A DNA stretch of 54,622 bases, the filler included, from Stramenopiles sp. TOSAG23-6 (Eukaryota): assembly GCA_900128565.1 (NCBI GenBank). It is 3 parts of 3 records of this genome, joined end to end, with 100 filler letters (N's around TTAATTAATTAA, not from the genome) between each part and the next. Parts side by side here need not be neighbours in the genome. Positions count along the whole stretch, not along the records: positions 1 to 18,294 come from LT636066.1; positions 18,395 to 36,472 come from LT636067.1; positions 36,573 to 54,622 come from LT636068.1. One strand, given 5' to 3'. Each line of letters starts with the position of its first letter. Positions within the stretch are counted from its first letter, which is position 1. Made by a program: the position numbers and the translations under genes. Shown here piece by piece: positions 1-54,622 of the stretch. The notes under the pieces were generated by a model. It was given only the letters and a program-made list of their open reading frames with translations. It had not been told where the DNA came from and ran no database searches.

Positions 1-76
1 AAAAAATTTGTTAGGTACAAAATTTCGTATGAAAAATAAATTCGATTTTTTTGTTTAAAAAAAAAATAAAACATGC
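1..76 (-). mobile_element. Introner-family copy, partial (3' end beyond window start), GC-donor variant
   Basis: Minus strand reads GCATGTTTTATTTTTTT...CATACGAAATTTTGTACCTAAC, matching the family except T>C at +2; it interrupts the 77..739 ORF. Confidence 0.85.
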
Positions 77-739
77 AGCTTTTTCTAACTTCAATAATCG
101 TTCACGCTGTCCCTTATTAGCAAATAGGGCGTCTTTGCCATATTCAAGGCATTTGGCTTCTTCTTCTCGGGCACTAGAAATCTTACCTGACGTGACATGT
201 TTCATACTTGCTGCATAAGAGTCGTCTCTCATTTTTTTACACCAGTCAACCTTATCTCGAAGTTGTTTTCTATGTTTTACATCCCAACAGCTTAGATAGT
301 GTACTAAAGGCTTTAGTAAGTAGTTTTCACCAAAGAGGGCACATTGAGCTTCTGCGTCGCCAGCTTGTTTAACATCTGCCTGGCATGCCTCAATCTGAGT
401 GCGTATCGTTTCCAAGATAGCCTCGTATGGTCCACCACGAGAATGAGACTCTAACTCGCGGACTTTTACGAGTAATTCGCCCAGTTGTGCACTTCCAGGA
501 GCGCGACGAAGAATCTCAACTAATTGTTCAGGATCCTGTTTTAATTCACCTTGCAAAACGACATTTGCAGCTTCTTCGTGTGCTGCAGCACTTCCTCCTG
601 TGGGAGTTGAGTTTACCTTTGCCGGTAAGTCTCCCGCACGTAACTCATCAGACGATTCTAAAACATCGCGATAAAAATTCTCTAAAATCACAGAAATAGG
701 CCCTAAACCAACTTCCTGGAGCATTGTTGATTCCTCCAT
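77..739 (-). CDS. Uncharacterised helical/coiled-coil protein, first exon only (partial)
   Basis: Protein-like portion of ORF 11..826 from MEESTM to ...LEKA; after that the ORF runs into the repeat (CFIFF...). Confidence 0.6.
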
Positions 740-1003
740 GTATGAACAATATTGAAACAATTCTTTCTGATGAGAGAATTCAAAAGGCAATGATGAAGTT
801 TTTTTTCTCCTTTTTGTTTGATGCAATAATTAAAATTTGATTATTATTTTTCATTTTTTTTTATTTGAATCTTCAGTTACACAGACGTTCCCGGGTACCC
901 GTGTATTTATTTGCGACGATGCAGCTTAGTTCCTCTCACTCAGGATCTCGCGACGAGATTCATTTCTATACAGCACACTCAAGAACAACAAACGAAAATT
1001 ACA

Positions 1004-1507
1004 ATGCGTGCTTCCTTATTTATAGTCATTGGCATAATAGCATTCGTCACTCCGTGGACAGAAGCAAGAAAAAAAACTGCAGATCCAAAGGATTGCGAAG
1101 TATGTATTAAGGTTTTGGAAGGAATTGAAGAGACCTTAGAGAAAAAAGATAGGAAGGAACTCACTGTTATGGAAAATAAGATCGAGAAGTATTGCAAAAA
1201 GAAGACTCTAGATCGGAAACAAAAGAAAGTATGCTACTACATCTTGCCAATCAAACGTGAGGTATCTAAACCATTGAAAATGCGAATGACGGCAAAAGAA
1301 ATATGTTCAAGAAAACTGAAGAAGAAAAGTGCTGACATCTGCTCAGTAAAGTACAAAGTAAAAACTACCGCTGATACGGACTACTCTAAGATGCGTGTCA
1401 AGCACCTCAAAGCTGTCCTCTCTGAACGCGGTGTTTCATGCACTGGATGTCTCGAAAAGACAGATTACGTCAAAAAGGCGATAGAAACTGCTCATATGGA
1501 TTTATAA
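1004..1507 (+). CDS. MANF: MANF/CDNF (ARMET) family ER protein
   Basis: Signal peptide MRASLFIVIGIIAF, saposin-like CEVC...CYYI...C...IC, SAP-like C-terminus with CTGCLEKTDY, and KDEL-like HMDL end. Confidence 0.9.
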   Translation: MRASLFIVIGIIAFVTPWTEARKKTADPKDCEVCIKVLEGIEETLEKKDRKELTVMENKIEKYCKKKTLDRKQKKVCYYILPIKREVSKPLKMRMTAKEICSRKLKKKSADICSVKYKVKTTADTDYSKMRVKHLKAVLSERGVSCTGCLEKTDYVKKAIETAHMDL

Positions 1508-1957
1508 AAACTATTGAGTTGGCTTTTGCACTTGCAAATTATTTTTATTTAGTATGTGAAAAGTAAACTTTGCTGTTTATTAAAAATAAATATGTGTGTG
1601 ACACGTATATTCTTTTCATAATTATTATTTTACATAAAAAAGAAGAAACCTGTGCCTTTTGGGTTTTGAAACGAATCAAACAAATATATTGTTTTGTTAG
1701 ATTTGTTAGATGCCAGAGGAATCTTTGATGGTGCAACAACAAGTGGTGCCACTAGCAAATTCGATTGTTTATAAATTTAATACAACGCAGACATTATACT
1801 CTATCATCCAACCATTCCAGGCTTAGTAATTTGGTTTCCTGACAAACAGTTCTGTATCTAACCCAACAACTATCCTGTAGTGTGTATTTTTCAAATAAAA
1901 TAAAGAGAAAATATGAGTACAAACAGAAATTTATCCTAAAAAAAAGAAACTTTGACT

Positions 1958-2791
1958 TTAAAAATGTGTACATGAACCTACCAGTTGCCAACCCCAGTCG
2001 CCGAGTCTTCTTATTTTGAGAGATGGCCAACGATTCACCTGAATAAACTGACCTCTCACTCGTTTACCATCTTCAGTACGACTCTTTGTAAAACGCCAGG
2101 AAATATCTGGATAATCTTGTTTTATTTGTCTTTCAAGTTCTGTTTGTTGACTCTGCGATGCATTGACGATACTCCGCTGTCCATTAGAAATGGTAAATTT
2201 AACTAACATTGGACCAGGAAATCGATGATCACTTTGATCAACCAGAGAGTCTGTGGAAACTATCGGAGGAAAATACTTATCAGTTGTCCTCAAGGGATCA
2301 ACATACTCTGCAGATAAACACATTATTTCATCTTCGTCCATATTTTCTATTCGATCATCTAAGTCTTCGATCAAACTAATAGATGTTTGTAATTCCCATG
2401 ATGGGTCTAAACTTGTCCAGTATTGTCCAGCTTGAAGTTTGAATCGAAAGGCAAATATTAGTTCGCTAAAGTCTTCGTCACATAGTGTTTTTCTCATTGA
2501 ATCAATAGTTGCCTGAATAAAAGAATCTCTAGAAGGAGCTTTGCGAAACCGAAGTGGAACATAAGCCTTTGTATCCCATAATTTTGAACATATACTAAAC
2601 CACAAATAATCGGCGCTACATTCAACGAACCAGGCTTGATTTGTCGCTCCAAGCGAACAAAGGGCTTTCGTGTCTAAATAATTTTTCAATAAATGGGTAC
2701 ACAGATCACCTCCTAATGTACTAAGAGTATCTTCCATAGCAGTGGTACGCACTACACACCTCTTTTTCAATGGCTGAGGCATTGTGGTCAT
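1958..2791 (-). CDS. F-box-like protein
   Basis: N-terminal LGGDLCTHLLKNYLDTKALCSLGATNQAW...DYLW resembles an F-box motif; 277-aa ORF. Confidence 0.6.
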   Translation of the reverse strand: MTTMPQPLKKRCVVRTTAMEDTLSTLGGDLCTHLLKNYLDTKALCSLGATNQAWFVECSADYLWFSICSKLWDTKAYVPLRFRKAPSRDSFIQATIDSMRKTLCDEDFSELIFAFRFKLQAGQYWTSLDPSWELQTSISLIEDLDDRIENMDEDEIMCLSAEYVDPLRTTDKYFPPIVSTDSLVDQSDHRFPGPMLVKFTISNGQRSIVNASQSQQTELERQIKQDYPDISWRFTKSRTEDGKRVRGQFIQVNRWPSLKIRRLGDWGWQLVGSCTHF

Positions 2792-3263
2792 ATATTATTT
2801 GAAATATATCAAATGAGTGTCTGTTGCTCAGGACAGGAAGAACTCTCAAAACACAAGAATTAGTGTAGCATAATTTAATATATCCTGAAAATTTACGTGT
2901 GTGACAGTGACACAAGAAGGATTTAGATTAGGGTTATGACAGCACAGCAGATGCAGGTATAATAAATTCCAAATAATGGCCAAACTTTTGTGGTCACTTT
3001 TGGAAATTTCAAATTTGAATTTTTCTTTTGCCATCATTCATCATTGCATGAAAATTAAATCAATAAAGCAATGTATTACATTTTTGGAAAGTCTACAAAT
3101 TTATTCTTCAATTAATAAGTAATTTTAATTAAGTTCATAATTTTTACTTTAACAATCAAGAAATAAAAATTGCGTAGTGTAAGTCTGCGACTTCTTATTT
3201 GCCGGAGTGAAATTGGGGGAAATATGTACACTCGTTCCGACAGATAATAGCAAATGAATCCAA

Positions 3264-3866
3264 TTAGTTTCCACCACGGACAGCAGAAACGACTTGATCA
3301 CCACCCCACGCGGAAAGGCTCTTCTTCCACCATTCGACTTGCCCAGGGTCGACACAGCATCGAATCGATTTCATGTCAGCATGAGCCATAATTTTGACGT
3401 ATGATGGAAAGCAGTGACCAATGTGAGCATCCTAGGGTGTGTTTAGTTATATCTATTCAATATTGATTAGATTAGCATGAAATATGTATATGAAAAAAAT
3501 ATGTGTTTGCAAAATAAAGAATTGTGAAACCATTCGTGAAAGAAGACGAAGCATATATTTTTGGGAACTTACCATAACAGAAGGACCCTCCATATTGTCA
3601 AAGAAGAGCATTTCATCACCTTCAACGGAATAGAAAAAGGAAAGTTTTCCAGGGGTTGCCTTGGCAAATTTTCCGTAGCGATCAAGGTCGTCGAGCAAGT
3701 CATCCATTTTGTGACCTTCTTTCAGCTTGAGGGTGTAGTGCATGGAGCAAGGTTTGCCCTTTGGCTCAACACGACCTGCAGCAATAGCATCAACCGATTT
3801 CTTTGCTTGTGCTTCAGGTAATCCGCATCCTGTCAAGAATTCTACAGTAGGGCTTTCTTGGCTCAT
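3264..3866 (-). CDS. Small protein, possibly a dimeric alpha/beta-barrel (ABM-like); 2 exons 3866-3573, 3431-3264
   Basis: Splicing a GTAAGT...CTAG intron gives ...GPSVM|DAHIGHCFPSYVKIMAHADM...RGGN* (153 aa). The fold call is inference. Confidence 0.6.
3432..3572 (-). other. Canonical GT-AG spliceosomal intron (141 nt)
   Basis: Donor ATG|GTAAGT, CTAAT-like branch candidates, acceptor CCCTAG|GAT; phase 0 join restores an open frame. Confidence 0.8.
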
Positions 3867-4151
3867 TTTTATATACTTCTTCTTTTTACTTTCTTGAATT
3901 ATTGTATTCTTCGAATAAAATATGACAACAATTGGCTGTTAAAAGTGAAAAGAAGATTTTCGACAAGAAAAAAAAAATCTTTTAAAGCCAATTTTTGACC
4001 TCGACAAAAACACAAACCTGCTTTTGTGATCGAATCGTACGTTGTTGTTCAGCCAATTTTTATTGGATTTGAGATCAGCACGCACGTTGAATTCCTTCTT
4101 TAGTTTAGAGTATATAAGAAATTTTTAACTTGTTGGGCGTGATTTATCATC

Positions 4152-5393
4152 ATGATAGACAGCAAATTTCGTTTAGCGAAGAAACTCGACGCTTTCAAAA
4201 AGGCGAAGATTGAATCTGGATTAAAAGTTACGCTCAAGGAGCACGTTGATGAAGAAGTCGACAGTGTTTTGGTAGACTACATCCTAGTAATGATTCAAAA
4301 TCGTCAAGACCTTGGTCATATTGAGAAGGCTTTGAAGGAACTTATTCCAGAAGCCCAAGCCTCTGCAGTGGTGACATGGATTTACGGTGCTTTAGAGCCT
4401 TTTAACGGCAAGAAACTTGAAAGTCGTTCAGGGAGGAGGTCGCGCGATGAAAGACGTAGAAGTAATAGTAGAGAACGCTACAGAGAACGTGATCGTGATT
4501 ATTCACGACGAAACAACAGAACAAATTCACGACGGCATAGTCCGCGTCGCAGTCCACGGCGACACAGTCCACCCCGACGTGATCCACCCCGACGTGATCC
4601 ACCTCGACGTGATCCACCCAGTCCACGAAATGATTCAAGACATCAATCCAGTAAACGAGACGATGGAACGCGTTTAGACCTGAATGCTCCACTTACCTCT
4701 CGTGCCCTTAGACGAAATAGTACTAAACGTAAACGTGAATTGGAAAAGAAAATGGGTATTGATCTAAAACACGCTAATCCAGGGCCTTTGTACGATGAAA
4801 ATGGAAAGGAAATCCCTGATGAATCCTACGATGAAAATGGAAATTTAATCCCCAATAGTTCATCCGCAGTGGAGCTTGCTGAGTTTAGTGAAGCTCCGTA
4901 TCATAAAAAGTTTATGACGGCTAGAGGCAGAGGTAGAGGTAGAGGACGTGGCAGAGGTAGAGGTAGAGGTAGAGGTAGAGGACGTGGCAGAGGTAGAGGT
5001 AGAGGTAGAGGGCGTGGTAGAGGGCGTGGCTTTAAATCATGGTCAACTTGGACATCAGAAGATGGAGACACGTCTGAAAATAATGAGGTAAAAGAAAAAG
5101 TTTCGATGGATACTGCTCTGAGTACTGAAAGGACCCCAAAGTCTGAGTGGGTTTCTTTTGAGGGTGGTCGAGGTAGAGGTAGAGGGCGTGGCAGAGGACG
5201 TGGCAGAGGGCGTGGCAGAGGTCGAGGGCGTGGTAGAGGTAGAGGTAGAGGAAGGGGCAGAGGTTTAGTAGGTTATGGCAGTTTTAAAAGTATGACTTGG
5301 ACCCTCGGTGTGGATGATGAGGCATCTGCTAAAACGCTGTCAGACACTTTACCAAGTACTCCGCCGCGTGTAGATAATGAAGCTACAGAATGA
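4152..5393 (+). CDS. PWI-like domain RNA-binding protein with RS/RP-rich region and two long RG-repeat tracts
   Basis: N-terminal VDSVLVDYILVMIQN...LKELI...VVTWI resembles PWI/Nab2-N; RSRDERRRS/RRHSP repeats; two (RG)n tracts. Confidence 0.75.
   Translation: MIDSKFRLAKKLDAFKKAKIESGLKVTLKEHVDEEVDSVLVDYILVMIQNRQDLGHIEKALKELIPEAQASAVVTWIYGALEPFNGKKLESRSGRRSRDERRRSNSRERYRERDRDYSRRNNRTNSRRHSPRRSPRRHSPPRRDPPRRDPPRRDPPSPRNDSRHQSSKRDDGTRLDLNAPLTSRALRRNSTKRKRELEKKMGIDLKHANPGPLYDENGKEIPDESYDENGNLIPNSSSAVELAEFSEAPYHKKFMTARGRGRGRGRGRGRGRGRGRGRGRGRGRGRGRGRGRGFKSWSTWTSEDGDTSENNEVKEKVSMDTALSTERTPKSEWVSFEGGRGRGRGRGRGRGRGRGRGRGRGRGRGRGRGRGLVGYGSFKSMTWTLGVDDEASAKTLSDTLPSTPPRVDNEATE
4920..5264 (+). repeat. Two coding (RG)n hexamer arrays (about 4920-5030 and 5165-5264)
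   Basis: AGAGGT/AGAGGC/CGTGGC units; each array is followed by a similar FKSxxxWT/FKSMTWT peptide. Confidence 0.9.
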
Positions 5394-5505
5394 TATTTAT
5401 TTGTAGATATTGAAGTTACAGAATAGATATTTGTTGGTATATTAAGGTTAATTGTTTTTATTCATAAATATATTTGTATTAAACAACAAATTACTGTCAT
5501 TTTTT

Positions 5506-8500
5506 TCATATTTCTGCTAGACCAAAGACATTATCTGGTTTTCTGAGCGATGTCACATGAGCCACAACACATCGCGATAGTGCTGATCGTTTACCATCTG
5601 TATTATAACCACCTTCTAAACATGAAATAAGGCGCCCGTTGCATGCCGCACCAGGTCTCTCTGCTACCTGAAGAACTTGACGAGTAACCCATGCAATATC
5701 ATGTTCTCGCAAGCCCAATTGACCTCCGAGAGGATCCTTTGTGTGTGCATCAAACCCAGCAGAAATGAATATTACTTCAGGATCAAAGTCTAAAAGTGCC
5801 GGAATCAATTGTTTTTCTACAGCCCGACGCCATCCAAGTCTTCCTCGGAGTTCCTTGCTCTCCTCTCCTGATGATCCATCTGGATCGCAGCAATCATCTA
5901 TATCCATTCCAGAATTTTGTTTTGTTGCATTTTGAACTGGGACAGTACTTAGTTTTGTTGCATTTTGAACTGAGCCAAAGCTAGATTTTCTACCCGATTT
6001 TTTACTTCTCGAGGAAGAAGGCGAAATCGCCTTAGAAATAGAACTCCTAAATCCACGTGAATTCCCTACGTTCAATGATGATGGATTATGAAAAAATATT
6101 TAAAAAAAAAAAAACTAAAATTTGTTAGGTACAAAATTTCGTATGAAACAAAAATTAGACAAAAAATTGAAATGAAAACGTACATGGAGACTGTAGTGAT
6201 GACGGTATTAATGTTTGATTTGATTCCAAATTTGACTTCTGTACATCTTTAGGGGGGAGAATTCGAATAGTTACATACGACTGTTTTCGTTCATCTTTCA
6301 CATCGTATGGGAAAAACTCAAACGGTGCATCTGGCTCATTGCACATATGAATAGATGAGAAGAAAGCGTTTTTATCATGTTTGAGGATTTCTGCGGTACC
6401 ATTGCCGAAGTGTACATCAATATCTACAACAGCTACTTTAGTAATTCCCCACCGAATGCGCGAGTGTGTAATACCTAATGCTACATTATTTAGTAAACAA
6501 AATCCATGTGAAGTACACAACTGAGTACATCCATCCATTCCAGCATGGTGGCCTGGGGGGCGTATGCAACAGAAAACATTGTTGCTTTTGCCAGACATTA
6601 CAAGATCAACAGCTTGGCAAACAATCCCTGCAGCTTGTAATGCAGCAATTGGAGACATACCAGATACAAATGTATCGGTCGGATCGTCCAACATTTCTAA
6701 TGCTGCAGCCTCGGCAATCTCCTTCTTTGTTTTTTTCTTATTTTTTTTACTTGTACTACTAGCAAAAGATGTTGAGTCTTCTTCATAGCCTTCACTACTC
6801 GAAATGTTTAAAGAACCATCTGAAGTCAATTCTGTAGAAGATTTCCGAGTACCATCGACGCTATTCAATACTATTTGGTCTATACTTGATTCATCTATAC
6901 TTGTATCATTTTCATCAAGGTTCATCGGATTATTTGAAGTGTCATTGAGATTCTTATTACTCGTATTTATAAATTCAAGATTCCGTTGTGTTTTCAACTT
7001 GCTCAACATAATTAGATTAGATGGATCATTTGCAAACAACCAACACTCAACACCAGGATTCATAATTAAACTTTTGTAGTCTGTGTCACTTGAAGTTTGT
7101 GGAAGAAACTTAAATCGGTGTCGACCATCTACACTGTCGAATTCCATCACCTTTGCAATCTGCCACATCCCCGTAACTGCCTTGGACAAATATTTTTCCG
7201 TTTGGCTATATCTTTTCTTACTTGTTTTCACTCCCGTTGCTATTCCATCAGGCGAAAACTTTATCTCGTTGCTAGGAAGCTTTCGAGACCAATCCCATAG
7301 CCATATATCAACAAATCGGCCTACAAGATTCGATCCAAGCGGAAGCGAATTTGATTTCATTAAAACTCTTGCTTTATCTTTCGTGTCTATAGGATCAGCC
7401 CAAAGTTTGAATACGTTTGTTGACCTCATCACAAATGCTTCGAAACTATCAAGATCTTCTTTTTGTATTTTATCTGTATTTTCAATGCTATTTAAGTTCA
7501 AATCTTTCACAATGTGACCTATGGGGGGCTTAATTAAGATTGAATTGCTCAAGTTCTGATCGGTACTCGGCTTTATATCCACAGAAATTGTATTTGGCGT
7601 TGAAATTGACTCATTTTGTGAACCTTTTGGTGGTAATAACAGAGGTTCCAAGGGAATTGGTTCTGAACTTCGATTGCGACGTGCTATAGATGCAGTGTCG
7701 CGTAAATGTCCTAACCAAATTGGAGAGTGTATTAGTAAGATAGTCAATGGAGATGGTAAGACTAATTTACTTTCCCCTTCTGTAAAATGTAAAAATTCGG
7801 CCTCCTCTGTAATAGTCTCAATGCTACTTGAACGTTTCGGTCTTATTTCTGGCGACGAAGAATATTTTTCATTGTGTNGTGACACTTCGGACTTCAGTTC
7901 TGATGCGCTCAAATTTGAATTTGATCGAAGACGAATATGTCGTGACTCAGAATAAACTGTGTCTGAATTTGATTGAGAACGGGTAAGATGTGACACAGTA
8001 TCAAGTACATCTGAATTTGATCGAGTACGACTTACATTCTCAGGATTTGCGCTTGAACTTGAATAAGAACTAGAGTTTGAACTCGATCGAAGAGATCGAG
8101 TTACTTTAGACGTATCTGTAGTATTGTATCCTCCGCTGTCGCTTATAAGCGTAGGAGGTGGCGTTACATTAACATTGTTAAGTAAATTTTTTGATTTGCT
8201 CTTATACCTATTCGATGCGTATTGATGAACAAATAATTGACCAGTTCGAAGAGTAAATGTTTCAGCTTCTTCAGGAGGGTATGCACTAGAATTAACACCT
8301 CGTGATTTATGCGAAGAAGTATATTGTGGAAGTGGATCCAAATTAAGGATTGCATCCATGCTTTTAAGAACTCGTGCTGGTGTTTCTGGAAATCTATCTG
8401 GCAATCGGTGGCGTAAAGTTCCCGCGTGATATAAAACTGTAGTTGTTCTTAAAGAGTCTCCTGCACGAAGAATACCATCCCGAGAACCTGGATGCGATAA

Positions 8501-11500
8501 AGATCTAGGTTTTGTAGATATCTTCTCCAAATCTAAAATCTCTTTAAGATTTTTTTCTAAGTTATTCTTTGCATCTTTCACCTTTTTCGAAAGCAATGTG
8601 GCACCATGACTAGCTTGTACAATACTCAAAAGGCGTAGCAAATCATTCAATTGGTAACCCAAGCGCTTATATTTGAGTAAGCTATTTTCGGCCGACATAC
8701 ATTTGCTATTATCAAAGTCTTTTAAACCATTGAAATTTATTAGCGAAGGTGTCGGCGATAGATGTGAAATTACGACGTTTTCTCTCTTGGCTTTTATTAA
8801 TCGAGTCACCATTTCATTTATTGCAGCGGCAAGTGTATCTGCAACAAGCTGTTTCAGTCGCGTAATACTGATCAAACAACAATTTCTAACTTCCCATACT
8901 TGATGCCATTCTGCACATGCTTTAGTTGCTAATCTACGTGCTTGAGCAGTTTTGGCTGCAAATGCAGTGCGCATTGTTGCAAGACGTGTTTGCATTCTAT
9001 TTGCTGTTGCTAGTTGTGCTTTTCTTTTACTTATTAAAATCTCAATATCTGGGCCATTGGTACTGGGAGACATAATTTTATCCTCTAATGCTGCAGCCTC
9101 CAGAAAGAGATTTGTAATTTGTTCACCCCAAGGTAATAAACTATCCAAAATGAGTTCTGTTTGAAGTCTAACTTCCTCCGCATCAAGCCACTGTTTTTCA
9201 CACTTCGATGACCATTCACAAACCAGTCTTTTTAACTCGAATGTTGCAGCCTGGTAATGCCTCTGTGCATGCAATAGTCGAGCAGTACACACTAACAAAT
9301 CAGCCGCAGATGAGTATTTTGCACCACCGATAACTTCTGAAAGAAGACTCCATCCAGGATGTTGTTTACTATTAGAACCCCCGCTGCCGGGTTTTCGTCT
9401 ACGACTTTTGCTAGATTCATCCACATCAATATCTTTTGGCTTTGCTTTGATTGACCTCTTCAACATTTTGATGGCGGTCAATATTGCCTGCGCTGAAGGT
9501 GGAAACCATGCCAAACTTTCAGTATAATTAAATAAGCATTCTACATCTCTTTGCCAATCATTAAATTTGATAGGGTCAAATTCTTCACATGAATCATTCA
9601 TCTCAAGATTCAGAGTTGAAATCGGCGGTCCTTGCATTAAAGTTTCAATTCTATCGATTAATAAATCTAGACATACATAACCTTTACAACCTTCTGAGTC
9701 TTGACCGTCATCTTCTAATTCTTCTTTACTTCTTCCTTCGTCAAATAAATCATGTGCATCACTACTTACACTCTCTAAAGCCATTACCCAATCCTTGGCA
9801 GCTTTAATCTTCACCTTATTCTCGCCTAAAATGTTACCTTTGTGTTTTCTTGGACTTCTTCGAATATCAGCAAGTTCCTTCGTTTTCGAAGTCCCATTAT
9901 TATTTGCTTCTTCTACATCGGGAAGTGAAGGAATACATTTCTTAATTACGTAATTACTGACATTTCGAGCAGTCTTTTCTATCTTTTGTGCTTCCAATCC
10001 CGCAGCTAAAGTTCCAGCATCTCCAGAGCAGTGTGATGCACAGCAACCAAATAAATTTGGAGGATTCCACCCTATTTTACGAGCACAAGCATAGTGAAAA
10101 ACACGTCGACATGGACGTGTAAGAAGACCTCGCTTTTGCCGACGTCGGCGTTTTTGATCGCTAGTTTTATGAAGCTCTCGTGTACTTGTAATAGATTTGC
10201 GCCATTCGCAGGGCAACGTAGCACCGAGATCTCCACAATAATGACAACGAACGGATAATCCTCTGTCGATCTCAGCCTCCACATTGTGCCAGCTGCCAGA
10301 GGAATCTAAGAATATACGTGGTGAATATCGAAGACATTCAAAATGGACCCATTTCACATGCTTTGTTGTTTTCTTCAATTCGTCGCTGTCGTTTTGTGTC
10401 TTTCGGGAAATGTTTACAGCATTTGTAATATCTCCATTTGAAACTTTTCGCCGCGATACAGGATTACTTGACGACGATTTTTCTAGTATTGTTGTCTTTT
10501 TTTTATCTTCCAAGAAATTCGCGTTTTTATCATTCTGAGAAGTGGATATAAAACCTAATATAGGACCTTCAATGCATTCTTTATAAGTTGATTCTTTTGT
10601 AGCTAAAATTGATTCTTTCTTGCATTTTTTGTTATACCAAATAATCATAGGTAATGATAATGATTGATCCGTTGCACCAGCAATGTATCCATACTGGTTT
10701 GTTTTGGGTGCATATTGTTGTTTTCGTTTCTTTGAATTTTTCCTTGAATTTTTCTTTAATTGATTGCCTACAGAGCTTTTCCCTTCCCAATGATCTTTAA
10801 AGTGTAACTCTAAATCAGCAAGACAATTTGATCGCTGAAACCATTTCTGAATGTTATAAAAACATAATTGTTCATTTCGTCTCCACCAGAGAACTTCTAC
10901 AGGCTGTTGCAGCTCTTCCACAATTTGATCTATATTTATACTCTGCTGTTTCATTAATTCTGATATCTTTGCCGCAGCTAATTCCCACGATTCAGTTGAT
11001 CGAGTTACTTTACAACAAAATATACATTGTTGAGGGTCTGAAGGTGTCACTTTACTACGCATACATGTATTCCATGGCACGTCTTTGACATCTCGATCAT
11101 AATCAGCAATGCGCCTATGGGGTTTGAATTGCAACAAACGTTCTGGGGTGAGGTAAGTACTATCAATCACTCCAAAGTTCTCTGAGCAATCCTCTTCAGA
11201 TGAATCTGCAATTTCTTCAGCAGAAATACACATGTCGCGGTCATCATTCATGCGAGAAATGATATCAGTATTAATTTCTGATGTTGAATTTGACGAATTT
11301 TTAAAAGGAGTTTTAGTGTTCATGCTATTTCCAATAGATGATATATCATATTGAAATTTTCCACTTCGAGGTAATATAGATGTTACTCTAACATCAGTCA
11401 GTAAAGATCTTTTGTACCATTGAGTCAAAACTTTCCCACAATTTTCTATCAAATCAGTTTCTATTGAATCGGCATCCTTTTCCTCAGGTGCAATCGATAA

Positions 11501-14500
11501 CCATGATTTGACTAAATTGTGATTCAGTCCTAATAAAGTGGTAATAGAAGTATCAGATAAATGTATTGCACGCATATGCTTTCTCACTTTTTCTTTTGTG
11601 GTATTTGCTATAGAATTAATTAGACTAGATAACACAGATTGAACAGCAGTCTCTATCGTATTATTATTATTATATATGGTACTAAAGTTTTGTTTTGATT
11701 CACTAATTTCATCCCTCTGGTGTTGATTTCGTGATCGTGTTGGTCTTCTTAAACGTCGAGGAATCAATACAGGTACTACTTTAGAAATTATAGGTTCAAG
11801 AAAATGTGGTTTACTTTTGTTGCTTCTTTTGTATATAACATGATTTTTCTTATTTTCTTTTGACTTTTTCTTTTTTTGGATAACTTCCCCCTTTGATGAT
11901 TTCAATGGTTTTGGCGCTTTTGTTACACTGCTGCTTGTACCTTTCTTTCCTACCTTTTTAGGTCTTTGTCGTTTACGTGAGCAAGATGCACAAGGACACT
12001 GGTATGAGCATACTGGACATTGATTCCAAAGAGAAGAATCATTTATCACTTGTTCCATTGTAAAACCCCAAACTTTCTCCAAATGATTTTCACAAAATGA
12101 ATGAGAGATACAATCTTTCGAGCAACAGTTTACTACTTGAGCCTTTCGTAAATGACAAATATGACACCCACCATTCGGTATAATCTTTACTTTATCTACA
12201 GGATCTACAGCAAGTAAATTCATCGTATCTACAATTTTGCCATTTTCAAAAGCAGCGCTATTTCCATCATCTTTACCAACAAGTGATTGTCTTAATAGCT
12301 CTAAAGTTGAGAACTTTTTGCTAGGCTTTGTCGTGGTTCTAAATATTGTATTGTCCGTGAAACTTTCGAGTGAGGAATAATCCATACCAAATTGTGAAGA
12401 TACTACAAAAGTACTCAGAGCTTTTATGCCGCTCAGTTGACTTGTATTCCCGATTTGAAAGTTTTTTGTGAATTTTGAGAAAATATAATGTGGGTTAATA
12501 TTTGAGGGAAATGGGTTGTATTTCCATGCAACTGCTTCACAATGGCTAAGATATGTCTCACATATTTTGTGAACCGCGTAATCGATGTACTTTACTGCTT
12601 TACTCAACTGTTGACGTTGAATCCGATGTACAAAGAATGATTTTTTAATTTCTACGGGTTTTCTACATTTTGAAATTTTCGCCATTTTGCGCGATCTTTG
12701 TTTCAGTTTTTTCGCCAAAACACATTTTGGGCACCTCCATTTTTCATCTAATTCTGCACACTCTTTTTCTGTTAAGTTTATACATTTTGGATGATACCAT
12801 CCATCACACCCTTCGCATCCTACAAAAAAAACATTTTCCCAAATCGTTGTCTGACAGATGCAATACGTTTCTAAACCATTTTTGTCCAACGTTTTACTTT
12901 TGCAATAAGTTTCTAAACCATTTTTGTCCAACGTTTTACTTTTGAGTTTTCCAAGTTCTTTTTCATTTTCTAGGTCAATATCATTATCTATTTCCATAGC
13001 AGCCAATGGCATCTCATTTTTTTTCACTCGATTGGTACGACAAGTAATACCTAAGTCATTTCTGCTCAGTGTTTGATTTCGGAGATGATGTGTTTGGTTA
13101 TTTAAATTTTTAAAACCATCCAAAGTAAATCTTTGAAATGAAACTCCCATCTCAAAACCGGATTGATTTACAAACGCCTCAACAAAACTTTTGCCTTTTT
13201 CGAATAAAAGTTGTTTTGTAGAAAAGAAAGATTGACAGTTTTCAATCATTTCACTAATCTGCCAATCAATCATTAGCCAATGGATATCCATTCGCCGGAG
13301 GGCATCAACAAGAATAGCAAGTAACAATCGCCCAAATCCACGATGACGACTTTTAGGATGTATTGCCAACAATACAACTTTAGCAGTTTCAGTATTTCGA
13401 TTATTTTCCGTCTGTGATGAACCTCGAGATCTCGAGCTTAACTTGACATCAGTTGATGAACCTCTTGGTCTCGAACTTAAGTTCACATCATTGGTAATTA
13501 TTGGAAGTCTTATTGTTGCTGACCCAATAACTTGTCCATGTTGAAGTAATACCACTGTGCGATATCCATTTTCATTCGTATGGTGACATTCTTCCAGAGG
13601 AGTCTTTTCGAATCTATCTATACGGGCACGTTTTCTTTGCTTCGTAGGAGAATTTGGAGAAATTTCGCTTCTTTGTGCAGGCTTTCTATTTCGTTTACTA
13701 ACGCGCCTTGTCAGACTTACACCACTCGATGCATTCTTTAGGATTTTGTCTGGACTTTTACTGTCGCATATTACTATATCCGCCATAGTTGCAGATTCTA
13801 TCAAATGTTTGTTTTCTATTAAATTATTTGATTCGTTTGCAAGCTCGATATCCATAAGGTCTTCTATTTGTTTTGTACATGGTTTAATATCATCTGAAAT
13901 AATATCGTTTTGAACTGTAACGATAGTTGAAGGCTTCTCAATATTAGAGAAGTGACTATTACACTCAGGGACATCTTTATTGGGGGAAGGTTCATCTACT
14001 TTTAATATATTCTTTGCACGAAGTCGTTCATAATTATCTTTTTCACGACAACTATTTTCTACAATAACTTTCACATTTCCAGTAAACATTGATTCATATA
14101 AATCAATTACACTGTTGCGCAAAGCATTCTCATCAATACTATCTTTCGAAACAGGAGTTTCCAAATCACTCAAATTTGCCTTCTCAGGAAACTTTGTGAG
14201 CATTCGACAATGCAATCCTATTTTCGCAGCAGAAAATATTTCTGAAACAAGTTGAACAGGGCATTCCCCAGAATAAATCTCCTGAAAATATTCATTTGAC
14301 AATAATATTGAATTATAAAAAGAAGAAGTTTTCAATTTTCTGAGATTTTGTCTACGTAACGCCTTCTTAGGTAAAGCAGCTTTAGTATTTTTTTCGTTAG
14401 ATTTTGAGCTATTTGATTTAGATTTCTTCTTATCTCCTTTTTTATGCGAAGGCTTTAGACCATTTAATTTTTTTGAATTATGTTTCTTTGACTTGGGCAT

Positions 14501-15516
14501 TGAATTATCTGAATTCTGCTTTTTAGATTTTTGAAGTTTTGACTGTAAATGACCATGATATTCTCGAGGCCCTGCTCGCCAACAGATGCACCCAGACATA
14601 TTTGGTTTATCATAAAGACCAACTGCGAGACGTTTTGAAGGCCCAGCTGAGTTTCCCCTGTAGACATAACTACTTAAAGCTACACGAAGAGTTCCAATAG
14701 CTCGCGGACATGTATTTTCGAAAAATATTTCAAAAAAAAGCGTTAGGTACAAAATTTCGTACGAAAAATAAATTCGAATTTGAAAGAAAATTAAAACATA
14801 CATGCGTCTTCTTTAAGAGCTATTTCCAGAACTTTTCGTACGAGTTCTCTTATGGGTTTCCCACAATTTGTTGGCATACTTCTGACACGATTAAGCATAA
14901 CTAGCCATGTTGGTTTTGAATCTGGCCATTCTAGATTGTGACTTGCACAAAGTTCAGGAAGTTGAAACAAACCTGGACTTGTAAATATGTAACTTTTGTC
15001 TTGATTGTTTTGACTAATAGCAGACTCGTTTTTATCATCAAAAGTACTGCCATTTGATACTACATGCTTAATTTCACCAACATTCTTATTAGATACAATT
15101 TGATTACTTTCAATGCTAAGGCCTTCACACGTTGGAGATGGGTTTGGTAGGGCACTCGCTTCGGTTTTGACTAAACTATCTGGTTGTGAGTTGGACGATG
15201 TATTGACTAAATTATCCGGCATTGAGTTGGAAGATATATTGTTAATAATGTTTTGTTTTTCACCATCTAAACCAGTTGTTTTACTATGAGAATGAGCGTA
15301 AATCGTTTCACCTGTATGAATTGGTACGTCTCCGAAGACTATGTCTTTTCCTTTATGAGTAAATGTTAAATTTAAAGACTTATTTATTTTCAAGATTCGA
15401 CGGATATGAGATAGAATTATTTTGGCATCCAATCCAGGTATCCAAGCCACATTATAAGTACGTGATCGTTTCTCATCCACTAAAAAAATGCGCGTGCAGA
15501 AGTCATCATTTGTCAT
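5506..15516 (-). CDS. ~3271-aa chromatin regulator: GNAT-like acetyltransferase, PHD finger, Cys-rich zinc finger, extended PHD and class II-type histone deacetylase; exons 15516-14802, 14709-6184, 6080-5506
   Basis: GNAT motif A LAIHPKSRHRGFGRLL; PHD YCIC...VGCEGCDGWYHPKC...WRCPKC; ePHD WVHFEC...RCHYCGDLGATLPC...FHYACA; HDAC RPPGHHA, GFCLLNN, DIDVHFGNGT, SAGFDAH, LEGGY. Removing two repeat copies gives one 9816-nt frame. Confidence 0.85.
6081..6183 (-). mobile_element. Introner-family intron (103 nt, GT...AT, flanks AT/AT)
   Basis: Removal gives CCA T|CA TCA TTG and joins the two halves of the HDAC domain; the internal AG would frameshift (34 nt). Confidence 0.85.
12860..12943 (-). repeat. 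Near-perfect 42-bp tandem duplication encoding KSKTLDKNGLETYC twice
   Basis: Two consecutive copies, visible in DNA and protein, directly before the PHD finger. Confidence 0.9.
14710..14801 (-). mobile_element. Introner-family intron (92 nt, GT...AT, flanks AT/AT)
   Basis: Joins ORF 14791..15516 to ORF 6155..14803 as EDA|CPRAIG; no AG anywhere inside. Confidence 0.85.
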
Positions 15517-15829
15517 CTTAATTTACAATATACTTTCAATATATATATTGCTCTGGTAATCAGAATGCTCGAATGCAAAGTTACCGTTTGTGGGCAAGTA
15601 CTCCGAACGAATCTAATCTCATTCGCGATTTCTGTTGTAACAGAATAACGGCAGTCGAGTCCGAAGAAGGACAAAAAACAGGTTTGTCCAAACGATAAAC
15701 GGTTCAGCGAATTTGCTATTATGTAATCCTAATCTATTTAATATCGATACCATTGCGCAACAGTAATTTACAGTAGATTCGATACTGTGTAAAACTTTAG
15801 CTAACGATAAGTCTAAAGGCGTTCAAAAC

Positions 15830-17119
15830 ATGTATAATTTTCAAATGAGTACACGACTAGCTTTGCTCCTTGCTTTGGTCAACGTGTCATGTTTTATGTG
15901 CATGGAAGATGGTGAGGTTTTTGAATTATCTCCTGAGATTAAGGAGGAATGGTTTGAAGCTGCTCGATATGGAGAAGTTGAAGTAATGGATGCATTTTTA
16001 AAGTTAGGAATATCACCTGATATAATATCGTGGGATGATCAGACTGCAATACAGATTAGTGTATTGGAAGGCCATGTTGACGTCGTCGAACTGTTGTTAA
16101 AGAATAAAGCATCAACAGGTGCGCTATCTGAAAGTTCTAAATATTCTCTTTTACATGAAGCAGCCAAAAGGGGTTTCGTCAATATAGTAGAAATTTTATT
16201 ACAGTATGGAATGTCAGTTAATATGATGGCTGGCGACACACGTCAAATTGCGGCCTTCTCTTTTAAACGAGGGGGAGATTTAATCTATCGTAGGCCTGCG
16301 GGCGAAATATCGACGAAAACTTCAGTTCTTGGTGCTGCTATCATTCAAGGGGAAATAGATGTTGTCAAAACTTTATTAAACCATGGTGCGGATATAGAAC
16401 TAAAAGATTCACTCGAGACAGGCATAAACTGGACGCCTCTTGAAAGGGCACTAAGATGGGGCTATATAGATATTGCAGAATTGCTACTTTATAAGGGAGC
16501 TTCATTAGCATTTCTTCGGGAAAAGGATAAAAGGAAAATTATGCATGGATACTACATTTCCGCTAATTTTCGCGAACTAGTGGAAACATCAAGGTTAACA
16601 GTAACCCGTTTTCTACAAAGCGGCTTCAATGATTTATTTCTTCAATCTATTAACGAAGTGGAGTTACCAGTTATAGCAACAGAATTTTTACATGAGATGC
16701 ACGAAGACCTTATGCTAACGGGAGGATCTAGAATATCCAGTAGAGACGGTTTCAATTTGGTGAGAAGGATCAATCATGAAAGAAAACGAGCTGAGCTTGT
16801 TCAAAGTTATCAGCGATTAAATCTTGCGAAGGTTTTATATTGGGCTACCAGAAATGGAATGTCTACACGGCGTACTCCAGTACATTTTTTGAGTAATTCA
16901 AGAGTGGTGAATACTTTTGGAGGAGTAGATATAGAAGTATTGGAGAAATTGAAGAGTTTAGTTAATTTTGAGTTTTTTGCAAAGTCTCAAGATCCAGAGT
17001 TGTTTGAAAAGTTTAAGTATGTGAGGGAGGGTGGAGAGCCTCCATTTATGATAGCAAAGTCAAATAAATCAGATGAAGTAGAGGAGAGACCTAGCAAGAA
17101 GCAAAGAGTAAAATTATAG
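15830..17119 (+). CDS. Ankyrin-repeat protein
   Basis: Repeats TAIQISVLEGHVDVVELLL, LLHEAAKRGFVNIVEILL, TPLERALRWGYIDIAELLL; hydrophobic N-terminus; basic C-terminal PSKKQRV. Confidence 0.85.
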   Translation: MYNFQMSTRLALLLALVNVSCFMCMEDGEVFELSPEIKEEWFEAARYGEVEVMDAFLKLGISPDIISWDDQTAIQISVLEGHVDVVELLLKNKASTGALSESSKYSLLHEAAKRGFVNIVEILLQYGMSVNMMAGDTRQIAAFSFKRGGDLIYRRPAGEISTKTSVLGAAIIQGEIDVVKTLLNHGADIELKDSLETGINWTPLERALRWGYIDIAELLLYKGASLAFLREKDKRKIMHGYYISANFRELVETSRLTVTRFLQSGFNDLFLQSINEVELPVIATEFLHEMHEDLMLTGGSRISSRDGFNLVRRINHERKRAELVQSYQRLNLAKVLYWATRNGMSTRRTPVHFLSNSRVVNTFGGVDIEVLEKLKSLVNFEFFAKSQDPELFEKFKYVREGGEPPFMIAKSNKSDEVEERPSKKQRVKL

Positions 17120-17424
17120 TTGAAAACAATAAAACGGGTGGTTTTTTAATATCTATAAAATCTTAGTGAAAATTAATCGGAATAGGAAACGTGATTTTTT
17201 GTATTTTTGCTTAGGTACGGATTTTCGTACAAAACCAAAAGGGAGGAGAGGAATGAGAGGAGGACGAAAAGAAAACGAAAACGGATCTTTTGAAATATTG
17301 CAACGTTGCGATCATCTTCTTGGAAGTCTCTTCTTCTTTAAAAAAATAGAGTCCCATTAAATTTTTCATCTCTCTTGAAATTATTCACACAGCAAATACT
17401 GTGCACCCACACTCTTAACTAAAT

Positions 17425-18241
17425 ATGGTCATGTCTTTTGTAAATAGGTACTGGGCTTTAATTAGTGTAGTTGTTTGTATTGTGGCAGCAATACTTTCAA
17501 CTCATTCATTTTTTCACGTGNTGTCGAAGAGGGTCACCGAGGCTTATATTATACGTTGGGAGCGTTGAGTCCTTCGATTACAGAACCTGGATTACACTTA
17601 CGGTTACCACCTCCGATACAGCATGCTATCCAAGTACACGTTAGACCTGAGGTAGATACGGTGACGAAACTGCGGTGCACGGCAAAAGATGGGACTGAAA
17701 TATCTTTCCCTGCTATTGATGTTGGGAATTCTTTACCACCAAGCAAAGCACATCAAATCGTTAAGAAGTATGGAATTGATTATGATAAATTCCTCGTATA
17801 CGACCAGGTAAAAGCTCTGATTAACACAATTTGTGCCACATATACCAGTCATGAACTAAAAATTGAGCGATATTCTATAATTGACGATGACTTGAAAGAT
17901 GGGTTGGAGGAAATTCAAGAAAGATTAAAGACTGGTCTAATTATTGATTCTGTACGAATCAATGAAGTTGTTTTACCACGCGCACTTCAGCTGGCATATG
18001 AGCAACAGGCAACTAATAGAGCTGAAAAAAAAGCAGCTGAAGAGGCATTTAAAAGAATTGAGCAGGAAAATACGAATCACGCGTTGGAAGTTCGAGGACA
18101 AAATGAGTTACAACGGTTGAAGGCTGCCGAGGAAGACAAAATTCGTATCGCAACAGCGGAAGCAAAATTGGGGATTGAACAAAGAGAGGCCCAAATAAAA
18201 AACGAAATAAAACTTGCACAAGTCAAAAATGAGGCGGAAAT
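17425..18241 (+). CDS. SPFH/band-7 erlin-like protein, partial, with an apparent frameshift at ambiguous base 17521
   Basis: MVMSFVNRYWALISVVVCIVAAIL membrane anchor, then HV-VEEGHRGLYY...PGLHL...C-TAKDG...YGIDYDK as in erlins; ends at a repeat copy and a gap. Confidence 0.75.
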
Positions 18242-18294
18242 GTATGTTTTATTTTTTTTTCAAATTCGATTTTTTTTTCGTACGAAATTTTGTA
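18242..18294 (+). mobile_element. Introner-family copy, partial (runs into gap)
   Basis: GAA AT|GTATGTTTTATTTT...CGTACGAAATTTTGTA followed by Ns. Confidence 0.85.
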
Positions 18295-18394
18295 NNNNNN
18301 NNNNNNNNNNNNNNNNNNNNNNNNNNNNNNNNNNNNNNTTAATTAATTAANNNNNNNNNNNNNNNNNNNNNNNNNNNNNNNNNNNNNNNNNNNN
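18295..18394. other. Artificial contig-joining linker (Ns flanking TTAATTAATTAA)
   Basis: All-frame stop linker at 18339-18350 padded with Ns; genes on either side are unrelated and truncated. Confidence 0.9.
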
Positions 18395-18731
18395 GTACAA
18401 AATTTCGTACGAAAAAAAAATAAATTTGAAATTCATAATGAAAACGTACACCNNNNNNNNNNNNNNNNNNNNNNNNNNNNNNNNNNNNNNNNNNNNNNNN
18501 NNNNNNNNNNNNNNNNNNNNNNNNNNNNNNNNNNNNNNNNNNNNNNNNNNNNNNNNNNNNNNNNNNNNNNNNNNNNNNNNNNNNNNNNNNNNNNNNNNNN
18601 NNNNNNNNNNNNNNNNNNNNNNNNNNNNNNNNNNNNNNNNNNNNNNNNNNNNNNNNNNNNNNNNNNNNNNNNNNNNNNNCAAAATTTCGTACGAAAAAAA
18701 AATAAATTTGAAATTCATAATGAAAACGTAC
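18395..18731 (-). mobile_element. Introner-family copy, partial; seen twice across an N gap (18395-18449, 18680-18731), probably one locus
   Basis: GGT|GTACGTTTTCATTATGAATTTCAAATTTA...CGTACGAAATTTTG appears identically twice with the same flank. Confidence 0.75.
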
Positions 18732-19865
18732 ACCTGCAAGGGCAGTGATGAGAAGAACCGTCAGAACTATCACTCCCCAAACTCGCATGTCATTGACACG
18801 ATTTGTTGTAAACGAAAAATATTGGTGATCAGTTTCAACTCCTAAATCGTCCGTCAGTGTCTCAACAAATCCTAGAACGAATAAAGCAGTACCAAAACAA
18901 AGTCCTATAGCAAACAAGATACCAATCGACCCACCGATAGAAGGACCAACGCAGCGAGAAATAAGGTAATAAGGCCCACCACCTTTTACCTGTCCGTTTG
19001 TTGCTATAGCACTCATAGACAATGCGGTTATTAGTGTTATACTGGATGAAAGAAGTACAATGAGTGATGCTCCGATTATTCCAGCCTGGCCAACCATAAA
19101 TCCTGTACGAAGGAACATGTATTGTGAAAAAATATTTTTTGTTTTTTGTTTTTTGTTTTTTGTTAGGTACGAAATTTCGTACGAAAACAAATTAAATTCG
19201 AAATTGAAAAAAAATAAAACGTACATGATGACACCAAAGATACTTAACATGCAAGAAGTGAAAACACCGTCCCAAGTTCCAAATTTTTGACCCATTTTTT
19301 TTTCATTTTGATACTGATCAAGAATTTCAATTGAATCTTCGTCTTCATCTTCGTCCCCAGCATTTAAATTCCCCATTTGTCGACGAATTTTTTGTTTTTG
19401 ATAATGAGCCTCTGTATACTCTTGTTTTTTTGAAACTTCCTCAGCATGATACCCATTTGCATTTGCACTCTCTGTTATCAAAACATCTATATTTTCTTTC
19501 TTACCTGTGATACACGAACCTTCTGTAAAGTTTATGTTTAATATTGAACCATGTCGCATGCCACTGGACGTGTTTACTATAGATCGAAGCGCACAAGCAT
19601 CCTCAGGTTTTGTGGCGTCATAGTCACTCATTAACGGACTAATAGACACTGACGTTTGGGAAATCAAAGTCTGGTGCATTGGTGACTTGGGACGCCGTCT
19701 TTGTGCTTGTGCTTGCTCATTATTTGCGAGAACATTACGAAATTTTTCTTCCGCAACGCTCGAAGCTTCAAGCTCCGAGATAGTAGGCATTCTCATTGGT
19801 TTAGTACTACTACTTTTTCGGTCCTCAACATGAGTCGCAACTTCCGAAGCAACGGATACCTTCAT
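18732..19865 (-). CDS. SLC12 cation-chloride cotransporter (SLC12A8/9-like), N-terminal part; exons 19865-19225, 19116-18732
   Basis: KFGTWDGVFTSCMLSIFGVIM|FLRTGFMVGQAG, SMSAIATNGQVKGGGPYYLISR are SLC12 signatures. Confidence 0.9.
19117..19224 (-). mobile_element. Introner-family intron (108 nt, GT...AT, flanks AT/AT), in-frame and stop-free
   Basis: Removal restores IFGVIMFLR in TM1; contains the perfect palindrome GTACGAAATTTCGTAC at 19167-19182. Confidence 0.9.
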
Positions 19866-20313
19866 TGAAATATTATTTTTAAAGAAACAAACGACGGTCT
19901 ACTGTGCTTCGAATCAACAATAATTCTCATAAATTTTGGTGTTCCTTTTCTAATTGAAGATATAAAAAGGAGGAGGAACGCCTTTTTTCGAAAATGCCTT
20001 GGAAAAGGACGTAGAGAGGGAGAACTATAACGGACAAAATTGATATTTTGAGCCCACATCAAGCAAGATGAAAAAGCGATGAAAAATTTTTGAAAAAAAA
20101 AATTGAGAGAGTCACAGCGTCAGCAGCTTTGTTCCCCAAAAAAAAGTCAGTTTTTGACTCGAGAGGACTTGTCCACGATGTACGTAAATTCAACTTATTT
20201 ATTATTGTGTAGTAGCAACTAACCAGATAATCCCAATTTTCTTTCTCGAGAGAGGCATTTTCTTCTACACACATAATTTCTGTGAATATTTTGATCCTAC
20301 GTACTAGACAGAA

Positions 20314-21504
20314 ATGACATGGCAACCTAATGAGCAAATGGTTGGCCAAGTGCTGGCCATGCTGAACGAAAGTATTCGTGTGACTGCGACAAATGCGGAG
20401 CGTCTTACTATTCATCAAAGTATTCAAGAATACAAGAAGCAGCCCGAGTTCTTACGATACCTCGCATTTGTATTCGCACGTCTAAATCCTCCGCAAGTGA
20501 CACCACAAGTTCAGCAAGTAGCTGGCTTAGTTCTAAAGAACGGAATCAAAGAGCAGTTTTGTCATATTACTCCAGAAGTATTGGCGTCCATCAAAGCTGA
20601 AGTCTTACAGTGCGTTGCTGCTCCTAACCAGGCTGTACGCCGTACTGTTGGGACAATAATTACAACCATCGTTCAGTCTGGTAAGCTTAGCGCATGGCCT
20701 GAATTAATGCCGATTCTTGTGAGACATTTAGACAGTCCTGATGAAAATTGTTTAGATGGGACGTTTGACATTCTCGAAAAACTTTGTCAAGATTCACCAG
20801 AACAACTTGATAGTGATGATGTTGGACGACCATTGAACGTTCTAATACCAAAACTATTACAATATTTAAAACACCCCCATGATAAATTTCGTGAATATGC
20901 ATTGGAATGCATAAACAATTTGATTCTGGTAACTCCTCCTGCTTTAGACATTGTGTTACAGCAGCTCCTTCAATCACTCTCTACACTAACCGCTGATCCT
21001 TCTGCAAAAGTTCGAAGTAAAGTATGTGTAGCCATTTTGTCTCTGATGGAATTTCGTTTAGAATTCCTCATCCCGCATTTTGATAATCTCATAGTTTTTA
21101 TGCTTCAAACCACTCAAGATAAAGACGAACAAGTTGCTCTGGAAGCAACTGAGTTTTGGAGTTCTTGTTGTGATTCAGGTCCAATCGTTCACGAAAAGAT
21201 AAAAAATGTTTTACCTCAGTTGGTACCTCTTCTTTTGAAAAATATGGTATATTCTGAGTTTGACTCATTGCTCATTGAAGCTGAAGCAGATGATTCAACG
21301 AAGGATAAAATTTCGGATCTGAAACCTAAACATTATGGTCACTCCAAAACTTGTGGTGCGTGTGCTGCTGGACATAGTCATGGTCATAGTCATGGACATA
21401 GTCATGGACATGGACATGGTCATGGACATGGACATAGTCATGGACATGGACATAGTCATGGACATGGTCATGGACATAGTCATGAAGATGAAAATGATGC
21501 TTCA

Positions 21505-21543
<39 letters not shown>

Positions 21544-22518
21544 GGAGAAAATGAATGGAATTTACGTCAGGCAAGTGCTGCTGCGTTGGATTTCTTAGGC
21601 GAGTCATTTCATACGGATCTTTCAAGAATATTGCTTCCACTTCTTGAACCATTACTAACGAATTCCGATTGGAAAGTTCGTGAAAGCGCAATCCTTGCTC
21701 TTGGTGCTGTTGCAACGGGATGCTATGATGGTATATTGCCTCACCTACCTCAACTTTTCCCATTATTTTTAGGTCTTCTGAAGGATCATAAGCCACTCAT
21801 TCGGAGTATCGCGTGTTGGACTCTTTCTCGATTTGTAAATTGGGTCGTTGAAACATCTGAACAGTCGACGACGAATCATGCCGCTTATTTCCGTCCAATG
21901 GTGGAAGGTTTGATGATATGTGTCGTAGATTGTAATAAAAGAGTACAAGAAGCTGCATGCTCATGTATGTTTAATTTTTTTTTTCCGGTAAAAAAAAAAT
22001 CAAATTTATTTTTTTCAAAAAATATTGTACCTAACAAATTTTTTTAGATTTTTTTGAAATATTTTTCCAAAATACATCTATCGCTGAATTTGTCGAAGCT
22101 GCTTGTGAGGATATTTCTCCTTATATTCCCAGTTTGCTTGACTGCTTTACAGTCGCGTTCTCTCGGTATCAGTCAAAAAGTTTACTCATTTTATATGGAA
22201 CGATAACAGCCCTAATGGAAAGTGCCCCAGAAGCTGTTGTTTTACCTGAGAATGCGAGTAAATTACTTCCACCTTTAATTCAAAAATGGGGTGTAACTCA
22301 AGATATGTATGTTTTATTTTTTTTTTTTTTTTAAACGGAAAAAAAAAAAATTCCCAAAAAAAAATTAAAATTTAAAAAAAATTTTTTTTTCGGAGGAAAT
22401 TTTTTCCCTAATCTTTTTTTTTTTTTTTTTTTTTGAAATAAGCTCTTCAATATATTGTCTGCTCTTTTGATCTAATTTGTGGTATGTCAGATGGATTGAA
22501 ATCTGGAATTGAAAGCAT
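20314..22518 (+). CDS. TNPO1: Transportin-1 (karyopherin beta-2), partial; exons 20314-21964, 22078-22306 and a further exon at about 22441-22518
   Basis: MTWQPNE, AGLVLKN, VALEATEFW, acidic loop then WNLRQASAAALD, WKVRESAILALGAVA, KRVQEAACS|SIAEFVEAA, FSRYQSKSLLILY, IVCSFDLICGMSDGL. Confidence 0.92.
21370..21540 (+). repeat. Coding (His-Gly/His-Ser)n array followed by a (GAT)n poly-Asp tract
   Basis: CATGGA/CATAGT hexamers at 21370-21483, then GAT repeats to 21540. Confidence 0.95.
21965..22077 (+). mobile_element. Introner-family intron (113 nt, GT...AT, flanks AT/AT)
   Basis: Removal gives EAACS-SIAEFVEAA, colinear with transportin EAACSAFATLEEEA; the internal TTTTAG would add 10 non-homologous residues. 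Confidence 0.85.
22307..22440 (+). mobile_element. Introner-family copy, degraded or low-quality homopolymer sequence
   Basis: GAT AT|GTATGTTTTATTTT start, CCCTAATC branch-like motif, TTTGAAATA; transportin sequence appears to be missing across it. Confidence 0.6.
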
Positions 22519-22565
22519 GTATGTTTTATTTTTTTTCAAATTCGAATTTATTTTTTTTTTCGTAC
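22519..22565 (+). mobile_element. Introner-family copy, truncated at its CGTAC core
   Basis: AGC AT|GTATGTTTTATTTTTTTTCAAATTCGAATTTA...CGTAC, then an abrupt switch to minus-strand coding sequence. Confidence 0.8.
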
Positions 22566-25500
22566 TTGCCTTCAAAGTAACCTTTTTCGTCTCTATTACC
22601 CCATTTGACTAATTCGCGCAATACATACTCAAGTCGCTTATCTTGATCTTTAATTGCCGCATATTCAGAATCAGCAGCATGCTGCTGAAATTTGTAGTCT
22701 ATATTCTGATTTATATGATCTTTGATAATATACGCTATATACACTGCAAACGTTAGAGCAATCAAATTTAATTCTAATTCTAAATGATTTCCATCATCTA
22801 AAGCAGATAAACCGACTTTACCATATACTCCTGGTTGGGATAGTTCCATAGCAAAATAAAGGTAGGAACACCTTATCAGCGCACCAATGGTCCCAGAAAC
22901 AACGGGTGCATTTCGAGCAAGATACGGTCGGCAAACTATGAGGTATAATGCCCAAATTCCTTCCAGTCCCATGTACCCTTTTATAAATGTCAATGTCCAG
23001 TCGGGCATATCTTCTACCGTTTCATCTCTGAGAGCACCAACGAAAACAGCAAATGCAATGGCTTTGAGATAATGGAAAACCCGTGTACACCACATTCCAT
23101 ATTTTTTACGGAATAAGCCAAACAGTACATCAAAATGATACATACTTCCAATATGTCCCTCCAATTCCATATATCGACCAGATTTTCCTTGGGGTCGAAA
23201 AACTTTCTGAAATTTGACACACCAACCACTCACTACTGTAACAAATGTCATAAAAATACCAAGTACAAGAAACCCTAAAAAAAATGCCAAAGTTGCAAGA
23301 GCCACGAAATAATTTAGACCCCATGAGTCGCTTTCCTTATCTCCATTAAAAAAAACACGAGATGCGCCATAGCACATGCCTGGTGCACACCACATCGATA
23401 CCACAAACTCCCAACGAGGAAAGCTTGCCTTTCGTCTCATATCTCGTAACCAGTGAAGTCTTTGTGTGTACGCGTATGGCTCATTTTTTTTCTGCCATTC
23501 TAAAATACGAACAAAGTCTTTAAATGTGTCCCCACGATATGCCTTGTGAAAAATATTTCAAAACCCAAATTATTAGGTACAAAATTTTGTCCGAAAAAAA
23601 AATAAATTTGAAATTCAATATGAAAACGTACATTCCCATTCTTCTTTTAGTTTCGTTTTGCCAGTCATTGCTGCAAGGCCACCACTCATTTCTTTGATAG
23701 GTGTTGCTGCGTGTAGTTGGCGTGATAAATATACCCAATAACTTATTCTTGCTACCGCAAAAAGTAAGATAATATTAGCACCTACAAAAATTGGCTCGGC
23801 TTGTTTGATATCTATTTCTCCGCCTGTCATTGTCTTTATATATGATTCCCACCCTTCCCGTTCAAATGCAACATCGCCAATTGAGAGAATTTGCCATTCT
23901 AAACAAGACATTAAAGTATGATAAATCTCTAAGTAACGATCAAAGTAAGGAAGTTTCCCAACAAGTACCATAAATTGTAATGTCCAAAAGACCTCAACAG
24001 AGTCACCAGTAGGCCGTGCTGCTGGATTCGCCAGCATAGCATAGTAACAAGAACGCCCTAGTGAGTGAAGAACTTTTACGCTTAGAACTAAAGCAATAAT
24101 TCTTAGAATATCTTGCGACATCCATTCGGGGTCGTCATCCGTAATTTGAATGCCAATAAAACCCCCGAATGCAACATATGATATTTCTGGTTCAAAATAC
24201 ACAGCACCACTTGGTGTAACACCAGTCATTGCTGCTAGAGGATCATGCCCAGTATTATTGGTCCCAGGAGTATTCAGACATGTTTCCATTGTTGGATCCA
24301 AGTGATTAAAGTCAAGTAATTTTGATGACGTTTTTGATGTATGGAAATGTAAGTCATCACTTGTAGCAACATGGGATACATAACAATGAATTGTTTTATG
24401 GTATTGCATATCTTGAAGTACACTTAAAAGTATCATTTGTGGGTTTGCCCAATTAGTTTCATTAAATAGTAATGTGTGTTTGAATGATCCCATTTCATCT
24501 GCTAGCCAAGATTTTCTAACATATAATGTTTTGTCTTCATTTAATCGAAGGTAACCTTCGCAATTATGTCCTTCCACAGTAACATTTACAGGTGCTGAAG
24601 GCTTTGAATTGAGTCTAAGGGAATACTGAATACCTTGACTACCCTCTGAAATACGCAATTCACAACCACGCTTTGCAATAGGAAACGAACGGACACCAAC
24701 TCGATTTAAGCGCGGTAAATTTTTCCATTGAAGAGAAAGATCCAAACGACGACGTTGTCGCTCATTGACATTTCCAATTCCGATGTTTTCCTCTGTTTTC
24801 ACAATGTAGTTTACTTTGGTTTCGTGCCCTGTTGAAAGAATAGATCTCATACCTACAGCAAGAGAGTGTATTAATCGCCATGCATTTTGAAGGTATGATG
24901 AATGTTTTGCATACGGCGATATAGGTTTTGATGGTATCCAATCAATGACATTGTTTACAATAGTCTCATGAATAACATTTGATCCATACTTGATACAATT
25001 GATACAAGTATCAAAAAGTGTGAAATTGCCATAGGACTTGTAGGGATCAAAAAGTCGACGACGTTTTTGTTTCACTTTTTCTTCAATTGGATTATAATCG
25101 GTGACATTTCCAACTTTCCAATCTTCAATGGGCTTGCCCGGAGTATCACGAGGTCTTAGTAGAGCTCTTGCATTTGACCGATCCAGAGCGTTTATTTTTT
25201 CTTCATCACTAACATCAAAAATATTACTATTGATTGCATCATCGTAATGTTTCAATTCATCATTTACACTTCCAACTCCAAAATCAAATATGAATGCGTC
25301 TCTGTCAGTAATATTCATGGAAATTGCATCAACATCGACAGTAAAAGGAGAGTAAAAATAATCACTACTTCTTGTTTCATGATGAATGACTGCAATATGA
25401 TCATTTTCAAACATATTATCATCATCAGGCGAAACATTAATCAGTTGCTGTACATACCAGTCATCTTTTGTAAAATCGACACGTAATTCGCGAACAGCTG

Positions 25501-28500
25501 TTCTTTTATCTTGACCTTGATACAACTTGATATCGCCAGTTGTTGAACATATAACTGTAACATTTTTCTGAGGAGGCCTCTTCAAAACAATACCATATTT
25601 TTGAATTGTTTCGCCTTCTTTCATCCATAGAGGATACCCTTCAAGAATAATTACAGGATTGCTATATTTTTCCATATTCCACTTATTAATTACAGTACGC
25701 CCATCGTAATTTTTATCTTGACTTTTCACTGACAAGAGCAGTGTTGATACTAAAAGTCTTCTTCCAATAGAATACTGGTCTGCTGCATCTTTCATATTCT
25801 TTCTCGCTGTTGGAAATGAATGTATTGGTTGATCATCATCATTTACAAGTTCCACTTTTGAATTCAAGAGTTTTCTTCGAGCAAGCTGTTTCCATGTATA
25901 GAAGTCACCATTAGGTTTCTTTTGGTCGCGATCTTCATATTTTGTTAGCCAATGCCAAGGCACACTAGGATCAGTTGTTTTACCATCAACGCCACTTAGA
26001 TTTGGCATGTAACAACAATGAGCGTAATCAAATTTATCATATGGTGCAGTGGCATTCACTGGAGACATTGGTGGATTCCAGGCATATGTAGCAGATGTCC
26101 CACCCGATTTACCTCGGTAAATGTATTTTGGTAAAATATTTCAAAACAAAATCGTTAGGTACAATTTTTCGTACGAAAAAGAAATTCGATTTTTTTGTTA
26201 AAAAAAAAAAAAACATACATGTCATCTGCTGTACCTTTCCATCCTTGGGGACCAGTAAGTAAGATATTTGCTGTTTCCATGGCACGTTGCACATGATACT
26301 CGCCAGGCTCACCAGTCCTATCAATATCTGGATCATCAGGTTTGTAATTTGGATTTGTTATTGGGCCAGATAAATAGAAAGCATATCCAAGCTCCCATGG
26401 TTTCTCGATCGACCACGTACGTGTTGTACTAACTGTGATAGTCTGAACTTTATCCCAAGTCAGAGGCGTCCATTCAACTTTGCTAGGATTGACAATAATC
26501 CCATCTACATTTCCAGCAACAGCTTCGATGTCTAATGTGACGTTTTCTGTTGGTGTAGACGATAAAAATACTGTGAAAGTCTGCTCAACTTCTCTTGGGG
26601 CAGTGAAATCCACTGTGCGGTGACTGGAAAGAATCAAGGAAAGATCATCGTCGCTAATATTTATTGTAGCATCTTGTGCTGACATATGTGTATTACACTT
26701 TGCACAATTATTATAAGCTGTATCCAAACTAGCAACATTATGCTTGACGTTTCCAACTACAGTAAAACCTTCATCGATCTTGTCACTAATAACGGTGATA
26801 TGAATTACTCTTGAATTATTCCAGTCTGATGGCGAAAAAAGTACAGAGAGTGCTCCATTACATACTGCTAATCCTGAAAAATTGCCATCGGGCTTTGCAC
26901 ACCCCGGGTGAGGAGACATTTTTGTTCCTGCCACTTCAGTGTAAACACATGAGCCAGCATTTTCACATTTTTCTTTGTCTCCAGCAGTGCTTTCGCCAAT
27001 ATTTGTTGTTTTATCCTTTGTGGAACAGTCAAATACGTTGGATTGTTTACAAGTTGGCGGTGCGTAATCTTGTGCTTCACCTTTTGGCACCTCCTTAGTA
27101 AATAAACAAGTCCCAGTTTTACCCGCAGCAAGGCATATGTAATGTGAAAAATATTGTTCTGTAGTAAAAATTATCGTTAGGTTCAAAATTTACAAAGAAA
27201 AAAAAGTTTAGGTGAAATTAATGATAAAACCGTACATGGATTCCCCTTCATTTTTTAAAAGAGTTTCAAGTGTAATAAGTTTGCATGGGTTATGACAAGT
27301 TTCGATAGTACGACCATCAGGAATTGGTGTCTGTACTAAAAATTGCATGGCATCCCAGGTAAGAGTGATGGTAGTATCAAAGAAGGGTTCTGAATTCATA
27401 GATAATGTATAACTCCCTGTAGGAGTTAGTTGACAGAATCCTTCCACAGCACAGCGATAATCTTTTCCATAGAATCCACCATCGACTTCATCAAGGGTAA
27501 GAATTCTGGAATTAGGACTATTTGCTTCACCGATTTTATATTGCTGTGTGTACTGATTACTTAGTACAATGACACCTGCAATATCATTCTCTACAATATC
27601 AACCATAACACTAGTATGCATTCTTTTATGTGCATTTCGAGAAATTGGTCGAATTCTGTGTTGAATCATTGCAAAGTGGTCACCATGCTCGTAAACTTTA
27701 TCATCATATGCTGCAACTGTTATATTGACTGGTCGGGTATAATTATACTTGTTCCATATTATCACCTTGGGGTTGACAACAAGTTGTTTTCTACCAGATT
27801 TGCATTCTTTAACTGCATCAACCAGATCAGATTTTACGCGACAGTCTGTAGATGCATTCCCATTGCTTTCATACCCAAACATTTTTTCAGCAGTGATGTC
27901 GACAATAATCGGAATTATGGGTGGTGTAGACGTCAATTTAAGAATATAACTGTCTGAAAAACCACCTTCGGCAACTTTAGTGCCAGTTCCAGTTTCCTCG
28001 GCATGAATACGAAATTCCATCGCTGTAAGATTAATATTTCGTGACGCCTCAACTTTCACGTCATCTACTGCCCATGATACACCTGACGTTCCAGGTAGTT
28101 CCAAATTCCGAAATCTGAATCGTGTTTTTGTTGTTTTCATGTCGTCGTTGATATGTTTTGTAATAAGAGATGAACCTAAGCAGGTCGAAGATGATCCTGG
28201 TGTTAGTTCATAAGTATCAATTATGTGTACACCACCAATATATCCAAATGATGGACACTTCCCGTATACTCCGAGAATTTCTACTTCATTTAAATGATAT
28301 TTATATTTAAGGCGCTTGTTCATTTTTATTCTTACCTTCTTTCCTGTTGTACGTTCAAACGTATGGTCATGAATTGTGTAAAGAAGGTTATTCTTTGTAG
28401 GGTCAGGGTCTTTGTATGAAATAGACACATAACTAGTAGATACCACCGTTCCTTTGCTGACGTCATTCGATGGTGTAGACCAAACTACGATAGATTCATT

Positions 28501-31500
28501 TTGAGCAATAAATTCTGTCAAATAGAACAAGCGAACACGAGAAAGACAAAAAGTATCCAATAAAGGTACATCGATTTCAACGAATAAGTTCTCATCCAGA
28601 AGCTCCTTACTAAACCAACCTTGTGTTATGTATGTCCCATCAAAAAGAGTACCTATTATATCATTAGTTGATCCTGGATTTGAGCCAATGGGTTGCGTTG
28701 TTACAGATTTCGCTATTTTTGCCCAATTATTAGATTCGGGTCTCTTATATATTGCCATATGAGTTTCGCTACCGCAACCAAACCCATTTTCAAGACAATC
28801 TGTACCTCCATCCTCGGCTTTACATTTCTTTGATTGTAACGCGACTCCATTTTGAGCAAATTTATTAGACGGTAGCATTTCTTCAGCACAATAACACCAC
28901 ATTAGACCTGGGTATTCTACATCAAAAGGATCATCGGGAGTCTTGACAACTTTTCGTAATCCAAAATAGCGCCGAGGGCATATAGCAGAACACGCTTTAA
29001 GTGAGAACTCCTGTAATAAAAACATTTCTGTGTAATGATAGAGAACCGCAGCGGTTATTTCTGGTTTCGATGCATCAGAGACATCACCAGCTACATAGCA
29101 ATTTTCTCCACCTGTAATAATTGCAGATGGCGAGTCCACACTATCCTTCACAACTTCACGTGTGTATACAGCATTGTATGCCGGATGAGGACTACAGGAT
29201 TCCCAAATATTCCCGAGACACTCAACATTGCATTTGTTGTTAAGCGCATGTGTTGAATCATGTGCTAAATGATCCTGGCAGTAACATTGTTGGAAATCTC
29301 CGCGATTATTTCCTGTGGTATTGTCAATCACTCCACGAAGTGAAAATAAACGGGTATCACATAGAGCAGCACATTTACCCGGCGATGCAGGTGCAACAAC
29401 ACCCTCAACAATATCTTCGGGCTTCCCTAATTCTTTAACCGAAGTACAATTATTTGGAGCATCAGTTGCAGTACACCCATTTCCTGAACACGAACCAAGA
29501 TAAAGAGTTTTAGTGGTCACAAAAGTCCCGAATTGTTTTTTGACATATGCCATTGTGTTTTTACCTGATTTTCGAACAAAGTCTGATTCGCAACCTTCAC
29601 ACGTTGTAAACTCGATAATGCCACAGGCAAAAGGGCTAGCTTGCCATATATGCTGTCCTTCAATAAGTTCGTGTCCGGTCAAGCCAGTTAAAAGTATAGC
29701 ATTTGAATTTGCCAAAGTACTCATAATCTGTCCTCTTTGCCCATTATCAAGTTTCTTCCTATTTTCGTATCCATCTTTTAGATGATACCAGCAACCTGCA
29801 TAGCTCCACTCATCTACAAGAGCTTCAACGCGTATTTTCCGTCCAGGTGAATTACTAACTTTGTTGCCGTATAATTTATATGAAATATTTCCACCTCCTG
29901 CAATGTCAAAAGGATTTGTAATGAGAGTGCCTGAATTTTGATACCACATTGCATAATTTTCGTCGGCACATTGCCAGCAATCGCCTGTACATTTACCAGT
30001 ATTAGTGACCCATTTGCATGAAACATTGCCATCACATACACTTTTAGTAAAATCTGTGCATACAGCACATTCAGTTTCGCATGTTTTCACAGTGTTACCG
30101 CTCTTCACGAAACTTGAACACTCGTTTGAGCGAATGCCATTTGTATTTTGATCCCAACTCCCAATTGCAAAGTCAAATATATTTCTCATTAGTAGCCTAG
30201 ACTGATTATTCCAAAATGGATCCGGACTACTCGGTAAAAACTTAACATTTGCCAATGCGGGCCATTGCCAACCAGTGCGAGTAGGAAGAGTCAAAGTAAT
30301 AGCCTGTGGAGTAGTAGAAGATTTACCCCATTGAAATTCAAGTGGCTGGAAATCAAATGCAAATAGTGAAAATGCCTGGTTCTCATCCGAGATCTTTTCA
30401 CTTTTTTCTGCATCACTGAATATAAATGCATTAAATAAAGTAGAAGATGCACCACTTGCCAAAGATGGGTTTACGACCCCTGTACACTGAATGTACCCAA
30501 AGTCTCCTGAACCAATTTTATCCCAATTAGAACCAGCTTTACAAACTATTATAGATCCAATACCACTACTCATGTCAGCACTATATGTGCAAGTACCCGA
30601 ATCACCACCAATTGCAACTCCGTTGCTCCATTTATCATTCAGCGAACTGATTCTTAGAAGCCCGCATGTATTTTGGAAAAATATTTCAAAAAAAATTCGT
30701 TAGGTACAACATTTCGTATGAAAAATAAATTCGAAATTGAAAAAAAAAATAAAACATACATGTCATGACATTTGAATTTCCGGTAAAAAGAGGCAACGTT
30801 GTTCTAATTGTAATTTGTTCTGTAGCCACTCCACCATTTGCAGTTTTCCCACGAGTTTTAAACCGGAACCCATACACTTGTCCTGTCACACCTGCTTTGC
30901 GTGATCCTAACGGCGGAATAAGTTGAAATTTTGACATCACATCTTTTGGTCGACTACCGGGTAAAATAAGAGACTTTGAATAACCAAATACATCTGGGGA
31001 TGCCAAGCACACTTCCGGATTTATTTTTTTACCACGACATGGGATTGAACCAGCACTTGGGCCAGTTTCAAACTCACAGCATTGGGCACTTTTACATCGT
31101 TCCGTTGAAGAATGTGATACTGAAATGTCACAGAACTCCTTGTAACATGCATCGAGGTAAGTTGTTCCCCCAATAAGACATGTAGTTAAGTTATCGATAT
31201 CAACTTTTACATTTACGGGGGCAGCAGGTACCCCATTAGAATTAATTGCAATGTTAAACTTTCTAGCGCCATCTTCTTCAACAGTGGTAAACTTAGCTTG
31301 CCATTCTGAAGGCTCATCTTTTAGTGATACAGCTACAGTACTGAAATCAGATATTTGCCCGTTATCTACAACAGCAATTTTTGTAAAGCGTACCAAATTA
31401 GCAAAGCTTTGGAGAGGCAAGCCCCAAGCCCAGTCTTTCCTTGGAGCATCTAGAATGTGGGCTTTCAAAGGAATACTTTGTACTAGATTCTCTACGAATT

Positions 31501-34500
31501 TATCAGATTCAGCAACAACTGTTAATATTTGAGATATTGCCCAATTATATGTTTCAAAATTTAGCTTGCCAATTATAGGAGTGCCCATTTTGCTGCCTCC
31601 AATTATCCATTGATTCAACTGATGTGCACTAAAAGGAAGGACTTGCGGATATACTAATAATGGAAAAGTCATTTCAGAGAATGACAATTCATTTGGAACT
31701 CTAACATCTAAAGTTGTATTTGATGTATCGGTAATATCTATAGTTAATGTAGCCTGTTTTTCGCATACGAAATTTTTCTTCTCAGATGGAAGATTATACG
31801 GTCGCCACTTACCTGGATTGTCTATATGCCTTACGATTGGCGTCATTTTAGTAGTAGAATCGTATCCTGTTGAAGTACTAACATTTGGAATATCCCATTT
31901 CCATTTACAATTGTTGTTTGTTTTTGAAACCGTGCAATCAGAAGACAAATAAATACCTTCGCATTGTGTTTTTACGCAAAAACCTCCAGATCCCCATGAA
32001 CAAATACTTTGGGCTCTACATGCTGCAATATCTAATGACAAACAAGTTGAGCCGTTTTCTACACACCCAAAGGGATTCCACTGAGAAATTAAAGTTTNTG
32101 CATCATTCACAATATTTATCATACTTGTTTGAGTAGACTTTGCATTGATTCCAGTCCATATTTCTGTAGAATGCCCAGTATAAATAACTTTGAGCTTATC
32201 CAAAATATCCTGGATAAAACTGTGTTCAGCTTCAGTGTTTTCCACGAGAATTTCGCCACCATATCCTTTGCATATTTGTAGAGCTTCTGCTCGGGTTTTG
32301 ACTTCTTCAGGAGCAGCATAAAATTTATAGCAAGATCCCGACTGCCGCCAGTACATGCCATCATTGCATTCCGTGTACATATTACGAGTAAGTCTAACAA
32401 GTAGCTCAGCATTACCACCGTTTTCGAAGACTCTAGGATCTGATACTGCGCTAACTATAAATCCTGCGGTGTCATTATCAGCGGTAACATGGACCGAAAC
32501 ATATTCACTCATGCTATTAAAAAAATTTCCTGAAACATCACGAATAGTGACTATAAATGGGAGGGCGTGTCTACTTCCTTGAACAACCGAATCATCAACT
32601 TGGAGGATATTCAAAGTTTTTGGGGTGGCCCATGTTAGTGATGTAAACTCGATATACTGAACAATTTGGCCGCCATATGAGAGGTTATATTGGTCATCTC
32701 CATATGGTGTTGTAAAATCAACTCTTACAGTGATTACTTTTTCACACAAAGCTGGACTAAGAAGTTGAGTTTTACAAAGTTTACCATTTAGTGGATGGCA
32801 CTGCGTCCTCCAAGATGTATACAATGCTTTATAATGTGTTCCATTCATAATTGGCCCACTAGTACCAGTATCCAGATCTAAAATTGTACCCTCAGTAGTG
32901 TCATCACACGAATCTCCAAGTGTTTTATCACATCCTAACCACATGGGAGTAGGAATAGTATTTGTACCCTGCATAATTGCACGAAAAATTCCAGGCCAGT
33001 CGCTGGTTTTTCTAATTACTGCCAATTGGCCATTCCAGTCCTTACATTTTTTATTGGCAACATCCCAACTGAGTTTTTCAGTATGCATGAGATAGCACAG
33101 ACCATTTTCACGTGTTCCATTACAAACAGGCTGAGCAGCAAGACTGATTTTTATTTGAGATTTTGCATCGCTATTTGGTGCTTCGCCTTCTTCTAACCAA
33201 ACACCCATATTGCTCATCATAGCGGAAGTTTGATACCTTTTCTGCGTATACAAATTTACTACAGCATACACAAAAAATTTAGGAATTTCATCAGTGAGAT
33301 TATCTTTAGTGATCACTACGGAAGTAATACCATTGAAGGTAGATGCCGCAAGATGATCATTACAGGAATTATCACGACACTCACTCATGTTATTTACATA
33401 CTCTATATCTATAGCTAAATTATGGGTGTCCATATTTCCTTTGGCAAATATTCCAGCATGAATTCCAGATTTACAGATGGCAGAGTTCTGGCTGTATCCA
33501 CTTTTTGCTGTATCACCATAAATTACACCTCTACTATTTAAACCACACCATGTTTCCCAAGCGTCATTCAGCGCGGTTGTTGTAGGACATTCAACGCGAA
33601 ATGTGCCTCTGCTGAATCGCTGCATATTCAGCATTTCCTTTCCATACGTATCACATGTGATAGGAAGAACATTAGAAGGAGAAAATGGAGTCACAGCGAT
33701 TGTTGGTTTAGCAACAGAATCACCATATCCCGTACCTTGGCAAGTTAAATCATTATTTTTTTCTGCTAACGTGTAACTTGTAGCAACCGCATTGCGTGTA
33801 AACATTTTCTCTTGAATTTCTTTGGCTGTACGGGCTACATTCCAGAATCTTATTTCAGATATAAGTCCACTAAAATACTTGTTAGCAGTTGATGCATTTC
33901 GCCCAATATGTATTTTCGTATCTGTTGAACTTACAACACTTGGTGCTTCAAACGGTACCCACTCACCTGGTATACCATCTATAAATGCTGCAATGGCATG
34001 CATTGAACCAGCTTTACCAACACCGCCACCTGGTCTAATGACACCTGCAATATGATGCCACTTACCGTCTGTTACAAGTGCATTAACGCTGGCAGTGTAA
34101 GTTGTAGCTCCTACTTTCAGAGCAAATGTTGCACCTTTTGGCGGACTTTGCCAAGGATAATACTCATAAGAAGATTTACTCCATTTACGCGATGTTCCAG
34201 AAAAGCCGACCATATCGCCTCCCCATTTGGATCTCCAGTCATTTCCAACGGAGAGTGTGAAGCCGCATACCGACGATGCGATGACACCCTCGTAACAGTC
34301 CCCTATACATCTTATCCATGCTTCTACAGTAAGACCCACCGTGCTATTTTTCACGGGGCAAGGGGCAATATTAGAACTAGGTTGGACCATACAATATTCA
34401 TTTGTACCATTAAAGCCAAGAGCTTGAGTATTACTATTGACGATAGATATGTCAAATTGAGCTATTAAGTTGTACCCTCCGTCATCACCATGCGGTTGTT

Positions 34501-34957
34501 GCACACAAAAACTAGTGGTGCCGTCTGCGCGTACTTTCCCATCTAGTTTTTTAAACATGAGAAATGTATAGCGATCTTGAGATAAATTAAGTAGTGTAAT
34601 TGTAATATCCCCGGCTTTAGTTCCATCAGCTGTAACTTTTCCGTATTTCATAGTGTCACCTCCTCCATCAGGCCATATTTTCTGCAGTCCGTTAGTATAT
34701 TCACTACAATGAACTGCTGTTCGACTAGACTTTGCAAAGTATCCCATTTTAGATAGAGTAAAGTAGTAATCTTTGCTAGCTTCATCGACAGTATATTTTA
34801 ACTTTATCTGCTCACTTGGAATATATATAGTGCGTGCATCAGAAGATACTAAAGAAATGCTAGCGTCAACTGCATGAGCAAGGAAAATAAGCAGTAAACT
34901 AAAGACGACTAGAGAATTTTTCAACCAGGAATAATGCCGGCAGTAATACACTGGCAT
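22566..34957 (-). CDS. ~4000-aa cell-surface receptor/adhesin: signal peptide, LamG/pentraxin-like, LCCL-like, two C-type lectin-like, WSC-like and beta-sandwich repeats, C-terminal multipass membrane region; 3' end truncated
   Basis: Five ORFs joined in frame by four repeat copies (exons 34957-30760, 30665-27236, 27136-26219, 26120-23632, 23538-~22566). Motifs: LTVEAWI...DGKWHHIAG...ISEIRFWNVART; YSQNSAICKSGIHAG; CYLMHTEKLSWDVANKKC; YAGCW...CAALC...CYC; recurrent FxxxxWxxxQxIxVxxxxD. Confidence 0.8.
23539..23631 (-). mobile_element. Introner-family intron (93 nt, GT...AT, flanks AT/AT; 3' terminus diverged to CACAAGGC)
   Basis: Removal gives EWE|YRGDTF in frame with ORF 22526..23440; using the nearby AAG gives a frameshift and stop. 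Confidence 0.8.
26121..26218 (-). mobile_element. Introner-family intron (98 nt, GT...AT, flanks AT/AT)
   Basis: Removal gives ADD|IYRGKSG...PPMSPV in frame. Confidence 0.85.
27137..27235 (-). mobile_element. Introner-family intron (99 nt, GT...AT, flanks AT/AT), diverged copy
   Basis: Removal gives EGES|ICLAAG; the internal TACAG 22 nt upstream would frameshift. Confidence 0.8.
30666..30759 (-). mobile_element. Introner-family intron (94 nt, GT...AT, flanks AT/AT)
   Basis: Removal gives VMT|CGLLRISS...DMSSG in frame. Confidence 0.85.
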
Positions 34958-35309
34958 CCCATATGCACATGGCAACGCACTATGCTTAAATATTCTTAAA
35001 ATCATTGGATGAATAAGCACAAGTAAACTAGTGCTATTAGTATTACCCGGTGGTACGGTATACCCTCCAATTGCTATCTTTTAGTTTAGGAGTTACTCTC
35101 GGGCAGTTTTGACACGAAATCTGGGAAAATATGTAGACGTCGCGTGTCAATCAAATCACTTCAGTATCAAAAATAATTTGAGAATTTTTCTGTTGTCAGG
35201 AGAGAGAGCCTCACCAGAGAGGAAAATATTCTTGAAAGTAGCTGGAGAGAGTTAGTATATGGTACTTTAGTCCTTACAATTATAGAGTAATACATTTTTA
35301 AAGATTCAG

Positions 35310-36420
35310 ATGACGGGAGTTAATGTTGGCGACGCATCACCTAATAAACGAATGCGCACATCATACGATGGCAACTTGACACAAGGAGCATCGTCGAAAT
35401 TTTCTACCTCTAGGAGTGGAGGAACAACCCACACCAGCACCGGCTCTTCAGCACAATCTGAGATTGTGCCAAAACGTCCTGTATCTCGTTCTGAACAAGC
35501 TAAGCTTGACTTGGCAAGTGGACGTTTATTTTTTAAAGTAATTTCAAATGATAACACTGATGAGAATATGATTAATTTGGTGATATTGAAAAATATATTT
35601 TCAAAACAGTTACCAAAAATGCCACCGCAATATATTATCCGGCTAGTGTTTGATCACAGACACCAATCTATAGTTCTTTTCAAGAAATACGATAATGGAG
35701 AACCTGCAAAAGTTGTTGGAGGGATATGTTTTCGAGTGTATGAAGAGCAAAAATTTGCAGAAATCGCTTTTTGCGCAATTACCGCCTCGGAACAAGTTCA
35801 AGGGTATGGTACACTCGTTATGAATCAACTGAAAGAACACGTGAAAGTTCGTGGTTTGACCAATTTCCTTACGTATGCTGATAATTATGCCATTGGATAT
35901 TTTAAGAAGCAAGGGTTTTCAAAAAAATTGTCAATGGAAAAGTCTCGTTGGCAAGGATTCATAAAAGATTATGATGGGGGTACCTTAATGGAGTGTTTCA
36001 TACACCCGCGTATAGACTATAACAACATTGCTACTATGATTGCCCAGCAACGAAAATTTGTTTGTGATCGTATACGTGAAATATCTGGCTCAAATGTTGT
36101 ATATCGTGGATTAGGCCGTTCTTTTTATTCAAACAAAAATTGTGATTTATGTATGTTTTATTTTTTTTTTAACAAAAAAATCGAATTTATTTTTCGTACG
36201 AAATGTTGTACCTAACAAATTTAAGTTTTTTTTTTTTCAAATATTTTTCCAAAATACATATGATATACCCGGTGTAAGAGAATCTGGTTGGAGCCGTCCT
36301 CAAGTGATTGCTTTTCGTGATAAAATTAGACTTGCCACTAGTTTGCGTGGTCAATTACGTTCCATTACTAAAGATTTAAAGGAACAGAAGTGTATATGGC
36401 CATTTTTAGAACCTGTTGAT
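35310..36420 (+). CDS. GCN5: Histone acetyltransferase GCN5, partial; exons 35310-36150, 36260-36420
   Basis: LKNIFSKQLPKMP..YI.RLVFD, EIAFCAITASEQVQGYGT, FLTYADNYAIGYFKKQGF, IKDYDGGTLMEC, then DIPGV and the bromodomain start WPFLEPVD. Confidence 0.97.
36151..36259 (+). mobile_element. Introner-family intron (109 nt, GT...AT, flanks AT/AT)
   Basis: Removal gives CDL|YDIPGVRESGW; the internal AAG would frameshift (34 nt). Confidence 0.88.
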
Positions 36421-36472
36421 GTATGTTTTATTTTTTTTTTTACAAAAAAATCGAATTTATTTTTCGTACGAA
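36421..36472 (+). mobile_element. Introner-family copy, partial (runs into gap)
   Basis: GAT|GTATGTTTTA...TCGAATTTATTTTTCGTACGAA, nearly identical to the 36151 copy. Confidence 0.85.
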
Positions 36473-36572
36473 NNNNNNNNNNNNNNNNNNNNNNNNNNNN
36501 NNNNNNNNNNNNNNNNTTAATTAATTAANNNNNNNNNNNNNNNNNNNNNNNNNNNNNNNNNNNNNNNNNNNN
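36473..36572. other. Artificial contig-joining linker (Ns flanking TTAATTAATTAA)
   Basis: Same all-frame stop linker at 36517-36528. Confidence 0.9.
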
Positions 36573-36609
36573 CTAACGATTTTTTTTCAAATATTTTTCC
36601 AAAATACAT
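36573..36609 (+). mobile_element. Introner-family copy, 3' part only
   Basis: CTAACGATTTTTTTTCAAATATTTTTCCAAAATAC-AT directly after the gap. Confidence 0.8.
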
Positions 36610-37761
36610 GGTGTATCGAAAGTTACTGAGGAAAATGAGGCATTTGTTTGTTCACATGATTTATCTGAGAACAAAAAAGTCACTTCACTTTGGTCTGACT
36701 TTTGGAACAAGGTACATGTATTTTTACATCATTCATTTCAATTTTAATTTTTTTTATACCAAATTTTGTACCTAACAAATTTCAAATTTTTAAAATATGT
36801 TTTCACAATACACGTGAGAAATGTTTTACTCGTGGGCTCAGTTTTGCAAATATTACAACAATTTCTTGGTATAAATACGGTAATGTACTATGGGGCTACA
36901 ATTACTGCAGAAGCTATAGGCACAAATAATATTTTGGATCAACCAAATTCTTCAGATGTAAAAAAATTAGAAAGCGCTGTTCTATACAGTACGTTTTCAT
37001 TATGANTTNCGANTTNATTTTTTTTTCGTACGAAATTTTGTACCTAACAAATTTCGAATTAATTTTTTTTTACAATATATGTGCACTCTTGGCTTTTGGA
37101 AATTTTATTTTCTCTGGCGTAGGAATTTTTCTAGTTGAACGTTCAGGTAGACGTTATTTAACTTTGAGTAGCATTTTAGGAGTGACAGGAACTCTTTTAT
37201 TTCTCGGATTTGCATTTTCTTTTAATTTTGCCTATCCTTACAAAATTGCTTTTTTGGGATTGTATGTAGCTTTCTTTGCTTATGGAATGGGGCCCATGCC
37301 GTGGACAATCAATTCGGAGATTTTTCCTCTTGACATTCGAGGCAAGTGTAATGCATTTACAACTGGTGTGTACGTTTTATATGAATTTCTAATTTAATTT
37401 TTTTTTGTACGAAATTTCGTACCTAACAAATTAAAAAAAATTTTGAAATATTTTTTCACAATACGTGAACTGGGGTGCGAATTTAATTATATCCTTCACG
37501 TTTCTTTCTCTCGGATTTTCTGTAGCATTTTTTGTATATGCAGGATGTGGAATTTTAGGCTTTATATATTTGTATAGGTATTTACCTGAAACGAAAGGCA
37601 TCGAGTTACATGAAATATCTTTGCTCTTTGGGAAAAAAAGAGAAAAAAGTAGAAGTGATGAAATTGAAAGTGTATCAGACGCAACTGAATCTATACCAGT
37701 TGCAGAGGCTGTACCAATATCGAACGAAAGAGTGAAAACTACTAGACGTTCTTCTGTATAA
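36610..37761 (+). CDS. MFS sugar porter (myo-inositol transporter-like), C-terminal half; exons 36610-36717, 36814-36988, 37081-37369, 37467-37761
   Basis: LQILQQFLGINTVMYYGATI, LVERSGRR, GMGPMPWTINSEIFPLDIRG, VNWGAN, LPETKG. Confidence 0.92.
36718..36813 (+). mobile_element. Introner-family intron (96 nt, GT...AC, flanks AT/AC)
   Basis: Contains an in-frame stop and no AG; removal gives FWNKVH|VRNVLLVG. Confidence 0.8.
36989..37080 (+). mobile_element. Introner-family intron (92 nt, GT...AT, flanks CA/AT)
   Basis: Removal gives AVLYS-ALLAFGNF; a 2-nt-upstream register would create TAA. Confidence 0.8.
37370..37466 (+). mobile_element. Introner-family intron (97 nt, GT...GT, flanks GT/GT)
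   Basis: Removal restores TTGV|NWGAN; perfect palindrome at 37407-37422; no AG inside. Confidence 0.88.
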
Positions 37762-37859
37762 AGTCTGTCAGGTACATGTATTTTCAATTATACAGTGTTT
37801 TTTTTTCTATAAATTTAAAATTAAAACCCCAGATATAAGTTTTTTATTTATTCCAATCA

Positions 37860-38788
37860 TTACGCAACTAATTCAACTTTCACAATAGCAACCGTTAGTG
37901 AATAAACTATACCAGTAGATACTATTACTATGACGCAAATTCCAGCAGTTAATGATTTCTTTGACTTGTTTGATATTGGGATGACATCTTGTATATATTT
38001 TGGTAACATTGGTACTAATAATATTGGCACCAGAGTACACACTGATGAAATTATTGTCAAAGTAGCTAATTTGTCAAAATTTGTCAGTGTAATTCCCAAG
38101 GCTCTTGTAATCATTGAGGATATGGTACTACCAACAGCACCTGCTACATTTAAACTCATTGTGAGAAAAGCGTAGACAGATCCTTCTACCTCTTTTGGAC
38201 ATATTCGTGCTGCATAAATGAGCAGAGGCATATTAAGAAGAAATCCTATGACGTCACTGACAATTTCATCTCCAAATGCAAACCAAAAATCAGAAATTCC
38301 CCAACTTACATTTATACGATAAACGAGGACTAATTGAGATAACTGAAAACAAGCAGTAGCTACCAAAACTGTCGTGAATAAAATATGTAAGTTACTTTCC
38401 ATAAAAAAATGGTTATAAATCAGGATCGCTACTACAGAGGACACTACACCGACTGCACCAAGTAATGCATATTCTTCATTGGTGAAGCCTAAAGGACCAA
38501 GAATAAAGTTTGTAAAGGCATCACCATTACTTGGCATTATGCCATATAATAACATAAAACAAAATGGCATATAAATCTGTTTATCCTGAAGTGCTAAGAA
38601 GACTTTTTTGAACTGTTCCTTTGGATACTTTACTTCGCAACCAGCTTCGTCACGGAAAAAGAAAATTAGTGGCAGTAGAGACAACTGCGATATGCTTAAA
38701 ATAAAAAATACTTGCTGCTCTTTTAAACCAAATCGTTCAAGCATGACTCCACCTAATAATACACCGATGAGGGAACCTACGGCTCGAC
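37860..38788 (-). CDS. Folate-biopterin transporter (BT1) family, C-terminal exon only
   Basis: Multipass MFS-like ORF with RINVSWGISDFWFAFGD and MPLLIYAARICPKEVEGSVYAFL, typical of BT1. Confidence 0.85.
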
Positions 38789-38879
38789 ATGTATTTTGGA
38801 AAAATATTTCAAAAAAAAACCCGTTAGATACAAAATTTCGTACGAAAAAAAATCGAAATTGAAAAAAAATAAAACATAC
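38789..38879 (-). mobile_element. Introner-family copy joining ABCD (upstream) and BT1 (downstream) exons
   Basis: Full consensus copy with AT/AT flanks, but the upstream exon ends in phase 2 and the downstream exon needs phase 1. Confidence 0.8.
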
Positions 38880-39969
38880 ATATCACGTTCCACAACTCCT
38901 CCATTGTATGCCGCAATAGCCTCCGCGTGGTTTTGGAATCTTCCATGAGCTGCATATGTACCATGAAAAAATATTTTTTTTTTTGGTTAAAAATTTTTGT
39001 TAGGTACGGAATTGTCTACGAAAATAAAATAAATTTGAAATTCATAATAAAAACGTATAATATTTCCCACGTCGATCTGCCATGCCTCGCCACATCTTCG
39101 ACCAATTTGGTGAAAGAGAAAATGAAAGACGAAACGCAATATAAAAGTAAAGTAACGGTGATAAAGCATATGGCAAAGATGTTATTGTACTGAGCTTGTA
39201 AGTATTGTGAAACAATATTTTTTTTGGTTACAAAAAATCGTTAGGTACAAAATTCGGTATGAAAAACAATTAGGGGTAAAAAACAATTAAATGTTTACAC
39301 CGTACAGGTAAACCAAATACCAGATGTAATCGCAGCTGAAAATTTTTCTACTTCTTCAGATAAAGATTTAGAAAATCGACGGGTGTCCCTGGTAATACGT
39401 TCTTCAACATCACTGATTTTAGATTTATTGAGGTGGGAAAGTTTGTAATATGCCTGACCACTAAAATATTCTCGATGTAGATGCCTTGTCAATTTCGAAC
39501 GCCATATTAAAGTCAGCCTTTCCTTCAAGAATCGGTGAAATGCAAAAATTATCGATGAAATGAGACTCAGTATTGTTGTTTCTATAATTGTTCGCTTAAA
39601 TATTTTGAGGTCACGGTGAAAAGTAGCACTTAGAAGACGTGTCTTGATGTATACCATGCGGTTTTGATGCCAAGTGCGGATAATACTTACTGCAAATATC
39701 GCCAGTAATTCAAGTCTTCCAGAGCGAGAATCACACAAGTGACTTGACCTTGCCTTGCTGTAAAATGGCCATAACATACGGAATATTTTATACATTGGTG
39801 TCCAACCCATTTTCTTATTTTTAGGTGTTTTAGACACTTTTGAAGAGGCAGAAAATAGATTAGTAAAATGATGACGCTTATAATAGTACACTGCGAGAGC
39901 AAAAAGTGCCGTTGGTAAAACAAAGTGATGCTTTCTGTAACTAACCCGCATTTTACTTGATGCATACAT
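38880..39969 (-). CDS. Peroxisomal ABCD-type ABC transporter, N-terminal membrane domain, partial; exons 39969-39306, 39199-39059, 38955-38880
   Basis: WRSKLTRHLHREYF...YYKL...DVEERITRD, FT|YKL, and the EAA-like motif RGKY|YAAHGRFQNHAEAIAAYNG. Confidence 0.88.
38956..39058 (-). mobile_element. Introner-family intron (103 nt) with AT instead of GT at its 5' end (AT...AT, flanks TT/AT)
   Basis: Starts ATACGTTTTTATTATGAATTTC; removal restores gap-free alignment to the ABCD EAA region. Confidence 0.8.
39200..39305 (-). mobile_element. Introner-family intron (106 nt, GT...TT, flanks CT/TT)
   Basis: Removal gives GIWFT|YKLST in frame; CCTAAC and the TTTCACAATAC end are present. Confidence 0.82.
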
Positions 39970-40243
39970 AAAGAAAAATAATTAGATTACAAACCAAGAA
40001 AGTCGCGAAATGACGTGGATTGTATCATTTAGCTCTATGAATAAGAATAATATTGATATCAGCTACAGTATATAGGTCAAATAGGTCAAATAACTTACGT
40101 AGACTATCTATTATTAGAAGTATAATATAGCTAGGGTTAGGGTTTTCAAATTAACGTACAATGTTAACGTAGATACTCCAGGTCTCTAGCTAGAAGTTCC
40201 TCAATAAGATTTAGATTGAAACAATATCTTTTCATGTCCAGTC

Positions 40244-41569
40244 ATGATCCCTACAAATAGAAATCAATCTAATTCACCTGATGATAGAACAATTGAGAAT
40301 ATTCAGGCTCAAACTCAGCAGATCTTTTCTACATTTAAGAAACTCTTTCCGTCACGTCAACTCTTTGATGTGTCATACAATGTTCAACAACAACTAGTTG
40401 ACTATGATAGCGATTGTTCCCAAAAGTTCAAACCCTGCGACACCCTAGACTTTAACAATAGTCTCTCCATCAAGGCATTAACCAAAGAAGTTACATCATT
40501 GCGATCTGAAGTTGCTACTTTGAAGAGAGCTTTTAATCAAACACAAAGCAAAACCAACAATACAAAACTATCCGAGACAAGCAACACAAAACTGTCCGAG
40601 ACAAACAATACATATTTGCCCAAGTTATTAGAAACACAACTATTTTACTTCCAAAATCGTTTTGGGGATAACATAGACCTGGAAGCTGAAACAAATGAAA
40701 ATGTTAACTACATTGCAAAACAAAATGTGAAAATTTTAGCACGTCATTATATAAAACAGGTTGCTGGTATGAACGCCTCAAAAAATGCCGATGAGGAATT
40801 TAAAATTGAAAAAGAGGTTAGAGCTGAAGCTGAAGCAACTCAAAATATTGAGAATATTAAAGAACATGAAATTGAAAAAGAGATTAGAACGGAAGCTGGG
40901 GCACCTCAAAACACGGCAAATAAGATTAAAGAACAAGGAATTGAAAAACAAATTAACCAAGCTGCCAAGGAATTTTTTATTTCAATCTTGAAGAACAATC
41001 GTCAACAAGTAAATAAAAATGCAAAACTTGAGAAAAATAGAGCTACTAATTTTATAGCGACAGCCCTTGATATTGACCAAAATGAAGCTATAAACGCATT
41101 TAATGCGTATTTATATTTACAAGATGGTAGAAATGATGATAGTAAGATTAGCATTTCTGATTTTTCNAGTATTTTTTCAATACTTGCAAAGCGACTTCAT
41201 TCTCAAGAAAANACTCAATATGAAGAAATTCTAGCCATTCTTCAAGCTGTAACAGGCGAAATGACTGAAGAGGAAAATGTTCCAAATTCTGTTCTAAATG
41301 ATAAAACAATGATGAATATTGNTAATCTGCAAACAAACACAGAACAATTACATGAAAATATAACACAAGTACAAGTATCAGAATATGACTCATTCACTGG
41401 TAGTTTTGAGAATGATTCATTCGAAGAGGTTGAAAGTGATAGAAACAAAGAAGAATATGAAATATATGATACTTTTGAGAATGAGACATCGGAATCACAG
41501 ATAAATGATTCGCTCACAGAGGATTTGTATGAAGAAGACTTCACTAGTAGCTCTGATGTATCGATTTGA
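40244..41569 (+). CDS. Uncharacterised coiled-coil protein with an acidic C-terminus
   Basis: 441-aa ORF with heptad segment LTKEVTSLRSEVATLK, short internal repeats (TKLSET x2; IEKE(V/I)R(A/T)EA x2) and a D/E/S-rich tail. Confidence 0.65.
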   Translation: MIPTNRNQSNSPDDRTIENIQAQTQQIFSTFKKLFPSRQLFDVSYNVQQQLVDYDSDCSQKFKPCDTLDFNNSLSIKALTKEVTSLRSEVATLKRAFNQTQSKTNNTKLSETSNTKLSETNNTYLPKLLETQLFYFQNRFGDNIDLEAETNENVNYIAKQNVKILARHYIKQVAGMNASKNADEEFKIEKEVRAEAEATQNIENIKEHEIEKEIRTEAGAPQNTANKIKEQGIEKQINQAAKEFFISILKNNRQQVNKNAKLEKNRATNFIATALDIDQNEAINAFNAYLYLQDGRNDDSKISISDFXSIFSILAKRLHSQEXTQYEEILAILQAVTGEMTEEENVPNSVLNDKTMMNIXNLQTNTEQLHENITQVQVSEYDSFTGSFENDSFEEVESDRNKEEYEIYDTFENETSESQINDSLTEDLYEEDFTSSSDVSI

Positions 41570-41747
41570 GCTATTGAGGGTTAGTGTTAATGATAATCCA
41601 TGTAATGCGATTCGCCCCTTTTTTTAACATATAGTCAACTCAAGCTAACACATTCGGATATATGGTTGAGATTCCATTCATAAATTTATAAATTCAATTT
41701 CAAGTATATTTTTTTTCTTTCATAAATGTAACGGATAAAAATCAATA

Positions 41748-44700
41748 ATGACATCAAGTGTCCTCCTATATAGCAGGGCTATACGCGGGTATACTACAAC
41801 AACGCGTAATATTTTCTCAACATTACAATCTTCTATCTTACAAAGAAAATGGATGTCTAAGATGAAAAGGCTTCAGCCCTCGTGTCAGGTAGAACCTTTG
41901 AAACATAATCTAAAATCGCCGGCATTAACAACTCAAGTTTTCCAAAGACGGTATGCACCAAATGCTAGAGCAAATGGCGGTACTCGACCAAATACAATTA
42001 GAAAGTGGCAACAATCTCCAGGAAATTGGACCGCATGGAAAGACGTTCCACATCCAGTTGATAAGATACATCTTCCAAAGAAATCGAAAAATATTTCAAA
42101 ATATAATTCCGCGTTTTACGGTGGATTAGACAAACTAAATTCAAAGATAAAGCTTGATCAAGAAGGTTTTCTCAGATTTCCTCCAGAACCACACATAGAC
42201 CACAACAAAGAGACCGATAAAATATCTGATCGTGTCGAAAAGGCTGTGAAAGATGTNAAGGCAATGCCGCGGCGTGTACTGAAAGGCGATTGGTACTCTC
42301 AAGTTGATATTGAGACGGGTAAAGTATTTTATCTAAACAGATGGACTGGGAAAACAACTTGGGAAATGCCAGCAGTATTGGTAGAAGCAATCGAAGAAGC
42401 AAAAGTAGAAGCCCAAAAGCAATATTGTCGCAAAGAAGCTGCGGACGATGCAGCCGCGAGACGTAAAGCAATAGTTAACAATGAAATTAAATTACCAATA
42501 TCACCCTTAAAGCGACCATTTACACGTCGCTGGAAAAAAACAAACGAGCGAGGCGATGGTGTACCTGCAGAAGAATTCGAAGAAGCGAATAAAGTAGTCA
42601 ATACCAATCCTCGTGCAGGATCGATACCTGATTGGCGTCGCTTTACAAAAAAGGGNGAGCCATGGACTGTCCCAGGCACAGATAAACTTTATGAGGGGAC
42701 CACTACCAGATGGCAGGCAACATGGAAACCCCTCCGACCACGACCATTGAAGAAGGAAGGTGTAATTAAACAGGTCACTCGTCTCACAGACATGATGTCA
42801 ATAGCGAGGAATCAAGATTATGATAAACTTGTTGAGACGCTTGCGTCAGGCGACGTTTCTTCTACTATAAATGATCAATGTGAAGGTGGTATCAGTGCTC
42901 TTCACTTTGCATGTTCCGCTGCAACTCCTGGAGACCCTGTGAGTGAAGAAATTCTTAAGATATTACTCTTCTTTGGTGCGGATATTCATGCTACTACTGA
43001 CAGTAACAAAACAGCATTACATTACGCATGTGAGACTGGAAATATTGACCTTGTTAAGCGTCTCATCGAAGCTGGTGCTAGAATTGACGGTAAAACTACA
43101 TCTAATATGGGGAAAGGTGGGGAAACTGCTTTACACATGGTGTGTGAGCGTGGAGATAAACATCTCGCGAGGTTATTAATAGATCAAGGTGCTGATATTA
43201 ATACTACATCGGACTGTGGGATGACACCGCTCCATTTTGCAGTGCATAATAACGCCGTAGATATTGTGAAAATGCTCATTATTGAGGGGGCAAATTTTGA
43301 CTTAAAAGATACCACAGGAAGAACACCTTTACAAGTAGCCGCTGATAGGGAGTATATCGATATTAAGAATCACATAACGGAATTGCAGTTTCGTCGTGCA
43401 CTTAAAACATGCAAAGGTGCTTGTTCAGTCGTTACAGGAACACAGGGTTCATGTACAATTCACTGTAATTGTCAACATTATCGGCAAAGTACACGCCGAT
43501 ATTACTGTGTGTGTGGACATATTATGTTTACCCATAATAATCCTCCAAAGACAGCAGTAGTGACGCAACAAGAAAGCTTGAAAAAGGAGCTTTCGCTCCC
43601 AGAAACGCTTGCCAAGCGTAAAGCTGAAATTAGAAAACTGCCAAATCTTGAAACNGCACACTCAAAAATGCGTCGCAGGAAACGCAAAGAACGCACGAGA
43701 AACAAACTTGAGCAGAAAGAAAATAAGCACTCAGAACATAGGGAAATAGATAATACATTGGTGAGGAAACGGCTTGAAGAAATTCGAGCAGTAGAAAATG
43801 GAAAAGGCATTACTCCACCTCAGATCGANGAGGGTAAAAAAATGATACATTCCATCCGCGTTTCTCAGCCGCTAATTCCGGATGAGAGACTTGCCGAGTT
43901 AATGGGTATTGATTCAAAAGNTAAACCTGATATCAATAGTACGCAATTTCGACCTCCTACAGGTCATAAAGAACGTACTGGTAGTCGGCGAAGAAGCACA
44001 TTGGTATTGGAAACAAGAGGTGATAATAATAATACACACATAGATACGCCAATCTGTGAAAAACGTGTATCGAGCCGACATGGGTTACCTGGAAGCCGCG
44101 CTGGCTCGCGTTCTGGAAGAAGACCATTGTCTGGGAGACGGCGGCCGTTTTCTGGAAGAGGAAGGCCAATATCAGCCCGTCAGCAAATTATGGATAGTCT
44201 CTTATCCCAATTCGGGGGGGGGATTGATGAAGTCGAAGTTGATGGCGATATATTTGCAGAATTTGCAGAATTTGCGCAACAGGAGGACGATGATTCACTA
44301 GAACAGCAACAATTAATAACGCTAGGAAATTCAACACTTGGATGCAATGCAAGTAAGCAACAAAGTAGAACTGTATCGCGAAGGTCGACAATTTCAACCG
44401 ACACGTATGATTCACTTGACTCATTCGTGAGTTCGCGGAGCTCATCGCGGGGAAGAAAAAACAAAGCACCATCAAAGGGTAGTAGAAATAAAACAAAGAA
44501 GAAGCGCCCAGCATCCCGACGAACTCAAGCTCTAATGTTTCAACAACGAGCCCGGTTTACATTTTGGTCAGGTCTTGAATATACCATACATCCAGTAACA
44601 GGGAAGAAAGTTCCTATTAGCCAATCAAGCCGTGGGTGGGAAGGCGGGCATTGGGCACCAGGGCGCGAGGTTGATCGTCTTGGTGCCGATCCAGAAGAAT

Positions 44701-45125
44701 TTGAAGATCGGGAAAAACAAAGTAGATATAAATATGGTGTCACTTGGAATGGAAAGATTAGAAAATGGATGGCCCGGGTTCGTACAAAAGAAAATACAAT
44801 GAAACTTCTTGGCTATTTTAATCTCACGGAAGAGGCAGAAGCTGCTGAAACTTATGATAAGGCTGCAATAGAATTATACGGCGAATTTGCATTGACAAAT
44901 TTTCATACCCCTGATTCAAAGAAAGAGAGTCGGTTTGAGTATGGAGTAACCTGGAATGATAGAAAAAAACGGTGGATGTCACAAGTCATTACTCCTCTAA
45001 ATAAGATTCAATTAATTGGTCTCTTTGAAGAATACGATGAGTTGCGAGCCGCCAGGGCTTACGATAAGGCAGCAAAACAATTATATGGCAAAGATTACGA
45101 AAAGTTAAACTTCCGTGTATTTTAA
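41748..45125 (+). CDS. WW + ankyrin-repeat + tandem AP2 domain protein (true start may be near 41852)
   Basis: WW: DWYSQVDIETGKVFYLNRWTGKTTWEMP; 4-5 ANK repeats (TALHYAC, TALHMVC, TPLHFAV, TPLQVAA); AP2: YGVTWN...KWMARV...LGYF...AAETYDKAAIELYG...TNF, twice. Confidence 0.88.
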   Translation: MTSSVLLYSRAIRGYTTTTRNIFSTLQSSILQRKWMSKMKRLQPSCQVEPLKHNLKSPALTTQVFQRRYAPNARANGGTRPNTIRKWQQSPGNWTAWKDVPHPVDKIHLPKKSKNISKYNSAFYGGLDKLNSKIKLDQEGFLRFPPEPHIDHNKETDKISDRVEKAVKDXKAMPRRVLKGDWYSQVDIETGKVFYLNRWTGKTTWEMPAVLVEAIEEAKVEAQKQYCRKEAADDAAARRKAIVNNEIKLPISPLKRPFTRRWKKTNERGDGVPAEEFEEANKVVNTNPRAGSIPDWRRFTKKXEPWTVPGTDKLYEGTTTRWQATWKPLRPRPLKKEGVIKQVTRLTDMMSIARNQDYDKLVETLASGDVSSTINDQCEGGISALHFACSAATPGDPVSEEILKILLFFGADIHATTDSNKTALHYACETGNIDLVKRLIEAGARIDGKTTSNMGKGGETALHMVCERGDKHLARLLIDQGADINTTSDCGMTPLHFAVHNNAVDIVKMLIIEGANFDLKDTTGRTPLQVAADREYIDIKNHITELQFRRALKTCKGACSVVTGTQGSCTIHCNCQHYRQSTRRYYCVCGHIMFTHNNPPKTAVVTQQESLKKELSLPETLAKRKAEIRKLPNLEXAHSKMRRRKRKERTRNKLEQKENKHSEHREIDNTLVRKRLEEIRAVENGKGITPPQIXEGKKMIHSIRVSQPLIPDERLAELMGIDSKXKPDINSTQFRPPTGHKERTGSRRRSTLVLETRGDNNNTHIDTPICEKRVSSRHGLPGSRAGSRSGRRPLSGRRRPFSGRGRPISARQQIMDSLLSQFGGGIDEVEVDGDIFAEFAEFAQQEDDDSLEQQQLITLGNSTLGCNASKQQSRTVSRRSTISTDTYDSLDSFVSSRSSSRGRKNKAPSKGSRNKTKKKRPASRRTQALMFQQRARFTFWSGLEYTIHPVTGKKVPISQSSRGWEGGHWAPGREVDRLGADPEEFEDREKQSRYKYGVTWNGKIRKWMARVRTKENTMKLLGYFNLTEEAEAAETYDKAAIELYGEFALTNFHTPDSKKESRFEYGVTWNDRKKRWMSQVITPLNKIQLIGLFEEYDELRAARAYDKAAKQLYGKDYEKLNFRVF

Positions 45126-45279
45126 TGTCAAACTAGAAATGCTAGTTGAAATAAAGATAATGTGACTGTAGTATTTATTTCGCTTTTCCCTTTTCTCTAA
45201 ACAAAGGTATGCTAACTAAAACTAAAAAACATTTTATTAAATTTCAAAAATGCAAAATAATGAAAAATATATTTCCTCA

Positions 45280-48200
45280 TTAAGTTGAAGCAGGTGTTAC
45301 ACTTGTTGTGAATGGAGATCCCACAATATTTTCTTCTCGTGACCAAAGCAATCTATTAGGGACAATTTCCTTTGGAAGGACAATACCAGAAAGAGAATCT
45401 CTATTTTTCTTTGCTGTGCCTGCCATCCATGATAACTGTGCAGTTGCTGCACCTCTGTTATCCCGATATTCCACATATATATCATAGAGTGCTCCTTCGT
45501 TGAGATGTATCGCAGTTCCAGAAATTTCTACCAGGGGTTCAAGAGTTCCATTAGATGAAATATTATCATCCAAACTTCCTCCATTGCTTCCATCATCAAT
45601 CATCGCAACAGGCCAATTATTAAGTACCCATACTGAATCAATTCTCACTCTCATGTGATCACCTTCGCGAATAGTTGCTGAAAAAATATAGTCTGCATCG
45701 TATTCTGCACGTACTAAACCTTTCCACCGTATAGACACATAATTGAGTAGCCCAGATCCATCTGCATACAGAAGAGGGCTAAACTGCCAGTCGTGATCAA
45801 TATTAGGTTCCAATGAAATCTTCGTAGGTGATCCTTGAAAGAATGCGTTACTAAAGTACTCAGCCAATAATCCTGGATCTCGTGCTAACGTGATTGATAT
45901 TAAATGAGGATTGCTTGAAGAATTGGGAGATGACTCATTTGGTACGCGGACATTCCATTGTACAATGTACTCACCGCCTCCTGGTCGACAATGACCATCG
46001 CTACAACTTTGGCCATTAGGATCAATTATAGGGCTAGGTTTTGCCCATAAATTATAAACATGTACACCACTGATACGCACAGCAAATACATCTTTTTCTT
46101 GTTCTGATGTACGTTGATTCACTGCATTTGTTGAATTCTCCTGCTCCCCGTGTGGTAATGTTGATGGAAAGCGACTATTTGCATCACCTGCATAAATTTT
46201 GAAAGAAGCTAATGTTCCCGCTTGAACTGTAGTTAATGCTCCTCCAGTAACAGTTGATCCAGAACCCGATGCTGCATTAGGCTCTACATATAAAGAAAAT
46301 GGGCTTTTAGATATATTTTCCTCNCCATTTTCTGTCGCAACTGAAATATTCATAGAGTACACGCCACTCTTTTGCGCTGTATAAGCTACATTGTATTTCC
46401 CTGCTCCTAAGTACGATGTAACTCCTTTTACTTGTTGCCAACCCGTCGAATGTTTTAATAACACAGTAAGTTGATCTTCAACTAAACGCTCATTTCCATT
46501 AACATCTCGCAATGTAACAGTAAATGTATATTCTACTCCTGTCATTGCTCGAGAAATACCATCTCCACTTGCCGTTGATAATGATCCACGAGCTTGGCCA
46601 TCACTTACAACCAGAAGGAAAGGCGATCCCTGAATATGACGTGTTCCAGAGCGCGCAAATTCATCGATAGCAAACTTACCTTGTGCAGCCAGTATGGTCT
46701 TTGAGGTTGCACTAATACTTGAATCGTCCATTGTAATATGAAGTTGGTACAAACCACTGAGTTTGGGAGTATATCTAACAGTGTAAAAACCATCATTGGT
46801 ATCTTCAACGCTAGCAATAAAGGATGCATTTTCATCAGCACCATCTCCACTTCCTCCACCACCGAACCTCGAATCCCATCTCTTCCATGTAGAATTATTA
46901 CCGTATGGACCTGCGTCAGTAAATGCACACCCCGGTGCAGAGTTACATCGATTTTTATTGTTCTGAAAAATATCAGCAGAGCACAGTATTGCAGAGCAAC
47001 ACTCAGCACCAACACATGGGCGCGAACCGTCAACTAAAGTATCACTCTTCCATTCACAAGAAGTATCTAATGTACACTGATGACTATCATAACCTTTATC
47101 GCAGGTTGCTTTTGAAGTCCCTTTACATGTATTGGCAATAAGATCTGGGCGACCACCACCTGTTAGGGTAGCTACGACAGTCCATTTATCTGCTCCAATA
47201 TGCCTGTGATTCCCAAAGGCATCGCGGGCATCAATGACAAACTTTGTTTCAATTGCCGCAGTCGCAACGACAATACCGGATCCTTTAGCAAATGATTTTC
47301 TTGGATCAGTCTGTGCTGACTCAATTGTAGGTCTGAATGGACTTCCAAGAAGAGGTGCTTCCGAATATAATTGGGATGCAGGTACTACCTGCACTTGTTG
47401 CGAAGCACTCCGCCATTGGAGTTTTACAGCTGCTATACCAGTTAAATCACGGTACTCAATAATTATTTTATGAAGTTTTGCCGCAGTCAGCAGAACATTT
47501 GTGGATGACTTCATCACTGAAGAACCAGTCCCTTGAATTCTCTCTTCATTGTTGGTATTCGACCACAAAGAATTTTTTGACCACGAATCTATTACTAATA
47601 AATCATCAATAAATATTCTAATTCCATCATCTGATCCTATATGAACAGTAAGTGTATACAACTCTGAAAATAGCGGTTGAATAAATCCTGACCATCGTAT
47701 ACTAAATCGATCCCATCCAATGATGTTCTCAAGCCCAGGAAGAATATCAAAATGTGGAGATTTCTCCCATGCAAAATCTATGACAGGATCGATTTGAGAG
47801 TGTACCAATCCTGACTGACTTGAATTTGGATTCCGCAGACTTGTTGGGTTTCCAGAGTCATTATAACTTAACCTCGATTCACCATTCTTTGATATTCCAG
47901 GTTTTGGTGCACCGAGATCTTCAACATCAAAGTATTCTCCATATAAACCACCCGGTGATGCCATTACGACATCACATTCATAGTCTCCCTGTACTTGTGG
48001 AGTCCATGTACCTTCATATTTTCCAGTGCTGTCTCCTAAATTTGACAACAAGATTTCAGGGACATCACAAGAACCCAAATTCGTATCGACACATGATCGA
48101 GAAGTTTGACTAGCTCGTGCATACATGGATAGTTGTGATCCTAGTGTATATACCAATCCATCTTCTTCTGCCGGGGTTCGGCCTGCATATCCCCTCATCG

Positions 48201-51200
48201 GCCATCCTTCCGATATACCTTTACTAGGCGAGTATCCATCGGTAGGATCTACTTCAGTATTAGAAGGCGCATCTGGTCGAGCTATGCGAGGAGAGTTTCC
48301 AGAATTACCATTCGTTTGATACGGTGTAGCCACAGTCCATGTACCTGGAACCCATTTATTTGAAGTCCAAACAGCGCCATGACCATTGCAATCGTTTTGC
48401 GGTGTCACGCCTAAAATATCAACAGGATCCGTGCACAAACCGAGAACTTCGCATTCAGTTTTTATCGATGGTCCATATGCAAAAGCACCCGATTGAACTA
48501 TTGTTTCATAATGTTGCTGCACATCTTTCGATGCCGCATTCCAAATACCTCCAGTAGAAGCTACTCCAACCTGAGTCTGACCTTCTGGAGGTTCATTGCC
48601 AACGGAATGCCAAACACCTGATGCAGCATTACACTCTGTTTCTGACAAAGCTGCACGACAAACTTCATTGGAGAAGGGATATCCACCACTACCACTTTCA
48701 AAAGGACGCCCTGCTTCATCCGTTGCAGCTTCCCAAACACAACCTGGAACATTTTCACAAGCTGTTGCAGTAGTGCGATTTTTCACAGCTCGACATGCAT
48801 CTTCTGAAGAACAATATCCAGAACCACCAGCTTTAGGGGATTTCCCCGGTGGTGTTGCGGCATAATACACCAAAGAGTCTTGAGCCTTTGCAGTGGACTG
48901 TCTCTTCACCTCTGAAGAACTCTGTGCGACACAAATACCACATTGTTTTTCTAATAATGCACCAGCACCAGCACCGGAGCATTCCCCACCTTCATCCGGA
49001 CCTGCATGACACCGTACAAAGAATTGATCGCCGCTGGTTATTTGTGTGTTTCCAAATTTATCCACAGCTTGAACCTTTACTGGTGATGCAACACCGGCAA
49101 CACCGTGAAACAAACCAATTCCTGTAGGCTCGCTTTTCCCAGGATTTGTGGGAGCTGGTCGCACAGTCAATGAAAATGGACTACCACTAACTCCGACTGG
49201 AACGTCACTAATCGTAACAGTGACATCTATAGTATGAAGCCCAGCCCTTGTAGCTGTATATTTTATCATCCAAAGACCATCTTGAAGGTACTCAGCATTA
49301 CCCGTGACAATACCCCCATTACTGGAATCTACAGTGCCTGCTTTCCATCGTGCATTTCCCAGATGTGTTAATGTTATACCAATTGTATCGGTCGAAGAAC
49401 TTCGTTTATTTCCCCACGTATCCCTTAGTTGAACGAGAAATGTCTGTTCAAAGCCTGCTTGTGCATCAGAAAGACCGATACCTGAGGCAGTACTTGTACT
49501 GCTTACTGGAACACCATCACTGACATCAACTGTGAATGGCGAACCTACAATGTTTACGTCATTGGTTTTTACATAGAGTAAACGCTTTCCACTGGACGGT
49601 GCATCATATGAACATGTATACTTGCCATCTGTTGTATAAACGACATTTCCGGTAACAAGTGTAGCATCATCTTTGGCAATTTCTACTGTTACAACGTCAC
49701 TATTGGATGGTTCTAATATAGCATTAGAATGCAAATCTCTACCCTGGACTTCGAATGTTTGTACAACTCCAGAAGTCGCGGTGCTTATACCTACTCCTGT
49801 GGCAGTACTCTTTTCATGTAACACATTAGGTGCGACATTCACAGTATATGGACTCTGAGCAATGTGCTCAGGTGAATAATTTTCGTAACTTCCAATATTA
49901 CCTGCTACTTTACGAGCAGCGAAAGAAGAAGCTGTTCCAGGGGGAACATCGACTACAACATGTAGTGAATATACACCTCGCTTCTCTGCTACGTACGCAC
50001 AGTCATATTTCCCATTCCCTTGGTCATAGACCCAGCCACGATGATACACACCCGAACCTACATGATATGCAAAAACACGAACTCGTTCATTCCCCTCAAA
50101 TTTCCGGTTGTGTACATGGTCACGTAATCGCACAGTGAAGGTAGCAGTAATTCCAGCAGTCGCCTGTGAGAGACCAACACCCCAAGCATTGCTCGTCGCA
50201 CCACGCGTGACCCCAGGCCATACGCGCAATTCAAATGGCGAACCCTCAATTCCTTTTAATCTACCACTTGGGTCTGCAGCACTGACATATAAATCGTATT
50301 TGCCACTAATTGGAATTGTAATTGATGCCACATGGTCGCCTTTCGCCCCTACAGAATCCTCAGGAGGGTCCGTAGTTAAGAATTTATACGAACCTTTTAC
50401 AAATTGTGAACCATCACCCCCACCTCCTTCTCCTACTAACACAGCAATAATCGAGAATGAGTCCGAAGCACCGAGCATCCCCCGATGATTTCCATAAATA
50501 TCATTAGATAGGATAACAAATTCATGTGCATTTCCAGCATATTGTTCACTCAAAGATCCACCGATTGCTCTTGACGAAGGACCAACTAAAGGACCCGGTG
50601 CAATGGTTATTTGATATGGCGACGCACCAGCAACATTTCCAACTCTCACACCCGATCCCAATGAATGGAGCGACCACAATCTATATGGTTGCAATACACT
50701 GCGAGCAAGAGAACTGGAAGATAACTCAATACGCAGAAAAGCATCACCTGTTATATCTCTATATTCCACGCGAAAGTCGTGGAATCCAAACTCCATAGCT
50801 ACGACACGTTCTATGGTAGTTGTACAAGGTGTATCCCACATATCTATTAGTAGAATATGATCAAGCCAAACTCGCACATTATCATCCGCCGTAACATAAA
50901 AATGATAATCTTCAATTGTAACCAGAGGAACATATAGTTTTCCTGTCCATCTGGCCGAAACAAAGTCTTTGCTATTTGGAGTAATTCTATCACCTGTCCA
51001 ATTAAAATTGAGTGTTCGATCAATACGATCTACGACTGCTGGACCTTCTAACCAAGGGTTGTCAAAGTATTCCCCTCGAAGTCCATCTTTCTTAGCAAGC
51101 ATTACAGATAAATCATAATTACCAGCACGTTTTGGAAGATATTTACAATCATATTGTCCAGCGGAATCAAATACACATGGAAATGTCGGGTTTCCAGTGA

Positions 51201-53016
51201 CTGTATCTCGTAAAACATCTAGTGGAGGAAATTGTCTTCCAGAATGCCAGGGCACTGAATCAGACTGATCTTGAGCCGATCCATATGGTACATTTAGTTC
51301 AATGAAGAAAATCTCATTTGACGCGAGTTGTCCAGTTAATTGTTCAGTTGAATCGAACGCAGTGATGCGCACATTTGACTCGACCCCAACAGTAGCACTT
51401 ATAGTCCCGGCACCTTCAACAGTACATTTTGGTGGATTAACTGCGACATCCTCATCATCTAATATTGTGATTATAGCCCGTCCTTGTGGACCAATTTGTG
51501 CTAGCGAAGAATGACCTGAAGTATTACTGCTGTACAAACCAGGATCATCATGTACATTGTATAACCTGACTAGAAATCGTTCATTTCCTTCTAATTCAGA
51601 ATCGTCATTAATAGTAACACGAAATGTGAGTTCAACAACTCCCTCGGTAAAGTCAAGTATTTGTGAGCCTGTATAAAATGCAGTTGGAGTGATATCTGAA
51701 GAATTTGTAGTGATATGTTCGATAGAGTACACAACTCGTACACTTCCATAACCACCTCCACTTCGGCGAACCGTGAGGGGTATATATCCAGCAGTTTCGG
51801 ATATTTCATATGTTGGGGATGAAAATGTTATAACACCTTCATGACCACAAACCATATGTGAAATTGCACTTTCAGTACATTCCCAGAGATGATCTTCCTG
51901 GGTTCCTTGAGTACACGTCTGTGATGTAGTTTTCAAAGGGTATGTCGTGGCAGCTACACCTCGTTTTGGAACACGATATGTTTCAGCTCCAGCAAATGCA
52001 TCAGTATGTTTTGATCCAAATGGTAGAGTTATCGGTAATTCCCTCACTACTTCATCAAATGGAAGTGGAAAATCTCTCTGGCGATATCCCGAACGATGTA
52101 TTGATCTTAATATGGGGTCTGCACACTCAAGACAGCCAATATGATCACATCTAAGACAACGTGGATCGAATGTTGAGCATGGTAGACAGTCACCAGCATC
52201 TGGTGATGTTGGTGGTGCTACATAATGACCTTCAATACACTCAGTGCAAACAGAACTAGTGCATTCAGTACATAAAGTGCCATGAGTAGAGCATATATGT
52301 TTACTACAATTTACATCAACGAAACCTTCATAGCACGAACATAACCCGGTAGTGTAGTCACAATCACCCGCACCGGAGCAGTCTAATGGGCAACTCTTTT
52401 TAGGATGACATGTCACCTTATTCGTTGTGTCACGGTAGTAATGAGGAGCGCATTCTCCACAACTATTTCCTTGGTACCCGGTTTCACAGAAGCATGACCC
52501 TGAACGTCTGTCACAATAGCCAAATTCTTTGCCACGACAAAAATATTGACCATTAACGGGACCAACCATTTCAGGGCAATTTTGACGTGGATGTACTCCA
52601 TCATATAATACAGATTTTGTGACAGAGTTACCAGCTCCTTGGTTAACTCGAGTACGTTGAGGATTCGTTGTCACGCCGTATTGACCTACAAAACCTGGTG
52701 CATACGCTTCAAATTTTGGATCATTGGATTGATTATTCGCATCGGTATATCGGTATGCTGTTGTTACACCAAAAATTTCAAATACAATAATCAATATAAG
52801 TATGTTCTGACAGACTGAGATGTATCTAGGGAAAAAAGCAGTTGAGTGAAATTTCCTGTCCCTATTATTATTGGAATGACTACACTTACTTGTACTTGTA
52901 GCAAATACGATTCTACTTTTACCTACATGAGATAACTCTTGATTCATGTTGTTTACTAATATAATACTAGAATATATAAAAGAAAAAATATGTTCAAGTC
53001 TGAATCTCTTGACCAA
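45280..53016 (-). CDS. ~2500-aa secreted/surface protein: EGF-like repeats, Calx-beta, many filamin-type Ig repeats and three PA14 domains; no introns seen
   Basis: CSGAGDCDYTTGLCSC; FSSPTYEISETAG...RVTINDDSELEGNERF; repeated S-A-G-G...F...RD..GN...GSPF; GLRGEYF...FVSARWTG-type PA14 x3. The start is probably downstream of 53016. Confidence 0.85.
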   Translation of the reverse strand: MVKRFRLEHIFSFIYSSIILVNNMNQELSHVGKSRIVFATSTSKCSHSNNNRDRKFHSTAFFPRYISVCQNILILIIVFEIFGVTTAYRYTDANNQSNDPKFEAYAPGFVGQYGVTTNPQRTRVNQGAGNSVTKSVLYDGVHPRQNCPEMVGPVNGQYFCRGKEFGYCDRRSGSCFCETGYQGNSCGECAPHYYRDTTNKVTCHPKKSCPLDCSGAGDCDYTTGLCSCYEGFVDVNCSKHICSTHGTLCTECTSSVCTECIEGHYVAPPTSPDAGDCLPCSTFDPRCLRCDHIGCLECADPILRSIHRSGYRQRDFPLPFDEVVRELPITLPFGSKHTDAFAGAETYRVPKRGVAATTYPLKTTSQTCTQGTQEDHLWECTESAISHMVCGHEGVITFSSPTYEISETAGYIPLTVRRSGGGYGSVRVVYSIEHITTNSSDITPTAFYTGSQILDFTEGVVELTFRVTINDDSELEGNERFLVRLYNVHDDPGLYSSNTSGHSSLAQIGPQGRAIITILDDEDVAVNPPKCTVEGAGTISATVGVESNVRITAFDSTEQLTGQLASNEIFFIELNVPYGSAQDQSDSVPWHSGRQFPPLDVLRDTVTGNPTFPCVFDSAGQYDCKYLPKRAGNYDLSVMLAKKDGLRGEYFDNPWLEGPAVVDRIDRTLNFNWTGDRITPNSKDFVSARWTGKLYVPLVTIEDYHFYVTADDNVRVWLDHILLIDMWDTPCTTTIERVVAMEFGFHDFRVEYRDITGDAFLRIELSSSSLARSVLQPYRLWSLHSLGSGVRVGNVAGASPYQITIAPGPLVGPSSRAIGGSLSEQYAGNAHEFVILSNDIYGNHRGMLGASDSFSIIAVLVGEGGGGDGSQFVKGSYKFLTTDPPEDSVGAKGDHVASITIPISGKYDLYVSAADPSGRLKGIEGSPFELRVWPGVTRGATSNAWGVGLSQATAGITATFTVRLRDHVHNRKFEGNERVRVFAYHVGSGVYHRGWVYDQGNGKYDCAYVAEKRGVYSLHVVVDVPPGTASSFAARKVAGNIGSYENYSPEHIAQSPYTVNVAPNVLHEKSTATGVGISTATSGVVQTFEVQGRDLHSNAILEPSNSDVVTVEIAKDDATLVTGNVVYTTDGKYTCSYDAPSSGKRLLYVKTNDVNIVGSPFTVDVSDGVPVSSTSTASGIGLSDAQAGFEQTFLVQLRDTWGNKRSSSTDTIGITLTHLGNARWKAGTVDSSNGGIVTGNAEYLQDGLWMIKYTATRAGLHTIDVTVTISDVPVGVSGSPFSLTVRPAPTNPGKSEPTGIGLFHGVAGVASPVKVQAVDKFGNTQITSGDQFFVRCHAGPDEGGECSGAGAGALLEKQCGICVAQSSSEVKRQSTAKAQDSLVYYAATPPGKSPKAGGSGYCSSEDACRAVKNRTTATACENVPGCVWEAATDEAGRPFESGSGGYPFSNEVCRAALSETECNAASGVWHSVGNEPPEGQTQVGVASTGGIWNAASKDVQQHYETIVQSGAFAYGPSIKTECEVLGLCTDPVDILGVTPQNDCNGHGAVWTSNKWVPGTWTVATPYQTNGNSGNSPRIARPDAPSNTEVDPTDGYSPSKGISEGWPMRGYAGRTPAEEDGLVYTLGSQLSMYARASQTSRSCVDTNLGSCDVPEILLSNLGDSTGKYEGTWTPQVQGDYECDVVMASPGGLYGEYFDVEDLGAPKPGISKNGESRLSYNDSGNPTSLRNPNSSQSGLVHSQIDPVIDFAWEKSPHFDILPGLENIIGWDRFSIRWSGFIQPLFSELYTLTVHIGSDDGIRIFIDDLLVIDSWSKNSLWSNTNNEERIQGTGSSVMKSSTNVLLTAAKLHKIIIEYRDLTGIAAVKLQWRSASQQVQVVPASQLYSEAPLLGSPFRPTIESAQTDPRKSFAKGSGIVVATAAIETKFVIDARDAFGNHRHIGADKWTVVATLTGGGRPDLIANTCKGTSKATCDKGYDSHQCTLDTSCEWKSDTLVDGSRPCVGAECCSAILCSADIFQNNKNRCNSAPGCAFTDAGPYGNNSTWKRWDSRFGGGGSGDGADENASFIASVEDTNDGFYTVRYTPKLSGLYQLHITMDDSSISATSKTILAAQGKFAIDEFARSGTRHIQGSPFLLVVSDGQARGSLSTASGDGISRAMTGVEYTFTVTLRDVNGNERLVEDQLTVLLKHSTGWQQVKGVTSYLGAGKYNVAYTAQKSGVYSMNISVATENXEENISKSPFSLYVEPNAASGSGSTVTGGALTTVQAGTLASFKIYAGDANSRFPSTLPHGEQENSTNAVNQRTSEQEKDVFAVRISGVHVYNLWAKPSPIIDPNGQSCSDGHCRPGGGEYIVQWNVRVPNESSPNSSSNPHLISITLARDPGLLAEYFSNAFFQGSPTKISLEPNIDHDWQFSPLLYADGSGLLNYVSIRWKGLVRAEYDADYIFSATIREGDHMRVRIDSVWVLNNWPVAMIDDGSNGGSLDDNISSNGTLEPLVEISGTAIHLNEGALYDIYVEYRDNRGAATAQLSWMAGTAKKNRDSLSGIVLPKEIVPNRLLWSREENIVGSPFTTSVTPAST

Positions 53017-53187
53017 AATTGGTCAGAAATGACATAAAACCTATAATAATAAACTGGTGGAATGATTGAAGATGAGTAATTCCGTTGAAACAGTTTATTT
53101 TGACGGTTTCATTAATCAAAAGATGGTACCCGGTTCCCCTTTTTACAATAATTTTTACTAAATCGTGGGTGAATTTTACATTTTGCA

Positions 53188-54559
53188 TTACNAATTCACC
53201 CCCTTTTTTTCACGCATCCATGATGGAACATACCCTTCCGTAATTTTATTAGTTTTATCCAAAGTTTCTTGTGGCGTTGTTGTATTCTGCTGATATTTGT
53301 TCATTTTTTGTTGTTTTTTAATAAATTGTTGTTTTTCATATTCATCAAGTCTTCGTTCATTTTCCATTTCTTTTCGCTGTAGCATTTGTTCCTTTCCTTG
53401 ACGACTTGAAGGATCCCACGGGCGATACTCAATTTGTTTTTGATTCTGTTGTTTTTGTTGTTTTTGTTGGTTTTGAAGGTCTGGGGGTATTGGCTGGTGC
53501 AACTGTTGTGGAATTGGCTGACTTGGTGGAATTCTATTGTGTTGCTGAACTTGGTGAATCTTATTATTTTGCTTTATACCAAAAAACGATTTATTCGTTT
53601 TTTTAGATTTTGTACCAAACTTATAATTCACATGTGGTTTCCTTCTTCGCCAACCAGGTTGACGGTCATAAATTTGACCAACACCAAATCCAGGAAATAA
53701 ATCAACTGTTTTTTGTTGGTGTTTTTTGGGAACATTATTCTTTTCTTCTAAATAAGTACCTTCCAAGTCATTATCATTTATATCATTAGGATCTACTCGT
53801 ACAATGCCAGCTGCTGCTTCAACCGTATCTTGATTTTGGCTGACAAAATCAATAGCAGAGGATCGGTCTACAAATGTTCTTGGAATATCGCCTCGTTCTT
53901 TTGCTTGTTTTGTAAGAGCAGGAATAGTATAAATAGTAGTTGTTTCACCATCATCCATTTTATACATTTGCATTGCATCTTTACGTACAAAAAACGTAGG
54001 ATTGAACTCTGCGTCAAGTGCAACTAATTGCTTTTTCATTTGTGAATTTCTGCCTCGTATTGCACCATAATTCTTATTTTTCAGATGAGGAATTCCAACT
54101 CTACCGCTCATATCTGACATCTTATCCATGATTGTAATATCAGTATGATGTATTGCTAGAATTTCGAATAAATATGCATCACTATGACAAATCAATGCAT
54201 CAGGGTAAATATCATCGATATCATCTACACCATTGCCGAAAGGGTTTCCCATTTTTAATGTAAGCTTTCGTGACATTAGAAATGCGAGCGTCGTAAAGAG
54301 TGTTGCAAACACAGGGACTATCTGAAAAGATGAACCTGGAACATAACAATGAAACGCATAACTGAATGGACACAATAAAATTGCCAAATCTATTAGAAAT
54401 AGATGAAAAATACCAAAACCATCTGGCTGTATTTGATAAGTCCAATATACTGTGTAGAATATTTTTGTTGTAAAAAAAAATTATGAGGTGCAAAAATTAC
54501 CATGAAAAAAAACAATTTGAAATTAATGATGAAAACATACATGGTCGTGTAGTTCATGC
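53188..54559 (-). CDS. Bestrophin-like membrane protein, C-terminal part; exons 54559-54541 (19 nt), 54444-53188
   Basis: Two hydrophobic helices followed by KMGNPFGNGVDDID (bestrophin NPFG..DD motif) and a long Q-rich tail. Confidence 0.6.
54445..54540 (-). mobile_element. Introner-family intron (96 nt, GT...AT, flanks AT/AT), diverged copy
   Basis: GTATGTTTTCATCATTAATTTC start, branch motif decayed to CCTCAT; removal gives HELHDH|WTYQIQP. Confidence 0.7.
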
Positions 54560-54622
54560 ATGTATTTTGGAAAAATATTTCAAAAAAACCCGTTAGGTAC
54601 AAAATTTCGTACGAAAAAAAAA
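54560..54622 (-). mobile_element. Introner-family copy, 3' part (5' end beyond window end)
   Basis: CGTACGAAATTTTGTACCTAACGGG...AAATATTTTTCCAAAATAC-AT. Confidence 0.85.

Follow-up and report, generated by a model that had tools for sequence, protein, structure and literature searches.

A repeated transposon-like element that may act as a spliceosomal intron with a canonical 5' splice site and no 3' AG in a MAST-3-like marine stramenopile

The window analysed here is the whole 54,622-nt stretch of DNA from Stramenopiles sp. TOSAG23-6, made of three parts joined by artificial linkers, and it carries genes encoding GCN5, a transportin, an SLC12 transporter, a sugar porter, ABCD, BT1 and Band 7/SPFH proteins, as well as giant genes, one of them with a histone deacetylase domain. 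These genes share copies of one short element. Its 16-nt core motif is matched 29 times in the window, counting both strands of a palindrome, against 0.10 matches expected, and none of 100 shuffled controls reached this number. A search profile built from eight copies recovered 23 distinct loci at E<0.01 and three weaker ones; after inspection, the element occupies 26 loci in 54.6 kb (17 complete copies, eight truncated copies and one intergenic fragment) and is hosted by at least ten unrelated genes. The family is real and lies far above chance expectation, with pairwise identities among copies of 55–93%. The initial annotation had described about 24 copies of 91–113 nt; the family stands, although the count rises to 26 loci and one of the complete copies, at 149 nt, falls outside that length range. 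Interruptions of coding sequence in phases 0, 1 and 2 had also been described, and each phase is found among the complete copies. The sense orientation claimed for all copies holds for 24 of the 24 with a known host strand, a count that leaves out one copy lying between N runs, whose host strand is not assignable. Common antisense or intergenic copies had been named as evidence against an intron family; within the window they amount to none of 24 and a single fragment, respectively. Truncation is due to an N gap, a linker, a break or an end of the window, and the artificial linkers sit within element copies. Curated covariance models of structured RNAs, including group I and group II introns, gave no match at the gathering score in the whole window.

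The intron was defined by one rule, which starts it at the G of GTAYGT and ends it two bases beyond AATAC. Under this rule, 16 of the 17 complete copies begin with GT, 14 end in AT and one each in GT, TT or AC, and the final base is T in 16; no copy of the 17 ends in AG in any register that yields the same product. The earlier tally for 15 copies (12 AT, one GT, one AC, one TT and none AG) was reproduced, and the conserved GTAYGT and CTAAC are present in the family as described. Two further complete copies, at 22307–22455 and 38789–38879, lie beyond those 15. The termini form an inverted repeat (GTAT.../...ATAC) with a central palindrome between them. The 5' consensus is CAT/GTATGTTTT (slashes mark borders and junctions throughout), and a second subfamily reads GTACGTTTT. 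When 16 window copies and a copy from an independent metagenome contig, L001, were aligned, CCTAAC lay 33–46 nt from the 3' end in 15 of the 17 rows, the other two having no match and a wrong match at 70 nt, and the tail after CCTAAC was 20–61% T. Diverged copies keep three blocks, namely 5' GTAYG, GTACCTAAC and 3' CA.AATACAT, while the left arm of the palindrome decays, a pattern that would be expected under splicing constraint.

The two nucleotides after AATAC, given only as NN in the first reading, which missed the match, are in 13 of the 17 complete copies a copy of the two exon bases before GT. The cut sites in these 13 copies are ambiguous because the resulting 2-nt direct repeat, usually AT within C-AT-G, spans the borders, and equivalent readings are GT-AT, TG-CA or, in eight copies, AT-AC. 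For the copies with a direct repeat, the sequence thus fixes what removal leaves behind but not which bonds are cut.

In GCN5, a 109-nt copy (36151–36259, plus strand, GT..AT, phase 1) leaves the junction NCDL/Y/DIPGVRESGW, which agrees with homologues; the public model P0001, which allows canonical sites only, mis-splices this copy, reads into the element and loses the conserved DIPGVRE. The exons of GCN5 are matched by a protein model that carries the label MAST-3, a marine stramenopile, and the 5' part of a second GCN5 copy (36421–36472, plus strand) is cut by the linker. The transportin gene contains a 113-nt copy (21965–22077, plus strand, GT..AT, phase 1), at which residue 502 of chain 2qmr_A is the last upstream, 503 falls on the junction codon and 504 is the first downstream, and a diverged copy of 149 nt (22307–22455, plus strand, GT..AT, phase 2), whose internal AG would shift the frame if used. 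The 5' half of another transportin copy (22519–22570, plus strand) likely ends at an assembly join, since the 3' end of a minus-strand gene follows it abruptly. Removal of the 108-nt SLC12 copy (19117–19224, minus strand, GT..AT, phase 2) gives a junction, IFGVI/M/FLRTGFMVGQAG, that is gapless against a solved NKCC1 chain, and the 5' part of a further SLC12 copy (18680–18731, minus strand), preceded by the exon bases GT, is cut by a 227-N gap.

The sugar-porter contig starts, right after the linker, with the 3' part of a copy (36573–36609, plus strand), and three complete plus-strand copies follow. For the first of these (36718–36813, 96 nt, GT..AC, phase 0), a GT further upstream, at 36712, keeps the frame just as well, and homology favours neither. 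The second (36989–37080, 92 nt, GT..AT, phase 1), which is without a direct repeat, gives a junction that is gapless against nine homologues. The third (37370–37466, 97 nt, GT..GT, phase 2), with the direct repeat GT, gives the gapless junction TTG/V/NWGANL, and around base 37465, next to its 3' end, AG is absent for 45 nt upstream and 44 nt downstream. On the minus strand of the same contig, the ABCD copy at 39200–39305 (106 nt, GT..TT, phase 1) leaves the junction WFT/Y/KLSTITS, gapless against homologues. The ABCD copy at 38956–39058 (minus strand, 103 nt) starts with ATACGT, and none of its registers (TA-CA, AT-AT, TA-TA or AC-AT) opens with GT; its junction is likewise gapless against ABCD homologues, and use of an alternative AG 6 nt downstream would come at a price of only two residues. 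The 91-nt copy at 38789–38879 (minus strand) has ABCD as its upstream exon and BT1 as its downstream exon; its frame is not truly restored because the two exon frames do not fit, and it most likely represents two copies collapsed by the assembler.

The giant gene with a histone deacetylase domain carries two minus-strand copies with GT..AT ends in phase 1, one (6081–6183, 103 nt) with half of the domain on each side and the other at 14710–14801 (92 nt). Four more GT..AT copies interrupt the giant gene at 22526–35080 on the minus strand, at 23539–23631 (93 nt, phase 1), 26121–26218 (98 nt, phase 2), 27137–27235 (99 nt, phase 2, diverged) and 30666–30759 (94 nt, phase 1). In copies within proteins that have no homologues, a nearby in-frame exonic AG, such as those at 14701 and 23518, could conceivably be used. 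Close to the window end, a diverged copy (54445–54540, minus strand, 96 nt, GT..AT, phase 0), in which use of a CAG 5 nt before the end would shift the frame, is parted by a 19-nt exon (54541–54559) from the 3' part of another copy (54560–54622, minus strand) that is cut by the window end. The 5' part of a copy at 5–76 (minus strand; host ORF 77–829, minus strand) is cut by the window start and begins with GCATGT, i.e. with a GC 5' end, GC being the commonest tolerated 5' variant among major-type introns. The 5' part of a copy in the Band 7/SPFH gene (18242–18294, plus strand) is cut by N44-linker-N44, and the 5' part lying between N runs (18395–18449, minus strand) is 95% identical to the SLC12 piece at 18680–18731. 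The only intergenic piece in the window, a degenerate fragment with palindrome, CTAAG and AAATAC (17208–17240, minus strand), lies between two plus-strand genes.

Removal from GTAYGT to the second base past AATAC leaves exactly one open phase at all 17 complete copies, and this phase fits the host gene at 16, so that the frame restoration claimed at the outset is borne out except at 38789–38879, where ABCD and BT1 exons meet. Seven junctions (GCN5, SLC12, transportin, two in the sugar porter and two in ABCD) are gapless to the residue against homologues, and the removal product at these conserved junctions is exact at residue level. The motifs that removal was said to restore (DIPG, EAACS, IFGVIMFLR and VNW) do reappear, the ABCD motif in the form HAEAIA. 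An AG downstream of the branch motif is present in seven copies, where its use would shift the frame in six and add ten codons in one; five such copies had been counted earlier.

The same structure recurs in the independent contig L001, where a copy in another gene has the borders CAT/GTATG...CACAATACAT/G as in the window, and its removal brings back the reading frame. In addition, a seawater metagenome DNA contig (X2, record 14) bridges the exon–element border 39199/39200, the 3' border of the ABCD copy at 39200–39305, by the 31-letter criterion of the tool and at this one border only; the element therefore exists in DNA outside the present assembly. It has to be considered that the host genes are dead, or that the insertions are assembly or amplification artefacts, and that nothing is removed at all. 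The assembly is indeed fragmentary, copies are interrupted by linkers and N runs, and at least two wrong joins have been made at copies, but long intact ORFs flank every copy with one open phase each, seven junctions in conserved genes are gapless, all 24 assignable copies are sense, and both L001 and the border found in another DNA run fall outside this assembly, which leaves the idea with very little probability. The X2 contig, in which the element is retained beside the exon, also speaks against excision from DNA in an expressed nucleus, as with the internal eliminated sequences of ciliates, rather than from RNA. The element is short, bounded by direct repeats and precisely excised, and its borders look like transposon ends; nevertheless, the strict sense bias and conserved splice-like motifs, borders of AT (C-AT-G) rather than TA with a TAYAG consensus, and the assignment of the lineage to stramenopiles by its nearest proteins, a group in which we know of no nuclear dimorphism, make such excision highly improbable. 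Among the RNA contigs listed for three RNA runs, none bridged a splice junction within 37017–41166. In some RNA-library contigs, element sequence runs on into dissimilar flanks, which is expected from unspliced RNA or library DNA and gives no sign of splicing.

On the evidence of sequence, the copies are probably spliceosomal introns of the introner type that combine a canonical 5' site and a CTAAC branch motif with a 3' end lacking AG, and they would have to be cut out of messages at ends that break the usual rule. The element would be a miniature transposon-like (MITE-like) sequence working as an intron, or 'introner', each copy of which brings its own yeast-like 5' splice site, GTAYGT, and the branch motif CCTAAC. 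Most likely, the major spliceosome would remove the copy from the pre-mRNA between the G of GTAYGT and the second base past AATAC, the intron then ending in AU, or rarely in GU, UU or AC, in place of AG. We infer that removal takes place on RNA and by the spliceosome. We know of no established mechanism for an AU 3' end in the major spliceosome; the 3' site may be measured from the terminal AATAC or from its helix with the 5' end. The terminal inverted repeat and the 2-nt direct repeat (13 of 17 copies) point to a MITE-like origin, and transposition that duplicated 2 bp of the target may have dispersed the family; no empty site, autonomous element or insertion polymorphism was seen. The first interpretation, of a GT plus CTAAC intron class without AG, its acceptor set by AATAC and its copies spread by transposition, is partly supported.

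The ambiguity of the borders admits another spliceosomal reading, in which the true termini lie 2 nt upstream, the introns are AT-AC introns of the major or minor type, and GT...AT only seems to be the border because of the direct repeat. Moving to register -2 leaves the product unchanged and yields AT-AC termini in eight of the 17 copies, and first-base A with last-base C is the compensating pair of AT-AC introns reportedly described by Parker and Siliciano in 1993. This register, however, yields AT-CC, AT-GC, AT-AT (twice) or GT-AC in five further copies and is impossible in four, whereas at register 0, 16 of 17 copies have GT at the start and 16 of 17 have T as their last base. Pairing of U1 and U6 with GTAYGT would, moreover, set the cut at G. 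U12-type AT-AC introns have the 5' site RTATCCTT and the branch site TCCTTAAC about 10–20 nt from the 3' end; the family resembles them in its non-AG 3' ends and in the AT-AC register of eight copies, but it has the 5' consensus GTAYGTTTT, no RTATCCTT and no TCCTTAAC near the 3' end, and its branch-like CCTAAC lies 33–46 nt away. Termini 2 nt upstream are consequently held to be quite unlikely.

A further alternative is removal from RNA by a non-spliceosomal machinery that reads the terminal helix and cuts both strands with a 2-nt stagger, as proposed for the nonconventional introns of euglenids. Five core terminal pairs hold in 13–16 of the 17 copies, and the minimum-energy folds of younger copies contain the terminal helix, pairing (c)AU-GUAU with AUAC-AU(g) over both junctions with the cut sites 2 bp apart. 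Paired cells amount to 76.9%, against 74.4% in shuffles (a level reached by 7 of 500) and 24.8–56.9% in slid controls, although related sequences without structure can exceed the shuffle control, and RNAalifold gives no consensus structure. One copy lacks GT, and the Euglena signature sets borders by a ruler from terminal pairing with an offset of 2–3 nt (PMC12501133). On the other hand, a signal confined to the helix is symmetric and leaves the 24 sense copies out of 24 unexplained, as it does the retention of GTAYGT and CCTAAC while the palindrome arm decays. Judged from the consensus, GTATTT...CATACAT and the terminal helix would survive in an antisense copy, and only CTAAC and the T-rich tail would be lost; symmetric termini combined with strict sense bias therefore argue for an internal signal on one strand, of the kind that the spliceosome needs. 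Non-spliceosomal removal is thus regarded as unlikely, and spliceosomal removal of the copies with GT...AT borders is preferred.

The loss concerns the 3' AG alone, the yeast-like 5' site and branch motif having been kept, and the family would therefore offer a clean natural test of AG-free 3' site choice. No ordinary GT-AG intron is needed for any of the window genes looked at, and the family may therefore form most introns of the genome. It is possible, if on balance doubtful, that nearly all introns of this MAST-3-like lineage descend from one transposon family and are processed by a spliceosome without the AG rule, the 5' site and branch point being textbook and the 3' bond being chosen by a 2-nt ruler from the helix of the intron ends. 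Pairing between the two outermost bases of the intron could then occur, these being G and U in 15 of the 17 copies, A and U in the copy starting with A, and G and C in the copy ending with C. Recognition of the 3' site in the second step would in that case have been rewired naturally, by a route separate from that of Fritillaria. To our knowledge, transposon-born introns with broken border rules are confined to a few lineages (Fritillaria, Amoebophrya, euglenids and diplonemids). If the spliceosomal reading is true, a heterotrophic marine stramenopile would be added to them. Gene models restricted to canonical sites would be misled at other copies as at GCN5, which would have consequences for the protein sets on which phylogenomics and functional inference for little-studied, uncultured marine protists rely, and element copies also break and mis-join the assembly.

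The introners of Micromonas and Aureococcus were reportedly recognized by Huff et al. in 2016 as MITE-like DNA transposons turned introns. Introners of aquatic protists are described as MITE-like DNA transposons that become introns (PMC9860276, PMC11282704). The present family resembles them in its many short and similar copies within unrelated genes, with terminal inverted repeats and a short flanking repeat, in which the element would supply splice signals and removal of the element with one repeat restores the coding sequence. In contrast, the introners described there have canonical GT(GC)-AG borders, one site often coming from the target duplication, and duplications of 3–4 or 8 bp (PMC9860276, PMC11282704), whereas an AG end is found in none of the 17 copies here in any register and the putative duplication is 2 nt.

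The introner elements of Amoebophrya are non-canonical introns with inverted repeats of 8–20 nt and direct repeats of 3–5 nt across the borders (PMC7789003), against 2 nt in 13 of 17 copies here. Both sets are repeated, non-canonical, without transposase and hosted by marine protists, and in both the ends can pair and a direct repeat over the border makes the cut site ambiguous. Amoebophrya differs in having many families and no dominant terminal dinucleotides, while the window has one family, with GT in 16 and AT in 14 of 17 copies, that keeps GTAYGT and CTAAC and is aberrant only at the 3' end. The nonconventional introns of euglenids carry the signature 5'-N3CDG...CH'GN5-6/R (PMC12501133), and they share terminal pairing that joins the ends, borders at fixed offsets and border repeats resembling target duplications (PMC11282704). 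Their signature was tried and rejected for the present family, in which positions +4 to +6 are YGT rather than CDG and the 3' block reads AATACAT; there is no CAG/CTG signature, and GTAYGT, CTAAC and strict sense orientation are present instead.

The non-canonical introns of Fritillaria borealis are MITE-derived, mostly AG-AC and AG-AT, and processed by the major spliceosome with diverged U2AF paralogues (PMC13326754, PMC11282704). They bear the marks of a transposon (terminal inverted repeats and target duplications), end in AC or AT, are processed despite a broken AG rule and dominate the intron set, traits that the present family would share. Fritillaria, however, is an animal, its introns depart from the canon at the 5' end as well (AG), and its changed U2AF has been studied, whereas the family described here belongs to a stramenopile and keeps a textbook 5' site and branch motif.

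The initial annotation had described a dispersed family of elements lying within coding sequence, and this description was borne out, as the 16-nt palindromic core has 29 matches in the window against 0.10 expected, and a profile built from 8 copies found 23 distinct loci at E<0.01 together with three weaker ones. After inspection of each place, the family amounts to 26 loci: 17 complete copies, 8 copies truncated at gaps, at linkers, at a break or at the window ends, and a single degenerate fragment between genes (17208-17240). The originally proposed length of 91-113 nt holds for 16 complete copies and fails for one of 149 nt. Pairwise identity among copies is 55-93% (median 68%), with a young subfamily of the form GTATG...CCAAAATAC (76-93%) and an older one of the form GTACG...TCACAATAC. 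In alignments (borders marked by slashes), the consensus opens with CAT/GTAYGTTTT and an A/T-rich stretch, continues with the palindrome CGTACGAAATTTYGTAC running into CCTAAC and a tail containing 20-61% T, and closes with AAATATTTTTYCAMAATAC-AT/G, the distance from CCTAAC to the 3' end being 33-46 nt. Older copies have a decayed left arm of the palindrome and have kept GTAYG, GTACCTAAC and the 3' block.

The copies interrupt the genes at the window start and end, those for Band 7, SLC12, transportin, GCN5, an ABCD transporter, BT1 and a myo-inositol-type sugar porter, a giant gene carrying a histone deacetylase (HDAC) domain and another giant gene of ~4,100 codons. The reported sense orientation is confirmed for all 24 copies with a recognisable host gene; the other two loci are a copy between N runs and the fragment at 17208-17240, the only intergenic piece in the window. 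Transportin carries three copies inside ~600 nt, and a 19-nt exon (54541-54559) is sandwiched between two copies. No ordinary GT-AG introns were found among the genes examined in the window, where the three inspected gaps between open reading frames (52960-53260, 41500-41800 and 2760-3500) look intergenic, and the family may account for most introns of the genome. Scans of the window yielded no Rfam matches and no tRNA genes.

A single rule, under which each copy is removed from the first base of GTAYGT through the second base after AATAC, left exactly one open phase in 17 of 17 complete copies, with phases 0, 1 and 2 all represented. The claim that removal restores the frame was borne out for 16 of the 17, the misfit being 38789-38879, and the seven junctions that could be checked against homologues are all gapless to the residue. 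These are the GCN5 junction (NCDL/Y/DIPGVRESGW), the SLC12 junction (SIFGVI/M/FLRTGFMVGQAG, compared with residues 298-317 of NKCC1), the transportin junction (matched in unbroken order by residues 502, 503 and 504 of chain 2qmr_A), two sugar porter junctions compared with 9 homologues and two ABCD junctions compared with 5. Both ABCD junctions are gapless when the family rule is combined with the right frame for exon 39059-39199, which homologues support at 77% identity. The other frame of this exon was rejected, and with it a 101-nt AT-AC intron at 38956-39058 and a 105-nt GT..CT intron at 39200-39305, both of which rested on it.

At 38789-38879, the upstream exon encodes ABCD (HAEAIAAYNGG) and the downstream exon BT1, and their true frames are incompatible; this copy is most likely two copies collapsed by the assembler. 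The third sugar porter copy (36718-36813) may have its 5' site at 36712 or 36718, and homologues are gapped by 5 residues there. The HDAC copy sits in a long insertion that places profile positions 183 and 211 ~120 residues apart, and what it supports is the order in which the two halves of the domain follow each other. For the transportin copy at 22307-22455, alternative in-frame 3' ends exist at 22443 (..GC) and 22440 (..TA). The end at 22455, tentatively preferred under the family rule, costs 4 residues against the human transportin sequence. A PDB search with the 20-residue transportin exon gave no match. No near-identical spliced proteins were found, the best match to the BT1 exon reaching at most 49% identity.

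For GCN5, the sole match above 68% is the public EukProt protein P0001 (GSMAST32.ASY1.ANO1.152.1), which is 97% identical over the exon, while the next-best matches, oomycetes and other protists among them, show 49-68% identity. On the strength of these nearest proteins, the organism is treated as a MAST-3-like marine stramenopile, and the sequencing runs sharing words with the window are marine. Compared with window positions 35310-36423, the P0001 gene model, the one public model compared, imposes a canonical intron, runs on for 16 codons inside the element and omits the conserved DIPGVRE; it also lacks the conserved RWQGFIK encoded in the DNA, a second model error in the same gene. The ABCD homologue P0228 carries a 22-residue insertion (residues ~75-96) at a conserved position of the membrane domain, absent from the other four homologues and from the window, which could be the read-through of an unrecognised intron in another organism's model.

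The ends of the copies depart from the AG rule, as the initial annotation had stated. The 17 complete copies end in AT (14 copies), GT, TT and AC (one each), and an AG end is absent from every product-equivalent register, that is, from every shifted pair of cut sites leaving the same spliced product. The 5' end is GT in 16 of the 17, the exception being 38956-39058, which begins with AT and lacks GT in any register; the cut copy at 5-76 begins with GC. It had further been claimed that an AG downstream of the branch motif would shift the frame in five copies. The frameshift itself was confirmed and the count revised: such an AG occurs in 7 copies, of which six would be frameshifted and one, in transportin, would gain 10 codons at a place where this protein aligns without gaps. 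At copy 37370-37466, AG is absent from the 45 nt before and the 44 nt after base 37465, which adjoins the 3' end. Where a copy sits in a protein that has no homologues, an in-frame AG in the exon nearby is possible.

The borders also bear marks expected of transposition. In 13 of the 17 copies, the dinucleotide after AATAC equals the last dinucleotide of the exon ahead of GT (AT in 12, GT in one), and the four copies without a direct repeat are among the more diverged (nhmmer scores 25-54). Upstream, the exon has T at -1 in 16, A at -2 in 13 and C at -3 in 9 of the 17 copies, and the base following the copy is G in 7. These biases amount to a palindromic C-AT-G context, as would be expected if a transposase duplicated 2 bp of its target. 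Owing to the 2-nt repeat, an identical product results from GT..AT and TG..CA termini and also, in 8 copies, from AT..AC termini; a shifted register with AT-AC termini is therefore conceivable, albeit quite improbable, since a uniform rule across all copies was obtained solely with the register of the family rule.

The copies are probably removed by the spliceosome. This reading is favoured because the family retains a strong 5' site and, at a normal distance, a branch motif of the CURAY/yeast type, because both have outlasted divergence, and because all 24 copies with a recognisable host gene are in sense orientation despite symmetric ends: an antisense copy would retain the GTAT.../...ATAC termini and the helix, losing the internal signals alone. 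Non-spliceosomal excision guided by the helix is considered unlikely. The termini form inverted repeats, five core pairs being kept in 13-16 of the 17 copies, and in minimum-energy folds of younger copies the helix spans both junctions, with cut sites 2 bp apart. Covariation is weak, as 5-15 of 500 shuffles attain the observed values and kinship alone can produce such scores without structure, and RNAalifold found no consensus structure in the copies. Of the 17 copies, 16 end in U and 15 have A as the penultimate base, and pairing of the first and last bases is possible in all 17 (G-U in 15, A-U and G-C in one each), which is a pattern rather than a test. The sequence gives good support to the interpretation in the initial annotation; for RNA, this interpretation is a prediction.

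The family was also encountered elsewhere. Metagenome contigs scanned for the exact 21-nt core gave one locus, on the minus strand of an independent contig (L001, 2475-2578), where the copy lies in an unrelated gene, has the same borders as in the window (CAT/GTATG...CACAATACAT/G) and restores a frame on removal; beyond the element, this contig has nothing in common with the window (blastn, E 1e-5). A scan of viral contigs gave no matches. That the interrupted genes are dead or the copies artefactual is scarcely credible beside this independent copy and the restored frames. Elimination from the DNA is equally hard to credit; a contig from a seawater DNA run spans the exon-element border 39199/39200 with 124 and 66 letters, and two further contigs of this run enter copy 37370-37466 by 29 and 21 letters, below the 31-letter criterion. 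When the stretch 37017-41166 was compared with three RNA runs and this DNA run, the listed RNA contigs covered exon interiors only (e.g. 37152-37363 and 38205-38680) and none reached a junction, so that removal from RNA is what we infer; the joints listed in this comparison were rejected as other family copies matching two places. In the DNA run and two RNA runs, contigs numbering from hundreds to thousands match parts of the element and then pass into unlike flanks; the family is therefore present at many loci in these samples. Summed depth is far greater over element parts than over exons in DNA and RNA runs, with a lower ratio in RNA, these sums being measures of neither copy number nor expression.

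The repeat has also shaped the assembly. The window (G+C ~36%, with very long open frames in the standard code) contains 420 N, among them a 227-N run at 18453-18679 and those of the artificial linkers at 18295-18394 and 36473-36572, in each of which TTAATTAATTAA is flanked by 44 N on either side. On account of these blocks, the window is regarded as contigs joined into a scaffold. The 227-N gap and the two linkers all fall within element copies; the assembly is broken by the repeat, and unrelated contigs are joined, e.g. GCN5 to the sugar porter. A plus-strand half copy in transportin (22519-22571) passes directly into a gene on the minus strand at its 3' end, and the joins there and at 38789-38879 look false.

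Other features of the window include three very large genes: one at 5506-15522 (~3,300 codons, its histone deacetylase domain lying close to the end), one at 22526-35080 (~4,100 codons; in the four of its five ORF pieces that were scanned, no Pfam match exceeded the curated threshold) and one at 45280-53022 encoding an extracellular-type protein with PA14, Calx-beta, filamin and EGF domains. In a single long ORF at 41739-45125, a WW domain occurs together with ankyrin repeats and an AP2 DNA-binding domain. Coding tandem repeats of 12 nt occur at 21345-21518 within the transportin ORF (read as His/Gly/Ser) and, of the GAGGTAGAGGYR type, at 4894-5287 in ORF 4143-5393 (read as Arg/Gly).

The family is of clear interest for studies of intron origin and 3' splice-site choice, and has practical weight for annotating this MAST-3-like lineage. 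No earlier description was found in the literature; the supplementary species tables of introner surveys, which lay outside the search, might list the lineage. The available portions of PMC5778133, bioRxiv 10.64898/2026.04.17.719054 and PMC12614181 do not mention non-canonical or repeated introns, the word 'stramenopile' is absent from those of PMC9860276 and PMC12130899, and 'MAST' from those of the latter. Large introner surveys take annotated introns as their starting point (PMC9860276). Transposon-derived introns are well described (PMC9860276; reviewed in PMC11282704), and non-canonical introns have been reported as introners in Amoebophrya (PMC7789003), in Fritillaria borealis, where they are mostly AG-AC and AG-AT and accompanied by a diverged U2AF (PMC13326754; PMC11282704), and in Euglena (PMC12501133). 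The present family shares with these non-canonical, transposon-derived introns the marks of its origin and the broken AG rule. Unlike in Amoebophrya, Fritillaria and Euglena, its 5' site and branch motif have stayed canonical, its repeat measures 2 nt and its host belongs to a different lineage.

Follow-up and report, generated by a model that had tools for sequence, protein, structure and literature searches.

The DNA analysed here is a 54,622-nt window from the marine protist Stramenopiles sp. TOSAG23-6 (GCA_900128565.1), made of three joined records with 100-letter fillers between the parts (18,395-36,472 from LT636067.1; 36,573-54,622 from LT636068.1), and by our own sum of ORF spans it is about 93% gene body. 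Genes for a GCN5-like acetyltransferase, a sugar/inositol transporter, an ABCD-type transporter, a histone deacetylase and a transportin, among others, are interrupted by copies of one short element. The range 36151..37466, in which a first-pass annotation had recognised transposon-like ends, contains a linker, and it therefore represents two contigs joined, each broken inside a copy. Contigs in the window break within element copies, and inside copies the assembly is also mis-joined twice.

Searched with an nhmmer profile made from 13 clear copies, the window yielded 17 apparently complete copies and 8 pieces truncated at a contig or window end, two of which are the same sequence (52/52 bases), leaving 7 distinct cut pieces. 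The copies ending at 38879 and starting at 22307 are assembly composites, which reduces the apparently complete copies to 15 sound ones; in the latter, about 60-70 residues of transportin coding sequence are absent between the joined intron parts. The tally for the 54.6 kb is 15 sound copies, 2 composites and 7 distinct cut pieces (Table 1). The sound copies and cut pieces are spread over at least 10 window genes, and a further AT/AT copy on a metagenome contig (L001) raises the counted copies to 16. The cores are 90-111 nt in length and have no coding capacity.

Table 1. Element copies, pieces and joins in the window (flanks given as 5'/3')
Feature	Position	Strand	Details
c36151, type A, GCN5-like acetyltransferase gene	36151..36259	+	core 36151-36257 plus AT; AT/AT; Pfam GNAT match upstream
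5' half-copy cut by contig end	36421..36472	+	5' flank AT; 51/52 bases identical to c36151
Contig linker N44-TTAATTAATTAA-N44	36473..36572	.	within flagged range 36151..37466
3' tail of copy, start of next contig	36573..36609	+	3' flank AT
c36718, sugar/inositol transporter gene	36718..36813	+	AT/AC; same protein from all three registers
c36989	36989..37080	+	CA/AT; core end TAT; TAA in [NN core] register
c37370	37370..37466	+	core 37370-37464; GT/GT, sole co-varying pair in window; perfect 16-nt palindrome GTACGAAATTTCGTAC
Composite copy c38879	38789..38879	-	5' side after ABCD exon, 3' side before BT1 exon, differing frames; invalid flank pair
c39058, ABCD-type transporter gene	38956..39058	-	core 38958-39058; TT/AT; first base A, not G; TAA in [NN core] register
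c39305, ABCD-type gene	39200..39305	-	core 39202-39305; CT/TT
5' part of copy cut by window start	6..76	-	5' end ...GC AT GTTTTA: GTAT missing or donor GC
c6183, within histone deacetylase domain	6081..6183	-	AT/AT; core end TCC, yet last three removed bases CAT
c14801	14710..14801	-	AT/AT
Degenerate central fragment, GTACGAAAATCCGTACCTAAG then CAAAAATAC	17206..17240	-	between two plus-strand genes; nhmmer E = 1.4e-4
5' half-copy cut by linker	18242..18294	+	5' flank AT
5' half-copy cut by N run	18680..18731	-	5' flank GT; sequence repeated at 18395-18449
c19224	19117..19224	-	AT/AT
c21965, transportin gene	21965..22077	+	AT/AT; gapless against four homologues once removed
Composite copy c22307	22307..22455	+	5' part of one transportin intron fused to 3' part of a later intron
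5' half-copy ending at central CGTAC	22519..22565	+	abuts end of minus-strand gene; probable chimeric join
c23631	23539..23631	-	AT/AT; core end GGC; AG 4 nt before end would break frame
c26218	26121..26218	-	AT/AT
c27235, diverged	27137..27235	-	AT/AT
c30759	30666..30759	-	AT/AT
c54540, diverged	54445..54540	-	AT/AT; core end TAT; AG 5 nt before end would break frame
3' part of copy cut by window end	54560..54622	-	3' flank AT

The copies constitute one non-autonomous intron family of shared descent. The first-pass annotation had supposed a non-autonomous element, and the copies are indeed a single repeat family now sitting as introns; it had also seen no transposase, and Pfam likewise detected none in the 55 (16 + 39) of 128 window ORFs of at least 75 codons that were scanned, nor any THAP or YqaJ gene among these 55. 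Best full-length partners are 74-91% identical, and contig-end pieces are 97-98% identical to other copies. The type of the 5' internal region is linked with the type of the 3' end (5/2/0/8, Fisher P = 0.007), defining two subfamilies. Convergence of unrelated introns on the same splice signals, with the AT flanks as mere exon/intron consensus and no mobility, would account for conservation being strongest at the donor, in the CTAAC block and at the 3' end of the element, and the C-A-T found both before the donor and at the intron end resembles the Y-A-Y of Fritillaria introns (PMC13326754). The likeness, however, extends across the whole 90-110 nt, including regions without a known signal, and neither the linked subfamilies nor the near-identical contig-end pieces and the breakage of contigs within copies would be expected; we regard such convergence as very improbable and close to refuted.

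Every one of the 24 pieces has the same orientation as the ORF that it interrupts (P = 1.2e-7), and the window holds no intact copy outside genes. The fragment at 17206..17240 is the only piece outside any reading frame, against about 3.5 intergenic copies expected by our own rough Poisson estimate (about 0.14), a deficit too slight to discriminate between spread as DNA and spread as RNA. Beyond the window, the read-through peptide of the element was present in all 31 database proteins returned by a profile search and in one more from a representative library, making 32; these proteins come from unrelated genes, with at least 17 Pfam families listed among the 31. The core pattern matched one locus in public metagenome contigs (L001) and nothing in public genome contigs or viral contigs, and the 3' end pattern likewise had no match in viral contigs. 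Three matches of the 3' end pattern in bacterial MAGs were set aside as chance, the likeness being limited to the pattern itself.

Excision of the core plus 2 bases fuses reading frames into 3273, 4056, 637 and 299 codons, and at 21965, 36989 and 37370 the sequence then aligns with homologues without a gap; at 36151 the junction after removal places ...NKNCDL directly before YDIPGVRESGW. Frames and alignments together establish the core plus exactly 2 bases as the predicted removable unit, in agreement with the seamless removal noted in the first pass. The most likely register, judged from the sequence, is GT...AT, which would run from a GT to a non-AG end reading C-A-T in most copies. Of the 16 counted copies, 15 begin with GT and 15 with GTA, the core ends in TAC in 12, and in this register the final base of the removed unit is T in 15. 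At 36989 this register yields Ser and the one-base-shifted register Cys, where the homologue column has Ala or Ser, and use of the internal AG 4-5 nt before the end of the copies ending at 23631 and 54540 would shift the frame. The copies carry a donor-like start, GTAYGT (GTAYGTTTT), a T-rich tract and a branch-like CTAAC (14/16) inside the best-kept block GTACCTAAC; in the 14 copies with a correct motif match, the distance from this block to the end is 33-46 nt. The removed unit closes with Y-A-Y as its final three bases in 14/16 copies, and 11/16 have Y-A-Y, mostly CAT, in front of the donor. From these frames and signals we infer that the copies are spliced. No canonical GT-AG introns were noticed in an unsystematic look over the window.

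Most copies can also be written as AT...AC introns of the U12 or U2 type, with AT plus the core (ATGTAY...TAC) as the removed unit. U12-type introns have the donor RTATCCTT and a branch site about 10-26 nt from the 3' end. The mRNA would be the same as for GT...AT in 10 of the 15 window copies, and the CCTAAC block loosely resembles a U12 branch site. The AT...AC register nevertheless creates TAA at 36989 and 39058, so that, as previously proposed, the copies are not simply AT-AC introns; its ends are less constant (AT 12/16, AC 12/16) than those of GT...AT, and for the U12 type in particular both the GTAYGT start and the more distant branch-like block are at odds with the consensus. We consider AT-AC introns highly unlikely. 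Rfam identified no snRNA or other family above threshold in the window.

Read mapping, with three of 6 listed RNA runs and one of 8 listed DNA runs, covered 37017-41166, a stretch that starts beyond 36718 and takes in the 3' side of the copy at 36989. There was no clean joint across a copy among the joints listed, which were cross-matches between copies. Read depth over the copies was very high, and this depth reflects neither copy number nor expression. The 95-residue exon 37083-37367, used as a protein query, gave 37 matches, the best at 59-61% identity and none near-identical, and hence no cDNA-like sequence spanning 36989. In the independent seawater DNA run, contigs span the exon-element borders 37064-37398, 37446-37857 and 39076-39265 with 0-1 differences, and only filled sites, no empty ones, were seen. 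The short elements, with short inverted ends, a 2-bp repeat and precise removal, recall the internal eliminated sequences of ciliates, and one could imagine their excision at the DNA level from the DNA of an expressed nucleus. Such excision would not require all 24 pieces to follow the gene strand, nor the donor, branch and T-tract signals that the copies contain, and the filled sites in independent DNA also speak against it; we give it hardly any credence.

The flanking dinucleotides bear on how the element entered genes. Our recount of the 15 sound copies reproduced the earlier tally exactly (AT/AT 10, GT/GT 1, and one each of AT/AC, CA/AT, TT/AT and CT/TT); with L001, the flanks are identical in 12/16, 11 of the 12 being AT/AT. 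Against an AT frequency of 0.093 in the window, AT stands at the 5' flank in 12/16 and at the 3' flank in 13/16 (binomial P = 5e-10 and 2e-11). Since AT is self-complementary, AT...AT is explained equally well by a 2-bp duplication, by a fixed insertion site or by inverted ends that reach two bases further out (ATGTAT...ATACAT). C occupies position -3 in 11/18 and G position +3 in 8/18, whereby the undisturbed site would read as the palindrome CATG. A 4-bp duplication of CATG was considered and rejected, identical 4-mers being present, by eye, in just 4/18 copies. The claim of transposon-like ends holds for the repeat family and its bracketing by AT, but the inverted match is just 4 nt (GTAT/ATAC) or 3 nt (GTAC/ATAC), reaching 6 nt only when AT is counted and 7 with C...G in some copies, and these termini overlap a normal GTAYGT donor.

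The GT/GT pair at 37370, previously read as co-variation expected of a target-site duplication, is real, and the copy is close to its subfamily consensus, but it is a single case: one of five variant pairs in the window co-varies, which independent change would produce with a probability of about 0.14-0.15. All five flank variants belong to subfamily B, the older of the two, a pattern that decay from an original AT/AT predicts but that is not significant (P = 0.24). We extended the tabulation to the database proteins, whose flanks were decoded from residues, partly by eye, and whose predicted CDS need not be colinear with the DNA. Three further variant pairs were decidable there, none of them co-varying (P0137 G?/A?; P0140 A[T/C]/A[A/G]; P0127 TG/?T), and two, undecidable from residues, were left out; over window and proteins together, GT/GT stands as the one co-varying pair of eight, whereas in the other seven the change is confined to one side or is not the same on both. 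Of 15 decodable database junctions, 10 have AT as the 5' dinucleotide, the others TG, CT or TT, GC, AC and GG. The first base is A in 22/23 at the 3' flank and in 20/26 at the 5' flank (21/22 and 18/24 without the last-added protein, P = 0.10), and this better-kept 3' flank is consistent with AT being part of the element.

We see in the copies one small non-coding element now acting as an intron (an 'introner'). The origin that we find most likely is that it entered genes as DNA when a cut-and-paste enzyme, its gene located elsewhere in the genome, inserted it at (C)AT(G), a short palindrome. A staggered cut would have duplicated AT, the 3' end of the intron would have been formed by the last C of the element and the second AT, and antisense insertions within coding sequence would have been lost. 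Insertion at the DNA level and duplication of AT are what we infer from the family and its flanks, and to this origin as a whole we attach a little less than even confidence.

The same mobile intron family could instead have spread without duplication, either as GTA...TACAT landing after an existing AT or as TGTA...TACA inserted bluntly into A^T, and this we consider a substantial possibility, although we would sooner doubt it than accept it. Two routes can be envisaged: DNA insertion by an enzyme like that of Spy elements, which provide the precedent (PMC4122938), or an RNA route in which the excised intron is reverse-spliced into a different transcript at a CAT^G-like site and is then copied back into DNA, reverse splicing having been proposed for fungal introners (PMC9860276). 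Every AT/AT copy is equally compatible with spread of this kind, and the predominance of unmatched variant pairs, the better-kept 3' AT, the 3/15 decoded junctions whose 5' flank differs from AT at both bases (TG, GC, GG) and the uniform sense orientation all favour it. The GT/GT copy, on the other hand, would demand two matching changes. For the Spy-like route, the flank consensus is C-AT-G rather than AAA^TTT; for the RNA route, one degenerate fragment antisense between two genes is not expected. Selection would also yield sense-only orientation in a window that is mostly gene body.

Duplication of AT, as well as its absence, has a precedent within the PHIS superfamily: ISL2EU elements 'generate 2-bp TSD (typically AT)', whereas Spy elements, their sister group, insert at AAA^TTT with no duplication (PMC4122938), and Harbinger relatives are described with duplications of 0, 2 or 3 bp (PMC12730594). 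Autonomous ISL2EU elements carry a DDE transposase with a THAP domain and a YqaJ-like second ORF. The present family has AT on both sides in 11/16 copies, which a 2-bp duplication and a site preference would give alike, and its flank is C-AT-G, not AAATTT. The more specific proposal, that a marine heterotrophic protist bears transposon-derived introns whose acceptor is a 2-bp AT target duplication made by an ISL2EU-like enzyme, and not AG, is one that we put forward tentatively, with rather more doubt than belief. MITEs usually have terminal inverted repeats of 10 nt or more; the present element is likewise small and non-coding, but its inverted ends of 3-4 nt are far shorter. Helitrons begin with TC, end with CTRR after a subterminal hairpin and insert between A and T; a Helitron was rejected, as the A^T register would give TG...CA ends and no stable hairpin lies near the 3' end.

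Among introners, those of Micromonas pusilla (IE1) and Chrysochromulina also occur in many copies as short introns that resemble one another, lie in unrelated genes and have no coding capacity; there too the element supplies the donor and the duplicated target the acceptor, as it would here (PMC11282704). Their duplications are of 3-9 bp and the co-opted acceptor is AG, whereas the repeat here is of 2 bp, nearly always AT, and the acceptor would be AT. In an analogous case with AG, Gozashti et al. (2022) class a repeat that matches across all copies as 'ambiguous' evidence of duplication (PMC9860276). The introns of Fritillaria borealis end in AC or AT instead of AG; one Y-A-Y triplet stands just ahead of the 5' splice site and another closes the intron (PMC13326754), a likeness shared by most copies here. 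They have been proposed to stem from transposons, with inverted ends and duplications (PMC11282704). Their main classes, however, begin with AG (AG/AC, AG/AT) and have the exonic repeat TAC, unlike the GT start (15/16) and GTAYGT donor of this protist family. Duplicated and diverged U2AF genes, which Fritillaria has, would offer an explanation of a non-AG end. Amoebophrya (Syndiniales) has repeated non-canonical introns with direct repeats over the exon/intron borders, inverted-repeat ends and, in the account cited, no transposase inside; its inverted repeats are 8-20 nt and form hairpins, its direct repeats are of a variable 3-5 nt, and its introns follow no dinucleotide rule (PMC7789003). 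By comparison, the ends of the present family are near-uniform, with inverted ends of 3-6 nt, and six copies folded no better than shuffles (z -0.98 to +0.13).

To our knowledge, nearly all introners are GT-AG, and mass use of non-AG acceptors is on record for just a few lineages (Fritillaria, Amoebophrya and euglenids). If our reading is correct, a spliceosome with a normal GT donor would routinely take CAT as the intron end, and the family would be the first of GT-AT introners, offering a natural setting in which to study the choice of a 3' splice site without AG. By combining a normal donor with an AT end, it would demonstrate that the acceptor rule can loosen independently, and, should AT be a duplication, the cutting pattern of a transposase would have set a new splice signal. 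Gene finders miss such introns, 26 EukProt-labelled predicted CDS translating straight across the element, and the protein sets of such organisms consequently carry false insertions and truncations.

The element copies, repeats of about 100 bases lying within genes, form a mobile-looking family of introns, most likely cut as GT...AT, as judged from sequence. A profile built from 13 clear copies and searched over the window recovered 17 apparently complete copies and 8 pieces truncated where a contig or the window ends; one sequence occurs twice among these pieces (52/52 bases). Setting aside two composites (c38879 and c22307, named by the position of their 5' ends) leaves 15 sound copies, to which L001, a metagenome contig, adds one. 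Every one of the 24 pieces has the same orientation as the gene it interrupts (P = 1.2e-7), and the copies share a GTAYGT start (GT in 15/16), a CTAAC within the best-kept block (14/16) and a T-rich tract. CTAAC stands 33-46 nt from the end of the unit, c39305 being left out of this spacing since the wrong motif was matched there. No AG follows CTAAC in 9 of 15 copies, and in c23631 and c54540 use of the AG 4-5 nt before the end would shift the frame.

Removal of the core (GTAY...ATAC) plus two bases had been described as seamless, and this was borne out: reading frames fuse into 3273, 4056, 637 and 299 codons, both sides stay open solely at lengths equal to core + 2 modulo 3, and no gap arises relative to homologues at 21965, 36989 and 37370. 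Removal of the preceding dinucleotide with the core (AT...AC) had been excluded in two copies, and it indeed creates TAA at 36989 and 39058. The register with the best-kept ends is GT...AT, in which the core and the following two bases are removed; it keeps GT in 15/16, the final T in 15/16 and a closing Y-A-Y triplet in 14/16, and AT...AC keeps AT in 12/16 and AC in 12/16. The junction residue at 36989, Ser under GT...AT and Cys under a register shifted by one base, may be a weak vote for GT...AT, homologues having Ala or Ser there. From these features we infer both splicing and its register, the copies behaving as predicted introns.

Similarity among copies extends over the whole unit, with best-partner identities of 74-91% (97-98% between contig-end pieces and other copies), and in the two subfamilies, A and B, 5' type is linked to 3' type (5/2/0/8, P = 0.007); the copies share descent. 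When a profile of the read-through peptide was used to find database proteins, the peptide was present in 31/31 returned, whose listed Pfam families number at least 17 (26 with a EukProt label beginning GSMAST32, 4 from ENA contigs, 1 with a GOS label); a representative library held one further protein. Gene predictors have read through the element introns, and public protein sets for such organisms therefore contain false insertions, such as ...FFSYEILYLTNFF... (26 EukProt-labelled predicted CDS, P0115-P0144). In an independent seawater DNA run, contigs span the junctions between exon and element at three copies, with 0-1 differences; filled sites therefore exist outside the source assembly, and no empty site was observed. 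In the element centre (37397-37430 and the same block elsewhere), the palindromes TTTCGTACGAAA and GTACGAAATTTCGTAC overlap, and GTACGAAATTTCGTAC is perfect in c37370, c19224 and L001; this block can also be read as two tandem 12-mers, and GTAC recurs at the 5' end, in the centre and before CTAAC.

Three joins have the look of chimeras that arose at the repeat during assembly or amplification. Inside c38879 (38789-38881), what looks like a chimeric join switches from an ABCD gene to a BT1 gene: upstream, exon 38882-38953 still aligns with the membrane domain of ABCD (profile 199-220, E = 0.014), and downstream the BT1 transporter frame runs from profile position 131 in a different frame. The over-long c22307 (22307-22455), with an odd A/T-rich middle, joins transportin residues ...LIQKWGVTQD to ...VCSFDLICGMSDGLKSGIES, which lie ~60-70 residues apart in four homologues; the transportin exon expected between its halves is missing, and it seems to be two neighbouring introns collapsed into one. 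At 22565/22566, a plus-strand half-copy ending at the central CGTAC meets the 3' end of the 4056-codon gene, which lies on the minus strand. In the orientation of that gene, this half-copy (22519-22566) starts with GTACG, ends with ...ATAC-AT and mimics a 49-base mini-intron, removal of which did not extend the ORF.

That the flanking AT is a target-site duplication has, in our estimation, just short of an even chance, the main rival being duplication-free insertion at or beside AT. The flank tally of the first-pass annotation was recovered exactly among the 15 sound copies (before/after the core: AT/AT 10, GT/GT 1, and AT/AC, CA/AT, TT/AT and CT/TT 1 each), and L001 adds AT/AT. AT stands 5' in 12/16 (P = 5e-10) and 3' in 13/16 (P = 2e-11), versus 9.3% of dinucleotides. 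The co-variation claimed for these flanks held only in part: the GT/GT copy was reproduced, but locus-specific matching rests on that copy, one of eight decidable variant pairs in the window and database proteins together, which weakens the case for duplication. Variant flanks occur in 4 copies 5' and 3 copies 3' (overlap of two or more, P = 0.14); for one or more of the 16 copies to have changed identically, and at the same place, in both flanks, the probability is 0.15. The case is also weakened by the self-complementarity of AT: the pair AT...AT can be read equally well as a direct repeat, as the outermost bases of inverted termini (ATGTAT...ATACAT) or as an invariant landing site. An introner survey treats the analogous AG...AG as ambiguous where no position agrees within loci while differing between them (PMC9860276). 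Moreover, the inverted termini are short, 3-4 nt, and overlap the standard donor, a further weakness.

Flanks were also decoded, partly by eye, from database proteins, in which the frame sometimes lets the junction residue fix bases; any junction that fell on the initial Met of a protein was excluded. The full 5' dinucleotide was AT at 10/15 junctions (otherwise TG, CT or TT, GC, AC, GG) and the first 3' base A in 22/23, with the caveats that predicted CDS and DNA may lack colinearity and that end frames in three cases do not fit simple read-through. Both ends were at least partly readable in 14 elements, 9 of them compatible with AT on both sides; P0137, P0140 and P0127 show a flank variant without a match opposite, and the pairs of P0129 and P0134 are not decidable from the decoded residues. 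These 14 yielded no further co-varying pair, which again weakens the case for duplication.

Other features would count in favour of an origin at the DNA level. The flank consensus has C at -3 (11/18) and G at +3 (8/18), and the undisturbed site would therefore read CATG, a palindrome; an antisense degenerate fragment between two genes may be counted likewise. Flank variants in the window are confined to the older subfamily B (5/5; P = 0.24, not significant), which fits decay from AT/AT and is counted on the same side.

As the first-pass annotation stated, no transposase was seen in the window, in that no such domain was found in the 55 ORFs scanned with Pfam (of 128 of at least 75 codons). ISL2EU transposons "generate 2-bp TSD (typically AT)", and Spy, the group sister to them, enters AAA^TTT and leaves no duplication (PMC4122938); both readings of the flanks are therefore precedented in one superfamily, which by analogy could be the candidate mover. 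Harbinger relatives duplicate 0, 2 or 3 bp (PMC12730594). In the introners of Micromonas and Chrysochromulina, the element brings the donor and the duplicated target gives the acceptor, which in their case is AG (PMC11282704; PMC9860276). Introns of Fritillaria borealis resemble the present copies in their non-AG ends (AC/AT) and in a Y-A-Y that both precedes the donor and closes the intron, but differ in having AG at the 5' end; their odd 3' ends are bound by diverged U2AF paralogues (PMC13326754). Amoebophrya introners differ in their longer inverted repeats and variable direct repeats of 3-5 nt (PMC7789003). In literature searched by title and abstract, survey supplementary tables aside, no publication on a GT-AT introner family was found.

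Features of the window and of the element family
Feature	Position	Detail
GCN5-type acetyltransferase		Pfam
Sugar/inositol transporter		Pfam
BT1 transporter, ABCD transporter		Pfam
AP2-plus-ankyrin protein		Pfam
LCCL/lectin giant protein		Pfam
Histone deacetylase		Pfam
Transportin		Pfam
ARMET protein, Band-7 protein		Pfam
Linkers	18295-18394 and 36473-36572	N44-TTAATTAATTAA-N44
N run	18453-18679	
Type A subfamily		GTATG, poly-T 5' region, 3' end ...CCAAAATAC
Type B subfamily		GTACG, CATTATGAATTTC, 3' end ...CACAATAC
Variant 5' end	6-76	...C-AT-GTTTTA, as if GTAT lost (or GC donor in window copy)
Degenerate central element fragment	17185-17260	minus strand, between two plus-strand genes; sole piece outside a reading frame
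Exon bases between two element copies	54541-54559	just 19 bases; micro-exon or another assembly problem
12-base repeats, two blocks	4894-5287	Arg-Gly-rich coding, within ORF 4143-5390
His-Gly/His-Ser codon run (HGHSHG...), then acidic run	21345-21518	within transportin; homologues' loop there acidic
Telomere-like CCCTAA / TTAGGG repeats	L001 640-720 (minus-strand listing)	few hundred bases from element copy

The window is gene-dense eukaryotic DNA of ~36% G+C and a patchwork of contigs. The range originally flagged, 36151-37466, spans two contigs because the second linker lies within it, and each contig breaks inside an element copy. The best named relatives of the window transportin are oomycetes, at ~41% identity. 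The database protein P0138 (CCHVLFFF...) seems to share the variant 5' end of the first copy in the window.

Follow-up and report, generated by a model that had tools for sequence, protein, structure and literature searches.

Introners are MITE-like DNA transposons that generate introns, and they have been described in many aquatic eukaryotes as well as in Micromonas pusilla and Aureococcus anophagefferens (Huff et al. 2016, PMC11282704; Gozashti et al. 2022/2025, PMC12130899). The part of the Amoebophrya report that concerns its repeated introns describes elements with inverted repeats of 8-20 nt, direct repeats of 3-5 nt and no conserved 5' motif, and states that U1 was not found (PMC7789003). 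For the introns of Fritillaria borealis, removal is ascribed to a major spliceosome that has presumably been adapted (Henriet et al. 2019 via PMC11282704), and there is a related preprint (10.1101/2025.08.15.670264). The nonconventional introns of euglenids, as outlined in PMC11282704, pair positions +4..+6 (CAG) with positions -8..-6 (CTG), have no pyrimidine tract and are released as circles. The mechanism proposed for both the euglenid (PMC11282704) and the Amoebophrya (PMC7789003) introns is one in which RNA structure guides an endonuclease and a ligase. The donor of U12-type introns is given as ATATCCTT (PMC11282704).

We analysed a 54.6-kb window (the whole stretch of DNA presented above) from the genome of an uncultured, stramenopile-like marine protist with a GC content of 36%. 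The coding exons of this protist carry a family of AT-rich, MITE-like introners of about 90-110 nt, for which nhmmer gave 22 matches in the window at E<=0.01 and, following a single iteration, 25 at E<=0.1, with a density of about one copy per 2.5 kb. The host genes were ABCD, an MFS transporter, GCN5 and giant ORFs, and transportin-like and cation-chloride-cotransporter-like genes, named from motif reading alone, are putative further hosts. All genic copies examined were in the sense orientation, and the only non-genic match was an internal fragment in an intergenic spacer. The family apparently provides the sole introns in 54 kb of this genome. A conventional GT-AG intron candidate at 53191..53000 (minus strand) is spanned by no Pfam domain and may be an intergenic spacer. 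The family core and 3' consensus gave no match in viral contigs and none in genome contigs, and an Rfam scan of the window gave no match, hence no snRNA gene was found there.

The 5' ends of the family share a yeast-like motif, GTAYGT, in which positions +4..+6 are YGT. The earlier note had proposed a count of the +1 base, which we ran on the 22 family 5' ends within the window: +1 was G at 21 of them and A only at 39058, while +2 was T and +3 was A at 22/22 and +5 was G at 21/22. The retention of G at 21 of the 22 ends indicates a constraint on +1. A CTAAY motif was located 33-46 nt from the 3' end in 15/15 copies, the branch-motif search with at most one mismatch giving 22 matches when 6.7 were expected, and the tail was T-rich. 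The 3' dinucleotide was AT at 16 of the 19 ends, the other three having GT, AC and TT. An AG was never found at the required 3' cut among these 19 ends, and 5 of 15 copies have an AG between the branch motif and the 3' end that would have to be skipped. The short terminal inverted repeat of about 6 nt (5' ATGTAT, 3' ATACAT) closed the predicted fold in 5 of the 7 copies folded other than that at 38956..39058, and the fold energies were like those of shuffled sequences (z from +0.2 to -1.8). The family is usually bordered by a duplicated dinucleotide, mostly AT: the flanks of the 17 two-ended copies were AT/AT in 12, GT/GT in one and unequal in four (AT/AC, TT/AT, CT/TT and CA/AT).

The copy at 38956..39058 lies in the ABCD gene, the features of which, from upstream to downstream, are as follows:

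39306..39969, minus strand: ABCD exon 1 (ORF listing, Pfam and tblastn; first ATG at about 39969)
39200..39305, minus strand: upstream family copy, the intron between ABCD exons 1 and 2 (GT...TT, flanks CT and TT)
39059..39199, minus strand: ABCD exon 2 (tblastn with P0001 residues 254-303)
39059..39060, minus strand: 5' flanking dinucleotide TT, exonic, unlike the 3' AT (frame test)
39058, minus strand: first intron base (+1), A instead of the G of the family, followed by TACG
38956..39058, minus strand: intron as required to be removed, 103 nt, AT...AT (homolog spacing by tblastn and MAFFT)
38958..39058, minus strand: the element itself, 101 nt, belonging to the introner family over its full length (nhmmer, positions 2-97 of a model of 97)
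38999..39007, minus strand: branch-point-like motif GTACCTAAC; base 39000, at 44 nt from the 3' end, is its presumed branch A
38956..38957, minus strand: dinucleotide AT on the 3' flank, with which the intron ends in the open-frame register (frame test)
38880..38955, minus strand: ABCD exon 3, the last ABCD exon present (tblastn and Pfam)
38789..38879, minus strand: downstream family copy and chimeric join, where the ABCD sequence stops and the BT1 C-terminal part starts
37863..38788, minus strand: C-terminal part of a BT1 (folate-biopterin transporter family) protein, outside the ABCD gene (Pfam PF03092)

The results of the Pfam searches showed that exon 1 corresponds to positions 14-151 of the 269 of the ABC_membrane_2 profile (E 2.5e-28) and exon 3 to positions 199-221. 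When P0001, an ABCD homolog of 1427 aa, was used as the tblastn query on the window, its residues 254-303 aligned with 39203-39054 at 84% identity and its residues 302-327 with 38956-38879 at 62% identity, both without gaps. The three exons (about 327 codons) were open and conserved, with 54-84% identity to P0001, and excision of the upstream copy at 39200..39305 as the element plus one flank rebuilt the conserved homolog junction. The earlier note had described an apparently intact ABCD exon pair; the pair itself is intact, but the gene breaks off at the next family copy, one exon downstream of the copy at 39058. The ABCD fragment reaches profile position 221 of 269 and has no ATPase domain, and the BT1 part covers positions 132-429 of the 432 of PF03092 (E 8.8e-44). 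The passage from the ABCD frame to the BT1 frame is not continuous when the copy at 38789..38879 is excised by the family rule.

The best ABCD homologs of this host are stramenopile proteins, from labyrinthulomycetes. A homolog search among longer proteins gave 16 matches (best 54-62% identity) and a search among proteins of near length gave five (56-65% identity); a protein of the same species was absent from both. A search of metagenome contigs with ABCD exon 1 gave five loci, all of them distant (49-62% identity), and none of these five carried a family copy. All four of the longer metagenomic relatives were uninterrupted at the insertion site of 38956-39058, so this copy is a lineage-specific insertion into conserved coding sequence.

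The element at 38958..39058 scored 45.6 bits with nhmmer (E 2.6e-13), which is mid-range for the family; it is far beyond a chance match and is a somewhat diverged full-length family copy. On the minus strand the copy begins with ATACGT and finishes with ACAT. The AT start and AT end claimed for it were both recovered, base 39058 being A and the 3' end being GGTAC followed by AT at 38957-38956. It does lack both canonical dinucleotides, as had been pointed out, but it is special only at its 5' end, the 3' AT being the norm of the family (16/19). TACGT at +2..+6 and CTAAC at 44 nt from the 3' end are both present. Its terminal inverted repeat is degraded and the terminal stem is missing from its minimum-energy fold.

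Were the copy retained, the frame would meet a stop five codons past the start of the intron (ORF 39042..39227). Removal of the 103 nt reproduced the peptide quoted in the earlier note and gave a product without gaps relative to P0001 and to 11/11 ABCD homologs in the MAFFT alignment, and among the removals compared only this product keeps the residue spacing of the 11/11 homologs. Judged from the reading frame, exact removal of the copy would be needed for the host transporter gene to read through. The position of the 103-nt cut is ambiguous by -1, +1 or +2 because of repeated letters at the junctions, the same product being obtained from cuts at 39059..38957 (TA..CA), 39057..38955 (TA..TA) and 39056..38954 (AC..AT).

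For 10/10 copies located between long ORFs (84 to 2875 codons), the frame needs exactly one flank to be kept, for which the chance expectation is 1 in 3 per copy, and five more copies (36718, 36989, 22307, 39305 and 39058) obey this rule by ORF or homology. Only two copies of the window fix the cutting register, those at 36989 (CA/AT) and 39058 (TT/AT), whose flanks are unequal, and in both of them the other register leads to an in-frame TAA. At 39058, an open frame requires the loss of the 3' AT together with retention of the 5' TT. From these two copies we infer that the cuts would fall directly before element base 1 and two bases past the last element base, and this register makes the family intron GT...(C)AT. 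Comparison with an AT...AC reading of the family showed that the latter fits only 16/22 5' ends and 14/18 3' ends, against 21/22 for GT and 16/19 for AT. Terminal dinucleotides clearly do not define the introns of this family; the element itself sets the piece that is removed. To judge from these features, the family intron would be conventional and U2-type throughout except for the change of the final G to T, the AGs of the tail being ignored.

The copy at 39058 resembles AT-AC introns in that it starts with AT and has AC two bases before the required 3' cut. AT-AC introns comprise U12-type introns and rare U2-type ones, and the U12 branch motif sits about 10-20 nt from the 3' end. A U12-type intron was rejected on two features: the donor reads ATACGTTTTT instead of ATATCCTT, in agreement with the absence of an ATATCC donor in the earlier note, and the U12 branch motif TCCTTAAC is not found near the 3' end, the branch A of CCTAAC being 44 nt away (33-46 nt in 15/15 copies). 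A U2-type AT-AC intron was also rejected, since the cut at 39058..38958 (101 nt) leads to a frameshift and the frame is kept only with the donor at 39063, 5 nt upstream, at the cost of one residue relative to the 11/11 homologs. The assertion that an AT-AC cut would frameshift consequently holds for 39058..38958 but not for 39063..38958.

The 101-nt AT-AC cut might nevertheless be that of a compensated intron if the shifted frame ran into BT1 and produced a real ABCD-BT1 chimeric gene. The shifted frame does run without a stop through exon 3 and, by the family rule, on into that of BT1, and a final C paired with A at +1 is the classical case of compensation, which favours this explanation. However, such a frame coincidence has an estimated chance of roughly 5-10%, the ABCD frame is the one conserved in exon 3 (62% identity to P0001), both partners are domain fragments (ABCD up to position 221 of 269 without ATPase, BT1 from position 132 of 432), and joins at family copies recur as assembly artefacts. 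We regard a chimeric gene of this kind as extremely improbable.

Removal at other sites would give a slightly shorter protein, and three such cuts are in frame and free of stops: AT-AC at 39063..38958 (106 nt), AT-AG at 39058..38950 (109 nt) and GT-AG at 39070..38950 (121 nt). Position 38950 belongs to the first AG after the branch motif, no AG being present between this motif and 38951, and known spliceosomes accept AT-AC and GT-AG introns (PMC11282704). These cuts lose one, two and six residues, respectively, where 11/11 homologs have no indel; elsewhere in the family AGs are passed over and the ends are those set by the element, and the donor contexts at 39063 and 39070 are unlike the family 5' motif. 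Use of one of these three sites is, in our estimation, distinctly unlikely.

The earlier note had also considered that recognition may depend on internal motifs or that excision may follow a different mechanism. The first proposal is borne out by a family that has no 3' AG and whose ends are set by the element, TACGT and CTAAC being present in the copy at 39058. The second would involve either an RNA structure formed by the inverted repeats and guiding an endonuclease and a ligase, or a DNA excision like that of internal eliminated sequences, leaving one dinucleotide. The closure of the fold by the ATGTAT/ATACAT termini in 5 of the 7 other copies folded, the direct dinucleotide repeats of which one copy is kept, the variable end dinucleotides and the two cuts, which would be offset by 2 nt across the putative stem, are consistent with such a mechanism. 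On the other hand, neither a DNA-level nor a symmetric-stem mechanism predicts the sense orientation of all genic copies examined, the conserved GTAYGT and CTAAC are spaced as expected for U2-type introns, the fold energies do not differ from those of shuffles, the copy at 39058 and its neighbour have no stem and yet lie in intact exons, and the elements are very deep in metagenomic DNA. The data do not need a non-spliceosomal mechanism, and the strict sense orientation and the 5' and branch motifs oppose it; we consider it very unlikely. An internal eliminated sequence of the ciliate type was rejected on its own account, the flanks being AT and not TA, the orientation strictly sense and the depth in metagenomic DNA high. 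A 'go-back' joint in an RNA run (37464>37369) was read as a possible intron circle, and this reading was dropped because tandem copies explain the joint and contigs of X3, a DNA run, show similar abutments of 3' and 5' ends (38881>38956 and 38881>38964).

Another explanation is that the copy at 39058 is not removed and that the change of G to A at +1 is disabling, the locus being a loss-of-function allele of the cell or population sequenced, a young pseudogene fragment that arose through a real rearrangement at the next introner or, least likely, the result of a base error in a draft assembly of single-cell type. The constraint on +1 that is indicated by G at the other 21 of the 22 5' ends points in this direction, as does the loss of the terminal stem. 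The assembly is a draft with 420 N in the window, and at family copies it has no fewer than three joins that are aberrant, one of which truncates the ABCD gene one exon downstream of 39058, where an out-of-frame BT1 C-terminal part follows; because of this join a young ABCD pseudogene fragment is still a candidate. Against non-removal, the three ABCD exons are open over some 327 codons and retain their 54-84% identity to P0001, the aberrant joins resemble an assembly artefact that recurs more than they do biology, N runs or a truncated copy being involved in two of the three, and a consensus base error exactly at +1 is rare a priori. We therefore rate non-removal as rather unlikely.

Eleven public runs were related to the window, four of which were RNA runs (word shares 0.18, 0.14, 0.06 and 0.05). 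The contigs (Logan) of X3 (DNA) and of X7, X8 and X11 (RNA) were placed on the N-free interval 37017-41166. They break at the repeat and none of those shown bridges 39059/38955, which makes them uninformative on splicing either way; the depth of ABCD exon 1 was zero in all four. Among the contigs listed, no locus-specific contig of an independent DNA run covers 39058, which also leaves room for non-removal, and no alternative letter is listed at this position. Record 30 of X8 (RNA library, 39116-39307) holds the neighbouring copy unspliced and may derive from DNA or from pre-mRNA. A two-anchor pattern for the spliced or empty-site junction gave no match in metagenome contigs, and family elements occurred at very high depth in metagenomic DNA.

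The explanation that we prefer, with about even confidence, is that the copy at 39058 is an introner that would be removed from the ABCD pre-mRNA by the machinery of the family at element-defined positions. The MITE-like introner family of about 90-110 nt has invaded coding exons in the sense orientation, and this copy would be excised by the same machinery and at the same element-defined positions as the other members. It would be recognised through the retained TACGT at +2..+6, the CTAAC motif and the CAT 3' end, and A at +1 would be tolerated, possibly at a lower efficiency. The first and last intron bases are in contact in other spliceosomes, and if they touch in the same way here the G-U of the family would become A-U in this copy. 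A more tentative proposal, which we hold as possible but doubtful, is that the cuts are placed by measuring from internal signals (GTAYGT, CTAAC and the CAT tail) and not by the terminal dinucleotides, GT...AT being the norm, AGs being bypassed and the first G being replaceable. On this proposal the AT...AT copy would fit a first-last pairing rule, with G-U in most copies, G-C in one copy and A-U at 39058.

Besides the aberrant joins of the draft assembly and the unspliced neighbouring copy in X8, the following count against the preferred explanation of removal by the family machinery. We know of no type of spliceosome that takes U as the last intron base. The conservation of G at 21 of the 22 +1 positions suggests that A may be deleterious there. 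The terminal stem of 5 of the 7 other folded copies is missing in the copy at 39058.

The statement that 'even G+1 may be dispensable' goes too far as it was put, since it draws on one of 22 5' ends, all the others having G, in a draft assembly of single-cell type. Dispensability of G+1 is only plausible, because the chimeric joins of this draft occur at introner copies, including the one in ABCD. To our knowledge, no position in splicing varies less than the first intron base, and almost every known spliceosomal intron has AG at its 3' end, or AC in a rare compensated class. If the copy at 39058 is spliced, even G+1 would not be required. Gene finders that expect GT-AG introns will mis-annotate most genes of such organisms.

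A literature search for 'GT-AT' together with 'introner' found no report. The main texts searched on marine heterotrophic stramenopiles did not mention introners, save for an unrelated gammarid paper, and in the main texts of the single-cell genome papers searched introns appear in the methods only.

Comparison of the family with known introners, as far as these are described in the sources cited above, showed that it resembles them in being non-autonomous and about 100 nt long, with many similar intron copies in unrelated genes, terminal inverted repeats, short target-site duplications and a sense orientation. In both, one splice site is supplied by the element, which is cut out together with a single copy of the duplication. 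Copies in several genes, terminal inverted repeats, a target-site duplication of which one copy is kept (judged by frame) and the sense orientation were all found here, while the canonical GT/GC...AG dinucleotides were not. Known introners end in GT/GC...AG, with an AG that often comes from the duplication, whereas this family mostly ends in AT and skips AGs, its duplication is merely 2 nt, and the copy at 39058 is also without G at +1.

The family is similar to the non-canonical introners of Amoebophrya A25/A120, as portrayed in PMC7789003, in its repeated introns, its inverted repeats at the ends, its direct repeats overlapping the boundaries, its lack of fixed terminal dinucleotides and its marine protist host. 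It differs from them by an inverted repeat of about 6 nt, a direct repeat of 2 nt, the strong conservation of GTAYGT and CTAAC and a stramenopile-like host with 36% GC. The copy at 39058, with flanks TT/AT and no terminal stem, has neither of the two Amoebophrya-type repeats intact. Like the MITE-derived introns of Fritillaria borealis (Henriet et al. 2019 via PMC11282704), those of this family are species-specific and non-GT-AG, with ...AT and ...AC ends; in Fritillaria, however, AG-AC and AG-AT are the commonest and the 5' end is non-canonical, while here the 5' end is canonical in 21/22 and it is the last base that deviates. Variable borders, duplication-like repeats, pairing of the ends and a likely MITE origin are shared with the nonconventional introns of euglenids, as summarised in PMC11282704, but the CAG/CTG pairing motifs are absent here (+4..+6 being YGT and the tail T-rich) and the family looks spliceosomal.

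We regard the family as a new variant among transposon-derived non-canonical introns, a whole introner family ending in AT. It would add to the examples from Fritillaria, Amoebophrya and euglenids of a transposon invasion accompanied by relaxed or altered splice-site rules and, unlike those three, it would be canonical everywhere but at the last base.

Positions 39058..38956 of the minus strand hold a 103-nt stretch inside ABCD-type coding sequence that starts with ATACGT and ends with GGTACAT, as the earlier note had read it (AT...AT ends). Comparison with a family profile, made from 14 hand-delimited repeat copies, aligned this stretch to model positions 2-97 of 97 (E 2.6e-13, 45.6 bits); other full-length copies score 31-51 bits. 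It thus truly belongs to a non-canonical (GT...AT) introner family, and its sole special feature is the A at +1, plus unequal flanks that help to fix the cutting register. Both canonical dinucleotides are indeed missing at 39058..38956, but the absence of AG, flagged in that note, is a family-wide rule and no oddity of this copy.

The 54.6-kb window contains 22 family matches at E<=0.01; one iteration later, 25 passed E<=0.1, a density of about one copy per 2.5 kb. The core GTACCTAAC occurred 22 times at <=1 mismatch versus 6.7 expected in the window, which is an AT-rich draft sequence (GC 0.29-0.45 per 2 kb, 420 N). In the sense orientation, a flanking dinucleotide is followed by GTAYGTTTT, a body rich in AT whose small palindrome ends with the core, a T-rich tail to ...AATAC and a second flanking dinucleotide. 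A count of the +1 base, which had been proposed genome-wide and was run within the window, showed G in 21 of 22 5' ends and A once, in the copy under study; these ends include two bordering an N run, maybe one copy counted twice. The T at +2 and the A at +3 are invariant and the G at +5 is present in 21/22. The flank is AT in 16/22 5' ends and 16/19 3' ends, and the 17 copies with both ends comprise 12 AT/AT, one GT/GT and four unequal pairs. In 15/15 copies, the distance of CTAAY to the 3' end is 33-46 nt. The minimum-energy folds of five of seven other copies folded have a closing ATGTAT/ATACAT pairing at their termini, which is absent from the folds of the copy under study and its ABCD neighbour; none of the folded copies was significantly more stable than shuffles (z +0.2 to -1.8). 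The family core plus 3' consensus had no match in viral or prokaryote-genome collections, and an Rfam scan of the window gave zero matches. All genic copies examined run in sense with their host ORFs, the sole exception to this pattern being an intergenic fragment:
17198-17240, internal element fragment, core only without both ends, in an intergenic spacer

Long coding regions split only by introner copies are seen at 22529-35080 (~4155 codons), 5509-15522 (~3325) and 45283-54480 (>3000), all on the minus strand and counted in ORF blocks, and a micro-exon of only ~17-21 nt lies between two copies at 54541-54561 (-). No conventional GT-AG intron was demonstrable anywhere in the window. The 192 nt between two long ORFs at 53000-53191 (-), GTAATG...TTCAG and in frame across an N at 53192, could be such a GT...AG intron or a mere intergenic spacer; no Pfam domain bridges this stretch. 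Elsewhere, a single 1128-codon ORF at 41739-45125 (+) appears, by inspection of its translation, to encode a WW-like region, ankyrin repeats and two C-terminal AP2/ERF-like DNA-binding repeats. Coding low-complexity arrays are present at 4894-5287 (+), with a 12-nt period and an Arg/Gly-rich reading, and at 21345-21518, with His-Gly/His-Ser repeats.

We determined for 14 copies how many flank bases must be kept for both ORFs to be in register, the chance expectation being one in three per copy. All ten copies between long ORFs (84-2875 codons) need exactly one dinucleotide kept, that is, removal of the element plus one flanking dinucleotide. The four short-exon copies, ambiguous by this frame heuristic, were settled by other means, and two more copies were added:
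39305-39202, settled by homology, agrees with the family rule
39058-38958 (under study), settled by homology, agrees
36718-36811, settled by unique open product, agrees
38879-38791, breaks the rule in the ABCD frame
36989-37078 and 22307-22453, the two more, both obey

Identical flanks leave three equivalent cuts (GT...AT, TG...CA or AT...AC). Unequal flanks change the product in two copies, the one at 36989 (CA/AT) and the copy under study (TT/AT); both are open only if the cuts directly precede element base 1 and follow the 3' dinucleotide, and the other register leads to TAA. The ends are also better conserved in the chosen register (GT 21/22 and AT 16/19 versus AT 16/22 and AC 14/18), and in 5/15 copies an AG that follows the branch-like motif and precedes the required 3' cut has to be bypassed. 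These observations argue that the family introns are GT...(C)AT.

A protein search with ABCD exon 1 found full-size ABCD proteins (~1300-1430 aa), and the named homologs, at 54-62% identity, come from labyrinthulomycete stramenopiles. One of the homologs, P0001 (1427 aa), aligns to the window as three collinear pieces:
39957-39307, P0001 residues 6-254
39203-39054, residues 254-303, 42/50 identical
38956-38879, residues 302-327, 16/26 identical

A MAFFT alignment showed that only the 103-nt removal reproduces the spacing between the conserved motifs PNWSK and H-x-R, where none of 11 homologs has an indel; the gap-free product described in the earlier note was borne out, as was the frameshift from an AT-AC cut that takes out just the element (101 nt). 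In four metagenomic relatives the protein is encoded as one unbroken match across both ABCD intron positions; both introns are therefore insertions that are specific to the lineage and interrupt conserved coding sequence. Listing the possible end pairs near the site gave these other in-frame cuts:
39063..38958, AT-AC, minus one residue
39058..38950, AT-AG, minus two residues
39070..38950, GT-AG, minus six residues

Splicing at such alternative sites, which keep the frame and lose residues, is unlikely. The reading we favour, at about an even chance, is that a spliceosome with relaxed terminal-base requirements may still excise the copy at the element-defined positions; G at +1 might then be dispensable, as the earlier note proposed. 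Its retention would lead to a stop five codons in (ORF 39042..39227). That the copy is dead, be it through an allele that has lost function, recent pseudogene formation or an erroneous base, we hold possible with distinctly less confidence.

Eleven public runs carry pieces of the interval 35200-45100; four are RNA runs, whose word shares are small. The N-free 37017-41166 was compared with one DNA run (X3) and three RNA runs (X7, X8, X11), all as assembled contigs, and these stop at the repeat; none of the contigs shown bridges the ABCD junction, and exon 1 has zero cover in all four runs. A 191-nt contig of a metatranscriptome library (X8 record 30) covers 39116-39307 with the neighbouring copy 39200-39305 unspliced, which may reflect DNA carry-over, pre-mRNA or poor splicing of this GT...TT copy. 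No metagenome contig matched the spliced or empty-site pattern, and protein searches found no same-species protein. Summed contig depth on family sequence is 3-4 orders of magnitude above that of unique flanks (63,315 versus ~4-6 in X3; ~10^3-10^4-fold at 37017-37155 and 38685-38962 in a 2024 seawater metagenome). This is not a copy number, but it may signal copies in the thousands, perhaps spread over several organisms. At 37369/37464 and 38881/38956-38964, contigs of DNA and RNA runs join an element 3' end straight to another's 5' start, which points to elements inserted in tandem or within one another at other genomic sites; intron circles, weighed as a source of these joints, were not supported.

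The downstream copy 38879-38791 (feature 38789-38879) links ABCD exon 3 (profile positions 199-221 of 269, with no ATPase domain after it) to the C-terminal part of a BT1 transporter (132-429 of 432). When this copy is removed by the family rule, the ABCD frame has no continuation into BT1, and a frameshifted ABCD-BT1 chimera is very improbable. Other aberrant joins are seen at introner copies:
36421-36607, GCN5 bromodomain start running into mid MFS transporter across two 44-N runs
22519-22565, 5' half-copy adjoining the antisense of another gene
18395-18731, duplicated 5' halves on both sides of a 227-N run

Repeat-induced misassembly is the simplest reading of these joins, although a true rearrangement may have left an ABCD fragment. 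Gene models of this assembly are untrustworthy across introner copies.

Introns that derive from transposons and carry target duplications and inverted termini are an established class, the introners, and non-canonical ends of such introns are on record in Fritillaria borealis, Amoebophrya, dinoflagellates and euglenids (PMC11282704; PMC7789003). According to a recent survey, introner families whose splice sites were unfamiliar had been retained only where transcript data backed them (PMC12130899). Our literature search found no paper pairing 'GT-AT' with 'introner', and introners went unmentioned in the literature found on marine heterotrophic stramenopiles. The present family failed the tests for euglenid nonconventional introns, and non-spliceosomal excision of the copy under study is improbable. 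A U12 type, discounted in the earlier note for want of a U12 donor, failed both the donor and the branch-distance tests. The family shares its transposon anatomy with known transposon-derived introns; it differs from the known non-canonical ones in that the textbook 5' motif and the branch motif are kept while the end is AT.
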